NCBI GenBank assembly: GCA_043822345.1
Contig: JBDRBW010000008.1
Location: 2,332 to 66,331, forward strand
Reading direction: 5' to 3'
Length of the DNA stretch: 64,000 bases
Source of the DNA: Patescibacteria group bacterium
Lineage (GTDB): Bacteria > Patescibacteriota > Minisyncoccia > UBA6257 > UBA11618
Shown: positions 1-64,000 of the stretch, piece by piece
How the letters are laid out: each line of letters opens with the position of its first letter
How positions within the stretch are numbered: position 1 is the first letter of the stretch
Position numbers and translations under genes: made by a program
Notes under the pieces: model-generated
Database searches by the model: none
What the model was told of the DNA's origin: nothing
What the model saw: the letters and a program-made list of their open reading frames with translations, nothing else

Positions 1-8810: not shown

Positions 8811-9103
8811 TTTTAATCTAAGTCTTTAGTCCCGGTGGAGTTTTCTCGCAGGCGGCGCTACATAATAATGAATATCCCATTAGCTCCAGTGGCGGCTCTA
8901 GTAGTAATTCTCCTTAGTAATTAAAAACAGCCGGGTATAGTACTACCATCCGGTTGTTTTAATTGTTTTACTATCGAGATTGCAAAATATTCATTAGTGT
9001 ATTTTAATAGAGGTGTACTTTGACAGACCCGCCGCCGCCAACCTGCCTTTGCATAAAGCTACGGCAAGGTGAAGGGCTAAGGCGGGCAAAGAAGGAGAAC
9101 GAG

Positions 9104-10219
9104 ATGAAAAAGCAGTGTTCGCATGACTTGCAAGAGATGATTACCACCGTTGTCAAACCCATTGAAACCGCCTTACACGATTTTATTGTTGGCCAGGAGG
9201 AAGCCGTCCACCATACCCTTTTATCATTATTGTCTGTGGGACAGCGTGATTTTAATGTTAAAGAAAAAAAACCATTCTCCGGCTGTGGCCATATTTTGTT
9301 TATCGGGCCGACCGGTAGCGCAAAAACGGTTTTGTGCAAGAAACTAGCTTCTCTCATTGGGGGAGACTATAAACGGGTACAGGGAACGCCCGACCTATTA
9401 GCCACCGATATCACCGGTTTTGAATTACTGACGCTTCGTCCCGGTGTGGATGAAACTCTAAAATTTCGCGAAGGGCCGATTTTTGCCAATATTCTTCTAT
9501 TTGACGAGGTTAATCGTGTTCCACCGAAAGCCAACGCCGGCCCATTGGAGGCGATGGCTGAAGGCACGGTTACTCATGCTAATCAGACCTATAAATTACC
9601 CGAACCGTTTTTAGTTTTGGCGAACATGAATCCCAGCGAACAAGGCGGCACTTTCCAGCTTCACGAGGCCTTTAGCGACCGAATTTTGTTTTGTGTGTTG
9701 ATGGACGAAGCTACCGAAGATGAGCACGTGGCCATCGCCCGCAAAACTGAAAAACTGGAAGAGATGAGTTTTGACTCGGTTACCACTCCCGAAATCATGA
9801 ACGGAATCCGTATGTTAATTTTTCACCAAGTTAGAGAAACCGATGAGGTGTTGAGGTATATTGCCAGAATTAATTGCTCGGTTAATAATCCGCGCTCTCT
9901 AGGTTTGTTTGCTAAAGAAAGAGCGGAATTGGGTTCGGGATCATTGTTTCTTCAGCGGCCGCCGCTTAATCCCCGGACAACAATCTTTTTACGGGGAGCG
10001 GCTAGAGCGCAGGCGGCGCTGAATTACCGTGACTATGTAATACCTGATGACATACGGGCGGTTTTACCCGCTGTCTTACGTAGCCGGCTTAGCTTGTTGA
10101 CCGAGGGAGCTCTGTTTGCCTTAACTAGCGAGGATGGTGATTTAATGTACCGTGATCGGCAGGATTTGGTAAGCGGCTTGATTAGGGAAGTTAAGAATAA
10201 AGTGCCGGTGGTGGTATGA
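9104..10219 (+). CDS. MoxR-family AAA+ ATPase (start moved to the RBS-supported ATG)
   Basis: Walker A GPTGSAKT, LLFDEVNR sensor region, AAA_3-like layout. aaggagaacgagATG sits at 9104. Confidence 0.85.
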   Translation: MKKQCSHDLQEMITTVVKPIETALHDFIVGQEEAVHHTLLSLLSVGQRDFNVKEKKPFSGCGHILFIGPTGSAKTVLCKKLASLIGGDYKRVQGTPDLLATDITGFELLTLRPGVDETLKFREGPIFANILLFDEVNRVPPKANAGPLEAMAEGTVTHANQTYKLPEPFLVLANMNPSEQGGTFQLHEAFSDRILFCVLMDEATEDEHVAIARKTEKLEEMSFDSVTTPEIMNGIRMLIFHQVRETDEVLRYIARINCSVNNPRSLGLFAKERAELGSGSLFLQRPPLNPRTTIFLRGAARAQAALNYRDYVIPDDIRAVLPAVLRSRLSLLTEGALFALTSEDGDLMYRDRQDLVSGLIREVKNKVPVVV

Positions 10220-11097
10220 AAAAAGAAAACAAGAAAACCCGTAGAATAGAGCCGCTGGTTGCCAAGTATATCAACGACTTTCGAATCGGTAGTCATCGTA
10301 GTTTACGGCGTGGCTGGGGAGGCGACTTTGATGCTGTACAGCCGTGGCAGGCGGGAGACCGGCGCGTCCATATGCCGGCCACCGCCCGCACTGGCGAGGT
10401 TCAGGCCAAGGTTTTTCAAGAACCTAAGCAGTTGAGTATTTGGGTATTGGTTGATGTCAGCCGCTCTATGTCTTTTGGCGCCGAAATGGCCAAAAACGAG
10501 GCGACAGTTGTTTTACTAGCTTGCTTGGAGATGTCGGCAAATAAAGTGGGCGATCTGCTTGGCCTAATGGTTTTTACCGATAATATTATTAGGATTAATC
10601 AGCCGGCTCAAAATGCAGCTGTCGCCAAAGAAATGGCTAAATTGATTTTTGACTGTGAGATACCGGTGGCCGAAACTAGTTTACTCCTGCCACTGGAAAG
10701 GTTAATATACACCGGCGTTAACCATTCTCTTGTGGTGATAATTTCCGATTTCTTTTTTTCTCTAGGTGAAAAAGAGATGGGTTTGATGAGGCAGTTGAGC
10801 GCCAGTCCCGGCGTGGTGGTGCTTTCCTTAGTCCTTTGTGATCATCAGGAAGCATCTCATCCGCTTCACGGATTTCTAGCTGATACGCACGATGCGGAAA
10901 ATGACCGCTCGTTGACGTGGGATTTATCTTCTGGGGCGTTAGCTAAAGCTGAGGCGAAACAATTTGACCAGTGGCAGAAAGATATTGCCATTCAGCTTCG
11001 CCAAGCTAATTCCGAATGTGTCTTTCTTGATATCTCCGATAATTTTGTTAGGCGATTGGCGAGGTATTTCGTCAAAAAACAGCAGTATGCTGTCTAA
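10216..11097 (+). CDS. DUF58-family protein (MoxR partner, vWA-like)
   Basis: Carries the GxxRSxRRGxGxDFxxxQPWQxGDxxR DUF58 signature. ATGA overlap with the moxR stop. Confidence 0.75.
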   Translation: MKKENKKTRRIEPLVAKYINDFRIGSHRSLRRGWGGDFDAVQPWQAGDRRVHMPATARTGEVQAKVFQEPKQLSIWVLVDVSRSMSFGAEMAKNEATVVLLACLEMSANKVGDLLGLMVFTDNIIRINQPAQNAAVAKEMAKLIFDCEIPVAETSLLLPLERLIYTGVNHSLVVIISDFFFSLGEKEMGLMRQLSASPGVVVLSLVLCDHQEASHPLHGFLADTHDAENDRSLTWDLSSGALAKAEAKQFDQWQKDIAIQLRQANSECVFLDISDNFVRRLARYFVKKQQYAV

Positions 11098-11145
11098 TCC
11101 CCACTAAGTCAGACTTGGTGGGGATTGTTTTTTTTGCGATTATTT
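11098..11145 (+). terminator. Intrinsic terminator after the DUF58 gene
   Basis: Reads tccccactaag-tcagac-cttggtgggga followed by T8. Confidence 0.45.
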
Positions 11146-11194
11146 TATACCCTAATGATAGTTTCTTTGAAATTCTCATAAGAAGGGAGAAAGA

Positions 11195-12919
11195 ATGAAA
11201 AAACGACTTATTGGCGTGGTGTTGTTCGCGTTGGGCTTCTACTCAATGGCGATGGCGCAGCCACCGCCGCTAGAGGATATGGAGTTTGGCGATGAACCGC
11301 CGGTGGTGGCCCCAAAACCCGATCTGGAACCAATTTTATCAGAAACCCTAGTTGACGAAAATACCCCCAAAAGATACCGAGTGGCTGATTTTTACTATTA
11401 CACCGATGTCGGTAAGGTTAATGGCCTCCCTCTAACTAATCGTCTGATGTTGATTTTTGAACCTCAGTGGCAAAAAAGCGGGAAACAAGGTGAATATCTT
11501 GAACGGTTTCACGAGCAGATTGCTCCGATTAGCAACATTAGCCACGAAAACCATTGGGTTGTCGTTGAGCTTGACGTCAATAATCACTCCAAAGATCACG
11601 TGAGCTACATTGTTCGTAAATTGACCGAAATTTCTGTGTTTGAGGAGAAGATTCTCAAAGAAAAAGTTACCACCGCCTTGCCGATTGTGGTTATCGGCGG
11701 TCAGGACTGCTATCCCACTAACGAAATCTTTATCAAAACCAAAAGCCCGATTACCCTTGATTTACTTCGTCAGCGGTTACAGTCCAAAACTCAGCCAGTG
11801 GGCGAGTTTCGGATAGCCGCTTTGAGCGCTGGTGAAGAAGGGCGAACTTATTATCTTACCGTTGCCGATTTAGAGTGGCCACCCAATCCGTTGGTGCTGG
11901 CCAATCTACTTAGCGAACAGCCGTGGGTGGAGTTTGCTCAAGTGCTTTTTCAGCCGCTTGACCGGCCGATCAAGGCCACTCTTGAGATTCTTCCCAACGG
12001 TTCGCCGACATTAGGTGAAAAGCGTTATTTGGTGTTAACGGTCAATATTTTCGATCCCAGTTACAAGCTAAATGTTGATTTACTGCCACAGCTAGGTAGG
12101 GGAGAGTTTATGCCCCACAATACGCGTAGTAGTCAGATGATTGATCAGGTTTTCTTTTATGTTGAGGAAATGCAGGTAACGGAACAAGAAGAACGAGGAA
12201 AAAGAAAAATTACCGTTACTTGGCCATTTTATGTTTATCAGCCAGGTACTTACCAAATTCCAGAAATTGAGGTGCCTTATCTCATCAGGAGCGCGGCAAT
12301 AGAAAGCGTTAAAACTTTGAAGGTCATCCCGCAGTTTTTAATGGTTAATAGCGTTATCCAGAACTCGCCACAGTTAATTGAGGATATTCAGCCGATGCGA
12401 TTTTATTCTCTAGCTGATGTAGCCAATAGCCCAAAAAGCGCTGAAGCAGAGGGAGCAATCCCTTGGTGGAAGTGTGACAAGTGGTTAGTTGGCGTAGTAG
12501 CGCTCTCGTTTGGCTGGTTAATTGTTTTTCTAGTATCCGCCCTTTTCTGTTATCGCCTAGTCAAGTTTTTCAAATTCAAACTTAATATTTGGCGGGGACG
12601 GAGAGCGATATTAAGCGAGTTGAGACAAGCGGCCAGATTGGTGCGTAAAAATGGTTTTGCCGGTTACGCTTTGGCAGAGCGCTGTTTACGCAAGGTGATG
12701 GTAGAATTTCTTGGTCTCTCGTACAATACTTCGTTCCAAGAGATGAAATTAAAACCGAAAACAGATCTTAATAAATATCTTGTTGATTGCCTAGAAGAGT
12801 TTGAGCAACAGTGTATTCCTGGCTATGAGCCGGAAAAAGACACTACCAGCGCGCTGGCGTTCCAACTTAGACGTATTACCCAATTAGCCAAAGGCAAAGG
12901 AGATAGTGATGACGATTAA
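11195..12919 (+). CDS. BatD-like protein (signal peptide, large periplasmic region, single C-terminal TM, cytoplasmic tail)
   Basis: Topology and length (574 aa) match BatD, and the gene sits in a MoxR/vWA operon. Assignment is by context. Confidence 0.45.
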   Translation: MKKRLIGVVLFALGFYSMAMAQPPPLEDMEFGDEPPVVAPKPDLEPILSETLVDENTPKRYRVADFYYYTDVGKVNGLPLTNRLMLIFEPQWQKSGKQGEYLERFHEQIAPISNISHENHWVVVELDVNNHSKDHVSYIVRKLTEISVFEEKILKEKVTTALPIVVIGGQDCYPTNEIFIKTKSPITLDLLRQRLQSKTQPVGEFRIAALSAGEEGRTYYLTVADLEWPPNPLVLANLLSEQPWVEFAQVLFQPLDRPIKATLEILPNGSPTLGEKRYLVLTVNIFDPSYKLNVDLLPQLGRGEFMPHNTRSSQMIDQVFFYVEEMQVTEQEERGKRKITVTWPFYVYQPGTYQIPEIEVPYLIRSAAIESVKTLKVIPQFLMVNSVIQNSPQLIEDIQPMRFYSLADVANSPKSAEAEGAIPWWKCDKWLVGVVALSFGWLIVFLVSALFCYRLVKFFKFKLNIWRGRRAILSELRQAARLVRKNGFAGYALAERCLRKVMVEFLGLSYNTSFQEMKLKPKTDLNKYLVDCLEEFEQQCIPGYEPEKDTTSALAFQLRRITQLAKGKGDSDDD

Positions 12920-14045
12920 TCACTCCTGGATGTTACTGCTACTGACGTTGTTGGCGGCGGTAATAATCTTGCGGAGGCAAAAATATTTCATTCGCCGCTC
13001 GACTATCGGCCCGTTGGTCAAAGCAGTAAAGCAATATAAGGGGAGGATTAGCTTTAAAAAGCTCCTCCCTTATTTCTTATTTGCGCCAGCAATTACTTTG
13101 CTTATTATGGCGGCCGCTGATTTCTCTATCGGCACGCAAAAGAAGTTTAAAAAGTATCTGGTTCACAACTACATTCTTATTGATGACAGTTCGGGGTCAA
13201 TGACCAATGCTGGCGGTCACTATGATGAGGAAAAAGATGAATGGGTTCAAAACAAGATTAGTGAAAATATCGCTTCATTGATAGCGGGTAATAAAGCGCT
13301 TTTGGAGGAGTTGAAACAAGCTCCTCGGGAAAGTAATGAGCGTGACTTGGTAGGCGTGGTGGTTTTTTCCAATGACGCTTTTGTGGTTTCTTATCCTACC
13401 AGCGATTATGACAATCTTGCTAAAAAGATTGATCTAGTATCTTGGAACCAAAGCCCATTAGGAGGCGGTACCGAGGTTGAGGATGCTTTATGGGTAGCGA
13501 TTACGATGATTGTCAAGCGCAATGGTAGGGCGGGAGGCGCCTGCTTTATTGAGGGCGAGCTGGATAGTTTGGATCGGCGAATGAAAGGCCAAGCTGGCCC
13601 GTTGGTGTTAACTAAGGAGTTAGAGCGGAAAGCTGGGTTAATTGCCCAGGAAATTAATGGAACTGCTTTTGTTATTTTCACCGATGGCGAATTCTACGAT
13701 TATGGTGAGCGCGCCGATCAACTCTCAACCACTAAGTTGTTGCAATTTTGCCAACGGCTGGGAATTCGCGTTTATCTCATTAGTACTAACATCGCTCATA
13801 CCAATATTACTTTGTTGATTAGAAAAACCGGCGGGCGGGTGGAATTTATCAAGAGCGTTCGTGACACGGAAAAACTGAAAGGTATCTATGCTGATATTGC
13901 CCAACAACAGGCCCATGAATACGTCGTTGAGGATAAGGAGGAGAAAAAATCGCTCCACCTTTTCCTCGGTATTCCCGGATTCTGCTTGCTTTTTTTGTGG
14001 TTATTGGTTAGAAATACGGTGAGCCGTTCTTTGACAGAGTCATGA
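12906..14045 (+). CDS. vWA-domain membrane protein (BatA/BatB-like)
   Basis: N-terminal TMs, MIDAS motif LIDDSSGSM, C-terminal TM. Confidence 0.7.
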   Translation: MMTINHSWMLLLLTLLAAVIILRRQKYFIRRSTIGPLVKAVKQYKGRISFKKLLPYFLFAPAITLLIMAAADFSIGTQKKFKKYLVHNYILIDDSSGSMTNAGGHYDEEKDEWVQNKISENIASLIAGNKALLEELKQAPRESNERDLVGVVVFSNDAFVVSYPTSDYDNLAKKIDLVSWNQSPLGGGTEVEDALWVAITMIVKRNGRAGGACFIEGELDSLDRRMKGQAGPLVLTKELERKAGLIAQEINGTAFVIFTDGEFYDYGERADQLSTTKLLQFCQRLGIRVYLISTNIAHTNITLLIRKTGGRVEFIKSVRDTEKLKGIYADIAQQQAHEYVVEDKEEKKSLHLFLGIPGFCLLFLWLLVRNTVSRSLTES

Positions 14046-14047
14046 TC

Positions 14048-14105
14048 GTCATTCTGAGCTTTGCGAAGAATCTTTAAAAGATCCTTCACTTACATTCAGG
14101 ATGAC
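14048..14105. repeat. Family-1 palindromic intergenic element (gtcattctgag ... gaagaatctttaaaagatccttc ... ttcaggatgac)
   Basis: It has outer inverted repeats plus a central palindrome, and lies immediately upstream of the RBS of the 14122 gene. Confidence 0.7.
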
Positions 14106-14121
14106 TTTCAAAAGGAGGTGA

Positions 14122-14868
14122 ATGATGAAAAACTTTTTGCGATTTTTGCTAGTAATCGCGGTCGCCGCCTCGCTAGGCGGTGGTTGGTGGCTAATAGAAC
14201 AGGATAAGGTTGAGAAACAGCAAGCCAGCGTGGAAAATGAAGTCGACCGTTATGAAAAACTAGTGAATCAACTCTATAGTCAATTGTCGCAAGCAAACCA
14301 ACTGGATAATTTACAGCTAATAGAGCAGAGTATCAAGCAGTTGAAAAAAGAAGACGAAAGGGAATTGAGGCCGCAACTGGATTTGGCTTTCGCCGAGTAC
14401 TATTTTCAAGAAGCGGAAGATAACATTTTCCGCGCCCGTTCTATCATAGAAGCCACCGGCGAGTCAGCAGAAAAAGACGGCGTCAATGTAATCGCCGACC
14501 AATATATTAATCGGGCCTTTGATTATTATCGCCAAGCTAAAGAGAAGATTGATGCTCTGCCGGAAATAGTGGGAAATGACGGTTACAACTTTCACCTCTA
14601 TTATACCAAGGGCAACATCTATTTTCGTTATCTTTTGCTGATGGCTCAGCGTGAAGAGGCGCTGGAAATTTTCAACCAAACCGCCCAATCGTGGGGAACG
14701 GCATTGCGCTTTAAGGAAAAAGATCTTGATACGGAAATGAATTTGGAGATGCTTAATATTAAAAAACAACAGGCGTTGCAAAACGCCAGCCATGGCCAAC
14801 GTCAGCGGGTAAAACTTTTGCCTCAACAGCCCAACAAGAGCAGGGGAGGCAATCATGGAGTTATTTAG
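14122..14868 (+). CDS. Membrane-anchored helical-repeat (TPR-like) protein, BatC-like by operon context
   Basis: N-terminal TM, then alpha-helical repeats. Lies between two vWA genes. Confidence 0.4.
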   Translation: MMKNFLRFLLVIAVAASLGGGWWLIEQDKVEKQQASVENEVDRYEKLVNQLYSQLSQANQLDNLQLIEQSIKQLKKEDERELRPQLDLAFAEYYFQEAEDNIFRARSIIEATGESAEKDGVNVIADQYINRAFDYYRQAKEKIDALPEIVGNDGYNFHLYYTKGNIYFRYLLLMAQREEALEIFNQTAQSWGTALRFKEKDLDTEMNLEMLNIKKQQALQNASHGQRQRVKLLPQQPNKSRGGNHGVI

Positions 14869-15928
14869 CATCCATCAGCCGATTTGGCTCTATCTGCTTT
14901 GGGCAATACCGGTGTTTTTACTAGTATTCGCTCTTTCTTGCCGAAAGTTTTATCTGTTTGACAAGCAACTGTCGCAAAAACCTTATCTCTACCAAAGAAA
15001 ATTACCGCCTTGGCGCCATCGTATTGCCAAGGCGTTGTTTTATGTTCTGGGTATGGCGATGGTGGTCGTGGCTTTAGCCGATCCCCATTATCAGAAAATG
15101 GTGCCCGAAAACATCTATAAAGGCGTGCGCATCTATTTTCTTTTTGATGTCTCCCGCTCAATGGTGATGGGTGAGGATGTTAGGCCCAGTCGAATGGCGG
15201 CCGCCAAAGAGGAAATTAGGGTTGCCTACGACCGCTTCGGCGGCGCCTATGAGGTGGCGCTTATTCCTTTTGCCGATGAAGCCAATGCTTATTACCATCC
15301 GCCGTCGTTTGATGTCCAAAACTTTTATATTGCCCTCAACGAACTGGACGAAGACACCATATCTTTGCCGGGCACTAATTTGGTGAATGCTTTTGGAGCG
15401 CTTAACCAACTAGTGGCCGATTTCGGCCTGCGTCCGGATACGGTTAATATCGTTGTTCTGCTGTCTGATGGCGGTAAAGAGAAATGGGCGTCCGCTGACC
15501 ATTTTGCTCTGCAAAAAGAAATAGACGAACTATTGAAAGCCGAGGGCCGATTCGTTATCTACGCCGTTGGTGTTGGCGGCAATCAACCGACCCCGATGGT
15601 CATCAGGGATCAGGGTGGTAATTTTGTCGGCTACCTGCGTGATGATGATACTGGACAGATTTACACATCTCAACTTGACGAAGAAACACTCAAGCTCGTT
15701 GCTCGCCGCGGCGGCGGTGAATACCAACGCTTTGAAAAGCAAGGTGAACTAAGCGCTATGCTTCAAAAAGTAATAGAAGAAAACAGCCAACTGCTGAATG
15801 TTACCTATTACCACCAAGACCAGCCGATCCGTCTCTGGTTCTTCCTCGCCGGCACTTTGATATTTTTATTTGGAGAGACATCTTTTTTAACAATAAAGAG
15901 AAAACAATATAACAATTTAACAATATAG
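14855..15928 (+). CDS. vWA-domain membrane protein (BatB-like)
   Basis: FLFDVSRSMV MIDAS motif, N-terminal and C-terminal TMs. Confidence 0.7.
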   Translation: MELFSIHQPIWLYLLWAIPVFLLVFALSCRKFYLFDKQLSQKPYLYQRKLPPWRHRIAKALFYVLGMAMVVVALADPHYQKMVPENIYKGVRIYFLFDVSRSMVMGEDVRPSRMAAAKEEIRVAYDRFGGAYEVALIPFADEANAYYHPPSFDVQNFYIALNELDEDTISLPGTNLVNAFGALNQLVADFGLRPDTVNIVVLLSDGGKEKWASADHFALQKEIDELLKAEGRFVIYAVGVGGNQPTPMVIRDQGGNFVGYLRDDDTGQIYTSQLDEETLKLVARRGGGEYQRFEKQGELSAMLQKVIEENSQLLNVTYYHQDQPIRLWFFLAGTLIFLFGETSFLTIKRKQYNNLTI

Positions 15929-15936
15929 AAATTAAA

Positions 15937-15966
15937 AAATCTCTGACAAGGTCAGAGATTTTTTCT
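15937..15966 (+). terminator. Intrinsic terminator at the end of the Bat-like operon
   Basis: Reads aatctctgac-aag-gtcagagatt followed by TTTTTT. Confidence 0.6.
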
Positions 15967-16105
15967 ATTTAGGCCGAATCTTCGGCGGATTTTTATTGTC
16001 ATCGGGTGGTGGCGGTGGCGCTACCGGCGGCGTCGTTGATGGCGGCGCTACCGGTGGCGGTTTTGGCGTCACTAGTTTCAAAATTAATGTTTTTGGCTTA
16101 CCAAA

Positions 16106-17143
16106 TCAGTCAATCTCAAACTTAAACTTTTTGCTATTGTCGGTTTCCAGATATAGCATCCGGTAAAGGTCAACTAAATCAACCGATTTGCCGTTATAGG
16201 AGATGATAACATCTCCCGGCATAAACCCCGCTTGATCGGCGGCGGCGTACTGTTTAACCCTAGTTACCATTACCCCCGCCTTTGGCGGCCGCGCCTGAAT
16301 ACCGAGACGATTCAATTCAAATTCACAGAGGTGATTATTATATTCAAAAGTAATTGCCGCTTGCTGATAATTGTTTAAATCTCGAATATCTTGAACGGGC
16401 AGTAAAATGTGCTGCACCTTGCCGCCTTTATTCAGAGCGGGTAGAAGTTTTTTTATATCGTCAATGGGGACTGCTAAAGAAAAATAATTAGGTCCGCCGG
16501 TCATTGCGGTAACGATACCTATTGTCATACCATTAGCATCTAACAATAGGCCACCTGAACTGCCTCGATTAATCATGGCATCAAAAACGATTACTTGCGG
16601 CTGTAGACGAGCGCCACCGAAGCCAGACCAAAGGTGGTTAATTCTGCCGGTACTTATAGTCCACTTCAGTATGGGCGACGGTAGACCAATATGAGCTACT
16701 TCTTGGCCAATTTTTAATGACGTTGACGATCCCAATTTCCCAACAGCAATATTTTTAACTGCTTTTTGGTCAATGAATCTAAGTAGGGCAACATCAAGTA
16801 CAAAATCGTAACCAACTATCTCCAAATTTTCCGGCTTCCTTTCCACAGAGCGAAAATGAGCGGTCAGCGATTGAATATTTTTAACATCATCAGCCGAATT
16901 AATTATATGGGAGACAGTAAGCACTCTTTTTTCTTTGTGGTCTACATCATCAAAAATCATTCCCGAAGCATATTCCAAAACTAACTGTGGCGGCCTACCC
17001 GGAGGAGTTGGAATTGACTTAACAGTCTTGATTTGAATCACATAATCGGCTTGATCAAAAATATCGGTGTAAACATCGGCAAAAGCAATTGGCGAGAAAA
17101 TAACAATTAAAAGCAGAGAAGATAGTAGGCGTTTCGTTTTCAT
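16106..17143 (-). CDS. Secreted trypsin-like serine protease (S1C/HtrA-like) with a C-terminal PDZ-like domain
   Basis: Signal peptide, a His-containing segment, GSSGG catalytic Ser motif, RBS aaggaga. Confidence 0.7.
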   Translation of the reverse strand: MKTKRLLSSLLLIVIFSPIAFADVYTDIFDQADYVIQIKTVKSIPTPPGRPPQLVLEYASGMIFDDVDHKEKRVLTVSHIINSADDVKNIQSLTAHFRSVERKPENLEIVGYDFVLDVALLRFIDQKAVKNIAVGKLGSSTSLKIGQEVAHIGLPSPILKWTISTGRINHLWSGFGGARLQPQVIVFDAMINRGSSGGLLLDANGMTIGIVTAMTGGPNYFSLAVPIDDIKKLLPALNKGGKVQHILLPVQDIRDLNNYQQAAITFEYNNHLCEFELNRLGIQARPPKAGVMVTRVKQYAAADQAGFMPGDVIISYNGKSVDLVDLYRMLYLETDNSKKFKFEID

Positions 17144-17163
17144 TTCACATTCTCCTTACTTAG

Positions 17164-17286
17164 TCATCCTGCCGCCCACAAGGGCGAGCCTCGCCTTCGG
17201 CGGGAGCATAGTCGAAGGATCTTTAAAAGATTCTTCCTGCCCGCAAGTGCTACAGCGTTGCAGGCGGGCATTCCATTCAGAATGAC
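17164..17286. repeat. Family-1 composite palindromic element (long form with two GC sub-hairpins)
   Basis: Reads gtcatcctg...gaaggatctttaaaagattcttc...cattcagaatgac. One sub-module is the reverse complement of a module in the 38428-38536 copy. Confidence 0.7.
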
Positions 17287-17324
17287 GACTATGTAATTAT
17301 CAAACAACTACCCCCACTCTAATA

Positions 17325-17347
17325 TAAAACCCCCTACAAGTATAGGG
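17325..17347 (-). terminator. Intrinsic terminator downstream of the protease gene at 17358-18539
   Basis: Reads cccccTacaagtataggggg with a T-run on the minus strand. Confidence 0.5.
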
Positions 17348-17357
17348 GGCGGAGTTG

Positions 17358-18539
17358 CTATTTGCTCTCCTCTGGATTATTGGAATCATCCGATGGCTTT
17401 GGCGCCACTGCCGGCAATTCGGGATTTGGATCGGACAGTAATAGCGGTAAAGTCATCTCAATGCCGTCGCGGTTGATTTTCAAGTCAAACTTCTTTTTAA
17501 GGTCAGCTTCTAAATAAAACGTCCGGTAAAGTTCAAACAAAACAGAATCGCTATTATCAGCCGGCAAAGTAACCGGTTTGCCATCACAAGCAAGAATAAT
17601 ATCACCGGGCTGGAAACCAACCTTAGCCGCTAACGTGTCATTAATTACCCTGGTTACCATTACTCCGGCAACCCTGGGTTTTTTGTTAATGTTACGGGCT
17701 TTCAGGTCAACTTCGTGAAAGCGGCTACTATAATCAAAACACATTTGTACTGAGCTATGCTGTATCTCACCGCCGTTTGCCTTTTTGAGGACGGGTAAGA
17801 GTCGTTTCACGTCATCAATGGGAATGGCGACACTGTAGATGTTAATTAAGGAAACCTCTCCAGTAAAGGGGTTGGCGTAAACAGCTCCCGGGTAGAGCAT
17901 TACATTAATGCCGACTACCTCGCCGTTGGTGTTTAATATGGGACTGCCGGAGTTGCCGCGATTAATCAATCCGTCATGAACAATGAGTTGCGGCTGGTCG
18001 GAGCCACTAAAAACATCATTAGGTCCGGCTAAAAAACTATTAACCTGTCCCACCGTCAACGTGTCTTTATACAAAGGTGATGGAAAACCAATACTGATTA
18101 TATCCTGGCCAATCTTGAGTTTAGCCGAAGAACCCAGAGTAGACATCGGTAATCCTTGAGCCGCTTTTGGATTAGCAAACTTAAGCAAAGCAACATCCAA
18201 GCGATGGTCGTAGCCAACCATCTTCAGTTCTACTGGTTCCCTGTCAAGCTGGCGAAAATAAGCGAGTATCTTTTTAATTGGCGGACCTTCGCCCTGATGC
18301 TCAATGTGGCCGGCGGTTAAAACCCAAATGCCATCATTGTCTTTAAAAATAAATCCGGAAAACATGCCCCAGCGCATTTCTTTTCCCATAGAACCATCCG
18401 GCTGTTGGACATCGTATTCTTGGCCGGCGGTGATGCAGATTACACTGTCGGTTTGCTGAAAAATCTTTTCATGTACAGGATCGGCGTAGGCCGATAGATT
18501 CATAACCAACAACAAAGCGATAGCCATTAAAGTTCTCAT
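17358..18539 (-). CDS. Secreted trypsin-like serine protease (S1C/HtrA-like) with PDZ-like domain; paralog of 16106-17143
   Basis: Signal peptide, GNSGSP catalytic motif, TAGHI His region, RBS aggagg. Confidence 0.75.
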   Translation of the reverse strand: MRTLMAIALLLVMNLSAYADPVHEKIFQQTDSVICITAGQEYDVQQPDGSMGKEMRWGMFSGFIFKDNDGIWVLTAGHIEHQGEGPPIKKILAYFRQLDREPVELKMVGYDHRLDVALLKFANPKAAQGLPMSTLGSSAKLKIGQDIISIGFPSPLYKDTLTVGQVNSFLAGPNDVFSGSDQPQLIVHDGLINRGNSGSPILNTNGEVVGINVMLYPGAVYANPFTGEVSLINIYSVAIPIDDVKRLLPVLKKANGGEIQHSSVQMCFDYSSRFHEVDLKARNINKKPRVAGVMVTRVINDTLAAKVGFQPGDIILACDGKPVTLPADNSDSVLFELYRTFYLEADLKKKFDLKINRDGIEMTLPLLLSDPNPELPAVAPKPSDDSNNPEESK

Positions 18540-18675
18540 TGCACTCCTCCTTTGGTTCGCCGAAGTTTTAACATAGGCGACCTTTCAACGTTCTAATTTA
18601 ACAATCTCACAGTGCCAATTATTACGTCAACCCCTACATTTTTCAAAAATTTGTGGTATAATATGGTCATAGTCG

Positions 18676-18720
18676 GGAGGGTTGGCAGAGCGGTTTAATG
18701 CAGCGGTCTTGCCACCGCCT
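18676..18720 (+). pseudogene. Orphan 5' half of a type-II (Ser-like) tRNA, with no matching 3' half
   Basis: GGAGGGTTGGCAGAGCGGTTTAATGCAGCGGTCTTGCCACCGC matches the 5' portion of the Ser tRNAs here (acceptor, D-arm, anticodon stem). It is preceded by an extended -10 (tgtggtataat). The hairpin repeats follow instead of a variable arm and T-arm. Confidence 0.4.
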
Positions 18721-18767
18721 TCGGCGGGGTCCCGCTTACCTTGATTTTGTAAAAGGTAATAGGCGGG
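18705..18767 (+). repeat. Two-hairpin structured repeat, copy 1
   Basis: Consensus GGTCTTGCC-ACCGCC-TTCG-GCGGGGT-CCCGCTTACCTT-(AT loop)-AGGTAGTAAGCGGG-AAAAACCGC. Four copies lie within ~700 bp. Confidence 0.6.
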
Positions 18768-18832
18768 CCACCGCCTACGGCGGGGTCCCACTTACCTTAT
18801 TTTTAAAAAAGTAGTAAGCGGGAAAAAACCGC
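18768..18832 (+). repeat. Two-hairpin structured repeat, copy 2 (fused to copy 1)
   Basis: Reads ccaccgcctacggcggggtcccacttacctt-atttttaaaaa-agtagtaagcgggaaaaaaccgc. Confidence 0.6.
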
Positions 18833-18842
18833 ATTCGTTATC

Positions 18843-19088
18843 ATGTATAGTGTTTATATTCTGAAAAGTTTGCACCATAATAGATATTATGTTGGCCATA
18901 CTGAAAATATTGTCAAAAGATTGATCCAACACAATAATGGCAAAGTACGTTCCACAAAAGGATATCGACCTTGGCGGTTGGTTTATCAGGAAAACTTTTC
19001 TACCAAACAACTTGCTTACAGAAGAGAATTACTCATAAAATCTTACAAACACGGAGAAGCGTTCAAAAAGTTGATAGAGGAGGGGTGA
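18843..19088 (+). CDS. GIY-YIG nuclease-family protein (small stand-alone, UPF0213/YhbQ-like)
   Basis: YSVYILKS...RYYVGHTENIVKRLIQHNNG...RPWRLVYQE is a GIY-YIG core. 81 aa. Confidence 0.65.
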   Translation: MYSVYILKSLHHNRYYVGHTENIVKRLIQHNNGKVRSTKGYRPWRLVYQENFSTKQLAYRRELLIKSYKHGEAFKKLIEEG

Positions 19089-19104
19089 TAAATAATATCA
19101 GAGC

Positions 19105-19186
19105 GGAGGGTTGGCAGAATGGCAATGCACTGGTTTTGAAAACCAGCGGGCGCAAGCCCTTACAGGTTCGAGTCCTGTACCCTCCG
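19105..19186 (+). tRNA. tRNA-Ser (anticodon TGA), type II
   Basis: Reads GGAGGGTTGGCAGAATGGCAATGCACTGGTTTTGAAAACCAG-CGGGCGCAAGCCCTTAC-AGGTTCGAGTCCTGTACCCTCCG. Flanked by an inverted repeat (atatcagagc / gctctgatat). Confidence 0.85.
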
Positions 19187-19204
19187 CTCTGATATTATTT
19201 GCAT

Positions 19205-19275
19205 GGTCTTGCCACCGCCTTTGGCGGGGTCCCGCTTACCTTATTTTTAAAAAAGTAGTAAGCGGGAAAAACCGC
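19205..19275 (+). repeat. Two-hairpin structured repeat, copy 3
   Basis: Same consensus as copy 1. Runs directly into the orphan tRNA 3' half. Confidence 0.6.
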
Positions 19276-19318
19276 TATGTCCGAAAGGGCATCGTGGGTT
19301 CGAATCTCACCCCCTCCG
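19271..19318 (+). pseudogene. Orphan 3' half of a type-II tRNA (anticodon-stem 3' strand, variable arm, T-arm, acceptor)
   Basis: Reads ACCGC-TATGTCCGAAAGGGCATC-GTGGGTTCGAATCTCAC-CCCCTCC-G. No 5' half lies upstream, only the repeat. The 3' flank ctctggtattatt matches the flank of tRNA-Ser(TGA). Confidence 0.45.
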
Positions 19319-19337
19319 CTCTGGTATTATTCAAAAC

Positions 19338-19411
19338 GGTCTTGCCACCGCCTTCGGCGGGGTCCCGCCCACCTTAATTTTTAAAAAAAGGTAGTAGGCG
19401 GGAAAAACCGC
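19338..19411 (+). repeat. Two-hairpin structured repeat, copy 4
   Basis: Reads ggtcttgccaccgccttcggcggggtcccgcccacctt-aatttttaaaaaa-aggtagtaggcgggaaaaaccgc. Confidence 0.6.
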
Positions 19412-19465
19412 TCCCAAGAGCTTGAATGTTTGCAAAATTGTAGCTATAAATGCTATAAATAATTC

Positions 19466-19672
19466 ATGACATCAACAACATTAATTAGAGAATATAAGTC
19501 TGTTGTCAACGAGAAAAATGAACTGAAGAAGCGTCTTTTTAAGCTGGAACAAAATTTAGACTTGATGGCTGATTACACTCAAAAGGTAAAAAGTATTGAA
19601 CAAGCTCGTAACCAAGCAAAAAACGGTCAGGTTGTCAGTCAAGATAAATTGTTTAAAAAATTGGGTGTCTAA
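19466..19672 (+). CDS. Putative antitoxin of a type II TA pair (68 aa)
   Basis: Small charged helical protein. Overlaps the downstream RelE/ParE-like gene by ~8 nt. Confidence 0.4.
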   Translation: MTSTTLIREYKSVVNEKNELKKRLFKLEQNLDLMADYTQKVKSIEQARNQAKNGQVVSQDKLFKKLGV

Positions 19673-19931
19673 TTGGATTTTTTTATATACCAAAAATGCC
19701 GAGGAAGATTTAATATCCTTACCGAAAGATCTTCAAAAAAGAATCGCTAAAAAAATGCGATTCTTTGCTAATTCTGATAACCCTCTAAGATTTTCTAGTA
19801 CAATTAGAGATACTACATTAGGAGATTATCGTTTTAGAATTGGTGACTATAGAGTTGTTTTTGACGTAAATCAAAACAAAAAAGAAATTATTGTTTTAAA
19901 AATTAAATTAAGAGACAAAGTTTATAAATAG
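19665..19931 (+). CDS. RelE/ParE-family toxin (GTG start inferred)
   Basis: IFLYTKNAEEDL...YRFRIGDYRVVFDVNQNKKEIIVLKIKLRDKVY matches the ParE/RelE fold signature. The start is uncertain (GTG at 19665). Confidence 0.65.
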   Translation: MSNWIFLYTKNAEEDLISLPKDLQKRIAKKMRFFANSDNPLRFSSTIRDTTLGDYRFRIGDYRVVFDVNQNKKEIIVLKIKLRDKVYK

Positions 19932-19936
19932 AAAAC

Positions 19937-19975
19937 CCCCAGCGGACCTTGCGGCTAGCTGGGGCGTTTGTGTTT
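19937..19975. terminator. Bidirectional terminator hairpin cccccagc...gctggggg
   Basis: 8-bp GC stem with flanking A and T tracts, between convergent genes. Confidence 0.5.
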
Positions 19976-19985
19976 GAACTATGCA

Positions 19986-20723
19986 CTAGAAGGGTACATC
20001 GGTAACGCTTTTTGAAATAGTTTTTTCAACGATATTCTTAATTTTATCCCTGATGTTTTTTTGGTCTTTATCTTTATTAGCTAAGATTTCGGGAATGTAT
20101 TTTATATCATTAGCAGACCCCCGCTCTCCTTTTTTGATTAAACATAAATCAATTATACGGAAATTTCCTGTTTTGTGGTCAAAAAAGAAATTTTCTGGAT
20201 AGGGGTCTATACAAAGACCTACTTCATTTAGTTTACTAATAATCTTAATAAGACCAAGAAGTTCTCGCTTACTATAATCAAAGATATTTCTCTTTATTCT
20301 TTTAGAAACTACCTCGCCTAAAGCAAGTTCCATAACTATAGCTTTATCTTTTATAGAATATGCTAAAACACTAGGAATATTTTTAACATTATTAGCAATA
20401 ATATTAGCTATAATTTTTTTATAAAAAATAATAAGTTCATTATTAAAATTTTCTTCTGTAATTGTATGTAAGCCATATAGGACAACCGCATATTTTAAAG
20501 CGCCTACACCTAATTTATATGTAGCAGTTGTGCTTCCTTCTCCAATAAACATTGGGGATTCCCGAGGGTCTTTGAGTAATTCAACTCTTTCCCTAAGTTC
20601 TTTAACTTTGTCAGAAAATACAAGCTTATATTTTTCGGAAAGCTTAAATAGCTGACCTAATATATATTCTCTCTTATCTTTAGTAATTCCATATTCTTTT
20701 ATAATCTGCTCAATATTTTTCAT
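19986..20723 (-). CDS. Hypothetical protein with a protein-kinase-like / aminoglycoside-phosphotransferase-like motif arrangement
   Basis: Gly-rich loop IGEGSTTATYK, a catalytic-loop-like CIDPYPENFFFD, and a DFG-like RIIDL. Markedly AT-rich relative to its neighbours. Confidence 0.4.
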   Translation of the reverse strand: MKNIEQIIKEYGITKDKREYILGQLFKLSEKYKLVFSDKVKELRERVELLKDPRESPMFIGEGSTTATYKLGVGALKYAVVLYGLHTITEENFNNELIIFYKKIIANIIANNVKNIPSVLAYSIKDKAIVMELALGEVVSKRIKRNIFDYSKRELLGLIKIISKLNEVGLCIDPYPENFFFDHKTGNFRIIDLCLIKKGERGSANDIKYIPEILANKDKDQKNIRDKIKNIVEKTISKSVTDVPF

Positions 20724-20832
20724 ACTTTGTATTGTAACCTACAGGGGTTCAAAAGCCATAGGGAAGTTTGCAAGTGATAATCAATAAAACAAATTCTAAC
20801 GTCGTCTACTATCCTCCGCAGAAAATAAACAG

Positions 20833-20870
20833 CCCACTTTGAAAGTGGGCTGTTTATTTTTCCAGCCTCC
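20833..20870. terminator. Intrinsic terminator hairpin aaacagcccactt-tgaa-agtgggctgttt
   Basis: Perfect 13-bp stem with a T-run. Terminates comF (-). Confidence 0.55.
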
Positions 20871-20889
20871 AGTTCCCAGCTTCTAGCTT

Positions 20890-21627
20890 CTAGCGCGCTT
20901 TCGCAACCACCAAGGCGATTATTTTTTTTGCTCCGTTCAATTTTAAAACGCGCGCCGCCTCGTTAATGGTAGAACCGGAGGTGAAGACGTCGTCTACCAA
21001 TAAAATATTTCGGTCGGCAAATTTCATGGAATCAACAACGCCAAAAGCGTCGCGGATATTTTCTTCCCGTCCTCGCCAATCTTTCAGCTCTGCCTGCGGC
21101 AGAGTGTCTTTTTCCCTAACCAGATTATCTTTTAGCCACCTCGCGCCAATCTCCCGATTAACTCGCTCCGCTAACAATTCTGCCTGGTTAAAGCCACGCT
21201 CTCGCTCACGGCTACGCGCCAATGGCACCGGCACCACCAACCAATCTTCAAAACGATATCCGATATCGGAACGATATCGGATATCGTTTTGTTTTTTTAA
21301 AAAGGCGATTAACAATTGGCCGAGTGGGTCGGCTAAGCTTTGCCAGCCGGTGTATTTAAATTGATGGATTACTTTTCTCATTACCGGATGGCCATAGTCG
21401 GTGGCGGCGGCCAGAAGATAGGGCGTTTCCGGATGACATATTCTTATCGTCGGCATCCGGTTAAAGCAGGTGGGACAGAGTAGGTAATCATTAGTTGGTA
21501 CCGAATTCCAGCACCTATCACAAACTTTCCGCGCGCTTTCATCGCCAACCAAATGCTTTTCGCAAACAATGCAAAGAGGAGGAAGGATTGTATCCAGGAA
21601 GAAATTTTTAATGGATGACAACATCAA
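20890..21627 (-). CDS. comF: ComF-family phosphoribosyltransferase (ComFC/GntX-like)
   Basis: N-terminal CxxC...CxxC zinc motif and a PRTase motif LLVDDVFTSGST. Confidence 0.8.
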   Translation of the reverse strand: MMLSSIKNFFLDTILPPLCIVCEKHLVGDESARKVCDRCWNSVPTNDYLLCPTCFNRMPTIRICHPETPYLLAAATDYGHPVMRKVIHQFKYTGWQSLADPLGQLLIAFLKKQNDIRYRSDIGYRFEDWLVVPVPLARSRERERGFNQAELLAERVNREIGARWLKDNLVREKDTLPQAELKDWRGREENIRDAFGVVDSMKFADRNILLVDDVFTSGSTINEAARVLKLNGAKKIIALVVAKAR

Positions 21628-21636
21628 TCTAAGATT

Positions 21637-21770
21637 AGTTTATTTGGAGGAGATAGACAATATTTTATTGCTAAATTGCTTTATTGCTAGATTGCTCATC
21701 CTCTCTAGTTCTCCCTTAGAGAGGGAGAAAAAACAGTATAACAATACAGCAATATAACAATAAAAAAACT
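21637..21770. repeat. Intergenic repeat family 3 copy, in the divergent comF/pilM promoter region
   Basis: Reads ttgctaaattgctttattgctagattgc ... ctcccttagagagggag ... aaaaaacagtataacaatacagcaatataacaataaaaaaa. ORF-track entry 21569-21757 is a spurious translation of it. Confidence 0.5.
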
Positions 21771-21788
21771 ATGATATAATTTAATTAT

Positions 21789-22880
21789 ATGCTTAATCTC
21801 TTTCGTAGAATAAAGGAAGATACGGGATTTAGTAACGCCTATCTCGGCATTGATATCGGCACTACTTCTATTAAGGTTGCCGAAGTGAGCGGCGGCGGGG
21901 GACAACCACACCTTGACAATTACGCTCTTTTTGAGACCTACGGCCATCTGGAGCGGATTAACACCGCTCTGCAGACCAGCACCCTCAAGCTTTACGACAA
22001 AGAGATCGCTGAATATTTGAAATTGATTATCAAAAAAGCCGGCTTTCGTTCTCGCAACGCCATCGTATCTTTACCGGCGTTTTCCGCCTTCACCACGATG
22101 ATTGAGATTCCCCAGATGCCGGAGCGGGACATCTCCGAGACGCTAGGTTTTAAGGCGCGGCAGTATATTCCTTTACCGATTAGTTCGGTAACGATTGATT
22201 GGATAAAAGTTGGCGAAAAAACCGATAGAGCGGGCAACAAGATTCAGCAGATATTTTTAGTATCCATTCCCAACGAGGAGATAGAAAAATACAAACACAT
22301 TTTTAAGTTGGCGGGAGTATCTTTAACGGCGTTGGAAATGGAGGGTTTTAGTTTAGCGCGTGCGCTTGCTGGAGAAGAAAAAAAACCAGTATTAATTGTT
22401 GACATCGGTTCCCGTTCAACAACTTTTTCTGTCGCTCAAGAAGGGGCGTTAAAATTTGTCAGCCAATCGGATTTTGCCGGCAGTTCTTTAACCCAAAGTT
22501 TGGCATCTGGTTTGGGGGTTAATATGCGTCGCGCCGAGGACTTAAAAAGGCAAAAGGGATTGGCTGGATTAAGCTATGCTCCGGAGCAAGAGTTATCCAC
22601 ACTCCTCTTACCTATACTAGATGTTATAATTAATGAGGTGGAGCGTGTCCGCTCCAATTATGAAAATAGTTATCGGGAAAAAATAGAGAGCGTAATTTTA
22701 GCCGGCGGAGGAGCAGGGCTTTTGGGGATAGAGCGGTATTTGAAAAAAAGAATTAATTTGCCGGTGAGTATTGCCAATCCGCTTAATAATTTCTCTTACC
22801 CATCTAAGCTAGAGCCGGTTGCCGGCGATCTTGGCCCACTGCTTTCCGTCGCTCTCGGTCTCGCCACTAAACAATTTTAA
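21789..22880 (+). CDS. pilM: Type IV pilus assembly protein PilM (actin-like ATPase fold)
   Basis: LGIDIGTTSIKVAEV at the N-terminus, FtsA/PilM-like length, and position ahead of pilN/O-like genes and pilB. Confidence 0.75.
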   Translation: MLNLFRRIKEDTGFSNAYLGIDIGTTSIKVAEVSGGGGQPHLDNYALFETYGHLERINTALQTSTLKLYDKEIAEYLKLIIKKAGFRSRNAIVSLPAFSAFTTMIEIPQMPERDISETLGFKARQYIPLPISSVTIDWIKVGEKTDRAGNKIQQIFLVSIPNEEIEKYKHIFKLAGVSLTALEMEGFSLARALAGEEKKPVLIVDIGSRSTTFSVAQEGALKFVSQSDFAGSSLTQSLASGLGVNMRRAEDLKRQKGLAGLSYAPEQELSTLLLPILDVIINEVERVRSNYENSYREKIESVILAGGGAGLLGIERYLKKRINLPVSIANPLNNFSYPSKLEPVAGDLGPLLSVALGLATKQF

Positions 22881-22886
22881 TGTCGG

Positions 22887-22966
22887 GTCATTCTGAGGCG
22901 AAGCCGAGTTTGACTCGGCGAAGACGAAGAATCTTTTAAAGATCCTTCACTAGCGTTCAGGATGAC
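22887..22966. repeat. Family-1 palindromic element
   Basis: Reads gtcattctgaggcgaagccgagtttgactcggcgaagacgaagaatcttttaaagatccttcactagcgttcaggatgac. Confidence 0.7.
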
Positions 22967-22976
22967 GGAGTAGTAT

Positions 22977-23519
22977 ATGTCTCAAATCAAATCAAATATT
23001 CGTGAACGAATTAGTCCGGAGAGGTCGGCGGTTGGTTGGCCGTGGCGACTTTTTCTTTTCTCCCTACTCTTACTAGCCACAGCGGTGGTGCTTTATTTTG
23101 GCTTGGAGGTGGGTTACAAAGTTTATCTTGACCGCCAGATAGCGGCCACTGATACCGTCATCACTAACTTGACAGAATCTATTTCTCAAGATGAACAGGA
23201 ACAATTCATCGCCTTTTATTCCCAACTAGCCAATCTGCAAGGGCTTTTGGATGATCATATTATCACCTCCACTATTTTTCCTTTTTTGGAAAGGAGTACC
23301 AATAAATTGGTTTATTTCACTTTTTTGGACTTTCGGTTCAAGGAGCGTAAATTAAGTTTGGAGGGCATTGCCCAATCTTATGAAATTTTCTCCCAACAAT
23401 TGGAAGCGTTCACCCGCGCCCCGGAGGTGGAGCGGCTGGTTGTTAATGAGTCGCAGTCGGACAAGGGACAAGTCAAGTTCCGGCTATTTTTAACATTAAA
23501 AGAGGAATTGTTTAAATAA
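22977..23519 (+). CDS. PilN-like pilus assembly protein (single N-terminal TM)
   Basis: 180 aa bitopic protein immediately after pilM. Assignment is by context and topology. Confidence 0.45.
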   Translation: MSQIKSNIRERISPERSAVGWPWRLFLFSLLLLATAVVLYFGLEVGYKVYLDRQIAATDTVITNLTESISQDEQEQFIAFYSQLANLQGLLDDHIITSTIFPFLERSTNKLVYFTFLDFRFKERKLSLEGIAQSYEIFSQQLEAFTRAPEVERLVVNESQSDKGQVKFRLFLTLKEELFK

Positions 23520-23533
23520 TATGTAATTAAATT

Positions 23534-23628
23534 GTCATTCTGAGCTTCGCGCCCGCCTGCAACGCTTGAGCGTAGCGATTGCGGGCAGGAAGAATCTTTA
23601 AAAGATCCCTCGACAAGCTCGGGATGAC
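23534..23628. repeat. Family-1 palindromic element (long form)
   Basis: Reads gtcattctgagcttcgcgcccgcctgcaacgc...gcgattgcgggcaggaagaatctttaaaagatccctcgacaagctcgggatgac. Confidence 0.7.
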
Positions 23629-23636
23629 GCAGAGGT

Positions 23637-24200
23637 ATGCGTACAGCGGCTAAAAGAACAATTAGTTTATTACTGAGCTTGGCGCTTTTAATAGTGGCAG
23701 TGGCTGTCTACACTTTTTTTGTCCGTCCCGCCTATGATGAAATAATTCTCCTGCGCGGCGAGTTGTCATCAAAGAACCAGTTTTTACAGGAGCAAAAAAA
23801 TGCCATTGGCAGGGTTAATGAGCTAATTTTACAATATCGCGGCGCCGGCAAATTACAGGACACGATTTCGCTTTCTTTGCCGTTGGCGGAGAATCTTTCC
23901 TCGGTGTTTGACCAATTGCGGGTGTTGGCTTCAATCAACGGCTTGTTGATAGAGATTTTTAATGTCAAACCGTTGGCTCTTCAGTCGTTGGCCAAGGGGC
24001 CTTTAGTAAAAAATGTCGGCACATTGGAATTGTCGGTTCGCCTTGTTGGTTCCTATGGCGCCTTCAAAGATTTTTTGCGTAATTTAGAAAGTAACATTCG
24101 GTTAATGGATTTGCAGACCGTCCGCATCGAACACATTGGCGCCGGCGGTTCTGATATGTTCGCGTATAATATAACGGTAAACACTTATTACCAAGAATAA
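23637..24200 (+). CDS. PilO-like pilus assembly protein (N-terminal TM + coiled coil)
   Basis: 187 aa bitopic protein, identified by context. Confidence 0.45.
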   Translation: MRTAAKRTISLLLSLALLIVAVAVYTFFVRPAYDEIILLRGELSSKNQFLQEQKNAIGRVNELILQYRGAGKLQDTISLSLPLAENLSSVFDQLRVLASINGLLIEIFNVKPLALQSLAKGPLVKNVGTLELSVRLVGSYGAFKDFLRNLESNIRLMDLQTVRIEHIGAGGSDMFAYNITVNTYYQE

Positions 24201-24490
24201 TGGCTATTGTTATTAAAGAACGAAATAGGGGAGTTAACTGGTTTGTGTTTTTGGTATTTATTATTCTTTTCGCCATTGTCATCGGCGGTGGATATTATCT
24301 TTTCTTTGCTCCAACACCCGGTATTGAAGTGGTGTCTCCCTCGGTTTTACAATCCACCAGCGAGATTGCCGAGGTGCAGTTTGATCCTTCGGTGGTAATC
24401 AGCCATCCCCAATTGAAAAATCTGAGACAGATTGGCGGTCTGCCAACAGTAGGGGATTTGGGACGCGAGAATCCACTTCTAGCTTATTAA
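24200..24490 (+). CDS. Small membrane protein (possible PilP-like component)
   Basis: N-terminal TM; 96 aa; TAATG overlap with the upstream gene. Confidence 0.35.
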   Translation: MAIVIKERNRGVNWFVFLVFIILFAIVIGGGYYLFFAPTPGIEVVSPSVLQSTSEIAEVQFDPSVVISHPQLKNLRQIGGLPTVGDLGRENPLLAY

Positions 24491-24495
24491 TTTTT

Positions 24496-24575
24496 GTCAT
24501 TTCGAGCTTGTCGAGAAATCTCATCAACTTCTGTTATATCAAGCATTGAGATCTCTCCACTGCGGTCGAGATGAC
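24496..24575. repeat. Family-1 variant element (gtcatttcgag ... gagaaatctcat ... tcgagatgac)
   Basis: Palindromic. The same variant lies at 38428-38536 and partially at 57781-57805. Confidence 0.6.
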
Positions 24576-24586
24576 AGCATTGAACA

Positions 24587-26296
24587 ATGACCAACAAAGA
24601 GCTTTTAGACAAAATAGTGTCGGCCGATCTTTTGTCAGCTCAACGGGCTGACAAATTACTAGCAGAGGCCGAGGTTACCCACCAAAGCGTGGAGGATTTG
24701 CTATATGACCGGCGGTTGGTGGAGGAGATAGAAGTTGCCAGAATCAAAAGCAAGCTACTCGGCATTCCCTTTAAAAAAGTTAATATTAATAACATCAACG
24801 ACGAAGTTTTAGGGCTATTGCCCGAAGAGACGGTTACTAATTACAAAGTAGTGCCGTTGGGCAAGGAGGATAAGATGTTGGTTGTCGGCCTGGTTCATCC
24901 CGATGACCGGCGCGCCCAAGACGCCCTTCGTTATATTGCTAAGCAAAAAAAGATGAGTTTGGGGGTGTACCTGATAACTCCCAGCGATTTGGAGTTGGTA
25001 ATGCGCCGTTATTCGCCATTAAGCAGTCAGATTGAGGCGGCGGTGCGTTCCATACAGGTGAAACCAGGACGGGGCGAGGGGACGAAAAAAATTGGATTAG
25101 AGCAGATGTCCGAGGTTTCCGAGGAGGCGCCGATTATTAAAATCGTCGCCTCAACCTTGAAAGAGGCGGTCAGTATTGGCGCCTCCGATATTCATATTGA
25201 ACCCCAGCGGACTCGACTTCGGTTTCGCTTTCGGATTGATGGTATTTTGCGCGAGGAGCAATCCTTGCCCGCTGAATTGCACTCGGCGATTATCTCCCGC
25301 GTTAAAATTCTTTCCAACCTAAAAATTGATGAAAATCGTGTTCCCCAGGACGGCCGTTTTCGCACCGAAATTTTTGGTCGTGAAATTGATTTTCGTGTTT
25401 CCTCCTTTCCCACGCCATCGGGCGAAAAGGTGGCGATTCGCGTCCTTGACCCCAAAGTGGGTTTAAAACAACTAGATGAATTGGGGGTGAGCGGCCAATC
25501 CGAAGCGATTATTAAAAAAGGAATTGAAGAACCTTTCGGTATGATTTTAATTACCGGCCCTACTGGTTCCGGTAAAACAACCACGCTCTATGCCTTGATG
25601 CAGAAGCTCAATAAAGAAGATGTTAATGTTGTCAGTTTGGAGGATCCGGTGGAGTATACAATAGAAGGCGTTAACCAATCACAGGTACGGCCGGAGATCG
25701 GCTATACCTTTGCTTCTGGTCTGCGCCAGATTTTGCGCCAGGACCCTGACGTGATGATGGTCGGCGAGGTTCGCGATCGGGAAACCGCCGACTTAGCGGT
25801 ACACTCGGCGCTGACCGGCCACATTGTGCTCTCTACCCTGCATACTAATAACGCTGTCGGCGTTATTCCGCGCTTGATTGATATGGACGTTGACGCTTTT
25901 CTTCTGCCTTCGGTTTTGAATCTGATGGTCTCCCAGCGGCTGGTTTCCAAGCTTTGCCAAGAGTGTAAACAACAGGAGTCGCCGTCGGAAACAATTCAAG
26001 GGATTATTGAAAAAGAGGTTGGCGGTATGGTTAAGGGTCCCTATCAGGTTTGGAAGGCGTTGGGTTGTAAGGCGTGCAATAACAAGGGACGCAAGGGGCG
26101 GGTTGGCCTCTTTGAAGTTTTGCAGATGACGCCGCAGTTGGCCGATATCATCAACACCCAACCCACTGAAAATAAAATTCTGGAGGAAACTAGGCGGCAG
26201 AAGATGGTTACCCTCCGCCAGGACGGCATCCTCAAAGCGCTAGAGGGTCTAGTTAGTATTGAAGAAGTCCTCCGCGAAACCGCCGCATCTACGTAA
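24587..26296 (+). CDS. pilB: Type IV pilus assembly ATPase PilB (GspE family)
   Basis: N-terminal GSPII_E-like domain, Walker A GPTGSGKTTT, Asp/His boxes, and a C-terminal tetra-Cys (CQECK...CKACNNKG). Confidence 0.9.
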   Translation: MTNKELLDKIVSADLLSAQRADKLLAEAEVTHQSVEDLLYDRRLVEEIEVARIKSKLLGIPFKKVNINNINDEVLGLLPEETVTNYKVVPLGKEDKMLVVGLVHPDDRRAQDALRYIAKQKKMSLGVYLITPSDLELVMRRYSPLSSQIEAAVRSIQVKPGRGEGTKKIGLEQMSEVSEEAPIIKIVASTLKEAVSIGASDIHIEPQRTRLRFRFRIDGILREEQSLPAELHSAIISRVKILSNLKIDENRVPQDGRFRTEIFGREIDFRVSSFPTPSGEKVAIRVLDPKVGLKQLDELGVSGQSEAIIKKGIEEPFGMILITGPTGSGKTTTLYALMQKLNKEDVNVVSLEDPVEYTIEGVNQSQVRPEIGYTFASGLRQILRQDPDVMMVGEVRDRETADLAVHSALTGHIVLSTLHTNNAVGVIPRLIDMDVDAFLLPSVLNLMVSQRLVSKLCQECKQQESPSETIQGIIEKEVGGMVKGPYQVWKALGCKACNNKGRKGRVGLFEVLQMTPQLADIINTQPTENKILEETRRQKMVTLRQDGILKALEGLVSIEEVLRETAAST

Positions 26297-26385
26297 TAGT
26301 GTCATCCCGCACTATAGTGTCATCCCGCACTATAGTGTCATCCCGCACTATAGTGTCATCCCGCACTATAGTGTCATCCCGCACT
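26296..26385. repeat. Tandem array of 5 x 18 bp (atagtgtcatcccgcact) immediately after the pilB stop
   Basis: Five perfect direct repeats. Each unit is a mini-hairpin containing the family-1 terminus gtcatccc. ORF-track entry 26259-26513 is a spurious translation. Confidence 0.8.
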
Positions 26386-26470
26386 TGATGCGGGATCCAT
26401 TACATCACTGTCATCCCGGAATCCTTCCCATCTGTCATCCCGGAATTTCGCGCAGCGAAATATCCGGGAT
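26386..26470. repeat. Cluster of short palindromes related to family 1 (gtcatcccgca..tgcgggatc; gtcatcccggaatttcgcg...cgaaatatccgggatc)
   Basis: Read directly from the sequence. Confidence 0.5.
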
Positions 26471-26478
26471 CTATATTT

Positions 26479-26769
26479 ATGAAAATCTACTACGTCTATA
26501 TTTTAGCAAGTAAAAGACGTGGCACACTTTACGTCGGTGTAACTGATTATTTAATGCGGCGAGTGTATCAACACAAACATGGTTTAGTAGAGGGCTTCAC
26601 TAAAAAATACAAAGTGAACAGATTGGTTTATTATGAGCAAACAAATGATGTAATGAGTGCTATTAACAGAGAGAAGCAGTTAAAGAGGTGGCGACGACAA
26701 TGGAAAATAGAATTAATAGAAAAAGATAATCCAGAATGGAAGGATTTATACGAAGAGCAGTTTAAATGA
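26479..26769 (+). CDS. GIY-YIG nuclease-family protein (second copy)
   Basis: IYYVYILAS...TLYVGVTDYLMRRVYQHKHG...NRLVYYE; 96 aa. Confidence 0.65.
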   Translation: MKIYYVYILASKRRGTLYVGVTDYLMRRVYQHKHGLVEGFTKKYKVNRLVYYEQTNDVMSAINREKQLKRWRRQWKIELIEKDNPEWKDLYEEQFK

Positions 26770-26877
26770 TAGACGGTATGGATCCCGGATAGCCGCAAGC
26801 GGCTTCCGGGACGACAATGCGTTGCATTGTCGGTTATTCACAGTTTTATTTTTCTTTTAAGTGTTACAATTAAACCA

Positions 26878-28185
26878 ATGAAAAAGCAAAACGCTTTTTG
26901 GTTGATGTTTGCCATTATCATGGTTGGTTTTGTTTTAATTTGGGTTGGCGGTAGTTTTGGCTCCACATCGCAACCAAGGGTTCAAGCTGCTTCCTGTCTC
27001 GATCCACCAACTTGTCCTGACCCAATGACTTCGGCTTGTGTGCGAATTGAGCCCTCGGGTTCAATCTGTACTACTGCTAGTGGTTGGCGTAGTCCAAGTA
27101 GGGCTTGGTGCGGTGAATTAATGAGCGGTGGTCACTACGAACTTACTAATGGTGGTTGTGCCGCTCCGGGATTTGAAAGTTGCTCCGCTTGCACAGGAAG
27201 TAACTGCTATTCCCTTTCTTATGACTGTGCTGGCAGTACGCCAATACATAAGCCAGTAGTAAAATGCACCGAATGTTACAAGGGTCTGTGCGGAGAAGAG
27301 CCCCCTTGTGGTAATGGCAGGTTAGAACTAGAAGAATGTGAAGAGTGTGATGACAGCAATACTATTAGTGGCGATGGCTGTAGTGACAGGTGTGAGATTG
27401 AGGGCACCGATCCAGTTTGTGGCAATAGCAAAAGAGAGGGAGATGAAGAGTGTGATGGAGACGATATTGCTGATTGTCCAAGGCCCGATTGTGAATGCAC
27501 GATTAGATGTAACGATGATTGTGTATGTGTTTATGATCCGATTGAGCCAGAGTGTGGCAACAGCATTGTTGAACCGCCAGAGCAGTGCGACGACGGCAAC
27601 ACTGACGACACTGATGGTTGTATGAATTGTATGATACAAAAAGGAAATTGTGAGCCGTCAGGGCTTTGTGGCAATGGAGAAGTGACGCCACCCGAGCAGT
27701 GTGAAGGTAGTGGAAGTTGTGAGAGTGTTTGTGTGGGTGATAAAGAGGGATGGATAGAGTATTGTGGTGATAAGCCTCTAGGAGCCTGCTCAGGAGCGCA
27801 CTGTGAGGTAGATGGCGCTAGTTGTATTCCCACATTTGACGAGGATGGAATGGATAATTTCTGTCAAGGTATACCGAGCTGTACTGGAACTATTTTTTGT
27901 AAATTAGCTGGAGCAGGAGCGACCTGCAACCCCGATTCTTGTATGTGTGAACCGCCAGTAACCGAATGTGGTAATGGTATTACAGAACCACCAGAACAAT
28001 GCGACGATGGCAATAATATTGACGGCGATGGCTGCGGTAGCACCTGCGTAATAGAGGGTGGCGGTGGAGATTGTGGCGGTGTTACTTGTGGGAGTGGGGA
28101 GAAGTGTTGTATTTGCGATCCGTTTCATGGAATGGACTCATACTGCACTACTATCAGCGACTGCATCTGTCCAATTTCCGATTAA
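26878..28185 (+). CDS. N-terminally anchored cysteine-rich repeat surface protein (Myxococcus-type CxxC-x-PPEQCDDGN-x4-DGC repeats)
   Basis: Start MKKQNAFWLMFAIIMVGFVLIWV (TM anchor). Multiple ~38-aa repeats of the form CGNG..EPPEQCDDGNT.DGDGC..C. Confidence 0.7.
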   Translation: MKKQNAFWLMFAIIMVGFVLIWVGGSFGSTSQPRVQAASCLDPPTCPDPMTSACVRIEPSGSICTTASGWRSPSRAWCGELMSGGHYELTNGGCAAPGFESCSACTGSNCYSLSYDCAGSTPIHKPVVKCTECYKGLCGEEPPCGNGRLELEECEECDDSNTISGDGCSDRCEIEGTDPVCGNSKREGDEECDGDDIADCPRPDCECTIRCNDDCVCVYDPIEPECGNSIVEPPEQCDDGNTDDTDGCMNCMIQKGNCEPSGLCGNGEVTPPEQCEGSGSCESVCVGDKEGWIEYCGDKPLGACSGAHCEVDGASCIPTFDEDGMDNFCQGIPSCTGTIFCKLAGAGATCNPDSCMCEPPVTECGNGITEPPEQCDDGNNIDGDGCGSTCVIEGGGGDCGGVTCGSGEKCCICDPFHGMDSYCTTISDCICPISD

Positions 28186-28196
28186 TAAATAAACAT

Positions 28197-29840
28197 ATGA
28201 AATCAATTCCACTAAAAACGAAATTATCCAATCAAGCTCTATTTTGGGTGGTTTTTGTTGTGGTGGTTGTTGGATTAATATTGTTATTTGCTTTTAGTAA
28301 TAATTGGCGAGCGCTGGCGGACACGCAATATTGCACCGAAGATGGCTCTGGTGGTGTTTTTACTAATGCGCTTGGTTGGGCATCGCATGCCACTCCATTT
28401 TGTTGCGCTGGAAGTATAAGTTCGTGTATTTCGGTTCCTAGTTGCAGTGGTAGCGGTTGTTATCTCCATAATTTTTCTTGTATGGGAGACACACCAGTAA
28501 GCGCAGAAGATCCAATAAGTTCGTGTGGTAATGGAATTTGTGGTAATAGCACTCCAGAACCACCGGAGCAGTGCGACGATGGCAATACTGTGAGTGGCGA
28601 TGGCTGTAGTAGTACTTGTACTAATGAAGGGGGAGGAGGTTGTGGTAGTTGTGGTGATAGGGCGTTGAATTTGGGTGAGGGATGTGATGATGGCAATATT
28701 GTTGACGGTGATGGTTGTAGCAGTATTTGTGAGGATGAAGATGAAGTTTGGTCTACCAGCGAAGAATGTCAGAATGCCAATTACCCGCTCTGTTGTCCTT
28801 ATAACCCAGTAGTAAGTGGATTTACTCCTCTCGCGGGAACCGATTGCAGTGATCTTCCATTCCCTACCTGTTTTAATTGTGTGTTTGATTTATATCAAGA
28901 GACATGTGAACCGGGAATAGATGAAACGGCTTGCGCTGATTATGAGAGATGTATTTTCTGTAGTTGTACGCCTACGGGTACTCCTCACCCCGGTTTTTGT
29001 GGTGATAGTATTATAGATGAAGGTGAGGAATGTGATGATGGTCAGTATTGTGAGAATGGAACACCTTGTACAGAAGAGGATGATAGAGAATGTCTTGGTA
29101 TTGGTGATGGATTGTGCAAACCTCGCGGTGGCGATGGTTGTAGTTATTATTGTCAAATCGAAGGCGGTTTTTGTGGCGATGGCATTTTAGAGCCGCCGGA
29201 ATTTTGTGAAATTGATGCGGATTGCGCAATCTTTGGTTCTTCAAAATGCAAGAGCGATTGCACGTGCGATGAAATACCACCCGATGAATGTTTATATTGC
29301 GGTGATGGAATAGTAAACTTGAGTTTGGAGCAATGCGATGATGGCAATAATACCAACGGTGATGGCTGTAGTTATAATTGCAAGATAGAGACCGGTCCCA
29401 TGTGCGTAATCGGCGATGGCGTCATCAATCCTCCCGATGAAAATTGTGATACCGATGCGGATTGTGGAGAGTGTGTTCCTCATGAGGACTGCTTTGGTTT
29501 CATGTGCGAAGGATTAGATGCCGATAGTTGTGCGCATACAGAGTGTGTACCGGGAACATCTGGCAGTAGTTGTCCTAAAGTATGTACTCTTGATGGTGGC
29601 TACTGTGAACCCAGTTCCGGTCTAATAGATTACTGTACAGGATTAGAACCATCAGAGTGTAGCGGCTACAATCCAGTGGTAGGGGGGCCAAAAAATCCAT
29701 ATTGCGCAGGTAGTGGGGCAGGAACTTGTTACCCCGACACCTGTAACTGCGACTTGCCATTAGGCACGCCAGGGCAGATATGGGACAGTATTATTAATAA
29801 GACCATGAAATCATATCTTAATAATTATATTAATGAGTAA
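28197..29840 (+). CDS. N-terminally anchored cysteine-rich repeat surface protein, paralog
   Basis: Start MKSIPLKTKLSNQALFWVVFVVVVVGLILLF. The N-terminal ~145 aa are near-identical to the protein at 30721. Several CDDGN..DGDGCS repeats. Confidence 0.7.
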   Translation: MKSIPLKTKLSNQALFWVVFVVVVVGLILLFAFSNNWRALADTQYCTEDGSGGVFTNALGWASHATPFCCAGSISSCISVPSCSGSGCYLHNFSCMGDTPVSAEDPISSCGNGICGNSTPEPPEQCDDGNTVSGDGCSSTCTNEGGGGCGSCGDRALNLGEGCDDGNIVDGDGCSSICEDEDEVWSTSEECQNANYPLCCPYNPVVSGFTPLAGTDCSDLPFPTCFNCVFDLYQETCEPGIDETACADYERCIFCSCTPTGTPHPGFCGDSIIDEGEECDDGQYCENGTPCTEEDDRECLGIGDGLCKPRGGDGCSYYCQIEGGFCGDGILEPPEFCEIDADCAIFGSSKCKSDCTCDEIPPDECLYCGDGIVNLSLEQCDDGNNTNGDGCSYNCKIETGPMCVIGDGVINPPDENCDTDADCGECVPHEDCFGFMCEGLDADSCAHTECVPGTSGSSCPKVCTLDGGYCEPSSGLIDYCTGLEPSECSGYNPVVGGPKNPYCAGSGAGTCYPDTCNCDLPLGTPGQIWDSIINKTMKSYLNNYINE

Positions 29841-30702
29841 ATTAAATCTGCAAAAAATGAAATTAACCAACCAGCCGTTGTTTTGGCTAATATTCATTAT
29901 AATAGTCATTGGATTAGTTTTGTTGTTTACTATAGACGTTTTTGGAATTACTGGTCGTCAGACAAGAATTTTGGCTGGTGGATATTGTGGTGATGGAAAC
30001 GTTGATACTGGCTTGGGCGAACAGTGCGATGATGGCAACAGAATTATAGGCGACGGCTGTGATAACTGCCAAATTACAGGTGGCGGTTATTGCGGAGATG
30101 GTAATTTAGACGCCGGTGAAGAATGTGACGATGGCAATACTAATAATAATGATGGCTGCGCCGACTGTCGCAGGCAAACTCCAGGATGCGTTATTAGGTG
30201 TGGCAATGGAGAAGTGACGCCACCCGAGGAGTGTGATGATGGTAATCTCACTAACGGCGATGGCTGTAGTAGTACTTGTCAAAACGAGCGTCCCAGTCAG
30301 TGTGAATATCCAGTGTGTAGCGATATTAAAGATTGTGAAAAGTGTAATAGCTACGACGCCTGCCGTTGGGGAACACAGATAGGTGTTTGTTTGTTTATGG
30401 ATAAGTGTGAGCCGCCTCTAGTAGAGAGTATAAATGGTTGCGTGCCTTGTGGGGGTGTGGAGAGATGCGAGCCTGGCTCCTGTCCAAGTGGTTATTCTTG
30501 TTGCCTCGCTTCTAGTGGAGTCAGTGAGTGCGTCCTGGGTTTTGATTGTGGCGGCTTTATTCCTTGCGGCGACGGTCCCCCGTGTATGGCTGCAACAGAG
30601 GAGTGTTGTATGACGGCAACAATGGGGCCAACCTGCATACCCAAAGGAGCGCATTGTGAAAAAAGCGGACCCGGATCTCCTATTTTCTGGAGATGGAATT
30701 AG
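29833..30702 (+). CDS. N-terminally anchored cysteine-rich repeat surface protein, short paralog
   Basis: MSKLNLQKMKLTNQPLFWLIFIIIVIGLVLLF, followed by CGDGN..EQCDDGN repeats. Confidence 0.65.
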   Translation: MSKLNLQKMKLTNQPLFWLIFIIIVIGLVLLFTIDVFGITGRQTRILAGGYCGDGNVDTGLGEQCDDGNRIIGDGCDNCQITGGGYCGDGNLDAGEECDDGNTNNNDGCADCRRQTPGCVIRCGNGEVTPPEECDDGNLTNGDGCSSTCQNERPSQCEYPVCSDIKDCEKCNSYDACRWGTQIGVCLFMDKCEPPLVESINGCVPCGGVERCEPGSCPSGYSCCLASSGVSECVLGFDCGGFIPCGDGPPCMAATEECCMTATMGPTCIPKGAHCEKSGPGSPIFWRWN

Positions 30703-30720
30703 GGGTAATTAATAAAAAAG

Positions 30721-33700
30721 ATGTTTAACAAATCCAACTCACTAAAAACAAAATTATCTAATCAAATGCTTTTTTGGGTGGTTTTTGTTGTGGTGGTTGT
30801 TGGATTAATATTGTTATTTGCTTTTAGTAATAATTGGCGAGCATTAGCGGACACGCAATATTGCACCGAAGATGGCTCTGGTGGTGTTTTTACTAATGCG
30901 CTTGGTTGGGCATCGCATGCCACTCCATTTTGTTGCGCTGGAAGTATAACTTTGTGTATTTCGGTTTCTAGTTGCAGTGGTAGCGATTGCTATCTCCATA
31001 ATTTTTCTTGTATGGGAGATACACCAGTAAGCGCAGAAGATCCAATAAGTTCGTGTGGTAATGGAATCTGTGGCAACAACAGCGTTGAGCCGCCAGAGCA
31101 GTGCGACGATGGTAATACTACTGATGGCGATGGATGCAGTAGCGCTTGTACTAATGAAGGGGGAGGAGGTTGTGGCGATTGTGCAAATGATAGCGACTGC
31201 GTTGATATGGGGATGGGGGATCCTTCTAGTTCTTGTTATCTAGGTTTTGGCGGTAGTTCGTTATTAATGGTGGAGTGCGTAGTATCAACTGGGGAATGTG
31301 TTCTTGGTGAATGTGATAGGAATGAGGATTGCGGTATGTATGTTGATGGCGTGGGTTGGGCTCCTGGGCTTTGTGATTTTAGACAGAGGCCTTTTCCCGA
31401 TATCGAATCTGAGCGATCGGAAGGTTTATATGGTATATGCGCTCCCGATGCTCCTTGTTGCATGGGGAAAGAAGCGGGATACGAAGAATTTTGTTTTGGG
31501 TTTATAGAACCTGATCAATGTTCAGAAGCTCATTTACCAGGTAGTTTCGATTATCTTTGTCAATGGATTTGCCCAGTCTGCGGCAATGATATTTTAGAAC
31601 CGCCTTATGAACAATGCGACGACGGCAATACTACCAACGGCGACGGCTGTAGTTCTACTTGTCAAATCGAAGGCGGAGATATTTGCTGTGTACCTAATCC
31701 TGATTGCGGTGGTCTTGCCTGTGATGGTCTTAGTATAGAAGATTGTGAAAATTCTAAGTGTATTTCAGGCACTATTCCTGGTGGTGATTGTGTGCGGTCG
31801 TGCGCCTACTCTAGTGGTGAGTGTAAGCCCAGCGCCGGCGCAGGTGATCATTGTAAAGCATTATCAGATTCAGCGTGTGAAGCTGATCCCTATTGTAAAC
31901 CCGACCCTGACGCGGATTGTGGTTCTCCAAACTGCGAGGGTTGCGGTGATGGTGAAGTTAATGATCCAAAGGAAGAGTGCGACGACGGCAATAATGTAAG
32001 CGGCGACGGTTGTAGTTATAATTGCAAGATAGAAACTGGCGGTATGTGTGGCGATGGCATAGTAACTCCTCCTGAGGAGTGCGATGATAACAATAATATA
32101 GATGGAGATGGTTGTGCCGCGGATTGTACATATGAAGAGTGCCGCTTCTGTGGCGATGGAACCGTAGACTCTGATATTGGCGAGCAGTGTGAAGGTAGTG
32201 GAAGTTGTGAGAGTGTTTGTGTGGGTGATAAAGAGGGATGGATAGAGTATTGTGGTGATAAACCCTCAGGAACCTGCTCAGGAGTGCACTGTGAGGTAGA
32301 TGGCGCTAGTTGTATTCCCACATTTGACGAGGATGGAATGGATAATTTCTGTCAAGGTATACCGAGCTGTACAGGAACTATTTTTTGTAAATTAGCTGGA
32401 GCAGGAGCGACCTGCAACCCCGATTCTTGTATGTGTGAACCGCCAGTAACCGAATGTGGTAATGGTACCGTGGACCCAGGCGAGGAGTGCGACGACGGCA
32501 ATCATAATAGCGGCGACGGTTGTAGTTATAATTGCAAGATAGAAACTGGCGGCATGTGCGTAATTGGCGATGGGATTATTAATACTCCCGATGAAAATTG
32601 TGATGGTGATGGGGATTGTGCTTCTGTTGGTGGTTGTGTAGCAAATCCTGAGAAGAATTGGCAGGATTGGTGTCAATGGCTTAGTGGGCTTCTCGGTGGT
32701 GGTTGTGCGGCGATTGGACCAGAGTGTCAATTAGAAGGCGGTTTATGTGTGCCTGGGCCAGTGTTAGACGACCCCGAAGAAAGACAATCCGCTTGTGATT
32801 TGGCGGGTAGTTTATCAGAGATGAGATGTCGTGATGCTTATCATGCAGGTGACGCGGGACCAGATGATGGAGGATGTAAGTGGGTTGAAGAAGGAGGCGG
32901 TGGCATCTGCAACCCCGATTCTTGTATGTGTGAAATACCACCAGCCGAGTGTGGCGATGGCATAGTAACTCCTCCTGAGGAGTGCGATGATAACAATAAT
33001 ATAGATGGCGATGGCTGTAGCGCTACTTGTCAGATTGAAGGCGGTATGTGCGTCATTGGCGATGGGATTATTAATACTCCCGATGAAAATTGTGATGGTG
33101 ATGGGGATTGCGGGGGAATTTGTGTATCTTCGCCGTTAGAGTGGCAAGATTTTTGCCACATGGAACCCATAGATGATTGTACCTCATTCTATTGTAAAGT
33201 AGATGGCACGGAATGTGTCCCTGCATTTGATGACGAGGGAATGGAAGATTATTGTTCGATCAGAAAAATTGAACCAAGGTGTTGGAATATATTTTGCAAA
33301 TGGGCTGATAAGAGTACCTGCGACCCCGATACCTGTATGTGTGAACTTCCAGAGCCTGAATGTGGCGACCATGTAATAGACCCACCCGAGCAGTGCGATG
33401 ATGGTAATCGCACCGATGGTGATGGTTGTGATAAGAATTGTAAAGATGAAACGGGTAAAAAAGTATGCGGCGATGGTGAAGTCAATCAACCCGAAGAGGA
33501 GTGCGATGAAGGTACTGCTGATACAGCGACCTGTGATAGAGATTGTACCCTCGTGGCTTGTGGTGATAATCATGTAAATACTGTGGCTGGCGAGCAGTGT
33601 GATGATGGAAATACCAACAATAACGACGGTTGTAGCGCCTCCTGTCAGTGGGAGTCGGCGACTGGCTGTATTCCTCTTCGAGCAAATCAAAACGAAACAG

Positions 33701-34431
33701 CTGATGTGATAAATATAGTTTACGTCGCCTTTAACTACAGCTCTCCTGCTGATTTAGTTCCCAAAGCTACTCAGTGGATGAATGCATTATTAAGTGTTGA
33801 TCCTTTTATTGCCGAAAACCAGAAACTTCAATTTTGGGTAGCCGACACTATGCCGCCAGCAACACCTGGCGCTGGTGGAGGTTGTTGGGATAAATGTGGT
33901 GGTGGTTCGCGTGGAGCATATAGTTCGTATTGCCCGACATTGCCTAATCGAATCCATACTGTTGGCTGTAATTACACTTGCCGTAGCGCGGCATGGACTA
34001 ATGGTGGACCTATTTATATGGAATCTGACGAACCAAGAATATTGTATGTATCTACTCATGAATTTGGCCACGCCCTTGGTGGATTAGCTGACGAGTATGT
34101 AGAGCCTATTAAAGGCGACCAGTGGAGAGCTCCTAACTGTGCAAATAATAATGCGCAGGCCAATACTTGGTGGGGTTCACGAATAGGAACTGGTGATGTG
34201 GGAATGTTTGAAGGTTGTTCTTATGTGATGGATAATCGTCGACCTAAGGCTAACGGACTAATGAACGGTGATACGAGTCTTCCTTATCCATTTACTACTG
34301 ACTACGGCGATATTAGCGTAGAAAGACTTATAGAGCGACTCGCCCCTTATTCTGGAAATCCTTTGCTAACATTTCTTACAAGATCGTTATTTGTATTTAA
34401 ACCTTTCGAATTTATTTTCAAATTACTATGA
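30721..34431 (+). CDS. Giant (1236 aa) N-terminally anchored cysteine-rich repeat protein with a C-terminal M64-like zinc metallopeptidase domain
   Basis: Has more than 10 Myxococcus-type Cys repeats. The C-terminal ~250 aa contain VSTHEFGHALGGLADEY, an HExxH...DEY arrangement resembling the IgA-peptidase M64 family. Confidence 0.7.
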   Translation: MFNKSNSLKTKLSNQMLFWVVFVVVVVGLILLFAFSNNWRALADTQYCTEDGSGGVFTNALGWASHATPFCCAGSITLCISVSSCSGSDCYLHNFSCMGDTPVSAEDPISSCGNGICGNNSVEPPEQCDDGNTTDGDGCSSACTNEGGGGCGDCANDSDCVDMGMGDPSSSCYLGFGGSSLLMVECVVSTGECVLGECDRNEDCGMYVDGVGWAPGLCDFRQRPFPDIESERSEGLYGICAPDAPCCMGKEAGYEEFCFGFIEPDQCSEAHLPGSFDYLCQWICPVCGNDILEPPYEQCDDGNTTNGDGCSSTCQIEGGDICCVPNPDCGGLACDGLSIEDCENSKCISGTIPGGDCVRSCAYSSGECKPSAGAGDHCKALSDSACEADPYCKPDPDADCGSPNCEGCGDGEVNDPKEECDDGNNVSGDGCSYNCKIETGGMCGDGIVTPPEECDDNNNIDGDGCAADCTYEECRFCGDGTVDSDIGEQCEGSGSCESVCVGDKEGWIEYCGDKPSGTCSGVHCEVDGASCIPTFDEDGMDNFCQGIPSCTGTIFCKLAGAGATCNPDSCMCEPPVTECGNGTVDPGEECDDGNHNSGDGCSYNCKIETGGMCVIGDGIINTPDENCDGDGDCASVGGCVANPEKNWQDWCQWLSGLLGGGCAAIGPECQLEGGLCVPGPVLDDPEERQSACDLAGSLSEMRCRDAYHAGDAGPDDGGCKWVEEGGGGICNPDSCMCEIPPAECGDGIVTPPEECDDNNNIDGDGCSATCQIEGGMCVIGDGIINTPDENCDGDGDCGGICVSSPLEWQDFCHMEPIDDCTSFYCKVDGTECVPAFDDEGMEDYCSIRKIEPRCWNIFCKWADKSTCDPDTCMCELPEPECGDHVIDPPEQCDDGNRTDGDGCDKNCKDETGKKVCGDGEVNQPEEECDEGTADTATCDRDCTLVACGDNHVNTVAGEQCDDGNTNNNDGCSASCQWESATGCIPLRANQNETADVINIVYVAFNYSSPADLVPKATQWMNALLSVDPFIAENQKLQFWVADTMPPATPGAGGGCWDKCGGGSRGAYSSYCPTLPNRIHTVGCNYTCRSAAWTNGGPIYMESDEPRILYVSTHEFGHALGGLADEYVEPIKGDQWRAPNCANNNAQANTWWGSRIGTGDVGMFEGCSYVMDNRRPKANGLMNGDTSLPYPFTTDYGDISVERLIERLAPYSGNPLLTFLTRSLFVFKPFEFIFKLL

Positions 34432-35423
34432 TCAAAGTAACAAAAAACAACTTAATCTGGGTCTTGATAGGAATTGTTATTGCTATTGCTGTAATAGCAT
34501 TGGCGACAGGGGTGGTTTTTCCTAATACTCAGCCGCAGGCCGCTGGTGAGGATGTTGGTATAGGGGATTGCAACAGGATTAATCAAATAAATGCTTCTGA
34601 TGAGACAAGACGACTAATGTGTAACAATATTGCCAATTGCTTCTGGCGACCAGGACCACCTAGTCTTTGCCTCGAGAATCTAGCAGGAGAGTTTTCGGCT
34701 TTATCTATTGATTTAGTTCGGCAAGCGGACGGGAATTATAAAGTTCAGGAGATTAGACCTATAATCAGTAGATATCCAGTTAAGCCGGCTTTTGATGAGG
34801 GTAATATTCTAGCTATCAGAACGGCTGATGGAGATTTTTTCCAAACCTTCTCCTCCGTCGACATGCTTATGGGGGACGATTTTACAGGAGAATCTCCTAA
34901 ATCTGACAATAGAGAAGTAATCCGTGAATCGATGACTATCGAGGTGGGTGTAGGAGATCAACCTCTTGGTACCCCCGACAACTATAAAGTTGTTGTCAAG
35001 TCATGCGATAGTTATGATGACAATCCCGATAATGATTGCTCTAAAGAGTTCAGTGATTTTTCTAATGAAGATGAGTTTGAGTGGATTTGTAATGTCGCAG
35101 AAGGTAATCATCCCAATGGTAGCTGTTGCCAATGTAACAACGGTCGAGGTGTAGATGTAACCGCGATAGTTAAATCTCAGTGCGTTGATAGCAATCTTCT
35201 CTATTGTATGTTCAGTTATGGCGTTGAGGCCTTCGCCGAGTATGGTGGCGATTGCCAATCGGGATGCAATAAGATTACTACCGTTCAGTATTCTTGCCGA
35301 ACCAACGATATAAGCACGAAGCAGTTTATTAATAATGGTAAAGATGGAGTAGGAATATTATATTGTTTTGGTGGTAGAATTAATGTTATTAGCGCCACTT
35401 TTGGCGGCCCAGAAATAAAATAG
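34428..35423 (+). CDS. N-terminally anchored Cys-rich hypothetical surface protein
   Basis: TM anchor IWVLIGIVIAIAVIALATGVV; 331 aa with scattered Cys; no recognised domain. Confidence 0.5.
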   Translation: MIKVTKNNLIWVLIGIVIAIAVIALATGVVFPNTQPQAAGEDVGIGDCNRINQINASDETRRLMCNNIANCFWRPGPPSLCLENLAGEFSALSIDLVRQADGNYKVQEIRPIISRYPVKPAFDEGNILAIRTADGDFFQTFSSVDMLMGDDFTGESPKSDNREVIRESMTIEVGVGDQPLGTPDNYKVVVKSCDSYDDNPDNDCSKEFSDFSNEDEFEWICNVAEGNHPNGSCCQCNNGRGVDVTAIVKSQCVDSNLLYCMFSYGVEAFAEYGGDCQSGCNKITTVQYSCRTNDISTKQFINNGKDGVGILYCFGGRINVISATFGGPEIK

Positions 35424-35490
35424 CGGGAGATTAAATATTAAAATAGTTATACACACAAGCAGGTTTTTTAAGGAAATCAGTTATTAGAGT

Positions 35491-36939
35491 ATGAACGAAG
35501 ACGCGCACTATTTTATTATTAAAGGTATTGTTGTTGTTCTAATAATAACAGCAGTGTTTTTGTCGTGGCAGACTTTTTCTAAAGTTAGTGTGTTAGTAAG
35601 AGCGACAACTTTCAATTTCAACCCAGATTTCGACCTAGAGGCTTTTATTAGAGATTTTACCACAACTGGTGGTTATTCTACCCTAGAGGATGACGTAAGA
35701 GATTCAAGAGGAGTTTTTAGTCTACCAGCAGACATTACCCCAGACCGGGTAGCGGGAACAACACTAGTGGGTGTTGGCAGATCAGTTTCCCCATTCTTTA
35801 CCCCACCATCATCGCCTGTTTGTGGTGATGGTACATGCGAATCACCTGAGAACACAACAACTTGTATAGCCGATTGCCCTCCACCTCCACCTATCTGTGG
35901 TAATGGATCTTGTGAGTCGCCTGAGAGCTCGACGACTTGCCTAGTCGATTGTCCTCTCCCCGCAGCGGTTTGCGGTAACGGGACATGTGAATCACCCGGC
36001 GAAGACTCGGGGATTTGTCCAGCTGATTGCCCACTAGTTGGTTGTGGTAACGGGACTTGTGAAGTAACCGAGGATGCAGCGAGTTGTCCAGCTGATTGTT
36101 CATTGTTTATTATATCTTCACCTGTCTGCGGTGACGGGGCTTGTGAATTGGGGGAGACTTCGACAAGTTGTATGATCGACTGTCTTTTTGCGCTCACTTT
36201 TGCAGTAGCTTCACCTGTTTGCGGCAATACGATTTGTGAACCACCCGGCGAAGACTCGGGGAGTTGTCCAGCTGATTGTCCGCCACCCGTCACGCCTTCC
36301 TGTGGCAACGGGCTCTGCGAATCGGTAGTTGGTGAGAGTTTTGGGAGTTGTCCATTGGATTGTCCACCATCAACACCTGGTTGTGGTAGTTGTGATCCTC
36401 TTGTTGACCCCAGCTGTTTTGCTGGTGGAGGCGGAGGTACGTCTGGTTATGGATTCTGTGACTCGGCAGATGGAGAAACCCTACTTAATTGCCCAGAAGA
36501 TTGCGGCGGTGGCAGCGGCGGGAGTTGTCTTTATGAGAATATTTGCAACCAACCTGGTGGGTGTGTGACCAGCTCTTTTACGCCTCCTATACACTCAATA
36601 GGATACATAGATAGTTACCTTCAAGTTTGTGGGGACGGGTTAACTGATTTTGGCGAAGATTGGGGGACGACCTGCACACCAGAAGGCAAGATCGAAATGT
36701 CAGAGCGATATGGATGTGGCAATAGGCTATGTGAGCGAGGTGAAGAGGATACCTGTCTAATAGATTGTTCGATACCGGCCGGCACGGCGTGTGGTGATGG
36801 TGTTTGTGAAGGGTTTGAAAGTTGTATTACTGGTGGTTGTAGCAAGGCTCAAATGTTGGGAATGGGAGTGTGTGTAGTAGATTGTGGAGACCCAGGATCT
36901 GCGTGGTGGACCCGGTCCTTCTCCCTATATCCTTTATAG
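35491..36939 (+). CDS. N-terminally anchored surface protein with seven ~21-aa CGNG-x-CE-x5-7-CPxDCP repeats
   Basis: Repeats read CGDGTCESPENTTTCIADCP, CGNGSCESPESSTTCLVDCP, CGNGTCESPGEDSGICPADCP and so on. Confidence 0.6.
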   Translation: MNEDAHYFIIKGIVVVLIITAVFLSWQTFSKVSVLVRATTFNFNPDFDLEAFIRDFTTTGGYSTLEDDVRDSRGVFSLPADITPDRVAGTTLVGVGRSVSPFFTPPSSPVCGDGTCESPENTTTCIADCPPPPPICGNGSCESPESSTTCLVDCPLPAAVCGNGTCESPGEDSGICPADCPLVGCGNGTCEVTEDAASCPADCSLFIISSPVCGDGACELGETSTSCMIDCLFALTFAVASPVCGNTICEPPGEDSGSCPADCPPPVTPSCGNGLCESVVGESFGSCPLDCPPSTPGCGSCDPLVDPSCFAGGGGGTSGYGFCDSADGETLLNCPEDCGGGSGGSCLYENICNQPGGCVTSSFTPPIHSIGYIDSYLQVCGDGLTDFGEDWGTTCTPEGKIEMSERYGCGNRLCERGEEDTCLIDCSIPAGTACGDGVCEGFESCITGGCSKAQMLGMGVCVVDCGDPGSAWWTRSFSLYPL

Positions 36940-36965
36940 GTATCAAAAATGCAAAAAATATAAGA

Positions 36966-38348
36966 ATGAAATTCAACATAAAAATAAGTACAAAAAAACG
37001 ACCAATCTGGGAGGTTCCTTTAATTATAGCGCTACTGGTAGTACTAGTGGGTACAACAGCCACATGGGAAGATCGCCCGGCTGTTACTAGGGCGCAAACT
37101 CCACCGTCACCACCATCAGCAGCAATAACCCAAGCGCAAGATGAGTTTGCGAGCTATATGGCGGCTATTCATATAATTAATAGTGGCTTTGAGACTACTA
37201 AAATAAGAGTGGGGATGGTTATAGGCAGAGAGACAAACTGGAAAGCGCTGATGGTACAGAACCAGTCGAGTATAGGTTTTCTTGGAAGTTGTCTTTATTG
37301 TGTAACAAATGCGATACGCTACTGCCGAAATAACGGTACTACATCAACCCCTGCGCAGGAAATTTCTAATGCCAATCAAAGAATTAACAATCTTCGAGGT
37401 TTATTTAATGGACCTTCGGGCAAGATGTATCTAGCGGAGAAGGAGCTAAAGAAGCCAATAAATCAGACGAATTGGCTCATGGTTGTTGATGCTATAGAAA
37501 CTGCAAACAATATGGTTACGAGTGTTAACGCAGTTGATATCTGTACCGATTATGTAGCCATGGAGGATCAGGCGATCATGACCGGTGCAAGTGTAGTCTT
37601 TACTGTTGCTACTGCTATTCTGATGCCACTGAGTGGCGCGGTAGCTGCTAGAATAGTTGGCGGCAGTGCCACTGCCGTTGCTCCGACCTCAGCCGGATTA
37701 ATGGCATCTGTCAAAGCGGGGGCTCTTTCCGGTGCCGTGCTATCGGGTGGATCATCTATTATTAATAACGTTAGCGACGCTGAGTTTGGTAAACAATCAT
37801 GGTTAAATGCGTCTCTTAATATCGCTGCCGACAGCACTATTGGTCTTGCTGTTGGCGCAGGTTTAGGGGGTGGATTTCATTTTGGAACGATGGGAATGAA
37901 AAAATTAGTGATTTGGTTGGCGGTGCGGATGCGGGCCAACCCAAATATAACTCCGGCACAGGTTAAGGGCTTGGTAGTAAGAGCTAATAGGGCTCAAGAA
38001 ATTAGAGGTACGGCAGCTAAATTAAAGAGCCAGATAGATGGTATGGAAACTAGTAATAATGCTCAAAAGGCTAAATTAGTTAGAGAGTGGACCGAGTTGG
38101 CTCGTCAGGCTGGAACTAAGGCTAACCAAAACAATTGCATAAGAGATAAAAAATTATCAAGTATTTTAAGGAGAATGAAGATTAAAGAGGCGGAGCTGGC
38201 GGATCTCCAGCTCGCTATCGATAGTGGTTTTGGTGGCAATGAGCCGTTCAGAAGATCAACTGCTCGGGCGGCACTTGCAGGTATGGAAGCGCAATATCAA
38301 GCTATATTAGGCGAAATAAACACAGCGTTTCCACCTCCTGCGCCATAA
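36966..38348 (+). CDS. N-terminally anchored hypothetical protein with Ala/Gly-rich and C-terminal coiled-coil regions
   Basis: Start MKFNIKISTKKRPIWEVPLIIALLVVLVG; 460 aa. The ORF-track start at 36870 is probably over-extended. Confidence 0.5.
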   Translation: MKFNIKISTKKRPIWEVPLIIALLVVLVGTTATWEDRPAVTRAQTPPSPPSAAITQAQDEFASYMAAIHIINSGFETTKIRVGMVIGRETNWKALMVQNQSSIGFLGSCLYCVTNAIRYCRNNGTTSTPAQEISNANQRINNLRGLFNGPSGKMYLAEKELKKPINQTNWLMVVDAIETANNMVTSVNAVDICTDYVAMEDQAIMTGASVVFTVATAILMPLSGAVAARIVGGSATAVAPTSAGLMASVKAGALSGAVLSGGSSIINNVSDAEFGKQSWLNASLNIAADSTIGLAVGAGLGGGFHFGTMGMKKLVIWLAVRMRANPNITPAQVKGLVVRANRAQEIRGTAAKLKSQIDGMETSNNAQKAKLVREWTELARQAGTKANQNNCIRDKKLSSILRRMKIKEAELADLQLAIDSGFGGNEPFRRSTARAALAGMEAQYQAILGEINTAFPPPAP

Positions 38349-38427
38349 TCTAACGCGCCGGGTCAGACTCGGCGCGTTTATTTTTTTATCCACAGAGTTG
38401 TTTGTGGTACACTTAAATCACAAAGCA

Positions 38428-38536
38428 GTCATTTCGAGCTTGTCGAGAAATCTCATAATCGTCGTAATAAAGTTGATGAGATCCTTCGATATGCTCCCGC
38501 CGAAGGCGAGGCTCGCCCTTATGGGCGGCAGGATGA
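38428..38536. repeat. Family-1 variant/composite element abutting the pilT start
   Basis: Reads gtcatttcgagcttgtcgagaaatctcat ... gctcccgccgaaggcgaggctcgcccttatgggcggcaggatgacg. One module is the reverse complement of a module in the 17164-17286 copy. Confidence 0.7.
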
Positions 38537-38547
38537 CGAATGACGAT

Positions 38548-39618
38548 ATGGATTACAAAACTAAACTTAACGAGCTGCTACTGGTAACAGCGCGGCAAAA
38601 TGCGTCGGATTTACACATCAGCGTTGGCCGCCGCCCGATTTTGAGAATAGATGGCCGATTAATTCCGCTAGAGAAGGAACCAATTATTACTCCGGAAATC
38701 GCCGAGGGGTTGGTTATTGCTATGCTTTCCACTGAGCAAAAAACGCGTTTTCTTAAGGAGAAGGAGATTGACCTCTCTTACGCTTTTGAAGACAAGGCGC
38801 GTTTTCGTGTCAATGTCTTTTTTCAAAAAGGTTTTATGGCCGCCGCCTTGCGCTTAATTCCCTCCCACATCAAGACCGTTGAAGAACTTAATCTACCGCC
38901 GATTCTTCATGATTTTACTAAGCTGTCGCAGGGCTTTGTTTTGGTAGTTGGTCCAGCTGGCCACGGCAAATCAACCACTTTAGCGGCTCTCATTGATGAA
39001 ATTAATAAAAACCGCACCGAACACATTATCACCATTGAAGATCCGGTAGAATATCTCTTTACTCAAGACCGCTCCATTATCTCTCAAAGAGAAGTGCGTC
39101 AAGACACTATTGATTTCCATCACGCTCTCAAGTCGGTTCTGCGCCAAGACCCCGATGTCTTGATGATCGGCGAGATGCGCGACCGCGAGTCAATGGCGAC
39201 GGCGATGACTGCCGCCGAGACTGGCCACCTTGTTTTCTCTACTCTACACACCAATTCCGCCGCCCAAACCGTTGACCGCATCATTGATAGTTTTCCCGCC
39301 GAACAGCAGGGGCAAATTACCTCGCAACTAGCAGGTACATTGGTGGCTATTATCTCCGAACGTCTGCTTCCGCGGGTTGATGGCGGCCGGGTTCCGGCTA
39401 CCGAGGTAATGATTGTCAACTCCGCCATTCGTAATTTAATTAGAGAAAACAAGGCCTATCAGATTGACTTGGTCATTGAAACCAGCTTACAAGAGGGGAT
39501 GGTTACTCTTAATCGTTCGCTGGCTAATCTGGTGAAGAAACGGGTTATTGCATTGGAGCAGGCGGAAAGCTATTCGCTTAATCCATCGGAGTTGAGAATA
39601 TTAATAGAGAAAGTATAA
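38548..39618 (+). CDS. pilT: Twitching-motility ATPase PilT (start at MDYKTKL; an alternative ATG at 38533 lies inside the repeat)
   Basis: Walker A GPAGHGKSTTLAA, ASDLHI, His box. The tracked ORF from 38398 translates through the repeat and is over-extended. Confidence 0.85.
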   Translation: MDYKTKLNELLLVTARQNASDLHISVGRRPILRIDGRLIPLEKEPIITPEIAEGLVIAMLSTEQKTRFLKEKEIDLSYAFEDKARFRVNVFFQKGFMAAALRLIPSHIKTVEELNLPPILHDFTKLSQGFVLVVGPAGHGKSTTLAALIDEINKNRTEHIITIEDPVEYLFTQDRSIISQREVRQDTIDFHHALKSVLRQDPDVLMIGEMRDRESMATAMTAAETGHLVFSTLHTNSAAQTVDRIIDSFPAEQQGQITSQLAGTLVAIISERLLPRVDGGRVPATEVMIVNSAIRNLIRENKAYQIDLVIETSLQEGMVTLNRSLANLVKKRVIALEQAESYSLNPSELRILIEKV

Positions 39619-39624
39619 CACATC

Positions 39625-39706
39625 GTCATCCTGAGGGCGAAGTCGAGTCTGACTCGACGTAGCCCGAAGGATCTTTAAAAAGATTCTTCACCTTGTTCAG
39701 AATGAC
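39625..39706. repeat. Family-1 palindromic element
   Basis: Reads gtcatcctgagggcgaagtcgagtctgactcgacgtagcccgaaggatctttaaaaagattcttcaccttgttcagaatgac. Confidence 0.7.
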
Positions 39707-39720
39707 ACAATAAACGTCAT

Positions 39721-40929
39721 ATGAAATTCAAATATAGCGCCAGAACAAAAACGGGGGAGATGCAGGTGGGTAATATTGAGGCCGTCAACCGCGAAGCGGC
39801 TTTGGCGACTCTTAATAGCCATGATCTTTATGTTTTAAGTTTAGAAGGCGAGGCGCCGGCGGTTTGGTATAACCGATTATTGAGTATTTTTAATCGTGTT
39901 AAGCGCAGTGAACTGATGATTTTTACCCGGCAATTTGCCACTATGCTTGACGCTTCCATTCCGCTCAACGATGCCCTCAAAAGCTTATATCGCCAGACCA
40001 GAAATCCTATCCTCAAAGAGGCGGTCTTTGATATCTCCTCCGATATTGATTCCGGGTTGTCGCTATCTCAAGCGCTGGAAAGGCAGGCGCACATCTTTTC
40101 CGAATTTTATATTAATTTAATTAAATCAGCTGAAGTAACCGGCGAGGTGGAGGCGGCCGCCAATTTTTTGGCTGATTATTTGGAAAAAGAGCAGGCGCTG
40201 GTCTCTAAAATTCGTAATGCGATGATTTACCCCACTTTTGTCATCGTTCTTTTTGTTATTACTAGCGCCGTGCTTATTGGCGTGGTTTTCCCCCAGTTGG
40301 AGCCGGTTTTTACCGAAGCGCAGGTGGAATTACCGCTTATTAGCCAGATATTTTTAGGTATGGGTAATTTTGTGGCCAGTTGGTGGCTAATCATTATCAT
40401 CGTTGCCATTATTATAATTGTGTTGTTAATTGACTATTTCCGCAGTGATGAGGGCAGAGTGGTTTGGGATCAGCTGGTAATGAGCTTACCGGTATTTGGC
40501 AAATTACTGCGCCAGTCATATGTGGCCCGTTTTGCCGAGGCCACCAGCGTTTTGATTAAAGGCGGTATTCCCATCGCGCAGGCGATTGAAGTCGGTTCGC
40601 ATACTATCGGCAGTTTTATTTATCAGGATGTGCTAAAAGATGTCGCTAATCGGGTGCGCCGCGGCGAATTATTATCCCAGGCGCTGGAGAGCAACGACGA
40701 GTACTTTCCGCCGTTAGTTAGTCAGATGGTGGCGATTGGCGAGAAAACCGGCCGCTTAGAGCCGATGCTGTCCAAGGTTTATGATTTCTATAGCCGGGAA
40801 ATAAACAATTTGGTGGAAAATCTGGTTGAATTAATCCAACCGATATTGATATTAATAATCGGCGCCTTTGTCGGTCTGTTATTTGCCTCAATTCTTCTGC
40901 CGATTTACAATTTAGTTCAGGTATTTTGA
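39721..40929 (+). CDS. pilC: Type IV pilus inner-membrane platform protein PilC (GspF family)
   Basis: 402 aa with two GspF-like repeats, three TM segments, and an N-terminus typical of PilC. Confidence 0.85.
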   Translation: MKFKYSARTKTGEMQVGNIEAVNREAALATLNSHDLYVLSLEGEAPAVWYNRLLSIFNRVKRSELMIFTRQFATMLDASIPLNDALKSLYRQTRNPILKEAVFDISSDIDSGLSLSQALERQAHIFSEFYINLIKSAEVTGEVEAAANFLADYLEKEQALVSKIRNAMIYPTFVIVLFVITSAVLIGVVFPQLEPVFTEAQVELPLISQIFLGMGNFVASWWLIIIIVAIIIIVLLIDYFRSDEGRVVWDQLVMSLPVFGKLLRQSYVARFAEATSVLIKGGIPIAQAIEVGSHTIGSFIYQDVLKDVANRVRRGELLSQALESNDEYFPPLVSQMVAIGEKTGRLEPMLSKVYDFYSREINNLVENLVELIQPILILIIGAFVGLLFASILLPIYNLVQVF

Positions 40930-40938
40930 CGGCTTCGC

Positions 40939-40986
40939 CGTCATCCTGAGCAGAGCGTAGCGTAGTCGAAGGATCTTGTGTATAAT
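40939..40986 (+). promoter_or_regulatory. Half family-1 element followed by an extended -10 (TGTGTATAAT) placing the TSS at or near the pilin ATG
   Basis: gtcatcctgagcagagcgtagcgtagtcgaaggatc, then ttgtgTATAATaaaaagATG. Possible leaderless pilin mRNA. Confidence 0.5.
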
Positions 40987-40992
40987 AAAAAG

Positions 40993-41433
40993 ATGAACAA
41001 CAAAAAGGGATTCACCTTAATTGAGTTATTAGTCGTAATATTTATCATTGGCCTCTTGGCATCGGTAGTGCTAGTTGGCTTAGGCACCTTCCGGGCGCGC
41101 GGACGCGATGCTCGCCGGATAGCCGACCTTCGTTCCACGCAGAATATTCTGGAGCTTTATTACGCCAAAAGTGGCCAGTATCCCAATGTTGGCAGTTGGA
41201 GTGATTTGAAAAACGAGCTAGTGGGCGCCAGTATCGGTGTCAGCGCTATTCCCAACGATCCCAGTAGTGGCGAGGACTATCAGTATGGCACCAGCGCCAG
41301 TAATCAGAGTTATGCTTTAGGGGCTAAATTGGAAGATGTAGACCACCCCGTCTTGAGGGACGATGTTGACGGCGGTGGAGGCAGTAATTACGGTGTTAAT
41401 TGTGATGACCCAGTTTACTGCGTTAAGTTTTAG
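40993..41433 (+). CDS. pilA: Major type IV pilin (prepilin; leader MNNKKG|FTLIELLVV)
   Basis: Class III signal with G-1/F+1/E+5 and a hydrophobic N-terminal helix. 146 aa. Confidence 0.8.
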   Translation: MNNKKGFTLIELLVVIFIIGLLASVVLVGLGTFRARGRDARRIADLRSTQNILELYYAKSGQYPNVGSWSDLKNELVGASIGVSAIPNDPSSGEDYQYGTSASNQSYALGAKLEDVDHPVLRDDVDGGGGSNYGVNCDDPVYCVKF

Positions 41434-42313
41434 TATAATTCTCTTTCTCTTCGGTTTAAGCATCGGCAGTTTTCTTAATGTGGTGGCTTTGCGTTATCGT
41501 GGCGCCGGCCGTCTTTTTAGCTTTAAAAAAAAACGTTCTCATTGTCCTTATTGTGATAAAGCATTGGCGTGGTATGAATTAATACCGCTTCTTAGTTTTG
41601 TTATCCAATTTGGCAGATGTCACCATTGTGATCAACGTCTTTCTTGGCAGTATCCTTTGGGCGAGTTATTAGGCGGCTTGGTATTATTATTACCGGTTTA
41701 TTTTTACAACTATTACGACATTTTCCACCGCGCGCTGGTTGGTGAGATAATCTGGCCTTATTATGTTCTTATCGCTGTTTGGACATTAGCCGCTCTGGCG
41801 ATGCTTTTATTAACGCTTATTGATTGGCATCTCAAAATCATCCCCGACCAAATTAATTTATTTTTATTGAGTTTGGGAATTGTCGGCGCCGTCATCTTGA
41901 GCGGAACGAGCGTAGCGAGTGGAGTCGAAAGATCTCATAATCTTTCATTTTTAGAGAACTACGCCGAAATCTTTGGCGGTCCCTCCAGTATTTGGCTTAA
42001 CCACCTGATGGCGGCGGCGGTTGGTCTGCTGTTTTTCGGCTTTATTATTGTCGCTAGCCGTGGCCGGGCGATGGGGGTCGGCGACCTCAAACTAGCCGGC
42101 GCTCTCGGCCTTCTTCTTGGCTGGCCGGACATTATTCTTACCATCGCTAGTTCCTTCGTCGTCGGCTCGCTCTGGGGCATCTATCTCTTAATTTTCAAAA
42201 GCAAGACCCTCAAATCCACTGTTCCTTTCGGCCCCTTCCTCGTCATCGGCGTCTTCATCACCATCTTTTTCGGCCACGATCTAGCCAGCTGGTACTTCTC
42301 ACTTATGTTATAA
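41405..42313 (+). CDS. pilD: Prepilin peptidase PilD (A24 family), carrying an in-frame insertion derived from a family-1 element
   Basis: CPYC...CHHC zinc motif; catalytic Asp in LIDWHLKIIPD and in GVGDLKL. Start inferred at MTQFTALSF. Confidence 0.75.
   Translation: MTQFTALSFSIILFLFGLSIGSFLNVVALRYRGAGRLFSFKKKRSHCPYCDKALAWYELIPLLSFVIQFGRCHHCDQRLSWQYPLGELLGGLVLLLPVYFYNYYDIFHRALVGEIIWPYYVLIAVWTLAALAMLLLTLIDWHLKIIPDQINLFLLSLGIVGAVILSGTSVASGVERSHNLSFLENYAEIFGGPSSIWLNHLMAAAVGLLFFGFIIVASRGRAMGVGDLKLAGALGLLLGWPDIILTIASSFVVGSLWGIYLLIFKSKTLKSTVPFGPFLVIGVFITIFFGHDLASWYFSLML
41891..41948. repeat. Family-1-like element inside the pilD coding frame
   Basis: gtcatcttgagcggaacgagcgtagcgagtggagtcgaaagatctcataatctttcatt encodes ~VILSGTSVASGVERSHNLSF between the two catalytic Asp motifs. 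Confidence 0.6.
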
Positions 42314-42320
42314 TCACCAT

Positions 42321-42839
42321 ATGAATCGTGGGTTTACTTTAATAGAATCTTTGGTGGTGATTAGTTTGTTGGCGATTATGACATCTTTGCTGGTTTTGTA
42401 TAATCGCACTGGTGAGAAGCAGTTGATTTTAATTAAGGAAAAAGCGCAAATCGTTAGCATTATTCTAAAAGCGAAAAATCTTTCTTTTGGAGCGCTGGTA
42501 GAAGACGCCGGTACGGAAATAGTTTGCGGTTACGGCGTTTATCTGGAGGGGCGGCAATATTTTATCTATCGTGATTTAGCCGGCGATTGCGCTCTAAGCG
42601 ACCACCGCTATACACCCGACGTTGATGGCATTTTAACCAATGACAGCTTTACCTTGCCGGTGGCGCTGGAGTTTTCTGAGCTAGAAATGAATGATATTTT
42701 ATTTCAGCCGCCCACCCCAGACATTTTCTTTGATGGCAGTTTAGCTTTAGCGGCAAAAACTATTAAGTTGGCTGATTTAGAAAGAACAATCGAAGCCGAA
42801 ATAATTATCAATCATGCCGGACAAATTAACACTAATTAA
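42321..42839 (+). CDS. Minor pilin / pseudopilin (leader MNRG|FTLIESLVV)
   Basis: Prepilin-type N-terminal cleavage/methylation motif. Confidence 0.65.
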   Translation: MNRGFTLIESLVVISLLAIMTSLLVLYNRTGEKQLILIKEKAQIVSIILKAKNLSFGALVEDAGTEIVCGYGVYLEGRQYFIYRDLAGDCALSDHRYTPDVDGILTNDSFTLPVALEFSELEMNDILFQPPTPDIFFDGSLALAAKTIKLADLERTIEAEIIINHAGQINTN

Positions 42840-42841
42840 TC

Positions 42842-43351
42842 ATGAAAACCCTATACCCTAAACCCTATACCCTAAACCCTAAAAATGGTTACATTCTTGT
42901 GGAATCGGTGGTGGCGATGACGATAGTTGTTGTCGGTCTTTTGGGCATCTTTTCTTTACTTTCCCAATCACTAAGCTTGAATCGGGTGGTGGGGGATAGA
43001 TATGTGGGCACTTACTTGGCGGCCGAGGGTATTGAGGTGGCGAAGAATATTATTGACAATAATATCGTCAACAGCCGCCCTTGGAACGCCGGTTTTAGCA
43101 ACGGCTCATTTGAGGTTGATTTTGATAGCTTGAGCTTGGAAAGTAATCTTAACCGCTACATCAAGCTTGACTCGCCTAATGGCCGTTATGGTTATCGCGA
43201 TGGCGCCGACACTCGTTTCAAAAGAACGATTAAGATTGAGTTATTAGGTAGCGGTGAGGAAATCAAGGTTAATTCTGTTGTTAAGTGGCTTAGCCGTGGC
43301 GAAGCCGACTTTAAGGTCGATTTAGAAGACCACTTCTTTAACTGGCGTTAA
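42842..43351 (+). CDS. Minor pilin / pseudopilin (leader MKTLYPKPYTLNPKNG|YILVESVVA)
   Basis: Prepilin motif. The leader is encoded by CCCTAAA/CCCTATA simple repeats. Confidence 0.6.
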   Translation: MKTLYPKPYTLNPKNGYILVESVVAMTIVVVGLLGIFSLLSQSLSLNRVVGDRYVGTYLAAEGIEVAKNIIDNNIVNSRPWNAGFSNGSFEVDFDSLSLESNLNRYIKLDSPNGRYGYRDGADTRFKRTIKIELLGSGEEIKVNSVVKWLSRGEADFKVDLEDHFFNWR

Positions 43352-43860
43352 TGATCACAAAAACACAAAAACACAAAAACACCCGTGGCTTCACTATGAT
43401 CGAATTACTGGTTGCTACCACTCTTTTTGTGGTGGTGATTGGCATTGCTTCAGGTCTGTTTATCCAATCATTGCGTAGCCAGCGGGCGACGATGGCGCTG
43501 ATGGCCGCCAACGATAACGCCAGTTTAACTTTAGAGCAGATGTCGCGGGAGATTCGCATCGGTTCAATGTTTTCCACCAATAGCGATGGCACGCAGTTGA
43601 GTTTTACCAGTCAGCGCTCTGGCGCGGTAATTTACCGCTTTGACGACGCTAATGGCTTGATAGAAAGAAACGGCATCGCGCTTACTAGTGACAATGTTGA
43701 AGTCGTTTATTTATATTTTGATTTGATGGGCGAGGAGTTGGGCGATGGCCAGTCAACGCGCGTGACTATTCGTCTGGGAGTGAGCGCTAATGATGAGCGC
43801 GCTCAAGATATTGTTACTCGTTTACAAACAACAGTTAGTTCCCGTCAACTTGACACTTAA
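43351..43860 (+). CDS. Minor pilin / pseudopilin (leader MITKTQKHKNTRG|FTMIELLVA)
   Basis: Prepilin motif. The leader is encoded by ACACAAAAAC repeats (family-2 element) flanked by a direct ATGATC repeat. Confidence 0.6.
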   Translation: MITKTQKHKNTRGFTMIELLVATTLFVVVIGIASGLFIQSLRSQRATMALMAANDNASLTLEQMSREIRIGSMFSTNSDGTQLSFTSQRSGAVIYRFDDANGLIERNGIALTSDNVEVVYLYFDLMGEELGDGQSTRVTIRLGVSANDERAQDIVTRLQTTVSSRQLDT

Positions 43861-43862
43861 TC

Positions 43863-43945
43863 ATGAAAACACAAAAACACAAAAGCACCCGGCCTTCGGC
43901 CTCAAAACACATGAATAATTGTTTTCGTGTTTTCGTGTTTTCGTG
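43863..43945. repeat. Family-2 element (ACACAAAAAC direct repeats, GGCCTTCGGCC hairpin, inverted TTTTCGTGTTTTCGTG repeats)
   Basis: Read directly. Related copies lie at 43351-43395 and 50950-51033. Confidence 0.6.
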
Positions 43946-43965
43946 TTTTCGTGAACAAGGGCAGG

Positions 43966-44336
43966 TGATGTTACTGACGGTGCTAATAATCTCCGGCACA
44001 ATTTTAGGTACCACCACTCTGGCGGGCTTACTGATGCTCAATCAGATTCGGCAGGCGACCAATGTAATGTATTCCACACAGGCGATTTTTGCCGCCGAGG
44101 CGGGAATGGAGTGGCAATTTTATAATTTACTTAAAGATTCCACCTATCCCGAACCGGAGCTGGAAAATGCCGATTTTGTTACCAAACAGGTTTTTGGCGA
44201 TGAGTTTTTGGAATTTCACTCTGTCGGTTGCGCCGGCTTTGACCGCCGAAGCCTTGGCGAAGGCGGTTCCAGTCCTTCAACTTGCCCCCGTCCCATTAAT
44301 CGCTCCCTACAGGTGTTTTTGGAGTTGAGGACTTGA
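43966..44336 (+). CDS. Pilin-like/PilX-like hydrophobic N-terminus protein (start inferred downstream of the repeat)
   Basis: MLLTVLIISGTILGTTTLAGLLML, with no canonical G|F..E site. The ORF-track start at 43863 translates the repeat. Confidence 0.3.
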
Positions 44337-44339
44337 TGA

Positions 44340-44590
44340 CACCGCCGCAGTTGGTAATTCATTTAACGACCACTTCGATTACTAATAAAACTAACTTCGC
44401 TCCGAATAATTTTATCAAGAAAACGAAAAACTCGACCACATACTTAAATATCAGCGATCGCTGATATTTAAGTATGTGGTGCTTAAACAGTTTGGTTTTC
44501 TAAAATAAAATTATTCTCTACTCGTTAGTTTTATAAGTAACTGCGTTTCGCTTTTAGTCTTTTAAATGAATTACCAACTGCGGCGGTGTT
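44340..44590. mobile_element. MITE-like element: 28-bp perfect terminal inverted repeats enclosing ~195 bp that include a 44-bp perfect palindrome
   Basis: TIR acaccgccgcagttggtaattcatttaa / ttaaatgaattaccaactgcggcggtgt. Internal palindrome ccacatacttaaatatcagcgatcgctgatatttaagtatgtgg (44437-44480). Confidence 0.6.
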
Positions 44591-44607
44591 TATAATATAC
44601 GTCGATA

Positions 44608-44636
44608 TTGACAAAAACACTATTATTTGTTATAAT
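44608..44636 (+). promoter_or_regulatory. Consensus sigma70 promoter (TTGACA, 17 bp spacer, TATAAT)
   Basis: Reads ttgacaaaaacactattatttgttataat, just upstream of the 44675 gene. Confidence 0.55.
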
Positions 44637-44674
44637 GTCAAACAGAACATGGGGCAGGAGTTTGTCTCAAGTCG

Positions 44675-45082
44675 TTGAAAATTTTGCAAGGGAGAAAGAA
44701 GATGCTAGAGAAGACGAAGAGTGGTAATGGTGGAGCGACAAGTACTGGGATGCTCACCTGTTTTGTTGGTACCGCAATGCTGCTGCTAGTGTTGTTTATT
44801 GCCATGTCGGTGCAAATCTGGGAATCGCGAAAAGTCATTGACAGCAACAACCAGCAGGCGACCAGCGTGGCTATCAATCCCGACGGCACCGGCACAGGCG
44901 TTATCCGCTTCAAATTTCAGGTGGATGACCCCGAGCGGTTCAACTGCGCCGTCTTGGAGGCGTTGAATAGCCGTCTGGGAGCAGGCGCGGTATCCGATGG
45001 TCCCAAGATTGATCTGGGCGACATTGAGCCGCTTCAACCCTTACCGCCGCACGAAGACGCAAGCGCGAAGCAGAACGAGTAG
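44675..45082 (+). CDS. Hypothetical membrane protein (135 aa; alternative start at 44702)
   Basis: Single TM (LTCFVGTAMLLLVLFIAM); no domain recognised. Confidence 0.4.
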   Translation: MKILQGRKKMLEKTKSGNGGATSTGMLTCFVGTAMLLLVLFIAMSVQIWESRKVIDSNNQQATSVAINPDGTGTGVIRFKFQVDDPERFNCAVLEALNSRLGAGAVSDGPKIDLGDIEPLQPLPPHEDASAKQNE

Positions 45083-45095
45083 CGGCAGACTCCAA

Positions 45096-45131
45096 CCCCA
45101 TCCTCGCCATTGGCGGGAATGGGGTTTTTTG
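45096..45131 (+). terminator. Intrinsic terminator (GC-rich imperfect hairpin + T6)
   Basis: Reads ccccatcctcgccattggcgggaatggggtttttt. Confidence 0.45.
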
Positions 45132-45156
45132 TTACTATTTAGGTAATCGTTTCTCT

Positions 45157-45236
45157 GTCATTCTGAGGTGAAGCTGAGTCTGACTCGGCGAAGCCGAAGA
45201 ATCTTAAAAAGATTCTTCACCAGCGTTCAGAATGAC
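45157..45236. repeat. Family-1 palindromic element
   Basis: Reads gtcattctgaggtgaagctgagtctgactcggcgaagccgaagaatcttaaaaagattcttcaccagcgttcagaatgac. Confidence 0.7.
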
Positions 45237-45247
45237 CGACCGAATAC

Positions 45248-46339
45248 ATGAACTTAAACCAACTTCACAATCAAGCCCAAAAAGAAATCCAAGCGACTAA
45301 AGACGCCAAAACTTTGGAGGTTTTGCGTATTAAATATCTGGGCCGTAAAAGCGAGCTGACAAAGATTTTGCGTTCACTGGCTCAACAATCATTAGGCGAA
45401 CGAAAAAAAATAGGCCCTGCCGCCAACACTCTAAAAAAAGAACTAAGCCAACTTTTTAATTCGCAAATCAAAAAGTTGGAAACCAGAAACCAGAAACCAG
45501 AAACCAAAATAGACTTAACCCTGCCGGGCAAAAAAATTACCCAAGGGCATCTGCATATTTTGACTAAAGTAGAAAATGAGATTAGAGATATTTTCAAAAG
45601 CTTAAATTTTTCCGTTGTTGAGGGGCCGGAAGTGGAGACCGAATATAATAATTTTGACGCCCTTAATATTCCCCAAGATCATCCGGCGCGGGATATGTGG
45701 GATACGTTTTGGCTTCGCCAAAACTCTGGAAGCCAGAAACTAGAAGCTAGAAGCCAGAAATTATTGATGCGTACCCATACTAGTCCGATGCAGATAAGGT
45801 ATATGCAAAAGCATCAGCCGCCCTTTCAGATTATTGTGCCGGGGCGGGTTTTTCGCCATGAGGCGACCGATTTTTCTCACGAATTTAATTTTCATCAGAT
45901 TGAAGGCCTAATGGTAGGCGAGGACGTTTCAATGGCTCATCTTAAATTTGTGATCGAGGAGTTTTTCAGTAGATTCTTCGCTAACGCTCCCGCCGACGCT
46001 AAAGCTAAGGCGGGCAGGCAGAATGACAAGAGTGGCGTGGAAGTTCGGCTACGGCCCAGTTATTTTCCTTTTGTTGAACCCGGTGTGGAGATAGATGTGA
46101 AAATGCCTGCCCGAAACGCTTCGCGTAACGATGCGGGCGGGGCTGGCAAGGGATGGTTGGAGATGGCTGGCGCCGGTATGGTTCACCCTAATGTTTTTAA
46201 GGCGGTTGGCTATAATCCAAATAACGTCCAGGGCTTCGCCTTTGGTTTTGGTATGGAGCGGCTGGCGATGATTAAATACAATATTCCCGATATCAGATTA
46301 TTCCACTCCGGCGATTTAAGGTTCGTTAGGCAATTTTAA
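45248..46339 (+). CDS. pheS: Phenylalanine--tRNA ligase alpha subunit, with in-frame simple-repeat insertions
   Basis: Class II aaRS motifs (FRHEATDFSHEFNFHQIEG, GFAFGFGMERLAM). CCAGAAA x4 at 45479-45508 and ggaagccagaaactagaagctagaagccagaaa at 45728-45760 add extra residues. Confidence 0.9.
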   Translation: MNLNQLHNQAQKEIQATKDAKTLEVLRIKYLGRKSELTKILRSLAQQSLGERKKIGPAANTLKKELSQLFNSQIKKLETRNQKPETKIDLTLPGKKITQGHLHILTKVENEIRDIFKSLNFSVVEGPEVETEYNNFDALNIPQDHPARDMWDTFWLRQNSGSQKLEARSQKLLMRTHTSPMQIRYMQKHQPPFQIIVPGRVFRHEATDFSHEFNFHQIEGLMVGEDVSMAHLKFVIEEFFSRFFANAPADAKAKAGRQNDKSGVEVRLRPSYFPFVEPGVEIDVKMPARNASRNDAGGAGKGWLEMAGAGMVHPNVFKAVGYNPNNVQGFAFGFGMERLAMIKYNIPDIRLFHSGDLRFVRQF

Positions 46340-46346
46340 TAATCCG

Positions 46347-46426
46347 TCATCCTGAGGACGAAGTCGAGTCTGACTCGACGAAGCCCGAAGGATCTTTTAA
46401 AGATTCTTCACTTCGTTCAGAATGAC
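46347..46426. repeat. Family-1 palindromic element
   Basis: Reads gtcatcctgaggacgaagtcgagtctgactcgacgaagcccgaaggatcttttaaagattcttcacttcgttcagaatgac. Confidence 0.7.
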
Positions 46427-46436
46427 TAATAAGACA

Positions 46437-48398
46437 ATGAAATTCTCATACAAACTTCTAAAACAACTCGTTCCAAAATTACCCAATGCGCAAAAAACGG
46501 CAGAGCTTTTATCATTACACCTTTTTGAAAGCGAGGTGATTGGTAAGGATATTTTGGAGATTGATGTTTTGCCCAATCGCTACTCGGATGCGGCATGTTA
46601 CGTTGGACTAGCAAAAGAGCTTTGTGCTTTGTTGGGTGGTTCTTTGACTAATCCAAGAACTAAAAAGATTGCCACACTCCCTTCGGTCGTTCGCAATGAC
46701 GGGAAAGTGATATTCGATGTAATAGTTAAAACCAAGCTGTGTAATCGGATGGCGGCTAGATACTTTGAGGATATTAAAATAAAGCCATCTCCCAAATGGA
46801 TGCAGGATGCTCTGCGCGCCAGTGGTATACAGCTAATCAACAATCTGGTTGATATTACTAATTATGTAACTTTGGAAACCGGCCAGCCGTTGCACGCTTT
46901 TGATTTTGACAAGATGGCGGGCGGTAAATTAATTGTTCGTCCGGCAAAAGGGGGAGAAAAAGTTACTTCTTTAGAAAATGCCGTCTACGATCTCAACCCT
47001 AATAATTTAGTGCTAGCTGATGGCAAAGAGCCGTTGGATGTTGCCGGTATTAAAGGCGGTAAGAAAGCTGAAATCACCTCGGCTACTAAAAATATTCTTT
47101 TAACCGCCGGCAGTTTTGACGGCGTTAGTATTTATAAAACATCGCGTCAGATTAATTTAGCCACCGACGCTTCAATCCGCTTCTCCCACAATATCAGCCC
47201 CGAATTAGTGGCAGTGGGCATAGCCAGAGCCACGCAATTAATAAAAGAACTATGTGGCGGTAAAACCGGTGTTCTTGTGGATATCTACCAAAACAAACCG
47301 AGCCGCCGCCTGATTAAATTTGATATCAATCGGTTTAACAACATTAGTGGTCTAGAGCTAAAAGAGAAAGAGGCGCTAGGTTATCTCAAGAAATTGGGAT
47401 TTGTCATTAAAGATAATTTAGTTGAGCCGCCGGCGATCCGGACTGACATTAGTATTTTTGAGGATTTGGTGGAAGAGGCGGCCAGATTACACGGCTATCA
47501 CAACATCAAATCACAGCCCCCGCAGATATTTATGCGCACCTCTGAATTTGAGGATCGCATTAATTTCAAAGACAATATTAGAAAGATACTTATCAGCTTT
47601 GGCTTGGATGAGGTGTACAATTATTCTTTTTTATCAGCTCATGATTTATCGCGCGAAGGGCTACCGGCGGCTTTTGAGCTGGAAAATCCGGTTAGTAAGG
47701 AATTCGCTTTTCTCCGACCGTCACTTTTGCCGGGATTGGCAAAGGCGCTAGACAGCAATCTACGCTTTATTGAAAAACCAGCCATCTTTGAGATCGGCCG
47801 TGTTTTCAAGGGGTCGCTGGCCAAAAAAGAGTTGGTTGATGAACGATTAAATTTAGGAATGGCTATCGCTGACAAGCGCGGCGCCTTTCTAGAAATTAAG
47901 GGCGCGATTGATGGCTTATTTGAGCAGTTGGGCATAGTTGATTATTTAATGAAAGAAGACACTCAACAGCCGTCTACAAAATTAATTATAGAATCTGACG
48001 GTAAAGAAATCGGCTGTGTTTTACATAAAAAGGACGGCAAAACTGCCCTAGTGGAAGTGGATCTTGATGATTTATTGAATCTGGTTGAGGGGGAGAAGAG
48101 CTATGAACCCCTGCCGAAGTTTCCATCAATCATGCGCGATATTTCAATGTTGGTGCCACAGGAAATTCGTTTTACTCAGATTATGTCTTTGATAGAAAAC
48201 ACCGCCCCCAAGTATCTTGACGATGTTGATCTAATCGATTTCTATGAGGATGAAAAATTCTCTCACGGAAACCGAAGCTTAACTTTTCGCTTGGTGTTTT
48301 TGGACCGCGGTAAAACTTTGACCGACAAAGAGGTTGATGTAGAGATGAAAAAAATTACTAAAATATTGGTGGATAAGTTGGGAGTTGAGATTAGGTAA
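46437..48398 (+). CDS. pheT: Phenylalanine--tRNA ligase beta subunit (short form, 654 aa)
   Basis: Start MKFSYKLLKQL. Has B3/4 and B5-like regions and a C-terminal anticodon-binding-like domain. Follows pheS. Confidence 0.8.
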   Translation: MKFSYKLLKQLVPKLPNAQKTAELLSLHLFESEVIGKDILEIDVLPNRYSDAACYVGLAKELCALLGGSLTNPRTKKIATLPSVVRNDGKVIFDVIVKTKLCNRMAARYFEDIKIKPSPKWMQDALRASGIQLINNLVDITNYVTLETGQPLHAFDFDKMAGGKLIVRPAKGGEKVTSLENAVYDLNPNNLVLADGKEPLDVAGIKGGKKAEITSATKNILLTAGSFDGVSIYKTSRQINLATDASIRFSHNISPELVAVGIARATQLIKELCGGKTGVLVDIYQNKPSRRLIKFDINRFNNISGLELKEKEALGYLKKLGFVIKDNLVEPPAIRTDISIFEDLVEEAARLHGYHNIKSQPPQIFMRTSEFEDRINFKDNIRKILISFGLDEVYNYSFLSAHDLSREGLPAAFELENPVSKEFAFLRPSLLPGLAKALDSNLRFIEKPAIFEIGRVFKGSLAKKELVDERLNLGMAIADKRGAFLEIKGAIDGLFEQLGIVDYLMKEDTQQPSTKLIIESDGKEIGCVLHKKDGKTALVEVDLDDLLNLVEGEKSYEPLPKFPSIMRDISMLVPQEIRFTQIMSLIENTAPKYLDDVDLIDFYEDEKFSHGNRSLTFRLVFLDRGKTLTDKEVDVEMKKITKILVDKLGVEIR

Positions 48399-48419
48399 CT
48401 TGATTGGTATAATTGAATT

Positions 48420-48719
48420 ATGAAAGGAGCGGAAAAATATTCTATTGGCCTTTGGTTGCTGACGTTGGTGCTGGTAACCACCTTTGCTTTGCAGTACAGC
48501 CAACATCTTGATAATGATGGCAGTGTGATTTTTGCCGGTGAAAGCGCCGCTGATTATTTTGTTGTCGGCAACTGTCCGGATGGCGTGGAGATTTTTGGCT
48601 GGGGCAATAGGGCGGTCGGCACTAATGGTAGTGAACTGGGATGCTTTAATGCGGACGGCGAGCGTCTTGATAGCATAACTAATCTAGCCAGTTGCCGAGA
48701 CGTTGTTTGCGGCCGATAG
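48420..48719 (+). CDS. Small secreted Cys-containing hypothetical protein
   Basis: Signal/TM N-terminus; 99 aa. Confidence 0.35.
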   Translation: MKGAEKYSIGLWLLTLVLVTTFALQYSQHLDNDGSVIFAGESAADYFVVGNCPDGVEIFGWGNRAVGTNGSELGCFNADGERLDSITNLASCRDVVCGR

Positions 48720-48798
48720 ATGCGGATAAAATATGGCTCTTCTGGAGCCGTATTTTAATTGCTTATAATAAGAAAATTTGCTATACTTATCTTATTAA

Positions 48799-50739
<1,941 letters not shown>

Positions 50740-50766
50740 AAGTTTTTTAAGCATAATAATGGCATT

Positions 50767-50952
50767 ATGAATATTGAGAAGATCAAATCTTTTCTTCAAG
50801 AATCAAAAAAAGAATTCAGGCGAGTCAACTGGCCGACTTATCAAGAGACAGTGCGGTTAACGATTATCGTAGTTGCTATGTCCCTATTAGTCGCCGCTTT
50901 TCTCGGTTTGTTTGATTTTATTTTTCTTATCGGATTAGAATCTTTACTATGA
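50767..50952 (+). CDS. secE: Preprotein translocase subunit SecE
   Basis: 61 aa, single C-terminal TM, conserved position before nusG. Confidence 0.65.
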   Translation: MNIEKIKSFLQESKKEFRRVNWPTYQETVRLTIIVVAMSLLVAAFLGLFDFIFLIGLESLL

Positions 50953-51033
50953 TTACGAAAACACGAAAACACGAAAACACGAAAACAACGGCGCTTTTGT
51001 GTTTAGGCCGAAGGCCGTATGTTTTTGTGTTTT
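50950..51033. repeat. Family-2 element between secE and nusG
   Basis: Reads atgattacgaaaacacgaaaacacgaaaacacgaaaaca...ggccgaaggcc...tgtttttgtgtttta. It overlaps the secE stop codon. Confidence 0.6.
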
Positions 51034-51045
51034 AGTGAAATCAAC

Positions 51046-51633
51046 ATGGAAATCAACAAAGAAAAACAAATACCCGAAGAGAACTCTACTTCTCAAGAGG
51101 CGACATCTAATCGCCACTGGTACGCCGTTCATACCTATTCCGGTTATGAGGATGCGGTGGCGCGCTATCTTAAACAACGTGTTAGTTCGCTGGCAATGCA
51201 GGATAGAATTTTTGATGTTATCGTTCCTAAAGAAAAGAAAATTAAGATCAAAAACGGCCAACGGCGCACTGTTGAGGAAAAGATTTATCCCGGTTATGTT
51301 TTAGTGGATATGGTAATGACTGAAGACACTTGGTATGTGGTCCGCAACACACCGCGAGTAACCCGATTTGTGGGCGCCGAAACCACCAAGCCCGTGCCTT
51401 TATCTCACAATGAGGTGGAGTCGCTGTTGGCGCGCATGAATCGAGACGAGACCAGATTTAAGATAGAGTTTAACATTGATGATCCGGTGAAGATTATTGA
51501 CGGGCCATTCAAAGATTATGATGGTAAAATATCGGAGATTGATCAGGAGCGCGGCAAAGTTAAGGTACTGGTGCAAATTTTCGGCCGTGACACCGCTGTC
51601 GAACTCGATCTATTACAAGTGGCAAAATTATGA
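51046..51633 (+). CDS. nusG: Transcription termination/antitermination factor NusG
   Basis: NGN domain ([11 protein letters not shown]) and C-terminal KOW ([22 protein letters not shown]). Confidence 0.85.
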
Positions 51634-52058
51634 GCAAAGCTATCAAAATAATCGTCAAAGTTCAGGCCCTCGCCGGCCAAGCGACGCCCGCACCGCCTTT
51701 GGGTCCGGCTTTAGGCCAGCATGGCGTCAATATTCAGGATTTTTGCAAGCAATTCAATGACGCCACCAAAGATATGCCGGGCGGAGAGATTATCCCCGCC
51801 GAGCTTACGATATATGAAGATCGGAGTTTTAGTTTCAAGCTCAAGACCCCGCCGGCGGCTATTTTACTGAAAAAAGCGGCTGGTTTAGAAAAGGGTTCGG
51901 CCGGGGGCGCTAAAAAGAAGGTGGGCAAGGTCAGTAAGGCCGATGTCCGCAAAATCGCCGAGCGGAAGATGGAGGATTTGAATGCTTATGATATTGAGGC
52001 GGCGGAAAAGATTATCGCTGGCACCGCCAAGAATATGGGAATCGAGGTTGTAGAATAA
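51630..52058 (+). CDS. rplK: 50S ribosomal protein L11
   Basis: [24 protein letters not shown]; 142 aa. Confidence 0.9.
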
Positions 52059-52078
52059 AAGATAAAACGGGACCTGTC

Positions 52079-52213
52079 AGCGGATATAGCCCTCAGGAAC
52101 CGCGGTCCGATTGCTCCAGCGGAAATCGGCCGCTTGGCTCTCGGCGAATTTCTCTCGCAAGCTCGAGACCAAGCAAATTCGCCTCCGAGACATTCCTTCG
52201 GGCTATATCCGCT
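52079..52213 (+). ncRNA. Structured RNA element downstream of rplK: a 13-bp closing stem enclosing two imperfect hairpins, candidate 3'UTR/terminator or cis-regulatory RNA
   Basis: agcggatatagccc ... gggctatatccgct closes ~110 nt containing hairpins. A weak T-run lies 8 nt downstream. No rplA follows. Confidence 0.35.
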
Positions 52214-52425
52214 ACCACCAGTTTTTCGTTTATGCGCCACTGATTTTTATTTTTCTACCCCCATTGTCATTCTGGACTTGATCCGGGATCCAGTACATTA
52301 TAGAAAATAATCTTTTCCTTGTGGAAAAATTAATGAAAAAACCGAAGGGGGCGTCTTTCTTTTTGTAAAAAAATATGCTATATTAATCCCAGTTCTGGCA
52401 CTTTAACAACAGGAAAGGAAGTGAT

Positions 52426-53100
52426 ATGCACGAGAGATTTTTTGCCATTGAAGGTATTGACGGCGTTGGCAAGGGGACACAGGCGCATTTACTAGCCGAT
52501 CGTTTGCGGCAAGAGGGCTTTCCGCAGAAACTAATTAGTTTTCCACGCTATGAAACGGAGTGGGGTAAGTTAATTAAAGAATATCTGCATGGCCGTTTTG
52601 GCAATCCAGTCACAGTTAATCCCCACATCGCCTCCACTTTTTACGCTGGCGATCGTTTTGTCGCCACTCCTCAAATTATCAAGTGGATGGAGAGGGAGGA
52701 GAGGATTGTTGTCGCTGATCGTTATTCGCCTTCAAATTTTGCCTATCAGGGCGCAAAGATTGAATCGGAGGAAGAACGTTGTAACTTTTTTAACTGGCTA
52801 TGGAATCTCGAACATGTCAGATTAAGGGCGCCGGTGCCGTTCTGTATCTTTCTTGATGTGCCGCTGAAAGTAAGTCTGGAGTGGAAAGGTATGCAACGAA
52901 TAGATGACGGACAAGATCTTGATGGTCACGAGGCCAATGCTGATTATCAAGCTAAAGTCAAGGATGTCTATCGATGGTTAGCGCGATATCTTTTCAGGTA
53001 TTCTGTTACCATTAATTGTTGTGAAAACAAAAAAGTTTTGGCGCCAGAGGCGATTCATGATAAGATTTGGGAAGTTGTTTATTCTAAGCTGTCATCCTGA
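52426..53100 (+). CDS. tmk: Thymidylate kinase
   Basis: P-loop IEGIDGVGKGTQ, DRY motif, LID region. The stop codon lies inside a family-1 element. Confidence 0.8.
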   Translation: MHERFFAIEGIDGVGKGTQAHLLADRLRQEGFPQKLISFPRYETEWGKLIKEYLHGRFGNPVTVNPHIASTFYAGDRFVATPQIIKWMEREERIVVADRYSPSNFAYQGAKIESEEERCNFFNWLWNLEHVRLRAPVPFCIFLDVPLKVSLEWKGMQRIDDGQDLDGHEANADYQAKVKDVYRWLARYLFRYSVTINCCENKKVLAPEAIHDKIWEVVYSKLSS

Positions 53101-53148
53101 GTGAAACGAAGGATCTTCGTAAGATTCTTCACATTCGTTCAGAATGAC
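53091..53148. repeat. Family-1 short element spanning the tmk stop codon
   Basis: Reads gtcatcctgagtgaaacgaaggatcttcgtaagattcttcacattcgttcagaatgac. Confidence 0.7.
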
Positions 53149-53170
53149 GAAAAAAGAAAGGAAAAAAATC

Positions 53171-53629
53171 ATGAATCTTTGCCCAAGAAAAAGCGTTGGC
53201 GCTATAATTACAGACGACGAAGGCAAGTATCTTTGTCTTTATCGCAAAGGTAAAGACGAAAACGATCCTACTAAGGGATTGGCTTTTGTAGCTGGTCATC
53301 TTGATTGGGTTGATGGCGAAAAAACTAAATTAGAATATCCGAAAACCGCGCTAGTGAGAGAGGGAGAGGAAGAGGTTGGTGTAAAGATTAGGTCGGCTCG
53401 CTTAGCCCTTCACGAAACCTACCCCAATCCTTGCGGCAAAGGATTTGATACCCACGAATGGTTTGTTTATTGGGTGACGAGTTATGAATGTCAACCAATA
53501 AATTTGGAACCGGGAAAACACGAATGGATTAGATTTCTCACCGCTTATGAAATTGCAGAATTTGTGGGACGCGGCGATTGCGACCCTGCTTGGTCGAAAC
53601 ACATCTGGCCAGCGCTCGATTTAGCGTAA
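53171..53629 (+). CDS. NUDIX hydrolase
   Basis: Nudix box REGEEEVGVKI; start at the RBS-supported MNLCPRK. Confidence 0.65.
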   Translation: MNLCPRKSVGAIITDDEGKYLCLYRKGKDENDPTKGLAFVAGHLDWVDGEKTKLEYPKTALVREGEEEVGVKIRSARLALHETYPNPCGKGFDTHEWFVYWVTSYECQPINLEPGKHEWIRFLTAYEIAEFVGRGDCDPAWSKHIWPALDLA

Positions 53630-53657
53630 ACGGTCGCCTAAGGCGACCGTTTTTAGT
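53627..53657 (+). terminator. Intrinsic terminator aaacggtcgcc-taa-ggcgaccgttt + T
   Basis: Perfect 11-bp stem. Confidence 0.6.
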
Positions 53658-53701
53658 TATCCACAACTTTCTTTTTATTCTGTGCTATAATTAGGTGCAT
53701 T

Positions 53702-54163
53702 ATGCGCAGTGTAGTTTTTTGTTCAAGTTCAAGGTTTGGGAAAGAGATGCAAGAGTTTATTGCCGAATTGAAAAGATTAGCTCACGAACGAGACGTTCAT
53801 TTGATTATCATGGAACCGGGCTTTGGCGAGCTTGAGATAAGTTTTGATAAAACCGCCTGCGAAAAAGATCGCTTGGAAAATCCTTATTACCGCGCCACCG
53901 TCGGCGGTAAGGTTTATGATCATTTGTTCCGCAAGGTGCGTATCGCCGATGTTTGTTTTGTTTTTAATAAAGATGGCTATATGGGCGTTAATACGACGGG
54001 GGAGTTGTTTGCCGCCGCTATGGCCGGTAAGATGTGCTACGCGCTAGAGGAGAAAACTTTAATGGGCGGTTATCCCCACGATTTATACGAAGAACCCTCT
54101 AGCCGTAAACTAATCCACGAAGTTGTTTCTACTCCCGAAGAACTACTTAAGAGATTGATGTAA
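53702..54163 (+). CDS. Hypothetical protein (153 aa)
   Basis: Intact ORF with a terminator following; no confident motif. Confidence 0.4.
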   Translation: MRSVVFCSSSRFGKEMQEFIAELKRLAHERDVHLIIMEPGFGELEISFDKTACEKDRLENPYYRATVGGKVYDHLFRKVRIADVCFVFNKDGYMGVNTTGELFAAAMAGKMCYALEEKTLMGGYPHDLYEEPSSRKLIHEVVSTPEELLKRLM

Positions 54164-54195
54164 AAATCCCCGAGCTAAGCTCGGGGATTGTTTTC
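54163..54195. terminator. Bidirectional intrinsic terminator aatccccgagc-taa-gctcggggatt
   Basis: Perfect 11-bp stem flanked by an A-run and a T-run. Confidence 0.6.
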
Positions 54196-54451
54196 AGAGA
54201 ATACATGCCTTTTGAAGGTGAGAGATTGCTTTCTGGATAGGATAGTGAACGCGACCAAAGTGATGGACGTGAGTTTTCATAAAGTGGTCCACCACCTTTT
54301 CACGATCATCTACCTCCTGCCAAAAATTCTCATCTTTACCGCCATTTTGTCGATAGCACTTCTCGGCTTCTTCAACTACATCATGGCGAAATAGTTCAAT
54401 CGCTAACTGGCGGGTCAATCTTGGTTGCTTAGCCACGGTTGTGATAGGCAT
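54194..54451 (-). CDS. Small hypothetical protein (85 aa)
   Basis: ORF on the opposite strand between terminators. The SD directly abuts the ATG. Confidence 0.25.
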   Translation of the reverse strand: MPITTVAKQPRLTRQLAIELFRHDVVEEAEKCYRQNGGKDENFWQEVDDREKVVDHFMKTHVHHFGRVHYPIQKAISHLQKACIL

Positions 54452-54547
54452 CCTCCTTTCAAGGAACGAATTGGTAGTATAACATAGTAGCTGTTAATTT
54501 GTCAACAGCCGTTGTTAAGTAGATAGATTTTTGTTTTAATTAGAAGC

Positions 54548-55978
54548 ATGAAAAGCGATTCTTATCAACCGACTATTGGCCTTGAAATTCATACTGAACT
54601 CAAAACGCAGACCAAGATGTTCTGTGATTGCCTCAATGATTCAGACGAAAAACACCCTAACGTTAATATCTGCTCGGTTTGCTCCGGCCACCCGGGCGTT
54701 TTACCGACCATCAATAAAAAAGCGGTGGAGTTAGTTTTAAAAACAGGTATTGCTCTAGGTGGCAAGGTTTTTCCAAAAATTAGGAGCAAATTTGATCGCA
54801 AAAATTATTTTTACCCCGATCTTCCTAAGGGTTATCAAATCTCTCAATATGACGAGCCGTTGGTGGAAGGCGGTAAATTATTCGACGTTCGTGTTCGCCG
54901 CATTCATTTAGAAGAAGATGCCGGTCGACTAGTACATTCCGATAAAAACTATTCTTTAGTGGACTTCAATCGGGCGGGGGTGCCGTTAATGGAATTAGTC
55001 ACCGAACCCGATATTAAGGATGCTAATCAGGCGATGGAGTTTGCTAAAGAATTGCGGCTGATTTTGCGTTACTTGGGTGTTTCTGACGCTGATATGGAAA
55101 AGGGTCAGTTACGTCTTGAAGTAAATGTGTCTCTTGCGCCTGCTACCGCCGAGTTAGGTACTAAGGTTGAGGTGAAGAACATTAATTCTTTCAAGGCATT
55201 GGGGGAAGCGATTGGCTATGAAATAAGGCGCCAAACAGAGTTATTGGAGGCGGGTAAAAAAATCATTCAGGAAACTAGAGGGTGGAGCGATCCGAAAAAA
55301 AGTACCGTTTCTCAGCGAAGTAAGGAAGAAGCCCATGACTACCGTTATTTTCCTGAACCCGATCTGCCGCCATTTGACTCTAAATCATTTAACCTTAAAA
55401 ACTTAAAAATAGAGGTACCGGAATTACCGGAGGACAAGCGCCAAAGATTTGGTAAGGAATTTGGTCTCAGTAATGATCAGGCAAACCTTTTAGTACAAGA
55501 TATGGCTGGCGCCGATTACTTTGAGCAAGCGGCCTCGGAGTTGGAAAGCCCTAATCAGATAAATTTATTATTTAATTATATTACCAGCGATCTTTGGGGT
55601 TTAATGAAAAACGAGGGTGTTACTCTTGAAAATTTAAAAATAACCCCCCAGCATCTAGCGCATCTGATTGGTATGATTGACTCCAAAGAAATTACCAGTC
55701 GTATTGCCAAGAACGTTCTGGTAAAAATGGCGGAGAATGGCCTTGATCCCCATGAGATTGTGGAAAACGAAAAATGGACACAGATTTCCGATAAGAGCCA
55801 ATTAGGGGAGGTGATAGAGAAAGTTATTATTAATAATCCCAAGGCGGCGGCCGATTACAAAAAAGGCAAAACCAACGCCTTACAGTTTCTTGTTGGTATG
55901 GCGATGTCTGAATTGGGCGGCAACGCTGATCCCAACGAATTAAGAGAAATTATTTCCTCTGAGCTATCTCGCTCTTAA
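54548..55978 (+). CDS. gatB: Asp/Glu-tRNA(Asn/Gln) amidotransferase subunit B
   Basis: IGLEIHTELKT...MFCDC N-terminus and GatB/YqeY C-terminal domain. Confidence 0.9.
   Translation: MKSDSYQPTIGLEIHTELKTQTKMFCDCLNDSDEKHPNVNICSVCSGHPGVLPTINKKAVELVLKTGIALGGKVFPKIRSKFDRKNYFYPDLPKGYQISQYDEPLVEGGKLFDVRVRRIHLEEDAGRLVHSDKNYSLVDFNRAGVPLMELVTEPDIKDANQAMEFAKELRLILRYLGVSDADMEKGQLRLEVNVSLAPATAELGTKVEVKNINSFKALGEAIGYEIRRQTELLEAGKKIIQETRGWSDPKKSTVSQRSKEEAHDYRYFPEPDLPPFDSKSFNLKNLKIEVPELPEDKRQRFGKEFGLSNDQANLLVQDMAGADYFEQAASELESPNQINLLFNYITSDLWGLMKNEGVTLENLKITPQHLAHLIGMIDSKEITSRIAKNVLVKMAENGLDPHEIVENEKWTQISDKSQLGEVIEKVIINNPKAAADYKKGKTNALQFLVGMAMSELGGNADPNELREIISSELSRS

Positions 55979-64000: not shown

Follow-up and report, generated by a model that had tools for sequence, protein, structure and literature searches.

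A tRNA-Ser(UGA) gene of a Patescibacteria bacterium, probably occupied by a homing-type element made of a minimal Slx1-like nuclease and a hairpin

The window analysed here is a 64-kb stretch of DNA from an uncultured Patescibacteria bacterium. Between positions 18676 and 19411 it holds the 5' part of a tRNA-Ser, a module of two hairpins (HP) in four copies, a GIY-YIG open reading frame (ORF) of 81 aa, an intact tRNA-Ser(UGA), and the 3' part of a tRNA-Ser; all of these, as listed in the original prediction, are present in the sequence. Two types of tRNA-Ser sequence, A and B, are found at the locus, with about 70% identity between them. The features are the following:

18654..18662, + strand: putative extended -10 promoter, TGgTATAAT, read from the sequence, 14 nt upstream of the tRNA 5' part
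18676..18711, + strand: tRNA-Ser 5' part, positions 1-35, its last base being G35 of the anticodon UGA (repeat comparison, in-silico join)
18712..18767, + strand: HP copy R1 (repeat search, core matches, folding)
18768..18824, + strand: HP copy R2, fused head to tail with R1 (repeat search, core matches, folding)
18825..18832, + strand: short tRNA continuation after the hairpins, positions 36-43, AAAACCGC, with the ATG 10 nt further on
18843..19088, + strand: 81-aa GIY-YIG nuclease gene (Pfam PF01541)
19090..19104, + strand: leader arm, which pairs with the trailer and lengthens the acceptor stem of the intact tRNA (22/22 complementary)
19105..19187, + strand: intact tRNA-Ser(UGA), B type (ARAGORN; Rfam, 59.8 bits; alignment)
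19186..19200, + strand: trailer arm, complement of the leader (inverted-repeat search)
19205..19267, + strand: GGTCTTG (tRNA positions 29-35, A type), then HP copy R3 at 19212-19267 (repeats, folding)
19268..19318, + strand: tRNA-Ser 3' part, positions 36-73 (repeat comparison, in-silico join)
19319..19331, + strand: trailer copy (G19318 + CTCTGGTATTATT = GCTCTGGTATTATT), 13/14 identical to the trailer of the intact tRNA
19338..19411, + strand: solo unit GGTCTTG - HP copy R4 (19345-19403) - AAAACCGC, after which the tRNA body is absent

The first half of the layout reads [tRNA 1-35]-HP-HP-[36-43]-ORF-leader-[intact tRNA]-trailer and continues into downstream remnants, which read [29-35]-HP-[36-73]-trailer-[29-35]-HP-[36-43]. 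We infer a promoter role for TGgTATAAT at 18654..18662, a site that a consensus scan missed because a good -35 hexamer is absent.

The intact tRNA is called tRNA-Ser(UGA) by both ARAGORN and Rfam, and has the cloverleaf, 7-nt anticodon loop, long variable arm, and T arm of a class II serine tRNA. A perfect 22-nt inverted repeat (19090-19111 / 19179-19200) brackets it and extends its acceptor stem by 15 bp, against 0-1 bp for the four other tRNAs of the window. Such leader-trailer pairing was considered as a general trait of ORF-adjacent tRNAs and rejected: it occurs in a minority only (the window and loci L040, L057, L066, and L074), all of which also retain a downstream remnant. The tRNA-Ser(CGA) of the same genome, at 6288-6370, is identical to the intact copy at 78 of 83 positions, with differences confined to the anticodon arm; the two genes form an inverted repeat pair at 94%. 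The insertion had been proposed to bring its own tRNA-Ser copy as cargo. Given this similarity and the mosaic structure of the halves, an outside origin is conjectural, and the intact copy may be host-derived. The split, A-type copy resembles tRNA-Ser(UGA) genes from other lineages; as a pointer to which type is native, A or B, these isoacceptor similarities are suggestive only.

The two halves are mosaics. In the 5' part, nt 1-14 are exactly those of the intact tRNA (B type) and nt 15-35 are of A type. The A-type 3' part, which comprises the 3' strand of the anticodon stem, the long variable arm, the T arm, the acceptor strand CCCCTCC, and the discriminator G, bears a B-like trailer; together with this trailer it is 80% identical to the 3' end and trailer of the intact tRNA. 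Mosaics of this kind fit the expectation of recombination between copies. When HP (CC...GGGA) is removed between G35 and A36, the result is GCGGU-CUUGAAA-ACCGC, with a normal 7-nt anticodon loop, and the halves so joined in silico are called by ARAGORN as a class II tRNA-Ser(UGA) of canonical form, 88 nt long, whose one mismatch is T7.C66. The claim that the halves give a Ser-like tRNA when joined thus stands, but the junction first proposed for them, at ACCGC, does not: it leaves a 6-nt loop and an undetermined isotype, and is superseded by the join at 35/36.

Such a join invites the reading, also raised in the original prediction, of a genuine split or intron-containing tRNA, in which hairpin pairing would unite the halves and about 550 nt, with the ORF and the nested tRNA, would be removed to yield a second functional tRNA-Ser(UGA). 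The palindromic HP copies at both junctions could pair together, and in predicted folds the GGU/ACC flanks close a stem around HP. We nevertheless hold this to be very improbable. Between the halves sits an intact tRNA of identical anticodon, and most homologous loci contain such a tRNA too; the halves themselves are mosaic and mismatched at T7.C66. Most homologous loci have no 3' half: in 51 of 63, no HP-plus-3'-part remnant occurs within 130 nt downstream of the intact tRNA. Other loci carry HP in the D loop or in place of whole tRNA arms. Elsewhere conserved protein domains contain HP in frame, which means that the RNA keeps it there. ARAGORN, run over the entire locus with introns allowed, reported the intact tRNA alone, and a permissive Rfam search of 18000-20000 likewise returned the tRNA alone, with no intron, ribozyme, or known motif over the hairpins and no intron family at E up to 10. 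We know of no bacterial machinery for splicing of this kind.

The HP core, CCACCGCCTTCGGCGGGGTCCCGC, has four matches with at most 3 mismatches, at 18712, 18768, 19212, and 19345, and none elsewhere in the 64-kb window (0 expected from 100 shuffles); an independent repeat search of the window returned the identical four-copy family. The copies are 72-95% identical among themselves, and every one folds into a pair of neighbouring hairpins, with energies from -23 to -29.7 kcal/mol and z scores from -2.0 to -3.5 relative to shuffled sequence. In R1, hairpin H1 is CC(A)CCGCC-TTC-GGCGGGG, and hairpin H2 is an AT-looped long stem, CCCGCTTACCTT...AAGGTAATAGGCGGG. In the HP alignment every cell is paired (100%), and 3 pairs have double changes, with CG/GC/UA at one of them.

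A search for the repeat beyond tRNA fragments found HP to be a dispersed palindrome, about 36 nt in its compact form, that occurs also without ORF or tRNA and so is not specific to tRNA halves. Metagenome loci have it in frame within genes for PGK, SerRS, Asd, CysRS, and radical-SAM proteins; the family there behaves as Rickettsia palindromic elements (RPE) do, entering conserved protein genes with the frame preserved. In PGK, the HP insert corresponds to a gap of 8-10 aa against solved PGKs; in SerRS and Asd, one Pfam domain match spans the insert; in CysRS, the domain is split in two. The 64-kb window has no case of HP within a protein gene.

The ORF at 18843-19088, for which no obvious Shine-Dalgarno sequence is present, matches Pfam PF01541 over residues 1-67 (56 bits, cut-off 22.6; E = 5e-15). 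Its 81-aa product is catalytic domain throughout and has no accessory DNA-binding domain; the linkage of nuclease to sequence-specific DNA-binding modules that characterises free-standing homing endonucleases is missing. Y5, Y16, G18, R26, H30, N31, and E62 are invariant among 28 homologues, and the best PDB matches are 1zg2, UPF0213 protein BH0048 (6e-5), SLX1 7cq2 (2e-4), and 1ywl (0.016). By these sequence matches the protein can be assigned to the GIY-YIG superfamily, in its minimal Slx1/UPF0213 branch. NCBIfam returned nothing above threshold (the group I intron endonuclease model scored 14.8 bits against a cut-off of 56), PADLOC gave weak partial matches to a candidate family only and identified no known defence system, a PHROGs search gave no match, and a viral contig collection held no relative of the ORF. 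At E<=1e-10, the family comprises 596 protein clusters (50% identity).

With a search profile built from an alignment of 9 sequences, 174 relatives of the ORF were found in species-representative genomes and 80 loci were retrieved; these come from Patescibacteria, Ignavibacteria, Bacteroidota, and other groups. Nearly all have an intact tRNA on the same strand that begins between a few nt before and about 30 nt past the ORF stop. Where an ORF copy has an adjacent tRNA, it is Ser in 38 cases and Tyr in 20, with small numbers of Thr, Gln, Gly, Cys, and Pro. Usually the ORF is also preceded by a 5' copy of the adjacent tRNA, which starts exactly at +1 and is interrupted by HP after about position 14, about 20/21, or at 34/35-35/36; a tRNA continuation between HP and ATG, as at 18825..18832 of the window, is present in homologous loci too. 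Database proteins bear N-terminal extensions that translate hairpins and tRNA arms, a product of gene-caller confusion. The idea of a GIY-YIG-associated mobile insertion that split or invaded a tRNA gene is upheld in outline and considerably strengthened: about 80 independent loci repeat the architecture, at tRNA genes for Ser, Tyr, Thr, Gln, Cys, Pro, and Gly. The half-like sequences recur in relatives as well, the 5' copy as a rule and the 3' remnant in 12 of 63 loci, where HP and the remnant lie downstream of the intact tRNA as they do in the window (e.g. L022, L023, L040, L057, L066, and L074).

This recurrence bears on whether the repeats and half-tRNAs could be an assembly artefact, created by the mis-joining of reads at a repetitive tRNA locus of a metagenome-assembled genome. 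In one locus, L001, there are indeed a run of N and duplicated blocks of the sort that scaffolding problems leave. The same architecture, however, appears in dozens of independent assemblies from different assemblers; moreover, the HP copies and the A and B tRNAs differ from one another, and are therefore not collapsed or duplicated reads. We give an artefact even less credence than a split tRNA.

Hairpin and nuclease gene are associated by position. A GC hairpin lies within 75 nt upstream of 63 of 86 ORFs, as compared with 25 of 430 control segments drawn from the same loci, and a CCGCC..GGCGG core lies upstream of 56 of 86 against 6 of 430; enrichment ranges from about 12-fold (any hairpin) to about 45-fold (core motif). 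The distance from HP to the ATG is nearly fixed, at 9-36 nt. In addition, the HP subtype tracks tRNA and ORF lineage, with TGCCGCC..GGCGGCA accompanying Tyr and TCCCGCC..GGCGGGA accompanying Ser. These regularities weigh against a view in which HP and the nuclease gene are unrelated passengers: HP would be a selfish palindrome of RPE-like or REP-like kind, inserting anywhere and persisting where the DNA is dispensable, tRNA fragments from ordinary tandem duplication would be tolerant landing pads, and the GIY-YIG gene would merely reside in tRNA operons. Consistent with that view, 23 of the 86 ORFs have no strict GC hairpin upstream, and HP-bearing tRNA fragments stand beside intact tRNAs without any ORF (L084, L093, L113, L116, and L145), as do the HP-bearing tRNA-Thr remnants of L015. 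Among 80 metagenome loci selected by HP, 67 have no GIY-YIG match; the 13 that do, set against the just 0.5 Mb that this count covers, argue the other way. On balance we find independent passengers unlikely. With about a quarter of ORFs devoid of a strict GC hairpin and most metagenome HP copies devoid of a nearby ORF, the link between the two could still be indirect.

ORF lineage follows tRNA type. The nearest ORF neighbour is paired with the same isotype in 48 of 63 cases (permutation mean 24, maximum 36) and with the same anticodon in 37 of 63 (mean 10, maximum 23), and the tRNA partner switches even between close ORFs. L015 contains exact tandem units, {[1-20]-HP-[21-28]-ORF}x2, followed by an intact tRNA-Tyr, and the ORFs of L004, L042, and L046 have premature stops, as decayed copies. 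Similarity crosses phyla, reaching 66% identity with a copy from Ignavibacteriales; identity between nearest ORF neighbours does not exceed 78%, so recent transfer is not visible. The neighbouring HtrA-like protease was used for an empty-site comparison; its best homologue is 38% identical, and there is thus no syntenic relative with an empty site.

A host role for the nuclease has to be weighed against these observations. The GIY-YIG protein could be a host factor, for example in class II tRNA or gene processing, repair, or quality control, encoded in a tRNA operon with the HP leader as a regulatory 5' UTR. Adjacency of ORF and tRNA is kept across phyla with a strong Ser/Tyr bias, catalytic residues are conserved, and the literature describes an Slx1-like domain fused to a TrmH-like tRNA methyltransferase (PMC1564403). 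A host factor would sit poorly, however, with the variable tRNA partner, the tandem and prematurely stopped ORF copies, the partial tRNA duplications around the gene, the similarity across phyla, and the selfish behaviour of HP in protein genes. We rate this explanation as improbable, marginally more so than that of unrelated passengers.

The reading that we favour on comparative evidence, and consider likely, is that a homing-type selfish element occupies this tRNA-Ser(UGA) gene: a minimal Slx1-like nuclease and a hairpin, amid partial tRNA duplications. The element would have two components, the 81-aa GIY-YIG nuclease of Slx1/UPF0213 type, consisting of the catalytic domain only, and the conserved HP, set 10-30 nt upstream of its ATG; around it lie partial direct duplications of the tRNA. 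A single RNA driven by the tRNA promoter would cover the 5' fragment with its HP, then the ORF, then the intact tRNA, and RNase P cleavage at the tRNA would set the 3' end of the mRNA. HP may serve as the cis element of the nuclease, that is, as the hairpin or cruciform substrate of a structure-specific enzyme devoid of a DNA-binding domain, and might also move alone. Spread or local amplification would proceed via break- or nick-induced recombination, with the conserved tRNA sequence flanking HP acting as homology arms. Copying off a donor that is tandem or circular, or a single crossover at an HP-bearing copy, would generate arrays of the form [1-k]{HP-[k+1..]-ORF-(tRNA)-[..k]}n[k+1-end], and only products that retain one uninterrupted tRNA would survive. 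The 5' and 3' half-tRNAs would be non-functional pseudogene remnants, and the intact copy would supply tRNA-Ser(UGA).

The many different tRNA targets, the tandem units, and the decayed copies may be taken as signs of homing, albeit indirect ones. In several loci, the intact tRNA and the HP-bearing copies have the same anticodon arm; if the nuclease cuts anticodon-arm sequence common to both, the element-bearing allele would not be immune. The 81-aa catalytic domain has no obvious means of specific sequence recognition, which counts against the model.

A broader reading, which we put forward tentatively and regard as rather doubtful, is that HP (about 36 nt) and the 81-aa Slx1-like gene represent a new class of bacterial mobile DNA, in which the nuclease, structure-specific and devoid of a DNA-binding domain, recognises a hairpin or cruciform and mobilises both itself and the bare HP. 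It might perhaps also recognise the cloverleaf-forming loops of tRNA genes. Nuclease and HP would then move at tRNA genes, and the bare hairpin would spread in frame through housekeeping genes of Patescibacteria. This would make the system the first GIY-YIG-driven counterpart of REP/RAYT and a mechanistic account of RPE-like elements.

If the favoured interpretation of a homing-type element is right, at about 300 bp (a hairpin plus a catalytic-domain-only nuclease) it would be among the smallest conceivable autonomous selfish elements, and one that is common at the tRNA genes of many lineages, Patescibacteria, Ignavibacteria, and Bacteroidota among them. It would provide a concrete function for the large uncharacterised bacterial UPF0213/Slx1-like family, explain the numerous tRNA fragments and odd pseudo-tRNA calls in such genomes, and offer a candidate enzyme for palindromic insertions in frame in essential genes. 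To our knowledge, such insertions are known mainly from Rickettsia, with no known mobilising enzyme. In practice, loci of this type mislead tRNA finders, gene callers, and assemblers. The element is apparently new to the literature: the work searched on GIY-YIG and tRNA, Patescibacteria, hairpins, UPF0213/YhbQ, REP/RAYT, and palindromic in-frame elements contained no published description of an arrangement of GIY-YIG gene, hairpin, and tRNA, and the literature searched gave no function for the bacterial UPF0213 (YhbQ) family.

The locus shares features with several known systems. As in the split tRNAs of Nanoarchaeum, the genome has 5' and 3' halves apart from each other, with a prospective junction close to the anticodon loop. 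The Nanoarchaeum halves have mutually complementary flanks, are processed by an archaeal splicing endonuclease and a ligase, and have no known intact copy; here, in contrast, direct repeats flank the halves, there is an intact isoacceptor, and the host is bacterial. Integrative elements that target tRNA genes likewise leave a partial tRNA as a direct repeat flanking the insert and preserve an intact tRNA. These elements integrate by means of a tyrosine or serine integrase, run to kilobases in length, and in most cases duplicate the 3' part of the tRNA, whereas the present insert is about 0.3-0.6 kb, has no integrase, and duplicates mainly the 5' part from +1.

GIY-YIG enzymes are classic intron passengers. 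In Patescibacteria, group I introns interrupt the anticodon loop of tRNA genes at 35/36 (PMC13011429), and the tRNA of the window is interrupted at the same point, together with a GIY-YIG gene. It differs from an intron-bearing gene in that no ribozyme core was detected, the non-coding sequence consists of repeats of one hairpin module, an intact tRNA lies inside the interruption, and HP occurs also in the D loop and in protein genes.

Phages T4 and T6 encode SegB, a free-standing GIY-YIG homing endonuclease in a tRNA gene cluster, which recognises the T-psi-C motif and promotes the inheritance of itself plus neighbouring tRNA genes (PMC2330249). SegB drives tandem amplification of a tRNA-Tyr + segB unit and is statistically associated with tRNA genes (PMC13096335). 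At the window locus, too, a GIY-YIG gene lies among tRNA genes and outside any intron; its protein differs from SegB in that it has 81 aa and belongs to the Slx1/UPF0213 branch. The gene is carried on chromosomes, in Patescibacteria and other phyla, and the viral collection searched has no relative of it. SegB is much larger, has DNA-binding modules, is phage-borne, and is not known to be accompanied by a hairpin module or to lie inside partial duplications of one tRNA.

The REP/REPIN palindrome is regarded as non-autonomous and mobilised in trans, its transposase being RAYT, or TnpA-REP (PMC3116915, PMC8266576). HP resembles it as a short, GC-rich, dispersed palindrome whose copies flank a single protein gene. 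The similarity is one of logic alone: RAYT is an HUH/Y1 transposase and the gene here is GIY-YIG, not HUH; REPs are extragenic, whereas HP lies also in frame inside genes and inside tRNA copies; and no pairing of GIY-YIG with REP appears in the literature searched. Rickettsia palindromic elements, finally, share with HP the in-frame insertion seen for it in the genes of PGK, SerRS, Asd, and CysRS. An RPE measures about 100-150 bp; the elements are known from Rickettsia only and have no known associated nuclease gene. HP, by contrast, has a compact form of about 36 nt and occurs together with a GIY-YIG gene.

The locus joins two tRNA-Ser parts, an intact tRNA-Ser(UGA), a small GIY-YIG nuclease gene (the ORF), and four copies (R1 to R4) of a two-hairpin palindromic repeat (the module). 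In window coordinates, its components are the following.

18654-18662, + strand: extended -10-like TGgTATAAT, a putative promoter (read from sequence)
18676-18711, + strand: tRNA-Ser 5' part (read from sequence)
18712-18767 and 18768-18824, + strand: module copies R1 and R2, fused (repeat/motif match)
18825-18832, + strand: eight bases continuing the tRNA, AAAACCGC, then a 10-nt spacer (read from sequence)
18843-19088, + strand: 81-codon GIY-YIG ORF (Pfam E = 5e-15)
19105-19187, + strand: intact tRNA-Ser(UGA), preceded by a 15-nt leader and followed by a trailer (ARAGORN and Rfam)
19205-19267, + strand: GGTCTTG and module copy R3 (repeat/motif match)
19268-19318, + strand: tRNA-Ser 3' part, then a second trailer (read from sequence)
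19338-19411, + strand: solo GGTCTTG-R4-AAAACCGC unit (repeat/motif match)

The features listed at 18660-19411 in the original prediction are all present. The module core has four matches at ≤3 mismatches and none elsewhere in the 64 kb, where shuffles expect 0, and each of the four copies folds into two adjacent hairpins (-23 to -29.7 kcal/mol, z = -2.0 to -3.5). Given these matches and folds, and the Pfam, ARAGORN, and Rfam calls, we consider the features real and beyond chance. The first hairpin, H1, has the form CC(A)CCGCC-loop-GGCGGGG, in which the A is bulged; in the second, H2, a GC clamp is extended by AT-rich sequence. As read from the sequence, the 3' strand of H1 is also complementary to the 5' strand of H2, which gives the module access to a second, junction-like fold. 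In ORF-linked copies, which were picked by a hairpin finder, pairing is complete (100%) in both stems, and three pairs show double compensatory changes, one of them as C-G, G-C, and U-A. Directly downstream of the locus (19466-19931), a small antitoxin-like ORF precedes a toxin of the ParE family (Pfam E = 7e-8); this pair is a further mobile or addiction-type module beside the element.

The original prediction joined the tRNA halves at ACCGC. The halves do belong together, but the junction lies elsewhere: a join at ACCGC leaves a loop of 6 nt and an unclear isotype, while deleting the module (CC...GGGA) between G35 and A36 yields GCGGU-CUUGAAA-ACCGC, and ARAGORN reads the joined halves as a canonical class II tRNA-Ser(UGA) of 88 nt that has a long variable arm and T7.C66 as its only mismatch. 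This joined copy, A, shares only ~70% identity with the intact copy, B. A is closest to tRNA-Ser(UGA) genes of other lineages (0.83 at locus L025, 0.81 at L080; UGA in 10 of the 12 best matches), and B is identical at 78 of 83 positions to the tRNA-Ser(CGA) of the window itself (6288-6370), all five differences lying in the anticodon arm. The fragments are mosaic, as expected from recombination between copies: in the 5' half, nt 1-14 are of B type (including T7) and nt 15-35 of A type, and the 3' part combines an acceptor strand of A type (CCCCTCC) with a trailer identical to that of B at 13 of 14 positions. The mosaic fits two histories: A may have been the first gene, with a remoulded Ser(CGA)-type copy taking its place afterwards, which we tentatively favour, or A-type arms may have travelled with the element.

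Further tRNA features were observed in the window. The body of tRNA-Ser(CGA) shares 94% identity with that of the tRNA-Ser(UGA) at 19105-19187, 12.7 kb away on the opposite strand, which points to a recent duplication in which the anticodon switched. The tRNA-Ser(CGA) adjoins tRNA-Arg(CCU) with zero spacer (6288-6443, minus strand). In addition, a perfect 22-nt inverted repeat (19090-19111 / 19179-19200) lengthens the intact tRNA's acceptor stem by 15 bp; it might ensure correct folding where half copies compete, serve processing by RNase III, or take part in fold-back DNA synthesis.

The layout recurs widely. A Patescibacteria MAG encodes a 'GIY-YIG nuclease family protein' with 100% identity to that of the window, and relatives at 50-70% are numerous; at 50% identity, the family comprises 596 clusters (E≤1e-10). 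The first three neighbourhoods, L001 at tRNA-Tyr, L002 at tRNA-Ser(UGA), and L003 at tRNA-Gln, share a plan: a tRNA 5' copy with a two-hairpin insert (CCACCGCC..GGCGGGG / CCGC..GCGG), ATG-ORF-stop, and a complete tRNA. A scan with one genome per species yielded 174 relatives, and 80 neighbourhoods were examined, from many Patescibacteria classes, Ignavibacteria, Bacteroidota, Omnitrophota, Armatimonadota, and others. In nearly all 80, an intact tRNA on the same strand begins close to the ORF stop codon, anywhere from a few nt ahead of it to ~30 nt past it; the stop codon itself is often supplied by tRNA sequence. The upstream tRNA copy starts exactly at tRNA position +1, is interrupted by the module in a loop (the D loop after ~14 or ~20/21; the anticodon loop at 34/35 in Tyr and 35/36 in Ser), and runs on for another 6-18 nt beyond the module, ahead of the ATG. 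Locus L015 carries two exact 340-nt tandem units {[1-20]-HP-[21-28]-ORF}, where HP is the module, and then an intact tRNA-Tyr. This recurrence makes an assembly artefact, one of the rivals we list, very unlikely.

Partner tRNAs are Ser (four different anticodons) and Tyr, with occasional Thr, Gln, Cys, Pro, and Gly. The nearest neighbour of an ORF has the same tRNA isotype in 48 of 63 cases (permutation mean 24, maximum 36) and the same anticodon in 37 of 63 (mean 10, maximum 23), indicating lineages that keep to a tRNA type and occasionally switch. A host tRNA-linked function of the protein is a second listed rival, considered unlikely; the catalytic Tyr/Tyr/Arg/Glu positions are invariant, and some ORFs (L004, L042, L046) carry premature stops. 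A third listed rival, also considered unlikely, holds that the module and the GIY-YIG gene are unrelated passengers. A strict GC hairpin lies ≤75 nt upstream of 63 of 86 distinct ORF copies versus 25 of 430 control segments, and the CCGCC..GGCGG core upstream of 56 of 86 versus 6 of 430; the strict hairpin is absent upstream of about a quarter of ORFs, and most modules have no nearby ORF.

As in the window, a module and a 3' tRNA remnant follow the intact tRNA in 12 of 63 loci. Clear examples are L022 (Tyr, two tandem 3' units), L023, L057, L074, L066, and L040; with its module in the D loop, L040 retains a remnant that amounts to nearly a complete tRNA. Leader and trailer pair over 15 bp in the window, 13 in L040, 12 in L066, 9 in L057, and 6 in L074 (range 6-13 bp across these four loci and L013), versus 0-1 bp for most other tRNAs; in L040, L057, L066, and L074 this complementarity coincides with the downstream remnant.

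Several irregular copies were also seen. A GC hairpin replaces a whole arm in L037 (anticodon arm, 2335-2440) and L081 (tRNA-Pro D arm, 52-473), and the T loop in L015 (60-230) and L023 (2436-2520); arm-replaced copies are tRNA-like pseudogenes, sometimes called as tRNAs by ARAGORN. L001 has an N run and duplicated blocks (3300-3337), and in many database gene calls (P0040-P0184) the N terminus is extended by translated hairpin (..GGVPPEAG..) or T-arm (..GSNP.., ..VRxR..) sequence. ORF-tRNA loci thus cause technical trouble for assemblies and gene calls.

The module also spreads independently. A metagenome scan for CCACCGCC-N4-GGCGGGGTSCCGC found at least 80 loci, and among the 80 listed (~0.5 Mb in total) only 13 have a GIY-YIG relative. 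In L084, L093, L113, L116, and L145, the module lies in a tRNA 5' fragment beside an intact tRNA, with no ORF. The original prediction had tied its reading to repeats that keep company with tRNA fragments; many modules among the metagenome loci listed are unconnected with tRNA. Of 74 distinct loci among the matches listed, 41 have an open frame of ≥100 codons that reads across the module, whichever way the module is oriented. In PGK, the module encodes PPPNGGVPPE, an 8-10-residue gap relative to solved PGKs, directly after the DLNVPL motif; in seryl-tRNA synthetase (SerRS) and aspartate-semialdehyde dehydrogenase (Asd), a single Pfam domain match spans it; in CysRS, it cuts the catalytic domain into two stretches; and radical-SAM and VirD4-like genes also carry it. 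Such inserts of ~36 nt lie in conserved domains in either orientation (L157, L101, L119, L087, L109, L126, L161, L094), encode peptides such as PPPNGGVPPEAV, ATAMRRGPAEAV, and AASGGTPPFGGG, and come from groundwater and CPR-type metagenomes. Since the reading frame is kept, the module is translated there, not spliced out.

These data bear on the proposal, also in the original prediction, of a true split tRNA whose halves are joined through the hairpins. It is the weakest rival and is not supported: the locus has an isoacceptor in intact form, no 3' remnant is seen in most relatives, mRNAs retain the module, and the module also sits in D loops or in place of whole arms (L037, L081).

Other repeats accompany the module. 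Many solo modules are flanked on both sides by 7-9 nt tandem repeats (such as TTTGCCCG, AAATCCG, or CTGTAAAGT; L101, L103, L119, L146, L149, L112, L126). Because (TTTGCCCG)n occurs on both sides of the module in two unrelated genes, the flanks seem to travel with it. In L152 and L154, the module is inserted inside a repeat of the type of a second dispersed family, GTCATTCTGAGC...CGAAGAATCTTTAAAAGATCCTTC with adjoining GC palindromes, found in the window as follows.

14039-14105, 17160-17310, 22925-22966, 23551-23628, 24496-24531, both orientations: second repeat family copies
38428-38540, 39665-39706, 45195-45244, 46386-46435, 53107-53148, both orientations: second repeat family copies

The window also holds 8-nt tandem arrays (2865-2990, 15890-15940, 21659-21777, 43346-43393, 43852-43957, 50950-51037) of the types (ATTGCTAT)n, (AACAATAT)n, and (GAAAACAC)n - small GC hairpin - (GTTTTCGT)n, the last palindromic overall with three occurrences; a perfect 18-nt unit (ATAGTGTCATCCCGCACT) five times in tandem, ending in a CCCGCACTTGATGCGGG hairpin (26296-26394); and at least 15 copies of a Cys-rich coding repeat (CGNG..PPEQCDDGN..GDGCS..C; ~27300-33700), probably one or more giant repeat proteins.

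The most likely model for the locus is a two-part element combined with tRNA recombination. Anatomy, recurrence, exact tandem units, and independent module spread are observed; from the sequences, we infer the transcript, recombination, and cis-site steps. The tRNA promoter would drive a single transcript of the module-bearing pseudo-5'-part, the ORF, and the intact tRNA. Spread and local amplification would proceed by break- or nick-induced recombination, with tRNA sequence flanking the module as homology: copying of a tandem or circular donor, or a single crossover with a module-bearing copy, would give [1-k]{HP-[k+1..]-ORF-(tRNA)-[..k]}n[k+1-end], and only outcomes with one uninterrupted tRNA would be viable. 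Recombination would explain repeats that start at tRNA +1; two direct module copies, each flanked by 29-35 and 36-43, bracketing the ORF and intact tRNA; and extra units (R3 with the 3' part, R4) trailing behind. The module would be the cis site of the nuclease, which fits a structure-specific enzyme without a DNA-binding domain and would explain how the module could move alone. At several loci, however, the intact tRNA matches the interrupted copies exactly in the relevant arm, which the model does not reconcile with immunity of the occupied allele; no recent transfer is visible among ORF relatives.

The ORF product consists of the catalytic domain alone; no DNA-binding module like those of I-TevI and SegB is present in its 81 residues. 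Among solved structures, it comes closest to two UPF0213 proteins, BH0048 and EF2693, and to the structure-specific endonuclease SLX1 of eukaryotes. PADLOC gave weak partial matches to one candidate family, PHROGs gave no match, and a viral contig collection held no relatives. We found nothing in the literature on YhbQ about the function of bacterial UPF0213 proteins, and no description of a hairpin, GIY-YIG, and tRNA arrangement; a survey of Patescibacteria tRNA introns reports group I introns at 35/36 and does not mention GIY-YIG (PMC13011429).

The closest experimentally studied analogue is SegB of T4/T6. Encoded by a free-standing gene within a tRNA cluster, this GIY-YIG enzyme recognises sequence in tRNA genes, spreads together with the tRNA genes next to it (PMC2330249), and drives tandem amplification of a tRNA-Tyr+segB unit (PMC13096335). 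The relationship of module to gene resembles REP/RAYT, and in-frame insertion in housekeeping genes resembles Rickettsia palindromic elements. The element departs from each of the SegB-type, REP/RAYT, and RPE families on a defining feature. The arrangement is related to free-standing homing-endonuclease genes and miniature palindromic elements, and there is a fair chance that it constitutes a distinct two-component class of mobile DNA.

What the first reader, a model, noticed from the sequence alone, without database searches (positions are those of the whole stretch)
24587..39618. Type IV pilus locus split by an 11.5-kb island of anchored cysteine-rich surface proteins, one with an M64-like protease domain
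pilM-N-O-pilB and pilT-pilC-pilA-pilD-pseudopilins form one T4P locus. Between pilB and pilT sit seven consecutive same-strand genes (26878-38348), each starting with a short basic leader plus a single TM anchor. They carry tandem Myxococcus-type Cys repeats (C-G-N/D-G-x-x-E-P-P-E-Q-C-D-D-G-N-x4-D-G-C-S-x-x-C) or a distinct 21-aa CGNGxCE...CPxDCP repeat. The 1236-aa member ends in a domain with HEFGHALGGLADEY, an HExxH..DEY arrangement like IgA-peptidase M64. In CPR episymbionts T4P mediate host attachment. An adhesin/protease cargo embedded in the pilus operon suggests a pilus-associated surface or host-interaction module not seen in canonical T4P loci.
Basis: partly seen in the sequence, partly recalled or inferred. 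Interest (0 to 1): 0.8.

Follow-up and report, generated by a model that had tools for sequence, protein, structure and literature searches.

The report
Surface-protein island inserted in pilus operon
An ultrasmall (Patescibacteria) bacterium carries a 12-kb, probably recently acquired block of genes for cysteine-rich exported proteins, one ending in a zinc protease domain. The block sits inside a conserved pilus operon, but nothing shows it works with the pilus.

Summary
pilM-N-O-orf96-pilB (21789-26296) and pilT-pilC-pilA-pilD-pseudopilins (38548-44336) are one type IV pilus (T4P) operon. It is split by a small GIY-YIG gene and seven tightly packed same-strand genes (26878-38348).

Four of the seven carry DUF4215/TIGR02232 'Myxococcus' Cys repeats, and one carries seven CGxGxCE..C..DC repeats. 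The last 258 aa of the 1236-aa protein are an M64-type zinc metallopeptidase domain:
- It has the HEXXHXXXGXXD-E-Y motif.
- 295 homologues were found.
- A profile of the domain hits M64 structures at E=6e-19.

The 'pilus-associated cargo' reading is not supported:
- In 70 of 72 related Patescibacteria loci, pilT follows pilB within 11-950 nt.
- No island homologue lies within 10 kb of pilB in any of 80 loci.
- No T4P genes were found around any M64-like homologue examined; several of these are in DPANN archaea.
- Island genes have GC3 of 0.31-0.39, against 0.46-0.54 for the pilus genes.
- The island ends in a strong intrinsic terminator just before pilT.

The best reading is a lineage-specific, probably horizontally acquired cassette of variable surface adhesin and protease genes that landed in the pilB-pilT spacer. 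Interest is modest.

The parts
21789..24490 (+). pilM (21789-22880), pilN (22977-23519), pilO (23637-24200) and a conserved 96-aa ORF (24200-24490): the first part of the T4P operon
   Evidence: Pfam gives PilM_2 4e-40, PilN 17.4 bits (below cut-off) and PilO 2e-5. All four lie in the same order upstream of pilB in relatives L001-L028.
24587..26296 (+). pilB, the pilus extension ATPase (569 aa)
   Evidence: T2SSE 6e-126 and MshEN 6e-12. It is 76% identical to the L001 homologue.
26296..26446 (+). Perfect 18-nt x5 tandem repeat ATAGTGTCATCCCGCACT (26296-26385), followed by two more GTCATCCCGG units. This is the left border of the inserted DNA.
   Evidence: TRF finds 5.0 copies at 100% match. 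The sequence was read directly. It folds at -46.2 kcal/mol, z = -8.7.
26479..26769 (+). 96-aa GIY-YIG nuclease-domain gene flanked by hairpins. GC3 is 0.35, like the island.
   Evidence: Pfam GIY-YIG 2.5e-14. Hairpins at 26437-26470 and 26783-26811. GC3.
26878..28185 (+). g1: 435 aa, N-terminal hydrophobic segment, 13.1% Cys, 3 DUF4215/TIGR02232 repeats
   Evidence: Bases 27693-28034 are 92% identical to 32181-32522 in g4.
28197..29840 (+). g2: 547 aa, N-terminal hydrophobic segment, 11.7% Cys, 3 TIGR02232 repeats. Its first ~150 codons are a near copy of the start of g4.
   Evidence: Bases 28181-28653 are 89.5% identical to 30708-31183.
29833..30702 (+). g3: 289 aa, N-terminal hydrophobic segment, 11.8% Cys, 3 TIGR02232 repeats. 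It overlaps g2 by 8 nt.
30721..33654 (+). g4, aa 1-978: N-terminal hydrophobic segment, then a long acidic Cys-rich stalk with 8 TIGR02232 repeats interleaved with other repeated Cys modules
   Evidence: TIGR02232 5e-78 with 8 stretches; DUF4215 7e-34. Internal repeats.
33655..34431 (+). g4, aa 979-1236: M64-type zinc metallopeptidase domain. Key residues are H1113, E1114, H1117, D1124, E1125 and Y1126. A 22-residue hydrophobic tail follows that is not part of the family domain.
34428..35423 (+). g5: 331 aa, N-terminal hydrophobic segment, 16 Cys, no known domain. Its start overlaps the g4 stop (ATGA).
   Evidence: No Pfam or NCBIfam hit even at E<=10. No PDB hit. The single-sequence AF2 model is unusable, pLDDT 40.6.
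35491..36939 (+). g6: 482 aa, N-terminal hydrophobic segment, 10.2% Cys, seven tandem CG[ND]GxCE..C..DC units (aa 111-291) plus degenerate copies
   Evidence: No Pfam, NCBIfam or PDB hit. The same repeat type occurs in the archaeal protein of L081.
36966..38348 (+). g7: 460 aa, N-terminal hydrophobic segment, Pro-rich linker, Gly/Ala-rich hydrophobic region (aa ~200-330), charged helical C-terminus. It is not Cys-rich and is an ORFan.
   Evidence: The only database match is itself, NCBI ABH822_00845. No Pfam or PDB hit. Hydropathy.
38352..38391 (+). Intrinsic-terminator-like hairpin (12-bp stem, 8 G-C pairs) followed by a T-run, 4 nt after the g7 stop
   Evidence: Best plus-strand terminator call between pilM and pilT. 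It folds at -20.3 kcal/mol, z = -5.2.
38428..38537 (+). Two short intergenic repeat elements just upstream of pilT. The 27-nt one also lies upstream of pilB (24496). The 41-nt one also lies upstream of the HtrA-like gene (17163, minus strand).
   Evidence: 2 matches each, against 0 expected by chance.
38548..44336 (+). pilT (38548-39618), pilC (39721-40929), the major pilin (40978-41433), pilD (41363-42313) and four pseudopilin-like genes (42321-44336)
   Evidence: Pfam gives T2SSE, T2SSF, N_methyl and A24. The order is the same in relatives. The G-F-T-L/M-I-E motif was read in three of the four pseudopilins.

Best explanation
A ~12.2-kb block of DNA has been inserted into the normally tiny pilB-pilT spacer of a conserved Paceibacteria-type T4P operon. 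It comprises a tandem repeat, a small GIY-YIG gene and a seven-gene operon (g1-g7), and it is probably foreign.

**Shown.** The seven genes encode Sec-targeted proteins. Five of them are disulfide-rich acidic repeat proteins. Large Cys-rich extracellular proteins, several with only very weak similarity to Myxococcus Cys-rich repeat proteins, have already been described in CPR bacteria as strain-variable candidate attachment factors.

**Inferred.** The largest protein, g4, would be held at or released from the membrane by its N-terminal segment. It would extend a ~940-residue Cys-rich stalk and present at its far end an M64-type zinc endopeptidase. By analogy with the solved M64 enzyme BF3526, H1113, H1117 and D1124 would bind zinc and E1114 would act as general base. 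The likely role is cutting proteins on the surface of a host or neighbouring cell, or scavenging peptides. The paralogues g1-g3 and g6 would act as adhesin-like or scaffold proteins. Near-identical segments exchanged between g1, g2 and g4 point to ongoing duplication or gene conversion, which would diversify the set.

**Link to the pilus.** The position inside the pilus operon is best read as an accident of insertion into a permissive spacer. At most, the island borrows read-through transcription from pilB. It then terminates at its own hairpin, so pilT onward would need separate initiation or terminator read-through.
For: **Insertion.**
- The pilB-to-pilT distance is ~12.2 kb here. It is 11-950 nt in 70 of 72 related loci, and 25 nt in the closest relative, L001 (76% PilB, 80% PilT identity).
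- Synteny from the comF-like gene to the last pseudopilin is otherwise conserved.
- No g1-g7 homologue lies within 10 kb of pilB in 80 loci.

**Foreign or atypical composition.**
- GC3 is 0.31-0.39 for the GIY-YIG gene and g1-g7, against 0.46-0.54 for all T4P genes.
- Synonymous codon choice differs. Arg AGA is 0.41 in the island and 0.13 outside; Pro CCG is 0.13 and 0.43.
- Mann-Whitney p = 9e-4 against all other ORFs of at least 150 aa.

**Operon structure.** Spacers or overlaps run from -8 to +67 nt. A strong terminator follows g7.

**Export and repeats.**

**Protease.** The motif definition and ligand roles come from PMC12402451.

**Architecture seen elsewhere, away from pili.**
- P0003 and P0004 combine DUF4215 with this domain. 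P0003 sits beside a DsbA/thioredoxin-family gene.
- The 1355-aa archaeal protein of L081 has an N-terminal TM segment, CGxGxC repeats and a C-terminal M64-like domain, next to SRP54.
- No T4P genes were found in 32 metagenome loci or in the 6 contigs L113-L118.

**Paralogue exchange.** Segments of 342 nt at 92% and 478 nt at 89.5% identity are shared within the island.

**Literature.** Cys-rich, strain-variable extracellular proteins in CPR are described in PMC4736985.
Against: - No integrase, transposase, tRNA target or flanking direct or inverted repeat of 10 nt or more marks the borders. The insertion mechanism is unknown.
- Low GC3 is not unique to the island. Four or five other ORFs in the window are also low. 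It could reflect weak expression or weak selection rather than foreign origin.
- Only one relative closer than 66% PilB identity has an informative junction, so the timing is vague.
- Whole genomes of relatives were not searched. They may carry DUF4215 genes elsewhere.
- No terminator was detected between pilB and g1, so co-expression with the pilus assembly genes is possible.
- One other lineage (L014) has also placed secreted-protein genes at this junction. This could hint at a selective reason for the location.
- Protease activity, zinc binding, disulfide formation and surface exposure are all inferred.
Confidence: 0.68

Rival explanations
1. The island is a functional accessory of the pilus. 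It is co-transcribed with pilM-pilB, so adhesins and a protease are made together with the pilus and act with it during host attachment.
For: - All genes share the strand of the T4P operon.
- No terminator-like site was found between pilB and g1.
- T4P drive host binding in cultivated Saccharibacteria (PMC9894109 and PMC11623550, listed).
- Another lineage (L014) has a secreted NlpC/P60 protein at the same junction.
Against: - No conserved linkage exists in 72 related operons or around any homologue examined.
- The island proteins lack the prepilin G-F-T-L-I-E signal carried by the pilin and at least three of the four pseudopilins of this operon.
- The island's GC3 and codon use differ from those of the pilus genes.
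- The island ends in its own terminator.
- In other lineages the only recurrent occupants of this spacer are a CheY-like receiver or a pilin.
Confidence: 0.12
2. The block is the cargo of a selfish element. The free-standing GIY-YIG nuclease at the left border would cut island-less alleles near the conserved pilB/pilT genes. Repair would then copy the nuclease gene plus the adjacent genes, as in intron-less homing.
For: - The GIY-YIG gene lies at the island border, between two highly conserved genes. It has island-like GC3 and is flanked by hairpins and a tandem repeat.
- GIY-YIG homologues occur at other positions in two related loci, L034 and L035.
Against: - The 96-aa protein is only the catalytic domain and has no recognisable DNA-binding domain.
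- 11.5 kb of co-converted cargo would be unusually long.
- No second copy of the island or empty-site polymorphism was seen.
- The GTCAT-type repeats also occur elsewhere in the window.
Confidence: 0.1
3. The island is an assembly or binning chimera. Foreign DNA would have been joined in at short intergenic repeats.
For: - The source is a metagenome-assembled contig, NCBI ABH822, 67.7 kb.
- Composition differs between the island and its flanks.
- Short repeats of 27-53 nt lie at the right junction.
Against: - Two independent mis-joins would have to restore a collinear, intact pilB ... pilT operon on one strand.
- The junction repeats are shorter than the larger k-mers typically used in metagenome assembly. 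This rests on general knowledge; the assembly parameters are unknown.
- The repeat family at both borders is native to this genome.
Confidence: 0.03

Closest known systems
Peptidase family M64 (Pfam PF09471): BF3526 of Bacteroides fragilis (PDB 4DF9/9QDI), BACOVA_00663 (3P1V), and the Thomasclavelia ramosa IgA protease (9QDH, 9QA6, 9EKK)
   Same: - It has the HEXXHXXXGXXD zinc motif followed by E-Y.
- The profile of the domain family matches the whole catalytic domain of 3P1V and 4DF9 (E = 6e-19 and 1e-17).
- Homologues are named 'M64 family metallopeptidase' by NCBI.
   Different: - It shares only ~17-19% identity with the solved enzymes.
- The full protein scores below the Pfam gathering score (21.1 against 26).
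- It has no N-terminal beta-sandwich domain (PF16217). That domain gates the active site in BF3526.
- The three cysteines of the second, structural zinc site of BF3526 and ThomasA are not aligned to cysteines. This subfamily instead has its own invariant C1071, C1140 and C1166.
- The domain sits at the end of a Cys-rich repeat stalk in a CPR bacterium, with relatives in DPANN archaea. The published M64 network text, as read, names no CPR or archaeal lineage.
Myxococcus cysteine-rich acidic repeat proteins (TIGR02232 / DUF4215), and the large Cys-rich extracellular proteins reported in CPR Peregrinibacteria (PMC4736985)
   Same: - The same repeat is present, well above cut-off, in 17 copies in g1-g4.
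- The proteins are exported, acidic and very Cys-rich.
- They vary between lineages. They were proposed as attachment proteins.
   Different: - Here they form a compact seven-gene cassette.
- One member is fused to a protease.
- The cassette sits inside a T4P operon.
- No function has been shown for any member of this group.
Canonical monoderm/CPR type IV pilus operon (pilM-N-O-pilB-pilT-pilC-pilin-pilD-minor pilins)
   Same: Gene content and order are identical to those of 70 or more related Patescibacteria loci, and all genes are intact.
   Different: The operon is interrupted between pilB and pilT by 12.2 kb of unrelated genes with their own terminator.
Pappalysin-type metzincins (PAPP-A, ulilysin)
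   Different: The fold match is much weaker than to M64. The third zinc ligand here is Asp in HEXXHXXXGXXD. By my recollection, metzincins such as pappalysins use His in HEXXHXXGXXH; this was not tested here.

Membership tests
Peptidase M64 | Catalytic zinc motif HEXXHXXXGXXD (two His and one Asp ligand, Glu general base), retained across nearly all clusters of the family (Asp replaced by Glu in two; one cluster lacks it) (PMC12402451) | tested here: met
   HEFGHALGGLAD at aa 1113-1124. H, E and H are invariant, and D is at least 90% conserved, in 27 homologues. It aligns to HEFGHSFGGLAD of 3P1V and 4DF9.
Peptidase M64 | Score at or above the curated Pfam PF09471 gathering threshold (26 bits) | tested here: inconclusive
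   The full protein scores 21.1 bits, below the threshold. The isolated domain scores 28.1 bits, but only over 27 residues. 8 of the 10 closest homologues pass with 31-55 bits.
Peptidase M64 | Catalytic-domain fold of the solved M64 enzymes | tested here: met
Peptidase M64 | Second, structural zinc site formed by the Glu after the motif plus three Cys (BF3526 E323/C398/C409/C412) | tested here: not met
   The Glu (E1125) is invariant. The three Cys positions of 3P1V and 4DF9 align to non-Cys residues of this subfamily (alignment). The subfamily has other invariant Cys instead. Model coordinates could not be inspected.
Peptidase M64 | N-terminal beta-sandwich domain (PF16217), as in the largest M64 cluster | tested here: not met
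   No PF16217 hit in g4. A DUF4215 repeat precedes the domain.
Peptidase M64 | Zinc-dependent endopeptidase activity | not testable with these tools
   Needs purified protein.
TIGR02232 / DUF4215 cysteine-rich acidic repeat proteins | Repeat HMM above the curated cut-off, in multiple copies | tested here: met
   g1 scores 87.0 bits, g2 103.9, g3 78.4 and g4 256.5 against a cut-off of 20.8, with 3, 3, 3 and 8 stretches. DUF4215 scores 36-116 bits against a cut-off of 27. g5, g6 and g7 have no hit.
Type IV pilus operon | Extension ATPase, retraction ATPase, platform protein, prepilin peptidase, pilins with an N-methylation motif, and PilMNO alignment proteins | tested here: met
   Conserved order in relatives is shown.
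   0 of 80 pilB loci carry island homologues. No T4P genes were found in 32 metagenome loci or in L113-L118. L116 has only an unlinked A24 peptidase gene 2 kb away on an archaeal contig.
   The N-termini of g1-g7 read K..N-Q-x-L-F-W..., with no Gly at -1 and no Glu at +5. The pilin and at least three of the four pseudopilins of the same operon have G-F-T-L/M-I-E.
   Only predictions are available. There is no terminator call after pilB, and a strong one after g7.
Horizontally acquired genomic island | Absent from close relatives at a conserved syntenic site | tested here: met
Horizontally acquired genomic island | Composition deviating from the host genome | tested here: met
   GC3 is 0.31-0.39 against 0.46-0.54 in the flanking genes, and synonymous codon use is shifted. 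p = 9e-4. A few other window ORFs are also low.
Horizontally acquired genomic island | Mobility genes (integrase or transposase), a tRNA target, or flanking repeats | tested here: not met
   Only a GIY-YIG gene is present. No tRNA lies nearby. The borders share no repeat of 10 nt or more. No viral relatives were found.

The most novel reading that the evidence does not exclude
In this organism the island has been captured by the pilus operon and is expressed by read-through from pilM-pilB. Pilus assembly would then be coupled to display of a stalked M64-type protease and adhesins that attack or grip the host cell surface. More broadly, a distinct clade of M64-like peptidases would be a shared host-interaction tool of two unrelated groups of ultrasmall episymbionts, CPR bacteria and DPANN archaea. 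This clade lacks the N-terminal gate domain and the Cys3 zinc site, and it is fused to Cys-rich stalks.
Probability: 0.12. Interest if true: 0.6.

Novelty: new member of a known kind. Interest (0 to 1): 0.3.

Why it matters
How CPR bacteria recognise and exploit their hosts is largely unknown, and most of their surface proteins have no assigned activity. This locus assigns a concrete, testable activity to one of the large Cys-rich extracellular proteins typical of these organisms: a zinc endopeptidase of the M64 type, placed at the tip of a disulfide-rich stalk. Similar stalk-plus-M64 proteins occur in DPANN archaea.

The locus also serves as a caution. Position inside a pilus operon does not by itself indicate a pilus function. 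Comparative synteny here shows a lineage-specific insertion, so the pilus link should not be propagated in annotation.

Tried and rejected
- **Word-indexed homologue search with the M64-like domain.** It found nothing. The exhaustive HMMER search then found 295 homologues.
- **Exact look-ups of window PilB and g7 in the contig index.** Neither was on record, so the source contig could not be fetched. It was identified only by name, NCBI ABH822 / MFH1759089.1.
- **g7 homologue search.** The only match was g7 itself.
- **g5, g6 and g7 against Pfam at E<=10, NCBIfam and PDB sequences.** Nothing usable.
- **g5 single-sequence AF2.** pLDDT was 40.6 and the model was discarded. So the idea that g5 is a detached equivalent of the M64 N-terminal domain or an inhibitor could not be tested.
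- **Metagenome scan with the 27-sequence alignment.** With 4 sequences it returned mostly distant M64 genes. Only L081 was informative.
- **Apparent 2.5-kb 'long pilB matches'.** I first took these as possible introns or inteins in pilB. They are cross-matches of PilB onto the adjacent pilT. Rejected.
- **GTCATCC motifs at both borders as possible terminal inverted repeats.** The motif is scattered through intergenic regions of the window, partly as the reverse of the AGGATGAC ribosome-binding region. The borders share no repeat of 10 nt or more. Rejected.
- **Rfam.** Only tRNAs, none near the island.
- **Viral collection scans with g5, g7 and the M64 alignment.** No relatives.
- **AFDB fold library.** Not available.
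- **Promoter scan.** The number of hits was no greater than in shuffled sequence, so it was not used.

Full report
**1. What is in the sequence**

The window comes from a Patescibacteria (CPR) genome of the Paceibacteria/Parcubacteria type.
- The PilB protein finds 80 related loci, all in Patescibacteria MAGs. The closest is 76% identical, and Harrisonbacteria and Liptonbacteria are at 53-60%.
- Two island proteins are identical to NCBI entries from a 'Patescibacteria group bacterium' MAG contig of 67.7 kb: ABH822_00845 and MFH1759089.1. The latter is named only 'DUF4215 domain-containing protein'.
- The surrounding genes are housekeeping: IMPDH, HtrA-like proteases, PheS/PheT, GyrB, ThrRS and DnaE.

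pilM, pilN (weak), pilO, a conserved 96-aa ORF and pilB lie at 21789-26296. pilT, pilC, a pilin, pilD and four pseudopilin-like genes lie at 38548-44336.

Between them lie several elements:
- a perfect 18-nt x5 tandem repeat starting at the last base of the pilB stop codon (26296-26385);
- a 96-aa GIY-YIG gene (26479-26769);
- seven same-strand genes (26878-38348), packed with spacers or overlaps of -8 to +67 nt.

**2. The seven proteins**

All seven have one N-terminal hydrophobic stretch of 19-23 residues.
- g1-g4 are 10-13% Cys and 13.5-17% Asp+Glu. They carry 3, 3, 3 and 8 copies of the TIGR02232/DUF4215 repeat, far above the curated cut-offs. The repeat core occurs nowhere else in the 64 kb.
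- g6 has seven tandem CG[ND]GxCE..C..DC units.
- g5 has 16 Cys. g7 has 1.1% Cys, a Gly/Ala-rich hydrophobic middle and a charged helical end. Neither has a repeat or a detectable relative.
- g1, g2 and g4 share near-identical DNA segments: 342 nt at 92% and 478 nt at 89.5%. The second includes the ribosome-binding region. The paralogues are therefore being duplicated or converted within the island.

Whether the N-terminal segments stay as anchors or are cleaved cannot be decided here. Ala-x-Ala-like sites follow most of them, which I read directly.

**3. The protease domain**

Alone, the last 258 residues of g4 barely touch Pfam Peptidase_M64: 28.1 bits over 27 residues, and 21.1 bits in the full protein against a cut-off of 26. 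Further evidence makes the assignment firm.
- An exhaustive search of 1.84 billion representatives found 295 homologues, 91 of them at E<=1e-10. Most cover about residues 3-232 of the domain.
- Eight of the ten best homologues pass the Pfam M64 cut-off. Two of them (P0003, P0004) also carry DUF4215 repeats.
- In a 27-sequence alignment, H1113, E1114, H1117, E1125, Y1126, three Cys, one Gly and one Met are invariant. D1124 is at least 90% conserved.
- A profile of that alignment matches the whole catalytic domain of the solved M64 enzymes 3P1V (6e-19) and 4DF9 (1.4e-17). It matches the T. ramosa IgA protease at 2.5e-7.
- The AF2 model is confident, with pLDDT 88.7 and pTM 0.86. Its 17 best Foldseek matches are all M64.

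The published definition of the family is HEXXHXXXGXXD, with His, His and Asp on the zinc and Glu as base (PMC12402451). This is met exactly by HEFGHALGGLAD.

There are three differences from the solved enzymes:
- The N-terminal beta-sandwich domain, which restricts substrate access in BF3526, is absent.
- The three Cys of the second zinc site are not conserved, and the subfamily has other invariant Cys instead.
- The domain sits at the end of a ~940-residue repeat stalk.

**4. Is the island part of the pilus system?**

The evidence says no.
- In 72 related loci that contain both genes, pilT starts 11-950 nt after pilB in 70. The gap is 25 nt in the closest relative.
- Where the gap is 0.4-0.95 kb, in more distant Staskawiczbacteria-like lineages, it usually holds a CheY-like receiver gene or, in a few loci, a pilin.
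- The two larger gaps hold unrelated genes. L014 has a secreted NlpC/P60 protein plus a small anchored protein. L042 has a multi-pass membrane protein, a DNA-binding protein (my reading of the sequence) and a receiver.
- No homologue of g1-g7 lies within 10 kb of pilB in any of the 80 loci.
- No T4P genes were found around any homologue of the protease domain that I could place on contigs. That covers 32 metagenome loci and six further contigs.
- Several of these contigs are archaeal, with DPANN-type neighbours such as SRP54, prefoldin and L24e/S28e. Some homologues are named Micrarchaeota or Nanoarchaeota by NCBI.
- The 1355-aa protein of L081 repeats the whole design: an N-terminal TM segment, CGxGxC..E..C..DC repeats like those of g6, and a C-terminal M64-like domain. 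It is not near any pilus gene.
- The island proteins also lack the prepilin signal that the pilins of this operon carry.

**5. Signs of acquisition and of separate transcription**

Overall G+C hides the difference between the island and its flanks, because Gly, Cys, Asp and Ala codons raise positions 1 and 2.
- At third positions, the GIY-YIG gene and all seven island genes are at 0.31-0.39. All pilus genes are at 0.46-0.54. Synonymous codon choice is clearly shifted.
- The island differs from the other ORFs of the window at p = 9e-4, although a few other ORFs are also low.
- Four nucleotides after the g7 stop there is a 12-bp G+C-rich hairpin followed by a T-run. It folds at -20.3 kcal/mol with z = -5.2. 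No such site was called after pilB.
- The likely transcription pattern, which is inferred, is therefore pilM ... pilB(-island) | terminator | pilT onward.
- The spacer before pilT contains two short repeat elements. They also lie just upstream of pilB and of an HtrA-like gene. They may be promoter or leader elements, but this is untested.
- No integrase, transposase, tRNA target or border repeat was found, and no viral relatives. The mechanism of insertion is open. The GIY-YIG gene at the border is the only candidate for a mobility function.

**6. Interpretation**

The best-supported reading (about 0.68) is a lineage-specific, probably horizontally acquired cassette of exported proteins. Most are disulfide-rich acidic proteins, and one is a stalked M64-type zinc protease. 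The cassette inserted into the pilB-pilT spacer.

Large Cys-rich extracellular proteins, several with very weak similarity to Myxococcus Cys-rich repeat proteins, are already described in CPR bacteria. They vary between strains and were proposed as attachment factors (PMC4736985). This island fits that class and adds a predicted enzymatic head.

The functional-pilus-module reading keeps about 0.12. Strand, proximity and possible read-through from pilB are its only support. A homing-type selfish element with cargo gets about 0.10, and an assembly chimera about 0.03.

**7. Novelty and score**

All the parts belong to known kinds:
- the T4P operon;
- DUF4215 surface proteins;
- the M64 peptidase family, whose homologues NCBI already names as such.

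The combination of repeat stalk and M64 head exists in other database proteins. What is not in the literature I could search is a CPR/DPANN clade of M64-like enzymes with this architecture. The text of the recent M64 family survey, as far as I read it, names only other bacterial phyla, fungi and trypanosomatids.

This is a useful annotation and a reasonable experimental lead. It is not a new kind of system, and the pilus link that made the finding attractive is not supported. Interest 0.3.

Noticed in passing
window 26296-26446: A perfect 18-nt x5 tandem repeat (ATAGTGTCATCCCGCACT, containing the palindrome CACTATAGTG) starts at the last base of the pilB stop codon. Two more GTCATCCCGG units follow. 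The region folds into long hairpins (-46 kcal/mol).
   Followed up: partly
window 26479-26769: A free-standing 96-aa GIY-YIG nuclease-domain gene lies between pilB and the island. It is bracketed by ATCCCGG-type hairpins and has island-like low GC3 (0.35). Homologues sit at unrelated positions in L034 and L035.
   Followed up: partly
window 24496-24522 and 38428-38454; 38497-38537 and 17163-17203(-): Two short intergenic elements each occur twice, always just upstream of a gene start. The exact 27-mer precedes pilB and pilT. The 41-mer, with one mismatch, precedes pilT and an HtrA-like protease gene. The 41-mer ends in the AGGATGAC ribosome-binding region. They may be leader or promoter modules or miniature repeats.
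   Followed up: partly
window 58391-62665 (- strand): The DnaE gene (DNA polymerase III alpha, 1424 aa) carries an intein. Pfam Intein_splicing matches aa 613-979, between the NTPase and finger domains.
   Followed up: no
window 19986-20723 (- strand): A 245-aa ORF with no Pfam match has extremely low GC3 (0.21), in the lowest-GC stretch of the window (0.36). It may be another foreign or fast-evolving gene, just upstream of the comF-like gene and the T4P operon.
   Followed up: no
L014 11762-14516: A related Patescibacteria genome has an independent 3-kb insertion at the same pilB-pilT junction. It encodes a 714-aa secreted NlpC/P60-domain protein and a 206-aa membrane-anchored protein.
   Followed up: partly
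L029-L077 (e.g. L043 11626-12569; L047, L039): In Staskawiczbacteria-like relatives the pilB-pilT spacer regularly holds a ~120-165-aa CheY-like receiver gene. In a few it holds an extra pilin gene. This suggests a lineage-specific pilus regulator placed between the two ATPases.
   Followed up: partly
L081 6233-10300: An archaeal (DPANN-like) contig encodes a 1355-aa protein with an N-terminal TM segment, CGxGxC..E..C..DC repeats like those of g6, and a C-terminal M64-like domain 45% identical to the core of the window domain. It lies between a glycosyltransferase-like gene and SRP54.
   Followed up: partly
L117 6770-8236: P0003 is the closest homologue that combines DUF4215 with the M64-like domain. 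Two genes downstream of it, past a class II aminoacyl-tRNA synthetase gene on the opposite strand, is a 488-aa thioredoxin/DsbA-family gene. That fits a need for disulfide formation in these proteins. No such gene was seen in the window.
   Followed up: no
window 34363-34431: After the end of the conserved M64-like domain, g4 carries a 22-residue hydrophobic tail (LLTFLTRSLFVFKPFEFIFKLL) that is absent from all homologues. The g4 stop overlaps the g5 start (ATGA). The tail could be a second membrane contact, or a by-product of the overlap.
   Followed up: no
window 9020-14045: An operon pairs a MoxR-like AAA ATPase (AAA_3) with a VWA-domain protein, with two unannotated ORFs between and around them. 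It lies upstream of the pilus region and was not examined.
   Followed up: no

Follow-up and report, generated by a model that had tools for sequence, protein, structure and literature searches.

A Cys-rich gene array between pilB and pilT

Four neighboring genes, designated A to D, form a tandem array on one strand of the 64-kb window (the whole stretch of DNA that was analyzed). All four encode DUF4215/TIGR02232 Cys-rich proteins with an N-terminal membrane anchor. The array is part of an island that separates the pilus genes pilB and pilT, and the features of this region are given below.

26297–38532, + strand: island, 12.2 kb between pilB (24587–26296) and pilT (~38533–39618)
26479–26769: GIY-YIG gene, inside the island
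26878–28185, + strand: gene A, 435 aa, 13.1% Cys (ORF; NCBI MFH1759086.1)
28197–29840, + strand: gene B, 547 aa, 11.7% Cys (ORF, PF13948/TIGR02232, module map)
29833–30702, + strand: gene C, 289 aa, 11.8% Cys (ORF, PF13948/TIGR02232, module map)
30721–34431, + strand: gene D, 1236 aa, 10.1% Cys (ORF, PF13948/TIGR02232, module map)
33646–34428, + strand: C-terminal domain of D, 261 aa, with HEFGHALGGLADEY; HEFGH at 34057–34071
34428–35423: gene E, inside the island
35491–36939: gene F, inside the island
36966–38348: gene G, inside the island
38352–38388: terminator, inside the island

Genes A to D are tightly packed. The 5′ end of C overlaps the 3′ end of B by 8 nt and the widest spacing in the array is an 18-nt gap. 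Each gene is a complete ORF with a start codon and its own anchor. No further copies matching the array were found in the remainder of the window. Gene A encodes the membrane anchor and a Cys domain at the N-terminus, together with one X module and three canonical DUF4215 repeats (PF13948, E = 2.9e-10). In gene C, the anchor and three DUF4215 repeats are followed by a Cys-rich tail that is unique. Gene D opens with the anchor and the N-terminal domain and closes with an M64-like domain; in between lie eight canonical DUF4215 repeats with X modules set among them. The TIGR02232 scores are 87 bits for A, 103.9 for B, 78.4 for C and 256.5 for D (cutoff 20.8), with three to eight matched stretches in each protein; the PF13948 scores for the four proteins range from 36 to 116 bits (cutoff 27). 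The Cys-framework motif C-G-x-G...E-x-C-D-D-G-N-x3-G-D-G-C-x3-C is present in the 17 units listed.

In related Patescibacteria, pilB and pilT are adjacent in almost all of ~70 informative genomes, and the pilB-to-pilT gap is 11 to 950 nt in almost all loci that carry both genes. A PilB-anchored scan of related Patescibacteria genomes found no homologues of A to G within 10 kb at 80 syntenic loci. The GC content of the island (0.42–0.47) is the same as that of its flanks, so a compositional sign of recent foreign origin is absent. A hydrophobic helix stands at the start of all seven island proteins (A to G), and high Cys content does not extend beyond the island. Assignment of A to G as type IV pilins or minor pilins was rejected, since none has a PF07963 match and their N-termini lack GFTLIE; PF07963 does match the true pilins at 40978, 42321 and 43351.

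More than 6,000 DUF4215/TIGR02232 homologues were found, mostly in Myxococcota and at ~30% identity. Like the Myxococcus cysteine-rich repeat proteins, A to D are acidic and Cys-rich and carry three to eight CG(N/D)G...PPE(Q/E)CDDGN...GDGC...C units. Near-identical internal DNA repeats are a further point of likeness, being 88 to 94% identical in other DUF4215 loci. The differences are the Patescibacteria host, the orphan X modules between repeats, the orphan N-terminal domain in front, and the M64-like peptidase motif in D (none of the top homologue matches lists an M64 domain). An X-module profile searched against 1.84 billion proteins found matches in A, B and D alone. When metagenomes were scanned with D, only repeat-level relatives came up, mostly at 27–49% identity (higher just over very short segments), and no strain variants. 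The island proteins are singletons in a 15 billion-protein collection, again with no strain variants; none of the collections searched yielded an orthologous locus. No match was found in an exact scan of viral contigs or by megablast against plasmids, and a PDB sequence search with A found no solved relative. Neither the N-terminal domain of B nor the D tail gave a match in a word-indexed homology search; the search missed the parent proteins too, and these are weak negatives. The AF2 model of the X module (5-sequence alignment) had a pLDDT of 54, a quality too low for a fold search.

The C-terminal domain of D carries the motif HEFGHxxGGLADEY at 34057–34098, with spacing identical to that of the M64 active-site motif. 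PF09471 scored 28.5 bits on the isolated domain (cutoff 26) but 21.1 bits on the full protein, and only 27 of the 302 profile positions were aligned. The D tail matched PDB entries 4df9 and 3p1v at the motif level (E = 0.04–0.06). The likeness to peptidase family M64 (IgA peptidase-like) is one of motif; beyond it the domain shows no detectable similarity. An AF2 single-sequence model of the domain was unusable (pLDDT 34). From its sequence, we consider the domain a putative M64-type zinc metallopeptidase, and D may have protease activity.

Near-identical tracts in divergent genes

Two long tracts of near-identical DNA link these genes, and gene D holds the partner copy of both. The copies, together with a third block and the shorter exact matches, are located as follows.

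28242–28537, + strand: tract 1 core in B, membrane anchor and N-terminal Cys domain; weaker homology 28181–28653
30772–31067, + strand: tract 1 core in D; extended homology 30708–31183
27693–27979, + strand: tract 2 in A, X module, EQCEGSGSC...CNPDSCMCEPPVTECGN
32181–32467, + strand: tract 2 in D, X1 module
29328–29466, + strand: block 3 in B, canonical repeat and head of X module
27667–27696, + strand: A/C exact match, 30 nt, identical to 30199–30228, encoding CGNGEVTPPE
32046–32105, + strand: intragenic exact tract in D, 60 nt, identical to 32949–33008
32563–32618: intragenic exact tract in D, 56 nt, identical to 33055–33110
31999–32042: intragenic exact tract in D, 44 nt, identical to 32509–32552
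32412–32439: exact tract within D and shared with A, 28 nt, identical to 32907–32934 and to 27924–27951

The tract 1 cores are 97.0% identical over 296 nt without a gap. The first-pass annotation had put this match at ~95% identity over 28211–28650 against 30739–31180; over that span we measured 91.0% (403/443 columns, 4 gap columns), with the 97.0% core lying within. The extended match by BLASTN was 89.5% over 478 columns. To the left of the core, a shoulder of 80–87% identity continues in the same register. On the right, identity drops at 28538, which is the start of a CGNG repeat motif; a diverged canonical repeat (60–90%) follows and then a 31-nt exact run (28615–28645 = 31145–31175). In protein sequence, B and D are 91% identical over the anchor and N-terminal domain (~145 aa) and ~30% identical in the remainder.

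Tract 2 is 97.6% identical over 287 nt, also ungapped. Near identity had been claimed for 27691–27975 against 32183–32467, which proved to be real although the register was 4 nt off. At the left edge (27693), identity rises from ~30–60% to 100% within ~10 nt. At the right edge it drops at 27980, once more at the start of a CGNG repeat motif, into a shoulder of 57–80% identity in the same register; the tract plus this diverged shoulder reaches 28034/32522 (92.4% over 342 nt). Both ~290-nt tracts fall on non-repeat modules (the X module, and the anchor with the N-terminal domain). The partner proteins are only 26–30% identical outside the tracts.

Mismatch density differed strongly between the tracts and their homologous flanks. 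For tract 1 the Fisher p value was 8e-7 (3e-6 for third codon positions alone), with third-position mismatches at 4/98 in the core and 9/18 in the flanks. For tract 2 it was 8e-23 (6e-11 for third codon positions alone), the third-position mismatches being 3/96 in the core and 18/31 in the flanks. As background, pairwise DNA identity among the 17 canonical repeat units has a median of 55% and does not exceed 83%. When synonymous codons were resampled with the proteins fixed, the expected DNA identity of the tract copies was 75–78% (maximum 84% in 2000 trials) as compared with the 97% observed. The identity at synonymous sites and the sharp falls at conserved repeat motifs indicate recent non-allelic recombination, by gene conversion or module copying. 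The earlier claim of paralogous Cys-repeat genes with a mosaic structure was borne out, and an origin by recent recombination or duplication between them is the best explanation of the two long tracts.

The third block fared differently. It had been described as near-identical between 29380–29460 and 32535–32615, and the identity there is only 79%. The best alignments are 29328–29466 against 32482–32620 (81%) and against 32977–33113 (76%), a high but ordinary family-level similarity. Among the shorter exact matches, the 30-nt A/C match abuts the left end of tract 2 in A with a 4-nt overlap, which points to a mosaic junction there. This makes A a three-way mosaic, with a C-like head beside a D-like X module.

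Origin of the tracts

Genes A to D probably constitute a real lineage-specific tandem family of membrane-anchored, extracellular, disulfide-rich modular proteins that evolves by non-allelic homologous recombination. The recombination mechanism is inferred from the tracts. The proteins are built of canonical DUF4215/TIGR02232 repeats in alternation with orphan Cys-rich modules (the N-terminal domain and X). In the proposed scheme, the DNA of the conserved repeat motifs (PPEQC and CGNG) would supply short stretches of homology. Through these, whole modules could be copied or converted, either from one gene to another or inside a single gene. A recent ~290-nt event would account for the X module that A and D have in common, and a second one for the anchor and N-terminal domain common to B and D; several shorter exact tracts of 28 to 60 nt accompany them. 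Conversion and module duplication yield similar patterns here. Gene conversion between existing homologous modules is favored because each 97% core lies inside older diverged homology.

That same older homology bears on an alternative in which a module was copied once by recent segmental duplication (domain shuffling) and inserted in another gene, with no conversion and no ongoing exchange. The left edge of tract 2, which falls to near-random identity (27–47%) within 20 nt, fits such an insertion. The similar divergence of the tracts (2.4% and 3.0%) is compatible with a single burst, and D has a partner of both. A one-off insertion does not readily explain why both cores sit within homology of the same register, on both sides of tract 1 (with the 31-nt exact run on its right) and on the right of tract 2. 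In addition, the shorter exact tracts join different partners (A/C, and D/D four times), suggesting repeated events. We regard a one-off duplication as rather unlikely, though it deserves to be kept in mind.

Recombination tracts between tandem paralogues of surface-type proteins also bring to mind programmed antigenic or adhesin variation, that is, high-frequency shuffling of modules between an expressed gene and donor cassettes that alters the cell surface. The exchanged units are lineage-specific modules and not scaffold repeats. The array is also embedded in a type IV pilus operon, and pili of this type are described as mediating host binding in cultivated Patescibacteria (PMC11623550). 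Against this, all four genes are complete with start and anchor, tightly packed and on one strand. No truncated or promoterless silent cassettes were found in the window. Pfam and NCBIfam scans found no recombinase domain in the island proteins and no reverse transcriptase in these seven proteins or in the GIY-YIG gene. Shufflon-type variation (e.g., Mycoplasma vsa/vsp) uses inverted repeats at gene 5′ ends and a site-specific recombinase; an inversion shufflon was rejected, as 25000–40000 contains no inverted repeats of at least 40 nt and all genes are on one strand. Since there are only two long tracts, each already 2.4–3% diverged, exchange is not very frequent. Since neither silent cassettes nor invertible elements nor strain variants were found, programmed antigenic variation is unsupported and we consider it improbable. 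The cassette exchange suggested in the first-pass annotation, taken in the antigenic-variation sense, lacks anatomical support for these reasons and because the mismatches are not adenine-specific as in a DGR. The mention of variable surface antigens or adhesins in that annotation is an inference.

Misassembly is unlikely as well. The 67.7-kb contig belongs to a metagenome-assembled genome with locus-tag prefix ABH822, which includes the proteins MFH1759086–MFH1759090. Repeats of ~290 nt at 97% identity are longer than a short read, so that collapse, a chimeric join, or a single locus whose strain variants were assembled as two copies had to be considered. However, the flanks on either side differ between the copies and the reading frame is intact through every junction. 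The copies differ at 7 to 9 positions and their longest common exact run is 103 nt, which means that 150-nt reads or large k-mers can separate them. A chimeric join would swap gene tails and would not make a second copy. The chance of an artefact is small in our estimation.

Purifying selection on conserved protein modules (the tracts do encode Cys-rich folded modules) and a DGR template/variable-repeat pair (DGRs are common in CPR genomes) are both rejected with a probability close to nil: protein-level constraint predicts no more than the resampled identities and the third codon positions are nearly invariant in the cores, while ~290-nt tracts exceed the typical DGR repeat length, no reverse transcriptase was seen in the island, and the mismatch spectrum is mixed in both tracts (G/A, C/T, T/C, G/C, T/A) and adenine-specific in neither direction.

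Known systems and significance

Surface families driven by gene conversion include Neisseria pilE/pilS, Borrelia vlsE, Treponema tprK and Mycoplasma genitalium MgPar. The array resembles them in having short near-identical tracts between divergent surface-type paralogues, bounded by conserved sequence usable for recombination. It differs in that there is no expression-site/silent-cassette layout, each copy being a complete gene, and in that only two long tracts are found, 2.4–3% diverged. On present evidence, what the locus shows is ordinary recombination between paralogues of a repeat-protein family, in this case well documented. The exchange of DNA between gene copies is real, yet it is fairly ordinary evolution for such families.

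Another parallel comes from the CPR Peribacteria, whose clustered Cys-rich extracellular proteins resemble the Myxococcus repeat weakly and vary among strains; a role in attachment was proposed (Anantharaman et al., 2016; PMC4736985). The comparison was made by description only. In both cases, a CPR genome has signal-bearing proteins that are very rich in Cys and encoded in a cluster. Here the CPR lineage is different, the proteins are 289 to 1236 aa as opposed to a mean of 1655 aa, and their Cys content is 10–13% as opposed to ~7%. The location inside a type IV pilus operon and the explicit recombination tracts are further differences. Judging from the anchors, the Cys content and the genomic context, A to D may be displayed on the cell surface with a role in attachment or host interaction.

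A more far-reaching idea, which we put forward as speculation with a small chance of being right, is that the island serves as a host-recognition toolkit of episymbiotic Patescibacteria embedded in the pilus operon. The DUF4215 repeats would form a rigid disulfide-bonded stalk and at the same time act as DNA homology arms; orphan binding modules would be swapped among co-expressed surface proteins, one of them a tethered protease. If this were true, these cells would have a built-in module-exchange system that changes host or substrate specificity.

Host recognition and attachment by uncultivated Patescibacteria are largely unknown, and the main candidates are Cys-rich extracellular proteins and type IV pili. 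This locus puts the two into one transcriptional neighborhood. It also provides a clean sequence-level example of module exchange, in which the parts exchanged are the lineage-specific modules. If exchange is ongoing in populations, surface diversification in CPR bacteria would have a tractable marker in this locus.

Cysteine-rich genes A to D and their modules

Four ORFs, here called A to D, are closely packed on one strand (ORF map, 26878-34431):

26878-28185, + strand: gene A, 435 aa
28197-29840, + strand: gene B, 547 aa
29833-30702, + strand: gene C, 289 aa
30721-34431, + strand: gene D, 1236 aa

All four proteins exceed the curated cutoffs of PF13948 (DUF4215, Pfam) and of TIGR02232 (NCBIfam, 'cysteine-rich acidic repeat', the Myxococcus cysteine-rich repeat). 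Exactly these four are annotated at NCBI as 'DUF4215 domain-containing protein [Patescibacteria group bacterium]' (MFH1759086-89, on a 67,689-nt MAG contig), and each is a singleton in a collection of 15 billion proteins clustered at 90% identity. They are acidic and contain 10-13% cysteine, which reaches at most 3.1% in any window protein encoded outside the surrounding island (26297-38532). Their N-termini carry a basic stretch and then a hydrophobic helix, which suggests N-terminally anchored or secreted proteins.

The canonical unit, CG(N/D)G..(E/T)PPE(Q/E)CDDGN...GDGC...C, is present 17 times in A to D and alternates with two kinds of non-canonical Cys-rich module. One, an N-terminal domain, is found in A, B and D, with only 26% protein identity between the A and B copies. 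X modules, the other kind, are 90-130 aa long, run from ...PPE.C(D/E).(D/G).(D/S)C to C.PD(S/T)C.C(E/D).P, and occur once in A, once in B and three or four times in D. A profile built from five X modules matched only A, B and D among 1.84 billion representative proteins (HMMER), so the X modules are lineage-specific. A word-indexed protein search with B residues 1-125 and D residues 976-1236 as queries returned zero matches and missed even their own parent proteins in the database; negatives of that search for short domain queries are therefore not evidence of absence.

Near-identical DNA tracts shared by the paralogues

Shared DNA was mapped by self-BLASTN, ungapped identity profiles and a diagonal scan. 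The tracts, all within A to D, are:

B 28242-28537 = D 30772-31067: tract 1, 296 nt, 97.0% identity
A 27693-27979 = D 32181-32467: tract 2, 287 nt, 97.6% identity
A 27667-27696 = C 30199-30228: exact, 30 nt
B 28615-28645 = D 31145-31175: exact, 31 nt
D 32046-32105 = D 32949-33008: exact, 60 nt
D 32563-32618 = D 33055-33110: exact, 56 nt
D 31999-32042 = D 32509-32552: exact, 44 nt
D 32412-32439 = D 32907-32934 = A 27924-27951: exact, 28 nt

Two of the three shared blocks described in the first-pass annotation are thus real, with corrected numbers. The B/D block had been put at ~95% identity, and the span claimed for it measures 91.0%; the A/D block was placed in a register off by 4 nt. The third, said to recur between B and D, is only 79-81% identical and occurs a third time in D, and is therefore regarded as family-level similarity.

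The two tracts stand out from the rest of the family. Pairwise DNA identity among the 17 canonical units has a median of 55% and a maximum of 83%, and the partner proteins are 26-30% identical outside the tracts. Mismatches number 8/288 (tract 2) and 9/296 (tract 1) in the cores versus 43/93 and 13/52 in the homologous flanks (Fisher p = 8e-23 and 8e-7); at third codon positions alone the core and flank counts are 3/96 versus 18/31 and 4/98 versus 9/18. When both protein sequences were held fixed and synonymous codons were redrawn from the family's own usage (2000 trials), DNA identity was 75-78%, with a maximum of 84%, versus 97% observed. Protein constraint thus does not account for the tract identity, which stems from recent shared ancestry of the DNA. 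About half of the differing codons are synonymous (3 synonymous and 3 non-synonymous in one tract, 4 and 4 in the other). The differences are clustered, at 28311-28316 and 27772-27798. Five of the six codons at which the tract 2 copies differ fall in the latter 27 nt, which could be a small patch that escaped conversion or the trace of another, shorter event.

Tract boundaries and alternative explanations

The left end of tract 2 falls within the EQC codons in a degenerate repeat head, and its right end at the ECGNG with which the next canonical repeat opens; a CGNG motif likewise marks the end of tract 1. The canonical repeats next to the tracts align in register as homologues, but at only 57-90% identity. 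In A, the segment at the left end of tract 2 matches C exactly over 30 nt, 4 nt of which already belong to the D-like tract, which makes A a mosaic of C-like and D-like DNA joined inside the PPE(Q/E)C motif. Non-allelic gene conversion would be expected to leave such a product: a 97% core within older homology, with ends in motifs common to all repeats. A single module-copying event would give a similar picture if the canonical repeats on either side were later overwritten from their many other paralogues. Recombination between paralogues, as proposed in the first-pass annotation, is supported by the two 97% tracts, the synonymous-site identity and the ends in repeat motifs.

Misassembly is unlikely: the two copies of a tract sit in different flanking sequence with the frame intact in each, 7-9 sites distinguish them, and their longest stretch of exact identity is 103 nt. 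Cassette-type antigenic variation was rejected because every copy is a complete gene and no further array copies lie elsewhere in the 64-kb window; programmed cassette exchange or antigenic variation is unsupported. A diversity-generating retroelement (DGR) was rejected, as the mismatches lack adenine specificity and Pfam/NCBIfam scans found no reverse transcriptase among the island proteins. Inversion or a shufflon was rejected since there are no inverted repeats of at least 40 nt in 25000-40000 and all genes are on one strand.

Pilus-operon setting and predicted function

The array lies within a type IV pilus operon, with genes at these positions:

21789: pilM
23637: pilO
24587-26296: pilB
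~38533-39618: pilT
39721: pilC
40978: pilin
41363: prepilin peptidase
42321-44336: minor pilins

In 80 related Patescibacteria loci found through PilB (identity up to 76%), the pilB-to-pilT gap is 11-950 nt where both genes are on the contig, with two exceptions of 2.2 and 3.1 kb, and none of the 80 has homologues of A to D or of the three downstream genes E, F and G within 10 kb. The gap here is 12.2 kb (26297-38532), and the array is thus part of a lineage-specific accessory island. A recent foreign origin was rejected on composition, the island and its flanks having the same GC content. The two exceptions are insertions at the same site: the 3.1-kb one (L014) encodes a 714-aa secreted and a 206-aa anchored protein, and the 2.2-kb one (L042) a multi-pass membrane protein and two small genes. 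Accessory envelope genes may be inserted recurrently at the pilB-pilT junction.

Within the island, GTCATCCCG-type repeats bracket a GIY-YIG gene; A to D come next, and then the anchored proteins E, F and G. Five exact tandem copies of an 18-nt unit, ATAGTGTCATCCCGCACT, start at the pilB stop codon (26296-26478). Two more TGTCATCCCGGA motifs follow, with an inverted copy at 26805-26816 (second region 26780-26820); TGTCATCCCGGA occurs nine times in the window versus 0.33 expected by chance. These repeats flank the nuclease gene (26479-26769, 96 aa, PF01541 E=2.5e-14), and together they resemble a small element, mobile or REP-like, at the island's left end. E (34428-35423, 4.8% Cys) is N-terminally anchored and its start overlaps the D stop by 4 nt (ATGA). 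F (35491-36939, 482 aa, anchored, 10% Cys) has no Pfam or NCBIfam match; its ~25-aa repeat, C G (N/D) G x C E x P (E/G) ... C x x D C P, in ~9 copies, differs from that of A to D, and one repeat pair has 84-86% DNA identity (35963-36032, 36212-36281). G (36966-38348) is N-terminally anchored and Ala/Gly-rich with a helical C-terminal part; E and G have no family match. A strong intrinsic terminator follows G (38352-38388, 12-bp stem, T7 tail), and a GTCATTTCGAGC...GGCAGGATGAC palindromic element lies between it and pilT (38352-38540). The listed pilT TTG start (38398) is probably too early, since relatives align from about residue 46-51, at ATG 38533.

The N-terminal anchors and extreme Cys content suggest that A to D are displayed on the cell surface. 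The last 261 aa of D contain HEFGHALGGLADEY, the M64 peptidase active-site motif. The isolated tail domain scored 28.5 bits against Pfam M64 (cutoff 26) with only 27 residues aligned, and the motif also matches PDB 4df9 and 3p1v (E ~0.05). D may therefore be a protease on a disulfide-rich stalk, not simply an adhesin. Two AF2 predictions were of too low quality for use.

DUF4215 proteins are abundant, giving more than 6,000 matches at ~30% identity, mostly from Myxococcota. To our knowledge they are functionally uncharacterised. Other DUF4215 loci examined likewise have internal DNA repeats (88-94% identity). One protein with a DUF4215 domain, Ca5255, is described in work on the adhesive-trail proteins of diatoms (bioRxiv 10.1101/2023.03.06.531300). 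In CPR Peribacteria, Cys-rich extracellular proteins weakly similar to the Myxococcus cysteine-rich repeat have been reported to occur in clusters; strain variation was noted in them and a role in attachment proposed (PMC4736985). A to D clearly exemplify recombination between paralogues in a family of repeat proteins; mildly notable are the orphan status of the exchanged modules and the position of the array within a pilus operon.

Follow-up and report, generated by a model that had tools for sequence, protein, structure and literature searches.

The closest described systems are the CGTC-tagged REPs and the RPEs of Rickettsia. CGTC-tagged REPs have been described in five phyla, mostly in Alphaproteobacteria (Di Nocera, De Gregorio & Rocco 2013, PMC3733652). 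In the portion of that account drawn on here, a unit consists of an unpaired CGTC (or TGTC/CCTC) tag, a stem of 8–9 bp with A-T at positions 1–2, a loop of 4–5 nt and a short 3′ tail that is mostly CCA. Head-to-head dimers predominate, intragenic units occur, and the same portion connects the repeats with no associated or known transposase. RPEs are about 150 bp long, and each encodes a conserved peptide (Ogata et al. 2000, 2002, as summarised in the relevant part of PMC10969869). RPE-4 and RPE-6 are CGTC REPs themselves, and the peptides VIPAKAGI and DSRFRGND of Rickettsia conorii are REP-encoded, according to the same portion of PMC3733652.

Here we describe a repeat family found in 64 kb of DNA, on a contig of 67.7 kb, from the MAG of a Patescibacteria group bacterium (the window, meaning the whole stretch of 64,000 nucleotides that was analysed), one copy of which lies inside the prepilin peptidase gene pilD. 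Judged by its sequence, the family fits the published CGTC-tagged REP superfamily as outlined above, and the repeat-encoded peptides of the window begin like the R. conorii peptides VIPAKAGI and DSRFRGND quoted there. The phenomenon of intragenic REPs and Rickettsia RPEs is known already; the pilD copy extends it to a new phylum and a new protein.

A hairpin-repeat family in the window

The pattern GTCAT-NNN-G...GA-N′N′N′-ATC matched the window 24 times, against 0.02 matches expected from 200 dinucleotide shuffles. The modules take the form GTCAT-YYY-GA...GA-RRR-ATC. The two triplets were complementary in 24/24 modules having both anchors, complementarity not having been demanded in the selection; in the pilD copy they are CTT and AAG. 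An alignment of the 23 other copies showed the 5-bp stem to be 100% paired, with three covarying pairs, compared with 32–59% when the pairing partner was slid. A covariance model (R1) was built from these 23 copies, with the pilD copy left out, and gave the pilD copy 33.7 bits (E = 5e-7), a mid-range score for the family. The pilD copy is a true member of the window's hairpin-repeat family, far beyond chance. Its similarity to intergenic repeats, put forward by a sequence-only reading of this DNA, was borne out by the 24 modules and by the score.

The tag GTC was present in all 24 modules, preceded by C in 10 and by T in 7, and the pilD copy carries CGTC. All 24 stems have AT...AT ends. In the main family (ATYYY-GA-GC...GC-GA-RRRAT) stem positions 6–7 form a G.A/A.G step, and Watson–Crick pairing is therefore incomplete over the 9-position stem. 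Loops measure 3–5 nt in the short modules, inserts of 20–50 nt occur in the long ones, and the pilD interior is 27 nt. The tail is conserved as CTT or CTC (CTY), with CCA in the 26373 copy only. Ten head-to-head dimers (tags outside) and 4–5 single units were found in the window; the dimers mostly fill short gaps between co-directional genes. Within 3.5 kb of the pilus operon there are four REP sites. Apart from the copies in pilD and pheS, the modules referred to by position are:

26301–26390: tandem arrays of half-units
26373–26403: canonical unit GTC-ATCCCGCA-CTTGA-TGCGGGAT-CCA, with a perfect 8-bp stem and a 5-nt loop
38428–38537, unstranded: head-to-head module dimer upstream of pilT
39625–39706, unstranded: head-to-head module dimer filling the pilT–pilC gap
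40940–40977, + strand: single module in the gap from pilC to the pilin gene, scoring 44.2 bits with the covariance model; it is the module most closely related to the pilD copy, with which it gives the best of the pairwise alignments
46346–46426: head-to-head module dimer in the pheS/pheT gap

A search of the whole window against Rfam at gathering thresholds returned five tRNAs alone and left the repeats without a family. A literature search on the repeat sequence itself returned only unrelated primer sequences.

pilD, its operon and its protein

The type IV pilus operon around pilD is complete, comprising T2SSE ATPases, T2SSF, the major pilin and minor pilins. pilD is flanked by T2SSE, T2SSF and three N_methyl pilin-like genes, in the same gene order as in relatives, and shares with the pilin gene upstream of it, at 40990–41433, a 29-nt overlap that is also found in the relatives' locus L001. 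The features of the gene are:

41405–42313, + strand: pilD CDS, type IV prepilin peptidase / N-methyltransferase, 302 aa plus stop (Pfam A24_N_bact and Peptidase_A24)
41822–41824, + strand: codon of D140, the first catalytic aspartate (LIDWH), an invariant column in 120 homologues
41891–41936, + strand: single REP-type module, with tag (C)GTC, 5′ arm ATCTT-GA-GC, variable interior, 3′ arm TC-GA-AAGAT and tail CTC (covariance model R1)
41891–41941, + strand: largest possible repeat-derived codon stretch, V163–N179 (VILSGTSVASGVERSHN in translation), with an uncertain 5′ boundary
41942–41965, + strand: native conserved motif LSFLENYA, outside the repeat (S181, F182 and Y186 conserved in at least 90% of homologues)
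42083–42085, + strand: codon of D227, the second catalytic aspartate (GVGD, the GxGD motif), with G224, G226 and D227 invariant in 120 homologues

The encoded protein matched Pfam A24_N_bact (1.2e-25) and Peptidase_A24 (6.2e-11), and its bit scores lay above the curated cut-offs (PF01478, 43.1 against 26.5; PF06750, 89.9 against 23). It was identical to the NCBI MAG protein P0001, which is named 'prepilin peptidase' and assigned to a Patescibacteria group bacterium. We classed as highly conserved those positions at which at least 90% of the 120 homologues agree. PilD keeps the consensus residue at 59 of 61 such positions, including both catalytic aspartates and the four cysteines of the cytoplasmic domain, in the methyltransferase part (C47, C50, C72 and C75, invariant in the 120 homologues). 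The two deviations, K43 for G and H73 for R, both fall within the methyltransferase domain. The 302-codon reading frame contains no frameshift or stop and has lost no catalytic residue. On this conservation PilD is apparently functional, and probably active.

Extent of the repeat-derived segment

The 58-nt string at 41891–41948 on the + strand, previously read as an in-frame insertion, does lie in the pilD frame, where it is translated as ...AVILSGTSVASGVERSHNLSFLE... It also lies, as had been stated, between the two catalytic aspartates, D140 and D227. The insertion had been put at about 20 residues, with LSFLE counted as repeat-derived. Both statements claim too much. S181, F182 and Y186 belong to an SFLxNY stretch which, on the alignment of homologues, is a native and nearly invariant PilD motif; because the LSFLENY motif that follows the segment is native, at most 17 residues (V163–N179) are repeat-encoded. 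The sequence ATCTCATAA is found 3′ of the module in several other copies too.

At the upstream end, V-I-L of PilD (DNA GTCATCTTG) aligns with L-I-L of the homologue P0002 (DNA CTCATCTTA), with 7/9 bases shared. This match implies that the first ~9–12 nt of the pilD module may be native. On sequence, the first module codons may be either native or a short match that was offered to the incoming repeat. Base composition did not discriminate the segment as foreign (GC content 0.49, against 0.45 for the whole gene). An intein or intron identity was considered and rejected on size and on missing motifs; there is no nucleophile after His-Asn (SHN-L).

The copy sits, as the alignment indicates, in a naturally length-variable loop (residues 159–180). 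Loop length ranged from 7 to 22 residues in the 120 homologues, with a mode of 18. At 22 residues the loop of PilD is the joint longest, equalled in four other homologues that form one small group. Among the eight nearest homologues (~60–61% identity) the loop has 9 residues in seven and 16 in P0002. The loop of PilD thus exceeds those of the seven by a net 13 residues, that of P0002 by 6 and the mode by 4. The extra segment that alignment with homologues had been expected to reveal is thus present relative to the nearest relatives, whereas a length of 22 residues is still within the natural range of 7–22.

Predicted structure and membrane placement

An AlphaFold (AF2) model of PilD, made with 120 sequences, had a mean pLDDT of 92.9. 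Its sole low-confidence block was residues 171–180 (pLDDT 68). In the model, a helix spanning residues 148–172 passes through VILSGTSVAS and is followed by a short turn. Structure prediction, which had been proposed as a means of locating the loop, thus placed the segment in the TM4–TM5 loop, with a dip in confidence at 171–180 only. A sequence search of the PDB with PilD gave no match, and a Foldseek search of the PDB with the AF2 model gave none that was significant, the top nominal matches being presenilin chains (E ~0.5).

Both catalytic aspartates of this type of enzyme are located at the cytoplasmic membrane boundary (PMC3584216). The K/R-rich loops of PilD are at residues 218–224 and 264–275. 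Taken with the order of helices in the model and the cytoplasmic position of the aspartates, these loops would place residues 173–195 outside. The segment, between TM4 and TM5, is thereby predicted to lie on the outer side of the membrane, away from the face that bears both catalytic aspartates.

Other in-gene copies and wider occurrence

A second internal, in-frame module was found in pheS:

45970–46027, − strand: module within pheS (45248–46339, + strand), encoding RFFANAPADAKAKAGRQNDK (covariance model, 27.4 bits, E = 3e-5)

This insert adds 13–16 residues relative to the PheS of T. thermophilus (1b70_A) and P. aeruginosa (4p71_C), and its hairpin is still predicted to form. The pilD and pheS copies are both in frame and free of stops, and they are read in the two frames in which modules of the family most often lack stops (F1 in 19/24 modules and R3 in 21/24). 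A module also occurs in the annotated N-terminus of a thrS-like gene, and the end of a nusB-like gene falls inside a module. A weak match in pheT (46665–46700, 17.7 bits) was rejected as an insertion and left uncounted, because it lies in a variable linker with only ~4 extra residues relative to PheT in the PDB.

In a scan of one genome per species, the module pattern was found at no fewer than 120 loci; by a rough calculation of our own, about 9 matches of this pattern would be expected by chance. The phylum labels among the matches listed were Nitrospirae, Chloroflexi, Acidobacteria, Bacteroidota, Firmicutes, Proteobacteria, Planctomycetes, Verrucomicrobia, Saccharibacteria, Gracilibacteria and others. 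In a Rickettsiales MAG, an in-frame dimer of the same module type lies in pheT and adds 11 residues.

Source and state of the pilD copy

The single unit at 40940–40977 lies 950 nt upstream of the pilD copy, in the same orientation and with the same CGCC before the tag. The two share CGCCGTCATC-TGAGC, GAGCGTAGC and AGTCGAA-GATCT, and the interior GAGCGTAGC is common to these two and occurs in no other copy.

The presence or absence of the insert in sister genomes had been named as a check. The syntenic pilus loci L001–L003 of the nearest relatives (53 kb) contained no modules by either pattern or covariance model (best 11.9 bits, E = 0.53), and the relatives' pilD gave no covariance model signal. 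Their intergenic gaps are a few bases long; the pilT–pilC gap is 6 nt or overlapping, where the window has a REP dimer. Apart from the identical P0001, a collection of 5.8 billion proteins held no PilD relative of more than 61% identity. Metagenomes were also scanned for an allele without the segment: the left-flank DNA gave no match, and the right-flank DNA gave one chance match, in an unrelated Bacteroidota-type sensor gene. Because no allele without the segment was found, the insertion event is one that we infer and did not observe; the exact boundaries and the enzyme activity have the same standing, since the collections searched held neither a close relative nor an empty-site allele. No target-site duplication was evident in the flanks.

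The pilD copy folded no better than shuffled sequence (z-scores of +1.16 as RNA and +0.45 as DNA), which leaves a functional hairpin there unsupported. The family stem appeared in the minimum-energy fold of 18 of the 24 modules, and 0/5 of its pairs formed in the pilD copy, which also had the weakest energy per nucleotide among modules of at least 36 nt. So poor a fold is more to be expected of a passenger in decay than of a functioning RNA element.

Discussion

We consider it probable that the segment is a tolerated, translated REP insertion in a length-variable loop of PilD, and that the gene still works. One unit of a CGTC-tagged REP, with a (C/T)GTC tag, an AT-starting stem and a short tail, would have become part of pilD by entering the TM4–TM5 loop, on what is predicted to be the outer face of the membrane. 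Being in frame and without stop codons, the unit would simply be translated, giving up to 17 residues (VILSGTSVASGVERSHN). The added residues would extend helix 4 and provide a flexible turn rich in Ser and Gly. It is likely that the copy is a neutral passenger, now decaying, whose interior would no longer form a stable hairpin, and that it derives from the almost identical single unit found 950 nt upstream within this operon. Tolerance of a repeat-derived loop was among the outcomes foreseen by the sequence-only reading, and the intact reading frame, the 59 of 61 conserved positions, the mean pLDDT of 92.9 and the variable loop all speak for it.

A native loop that merely resembles the repeat, having reached its present form by ordinary divergence without transfer of repeat DNA, would have a natural length (7–22 residues, with four other homologues at 22), a V-I-L that aligns with the native L-I-L of P0002 in similar codons, and a GC content that does not mark it as foreign, as is the case here. 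Such an origin is nevertheless very improbable, given the leave-out covariance model match at E = 5e-7 over all 46 nt with complementary CTT/AAG, the near match to the 40940 unit that includes the flanks, the lack of covariance model signal in the relatives' pilD, and the expectation of 0.02 chance occurrences of the pattern in the whole window. Patescibacteria genomes are under reductive evolution, which we count in favour of a different outcome, namely that the insertion inactivated or crippled PilD and left a recent pseudogene, or a cell in which prepilin is processed by another enzyme; the two deviating conserved positions in the N-terminal domain point the same way. We regard this as improbable, as the 302-codon reading frame is intact and retains both aspartates, GxGD, the four cysteines and 59/61 conserved positions. 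The fold is also predicted with confidence, with the segment far from the active-site face, the complete pilus operon (pilB/T/C, major and minor pilins) needs PilD, and the essential pheS tolerates the same kind of insert. Inactivation, which had been suggested as the alternative to tolerance, accordingly goes unsupported by any frameshift, stop or lost catalytic residue.

Two further explanations would give the copy a fate or a role as an element. Were the element removed from the RNA or the protein as an intron or intein is, the mature enzyme would be without the segment; this reading could draw on the family being a structured hairpin with covarying stems that forms part of operon transcripts, as in the pheS–pheT gap. 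Yet introns and inteins are all much larger than a piece of 46–51 nt (17 aa), and splicing motifs are absent. There is no Rfam match, the pilD copy folds no better than shuffles, and the pilD and pheS copies both keep the frame and lack stops, a property for which excision would have no need; translated REPs and RPEs, moreover, have precedent in the parts of PMC3733652 and PMC10969869 that deal with them. Excision at the RNA or protein level, also raised earlier for this segment, is therefore extremely improbable: intein or intron features and a fold above shuffles are wanting, and both internal copies can be read straight through, as their translation demands. Co-option of the copy, either as an RNA hairpin signalling processing, stability or translation pausing or as an outer loop with a new role, has somewhat more in its favour. 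The discussion of REPs available from PMC3733652 proposes that they serve as RNA elements where they separate genes transcribed together; four REP sites lie within 3.5 kb of the pilus operon; and the pilD copy retains its CTT/AAG pairing. Against this, no other module of 36 nt or more folds as weakly per nucleotide as the pilD copy, whose minimum-energy structure lacks the family stem and whose RNA z-score is +1.16, so that we give co-option little probability.

A broader version of the insertion reading is possible, if rather unlikely. CGTC-type REPs may have spread through the genome to an extent like that seen in Rickettsia, with units reaching essential coding sequences (internally in pilD and pheS, at the N-terminus of thrS and at the C-terminus of the nusB-like gene), with possible transposase-free local spread and an origin by template switching or gene conversion. 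The pilD copy would then have been made by one of these two processes from the unit 950 nt upstream, copying would have been seeded by a short native match (GCC-NTCATCTT), and the half-unit arrays at 26301–26390 would be by-products of the same process.

The tolerated, translated insertion bears on several matters beyond this gene. Repeat-derived peptides in housekeeping proteins would not be confined to Rickettsia and a few Proteobacteria, and would also occur in ultra-small Patescibacteria, where their hosts are a membrane protease of the type IV pilus and a subunit of an essential tRNA synthetase. For annotation and alignment of Patescibacteria proteins this serves as a warning that odd loops can be repeat DNA, and that the same repeat creates spurious N- and C-terminal extensions. 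The insertion may also be regarded as a natural test of how much extra sequence the TM4–TM5 loop of an A24 protease tolerates. It leaves knowledge of the prepilin peptidase mechanism unchanged.

Comparison with known repeat systems

The REPIN/RAYT system of GTAG REPs (Bertels & Rainey 2011, PMC3116915) resembles the window's family in that two inverted imperfect palindromes make up a dimer, singlets occur as remnants, and the elements are abundant and mostly intergenic. The tag differs, being GTC in the window and not GTAG. In-frame fusions of MITE and ERIC elements (Delihas 2007, as cited in the part of PMC10969869 concerned) are similar in being small non-autonomous repeats that are read within genes. 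MITEs, however, have terminal inverted repeats and target-site duplications, and none of the latter was evident at pilD.

The agreement with CGTC REPs extends further, within the published description referred to at the outset. Shared characters are the (C/T)GTC tag and the A-T/T-A start of the stem; the stem of ~9 positions and the short unpaired tail correspond in part. Both kinds of repeat occur mostly as head-to-head heterodimers between co-directional genes, and both include some intragenic units, among them units in tRNA synthetase genes. The window copy at 26373–26403 matches that description exactly. The main family of the window differs in its G.A/A.G stem step, which leaves the stem not fully Watson–Crick, in the 20–50 nt extra loop hairpins of many units (4–5 nt loops in the description) and in a CTY tail in place of CCA. 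The host differs as well: the window is from a Patescibacteria MAG, and no Patescibacteria were noticed among the hosts named in the corresponding part of PMC3733652.

The Rickettsia RPEs, as portrayed in the sources outlined above, are likewise palindromic repeats that interrupt various unrelated housekeeping genes without breaking the reading frame, in a host-dependent bacterium with a small genome. They too are translated, at sites where the protein fold is believed to accommodate them. The pilD unit differs from them in its length of 46 nt, its variable interior, the phylum of its host and the count of two internal cases in 64 kb. The pilD unit works like an RPE, yet stands outside the long RPE families.

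REP-type modules within coding sequences

The repeat family with an in-frame copy in pilD is also represented inside an essential gene, pheS, and at the ends of two further ORFs:

45248-46339, pheS, with an internal REP-type module
45970-46027, minus strand (opposite to pheS), in-frame pheS module
55950-57764, minus strand, thrS-like ORF, with a module at 57708-57736 within the annotated N-terminus
63068-63580, plus strand, nusB-like ORF, its 3' end inside a module at 63537-63611

The pheS module encodes RFFANAPADAKAKAGRQNDK, and relative to solved PheS structures the protein is 13-16 residues longer at this position. The module is still predicted to form a hairpin. A further stretch of the gene (46110-46145, CCTGCCCGAAACGCTTCGCGTAACGATGCGGGCGGG) codes for ARNASRNDAGG and, judged by eye, resembles the GC-rich interior hairpin of the modules at 17229-17286 and 23534-23596. 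It adds eight residues compared with T. thermophilus PheS, at a site that is variable in other species. This second stretch is possibly repeat-derived.

The module of the thrS-like ORF scored 25.6 bits against the covariance model of the family and reads KDSSPAAQNN, though its translation depends on the true start codon. At the other end of a gene, the nusB-like ORF takes its last 14 residues and stop codon from a module; a tandem duplication, GDREPT(S/P)GH, lies immediately ahead of this module-derived end.

Half-units and other repeats in the window

Incomplete and complete units of the family occur together within 26301-26472:

within 26301-26472, half-unit array of five tandem 18-nt units (GTCATCCCGCACTATAGT), each with the tag and 5' arm only
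26373-26403, complete canonical CGTC-type REP, GTC-ATCCCGCA-CTTGA-TGCGGGAT-CCA, following the array
26434-26472, further unit beyond the canonical REP

The array is unusual and may have a bearing on how REP repeats form.

Several other repeats were observed. (AAAACAC)n repeats of 8-nt period stand at the beginning of pilin-like genes (43346-43393, 43852-43899 and 50952-50991) and are read within the leader peptide, e.g. MITKTQKHKNTRGFTMIELL. Arrays of 8-nt period also occur in pairs, ATTGCTAnATTGCT... with the inverse AACAATATAACAAT..., at three sites (2865-2990, 15890-15940 and 21659-21777). A 61-nt repeat (GCCACCGCCTTCGGCGGGGTCCCGCTTACCTT...) occurs within 18711-19404 in four copies, which flank the tRNA gene 19105-19186; the GC-rich hairpin part of the repeat resembles the inserts inside some REP modules. 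At ~27300-33700, a very long stretch is made up of at least 15 copies of a Cys-rich unit with the pattern …CGNG…EQCDDGN…GDGCS…C…, presumably a single giant surface protein.

The same module type in other genomes

Modules of this type were also found in frame in a Rickettsiales MAG:

2784-5294 (coordinates of the MAG locus), pheT, with modules at 4083-4142 as an in-frame head-to-head dimer

The dimer reads …VIPNAQAEGSKDSSPMARND… and makes the protein 11 residues longer than P. aeruginosa PheT. On a contig of an uncultured Helicobacter sp. (~800-4415), long open frames are composed of many module-encoded units, reading DSSxxAQND and VMLSGSETS, an apparent case of amplification of the repeat within coding sequence.

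Follow-up and report, generated by a model that had tools for sequence, protein, structure and literature searches.

A 251-bp foldback element of MITE-like structure between a type IV pilus cluster and the next promoter in a Patescibacteria genome

In the stretch of Patescibacteria DNA analysed here (64 kb, referred to below as the window) a non-coding foldback element of 251 bp occupies the space between the last gene of a type IV pilus cluster and the promoter of the following gene. The palindrome is real and highly non-random: its fold is statistically significant, it sits exactly between stop codon and promoter, it is absent from the corresponding site in four relatives and it is unique in the data searched. 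We consider an orphan (single or low-copy) MITE-like foldback insertion to be the best single account of it, with a probability of about 45%. The element would then have arrived by insertion, and this insertion would have been a transposition; any terminator or insulator activity would be secondary and is unproven.

According to this account, MITE-like foldback DNA with perfect 28-bp ends would have entered the spacer of about 20 bp that separates the pilus stop codon from the next promoter, and would have done so in this lineage only. The element itself encodes nothing; any present effect would depend on the pilus operon mRNA including it as its 3' end. The transcript would zip into a hairpin of about 100 pairs with a G+C-rich base, which would attenuate read-through into the downstream genes and protect or mark the 3' end, for instance as a target of RNase III.

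Structure and position of the element

The PheS protein encoded in the window is 100% identical to NCBI MFH1759102.1 (locus tag ABH822_00890), and the source of the DNA is a Patescibacteria MAG. Among the 5.8 billion sequences searched, the next-best PheS and PilD proteins present only about 60% identity, and no close relative was found among them. Upstream of the element lies a type IV pilus super-cluster of about 22 kb, entirely on the plus strand, which extends from PilM at 21.8 kb to 44.3 kb and includes genes for two ATPases, PilC, the major pilin, PilD and four minor pilins. Its last minor-pilin gene (43863 to 44336, plus strand), the orthologue of which is also the last cluster gene of the relatives, finishes with the TGA codon at 44334-44336, and the element begins 2 nt beyond. 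On the other side, 18 nt past the element, a TG-extended consensus sigma-70 promoter, TTGACA-17-TATAAT (12/12), was identified at 44608 to 44636 of the plus strand. It drives an ORFan gene of 126 aa (44702 to 45082, plus strand) with one predicted N-terminal membrane helix, for which no homologue besides itself was found; pheS, pheT and gyrB come next. The direct flanks are GACTTGATG on the left and TTATAATAT on the right. The location between a pseudopilin cluster and a textbook promoter, as described in the original prediction, was therefore confirmed.

Inside the pilus cluster, cysteine-rich proteins with DUF4215 repeats (589, 289 and 1236 aa) are encoded at 27300-34431, between the PilB- and PilT-type ATPases; the DNA of this block is highly repetitive, and the block is absent from two of the relatives used below (L068 and L070). 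Five perfect tandem copies of the 18-nt sequence ATAGTGTCATCCCGCACT (26296-26385) are placed directly 3' of the PilB-type ATPase gene and a short way upstream of a 96-aa GIY-YIG ORF (26479-26769).

The whole element (44339 to 44589, not assigned to a strand) is bounded by terminal inverted repeats (TIRs) of 28 nt. The left one, ACACCGCCGCAGTTGGTAATTCATTTAA (44339 to 44366, plus strand), has its outer 12 nt G+C-rich; the right one (44562 to 44589, minus strand) is its perfect complement and is continued on the plus strand by TTTATAAT, with 5 T in 8 positions. All 28 of the 28 positions are identical between the two, as had been claimed, although the coordinates first given for the element were too high by one. 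The TIR 28-mer occurs at these two sites only in the 64-kb window, even when 3 mismatches are allowed, and no match was seen in 100 dinucleotide shuffles. The description of the segment as non-coding and AT-rich also stands, since the longest overlapping ORF has 48 aa and the G+C content is 34%, against 44% for the window.

In the middle of the element a perfect palindrome was found at 44435 to 44480 (no strand assigned), with ACCACATACTTAAATATCAGCGA and TCGCTGATATTTAAGTATGTGGT meeting at the centre GCGATCGC. A palindrome of 44 bp had been reported here; it is present, but its true extent is 46 bp and the 44-mer is the inner part of it. Between the TIRs and the centre there are further inverted blocks, all collinear: a sub-terminal one of 17 nt (44379 to 44395 with 44524-44540, 94% matching), an inner one of 12 nt (44404 to 44415 with 44505-44516, 100%) and shorter ones, none of them assigned to a strand. 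TIRs plus an internal palindrome is therefore correct as to both parts but incomplete, the whole 251 bp being a continuous nested palindrome. When the arms are aligned against each other, the element is a single imperfect palindrome, its arms 119 and 132 nt long, in each of which the outer 28 and the inner 23 nt are perfect (51 positions), whereas the middles (68 and 81 nt) match in blocks only, with several indels between them. This contrast between perfect outer and inner positions and a block-wise middle suggests a constraint on the ends, such as would apply if a transposase bound them.

Folding of 291 nt of RNA gave -119.8 kcal/mol for the plus strand and -125.5 kcal/mol for the minus strand (z = -15.7 and -15.8), and with DNA parameters -75.8 kcal/mol (z = -15.0); none of 200 dinucleotide shuffles folded as stably as the element. 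Taken alone, the element forms one hairpin on either strand, with 93 pairs and -113.9 kcal/mol on the plus strand and 100 pairs and -124.8 kcal/mol on the minus strand. The central palindrome as RNA has a 21-bp stem closed by a GAUC loop (-32 kcal/mol). The number of G-U pairs differs between the strands (3 against 0), the minus strand giving the better fold; we rejected this asymmetry as a sign of the functional RNA strand, the difference being too small.

Relatives, synteny and signs of mobility

The corresponding loci of the relatives (L068/L069, L070, L071 and L072) were reached through PilD, and in them the order of the pilus cluster is conserved; the search for synteny through PheS revealed no conserved region upstream. 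The orthologues of the last minor pilin are 59-60% identical and have the C-terminus ...NRSLQ(L/V)F... in common. In L070 the orthologous stop codon is followed by 22 nt and then by TTGACA-17-TATAAT, in L068 it overlaps TTGACT-17-TATTTT, and in L072 the orthologous last gene overlaps ligA. No long palindrome or inverted repeat was found at the orthologous site in any of the four relatives. When exactly 44339-44589 is removed in silico, what is left is the stop codon, 20 nt and TTGACA-17-TATAAT. Since this removal restores the stop-to-promoter spacing of the relatives, the arrangement reads as an insertion; judged from these comparisons, the element looks like a discrete, lineage-specific insertion with its boundaries at the ends of the TIRs.

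For the comparison with related genomes for an empty site, which had been proposed as a check, this is the nearest equivalent to be had, and a weak one. The four relatives do lack the palindrome and the promoter, where present, is 0-22 nt from the stop codon; nevertheless these relatives are distant (about 60%), their intergenic DNA cannot be aligned with that of the window and their downstream genes are different. With protein identity of about 60% and other genes downstream, the match in spacing could be a coincidence.

The different downstream genes also bear on how the element might have come about. In the relatives the pilus cluster is followed by ligA-gatC-gatA, in the window by the ORFan, pheS, pheT and gyrB, so that the element marks a synteny breakpoint relative to the L068-L072 loci. 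It could be the neutral by-product of a rearrangement, an inverted duplication or template switch at the breakpoint which has since partly decayed. The element is placed exactly where synteny with the relatives ends, and a gapless central palindrome is the outcome of foldback duplication. Nevertheless, uniform decay cannot leave 51 perfect positions in each arm beside middles of 68 and 81 nt that match block by block, and many rearrangements are expected at such a distance, which makes the coincidence with a breakpoint weak evidence. We consider this origin quite improbable.

We find it extremely improbable that the element is an artefact of assembly, whether a chimeric foldback or the false joining of two loci at a repeat. 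The sequence is that of a MAG, the element coincides with the break in synteny, and palindromic artefacts do occur, for example a perfect palindrome with 66-nt arms near the end of contig L007. However, the element is internal to a contig of 67.7 kb, and its arms differ by several indels, unlike those of chimeric foldbacks. Gene orientation and cumulative GC skew are unbroken across it, and Harrisonbacteria-like proteins are among the closest relatives on both sides, at about 54-61% identity.

Two of the loci of the relatives contain other features of their own. In L068, the segment past the last pilin gene (11797-12000) may be a small RNA gene, having a promoter-like site, some 150 unannotated nt and then a clean intrinsic terminator (CCCCGTTTCGC...GCGAAGCGGGGTTTTTTT); no Rfam match was obtained for it. 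L072 has perfect 20-nt inverted repeats (ACCCCGCACCTTT...) at 6899-7022 and 8320-8383, the right arm of which encodes the prepilin leader/cleavage motif KGAGFT of two pilin genes, with the left arm 24-84 nt upstream. They may form a hairpin that masks the coding starts of the pilins, or be a substrate for recombination.

Returning to the insertion that we favour, the usual signs of transposition were looked for. No target-site duplication was found for lengths of 2-10 nt at offsets of 0-3, and no TA duplication is present at the ends of the element. Target-site duplications may decay with age. Further copies were not detected in the 64-kb window, where sensitive local BLAST against the masked window returned chance matches of 9-14 nt only. 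Neither a transposase nor an integrase nor a resolvase/recombinase domain (tyrosine or serine) was found in any ORF of the 64-kb window; the sole small nuclease-like genes there are two GIY-YIG ORFs, 18-25 kb from the element.

Searches in larger collections gave a similar picture. The TIR 22-mer had no match in GTDB representative genomes, the TIR 20-mer none in JGI metagenomes, and IMG/VR contained neither of these nor the central 26-mer. A blastn search against phages gave no match, and the two 45-nt matches obtained with plasmids (E = 0.06) were discarded as noise. A pattern of paired termini (11 nt + 181-241 nt + 11 nt) returned 58 genome and 3 viral matches, all of them G+C-rich and without extension of the repeat, which were rejected as chance.

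Two suggestions of the original prediction can be answered from these results. The further copies and target-site duplications that it named as a test were not found in the 64-kb window, where the element has a single copy and no duplication beside it. Its non-autonomous transposon is upheld in the MITE-like shape and the insertion-like context but not in the rest, the window having neither a second copy nor a transposase; mobility of the element is unsupported. Moreover, a simple MITE model leaves the perfect 46-bp palindrome at the centre unaccounted for.

Prokaryotic MITEs have been described as shorter than 500 bp, AT-rich and intergenic, with TIRs of 4-30 bp and transcripts that form a very stable stem-loop (PMC10969869). 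The present element has 251 bp, no coding capacity and TIRs of 28 bp, all within those bounds; a target-site duplication, and in the 64-kb window a cognate IS or transposase with matching ends, are the MITE features that it lacks. No paper on MITEs in Patescibacteria/CPR was found in the literature searched.

Transcription, termination and inversion

Any role as a terminator has to be seen beside the terminators of the same genome. The canonical ones (38352-38378, 53628-53652 and 58362-58387) have G+C-rich stems of 9-12 bp, loops of 3-8 nt and long T runs, and no such terminator separates the element from the end of the pilus operon. The base stem of the element is G+C-rich (CACCGCCGCAG/CUGCGGCGGUG) and is followed by UUUAUAAU; together with its tail it satisfies the 5-T-in-8 rule of our terminator scan, the T-tail being weaker than those of the clear terminators of the genome. 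On the plus strand the scan did not call the element, the "loop" of which is a structured insert of 195 nt. The central hairpin was called on the minus strand only, where it has a T-rich tail (CGAGTTTTTCGTTTTC / CGAGTTTTTCG, T5); no minus-strand promoter was found right of the central palindrome. Inside the element there is one weak promoter-like site, directed rightward, at 44484-44511 (9/12).

By the folding model, the element, once transcribed, would certainly be a very stable 3' structure, and its hairpin, zipping from the tip during transcription, could attenuate read-through. Perfect duplexes of 28 bp and 21 bp are long enough to be potential RNase III substrates.

These properties are also those of an indigenous RNA hairpin, selected and elaborated in place where the pilus operon ends, to terminate transcription, to stop 3'-exonucleases or to be processed by RNase III. 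The element does lie at the exact operon boundary (2 nt past the stop codon and 18 nt before the promoter), and its G+C-rich base with the sequence that follows fits as well. Such an origin agrees with the single copy in the window and with the lack of a target-site duplication and of a transposase nearby, and selection for pairing at particular positions would give what is seen, perfect stems of 28 bp at the base and of 21-23 bp at the tip on either side of a bulged middle. However, the hairpin is absent from the site in four relatives, where the promoter comes directly past the stop codon, and the terminators normal to this genome are short and very different. Moreover, the GAUC loop is itself palindromic and the centre is a gapless palindrome of the DNA, neither of which is required by selection on RNA. 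Nor is there a clear strand preference: no promoter was detected on the minus strand, yet its fold is the more stable one (-124.8 against -113.9 kcal/mol). We regard this origin as rather unlikely; since the element is unlike the genome's own terminators, a foreign origin is favoured over a tailored terminator.

The gapless centre could instead act at the level of the DNA, as a cruciform or a large symmetric protein site that regulates the adjacent promoter or marks a site of recombination. The perfect palindrome of 46 bp with AT-rich arms, 128 bp upstream of a very strong promoter, would suit such a role. In contrast, no IHF, DnaA or attC-type motif was found in the element, an operator of 46 bp far exceeds the typical sites of dimers, and the motif does not recur in the window. 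The search for Fis gave nothing useful, and no correctly placed attC pair (RYYYAAC 5' and GTTRRRY 3') was found, the sole GTTRRRY match being on the minus strand at 44361-44367. The cruciform-forming regulatory element proposed in the original prediction gained no positive support from this search for recognisable protein-binding motifs, and we hold a DNA-level action to be very improbable.

The 20-nt core of the central palindrome was found in 7 metagenome contigs, each with a different longer palindrome or different flanking arms, and one of these is a textbook bidirectional terminator composed of A-tract, palindrome and T-tract. Homology through this core was rejected: we judged the sharing to be chance among abundant hairpins, which is a judgement made without a computed chance expectation, and on the same terms it stands against a conserved DNA site. 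In one G+C-rich metagenome, two contigs (L064, ~9280-9460, and L067, ~6130-6300) have in common a repeat of about 130 bp around a perfect 38-bp palindrome which contains the same 20-nt core, again judged a coincidence with no computed expectation; the L064 repeat has an additional outer inverted repeat.

Other functions were considered and discarded. An origin of replication was rejected, as there are no DnaA boxes and no turning point of the cumulative GC skew at 44 kb. A retron, a T-box or a leader function was likewise rejected, with no reverse transcriptase downstream and no Rfam match. At gathering and permissive thresholds Rfam returned only generic hairpin matches similar to miRNA precursors, far below the gathering scores.

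Many tandem tracts with a period of 8 nt were observed in the window (43346-43393, 43852-43899, 43920-43951, 50952-50991, 2865-2990, 15890-15940 and 21659-21777), with units AAACACAA/AAACACGA, TGTTTTCG, AACAATAT and ATTGCTAT, at or just inside the 5' ends of genes. In two minor-pilin genes such tracts encode the leader (MITKTQKHKNTRGF..., MKTQKHK...). The 5' part of ORF 43863-44336 contains (TGTTTTCG)x4, an insert that the orthologues do not have. Since the frame would shift with each 8-nt unit gained or lost, a pilus protein may be subject to phase variation by strand slippage.

Phase variation at this locus, suggested by the slippage-prone 8-nt repeat of the neighbouring pilin gene, would also be in agreement with an inverton. 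In that case the 28-bp repeats would recombine and the 195-bp core would flip, moving the central hairpin and its T-tract to the other strand and so switching on or off either transcription beyond the pilus operon or an internal promoter. The size and the length of the inverted repeats are in the range of invertons, the element lies beside surface-structure genes, and the core is asymmetric, with T5 past the central hairpin on the minus strand only and the rightward promoter-like site described above. Nevertheless no tyrosine or serine recombinase was found in the 64-kb window, the core is so largely palindromic that its inversion would change little, and the consensus promoter of the downstream gene lies beyond the repeats. 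We give very little credence to this reading.

A more speculative idea is a functional "super-hairpin" switch particular to this lineage instead of a dead transposon: either an invertible or cruciform insulator, by its orientation or extrusion controlling read-through from the 22-kb pilus cluster into ORFan-pheST-gyrB, or a long dsRNA precursor of small RNAs. Together with the 8-nt repeats it would form a second layer of phase variation; we think it hardly probable.

Other repeats and comparison with known systems

The window contains a REP-like family with the palindromic core GAAGRATCTTTWAAAGATYCTTC, present in 7 copies per 64 kb (14065, 17214, 22926, 23589, 45196, 46387 and 53108). Its modules have 23-nt cores and a total of about 60-90 nt, and they usually come after a second hairpin (GCCGAGTYTGACTCGGC) or GTCATYCTGAG and before GTTCAGRATGAC. 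The copies are mostly placed in short spacers just 5' of start codons, such as those of pheS and pheT, and two of them supply the start codon itself, as the ATG in their right arm. Since this family shows 7 copies, multi-copy elements are easy to see in the window. The 251-bp element has no similarity to the family beyond 12-nt chance matches.

In Harrisonbacteria-like relatives, L071 (2872-3013 and 4088-4236) and L001 (734-982 and 9078-9208), we observed multi-copy, TIR-bounded elements of about 130-150 bp which fill the spacers between stop and start codons, with TIRs CGAAGTAATCGCGAA... and TCCCTCACCCTTRAAG.... The right arm in L001 is G-rich and Shine-Dalgarno-like, and it stops at the start codon of pheT. 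Because relatives carry such multi-copy intergenic elements, the clade can be said to host small interspersed palindromic repeats, of which the 251-bp element would at best be a low-copy one.

Several unrelated structures were also identified in the window. The acceptor stem of tRNA-Ser(tga) (19105-19187) is extended by a perfect 14-bp inverted repeat, and part of the tRNA 3' half is found again at ~19290-19331. Around an 81-aa GIY-YIG ORF (18843-19088), at 18711-19404, there are four copies of a 61-nt two-hairpin module (GCCACCGCCTTCGGCGGGG...CCCGCTTACC...), an arrangement suggestive of a tRNA gene at which integration or duplication has occurred repeatedly. Directly 3' of rplK, a G+C-rich segment of 135 nt (52079-52213) is bounded by a 21-nt inverted repeat (90%) and resembles a structured RNA, for which Rfam offered nothing at the gathering threshold. 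A perfect gapless palindrome of 36 bp (7546-7581), composed of TGTCGACTATAGTCACGG and CCGTGACTATAGTCGACA, is located in a divergent intergenic region and may be an operator. Finally, the gene for DnaE (DNA polymerase III alpha; 58391-62665, minus strand) has an intein, with an Intein_splicing domain at residues 613-979.

Patescibacteria/CPR genomes are tiny and are usually regarded as poor in mobile DNA. If the element is a MITE, it would be among the very few small mobile repeats described in them, and its position shows how such an insertion can part an operon from a promoter that would otherwise follow directly. With a single orphan copy and no demonstrated activity, its value is mainly descriptive, and the unrelated families of palindromic intergenic repeats, along with the 8-nt tracts at gene starts in this genome and its relatives, may be of broader interest than the element itself.

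Among known systems, invertons typically lie beside surface-structure genes. The likeness is in inverted repeats of tens of bp around a segment of about 200 bp next to such genes, and the difference is in the recombinase not found in the window, the nearly palindromic core and the lack of a strong internal promoter. With Rho-independent terminators the element has in common a G+C-rich base of the stem, a T-rich stretch directly after it and a position at the end of an operon; it differs from them in the 195-nt structured insert that takes the place of the loop and in the weak tail TTTATAAT.

ERIC, REP and BOX-RUP-SPRITE repeats are also imperfect palindromes in transcribed intergenic spacers, some of the SPRITE being terminator-like, but they are defined as multi-copy families. 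The Correia repeat-enclosed elements (CREE) of Neisseria have ends of about 26 bp and a length of about 100-155 bp. As in the present element, inverted-repeat ends enclose a short core, and the elements are found beside genes which are often pilus-related; the CREE transcript can be bound or cut by RNase III and neighbouring expression can be influenced (PMC2649163). In contrast, CREE occur in hundreds of copies with a TA duplication, an IHF site and promoters at the ends, none of which was found here, and there is no sequence similarity.

The element was also compared with QMITE2 of Coxiella burnetii, which is likewise short, non-coding, AT-rich and intergenic, with TIRs of 23-29 bp against 28 bp here, and which forms one stem-loop of about -113 kcal/mol as calculated by its authors (PMC10969869), the values for the present element being -114 to -125 kcal/mol. 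QMITE2 is multi-copy and has direct repeats of 7-9 bp (PMC10969869), whereas the present element occurs once in 64 kb, has neither direct repeats nor sequence relatives and contains a perfect 46-bp palindrome at its centre. On these comparisons, we would place the element among the MITE-like or foldback intergenic palindromes, as a new and orphan member.
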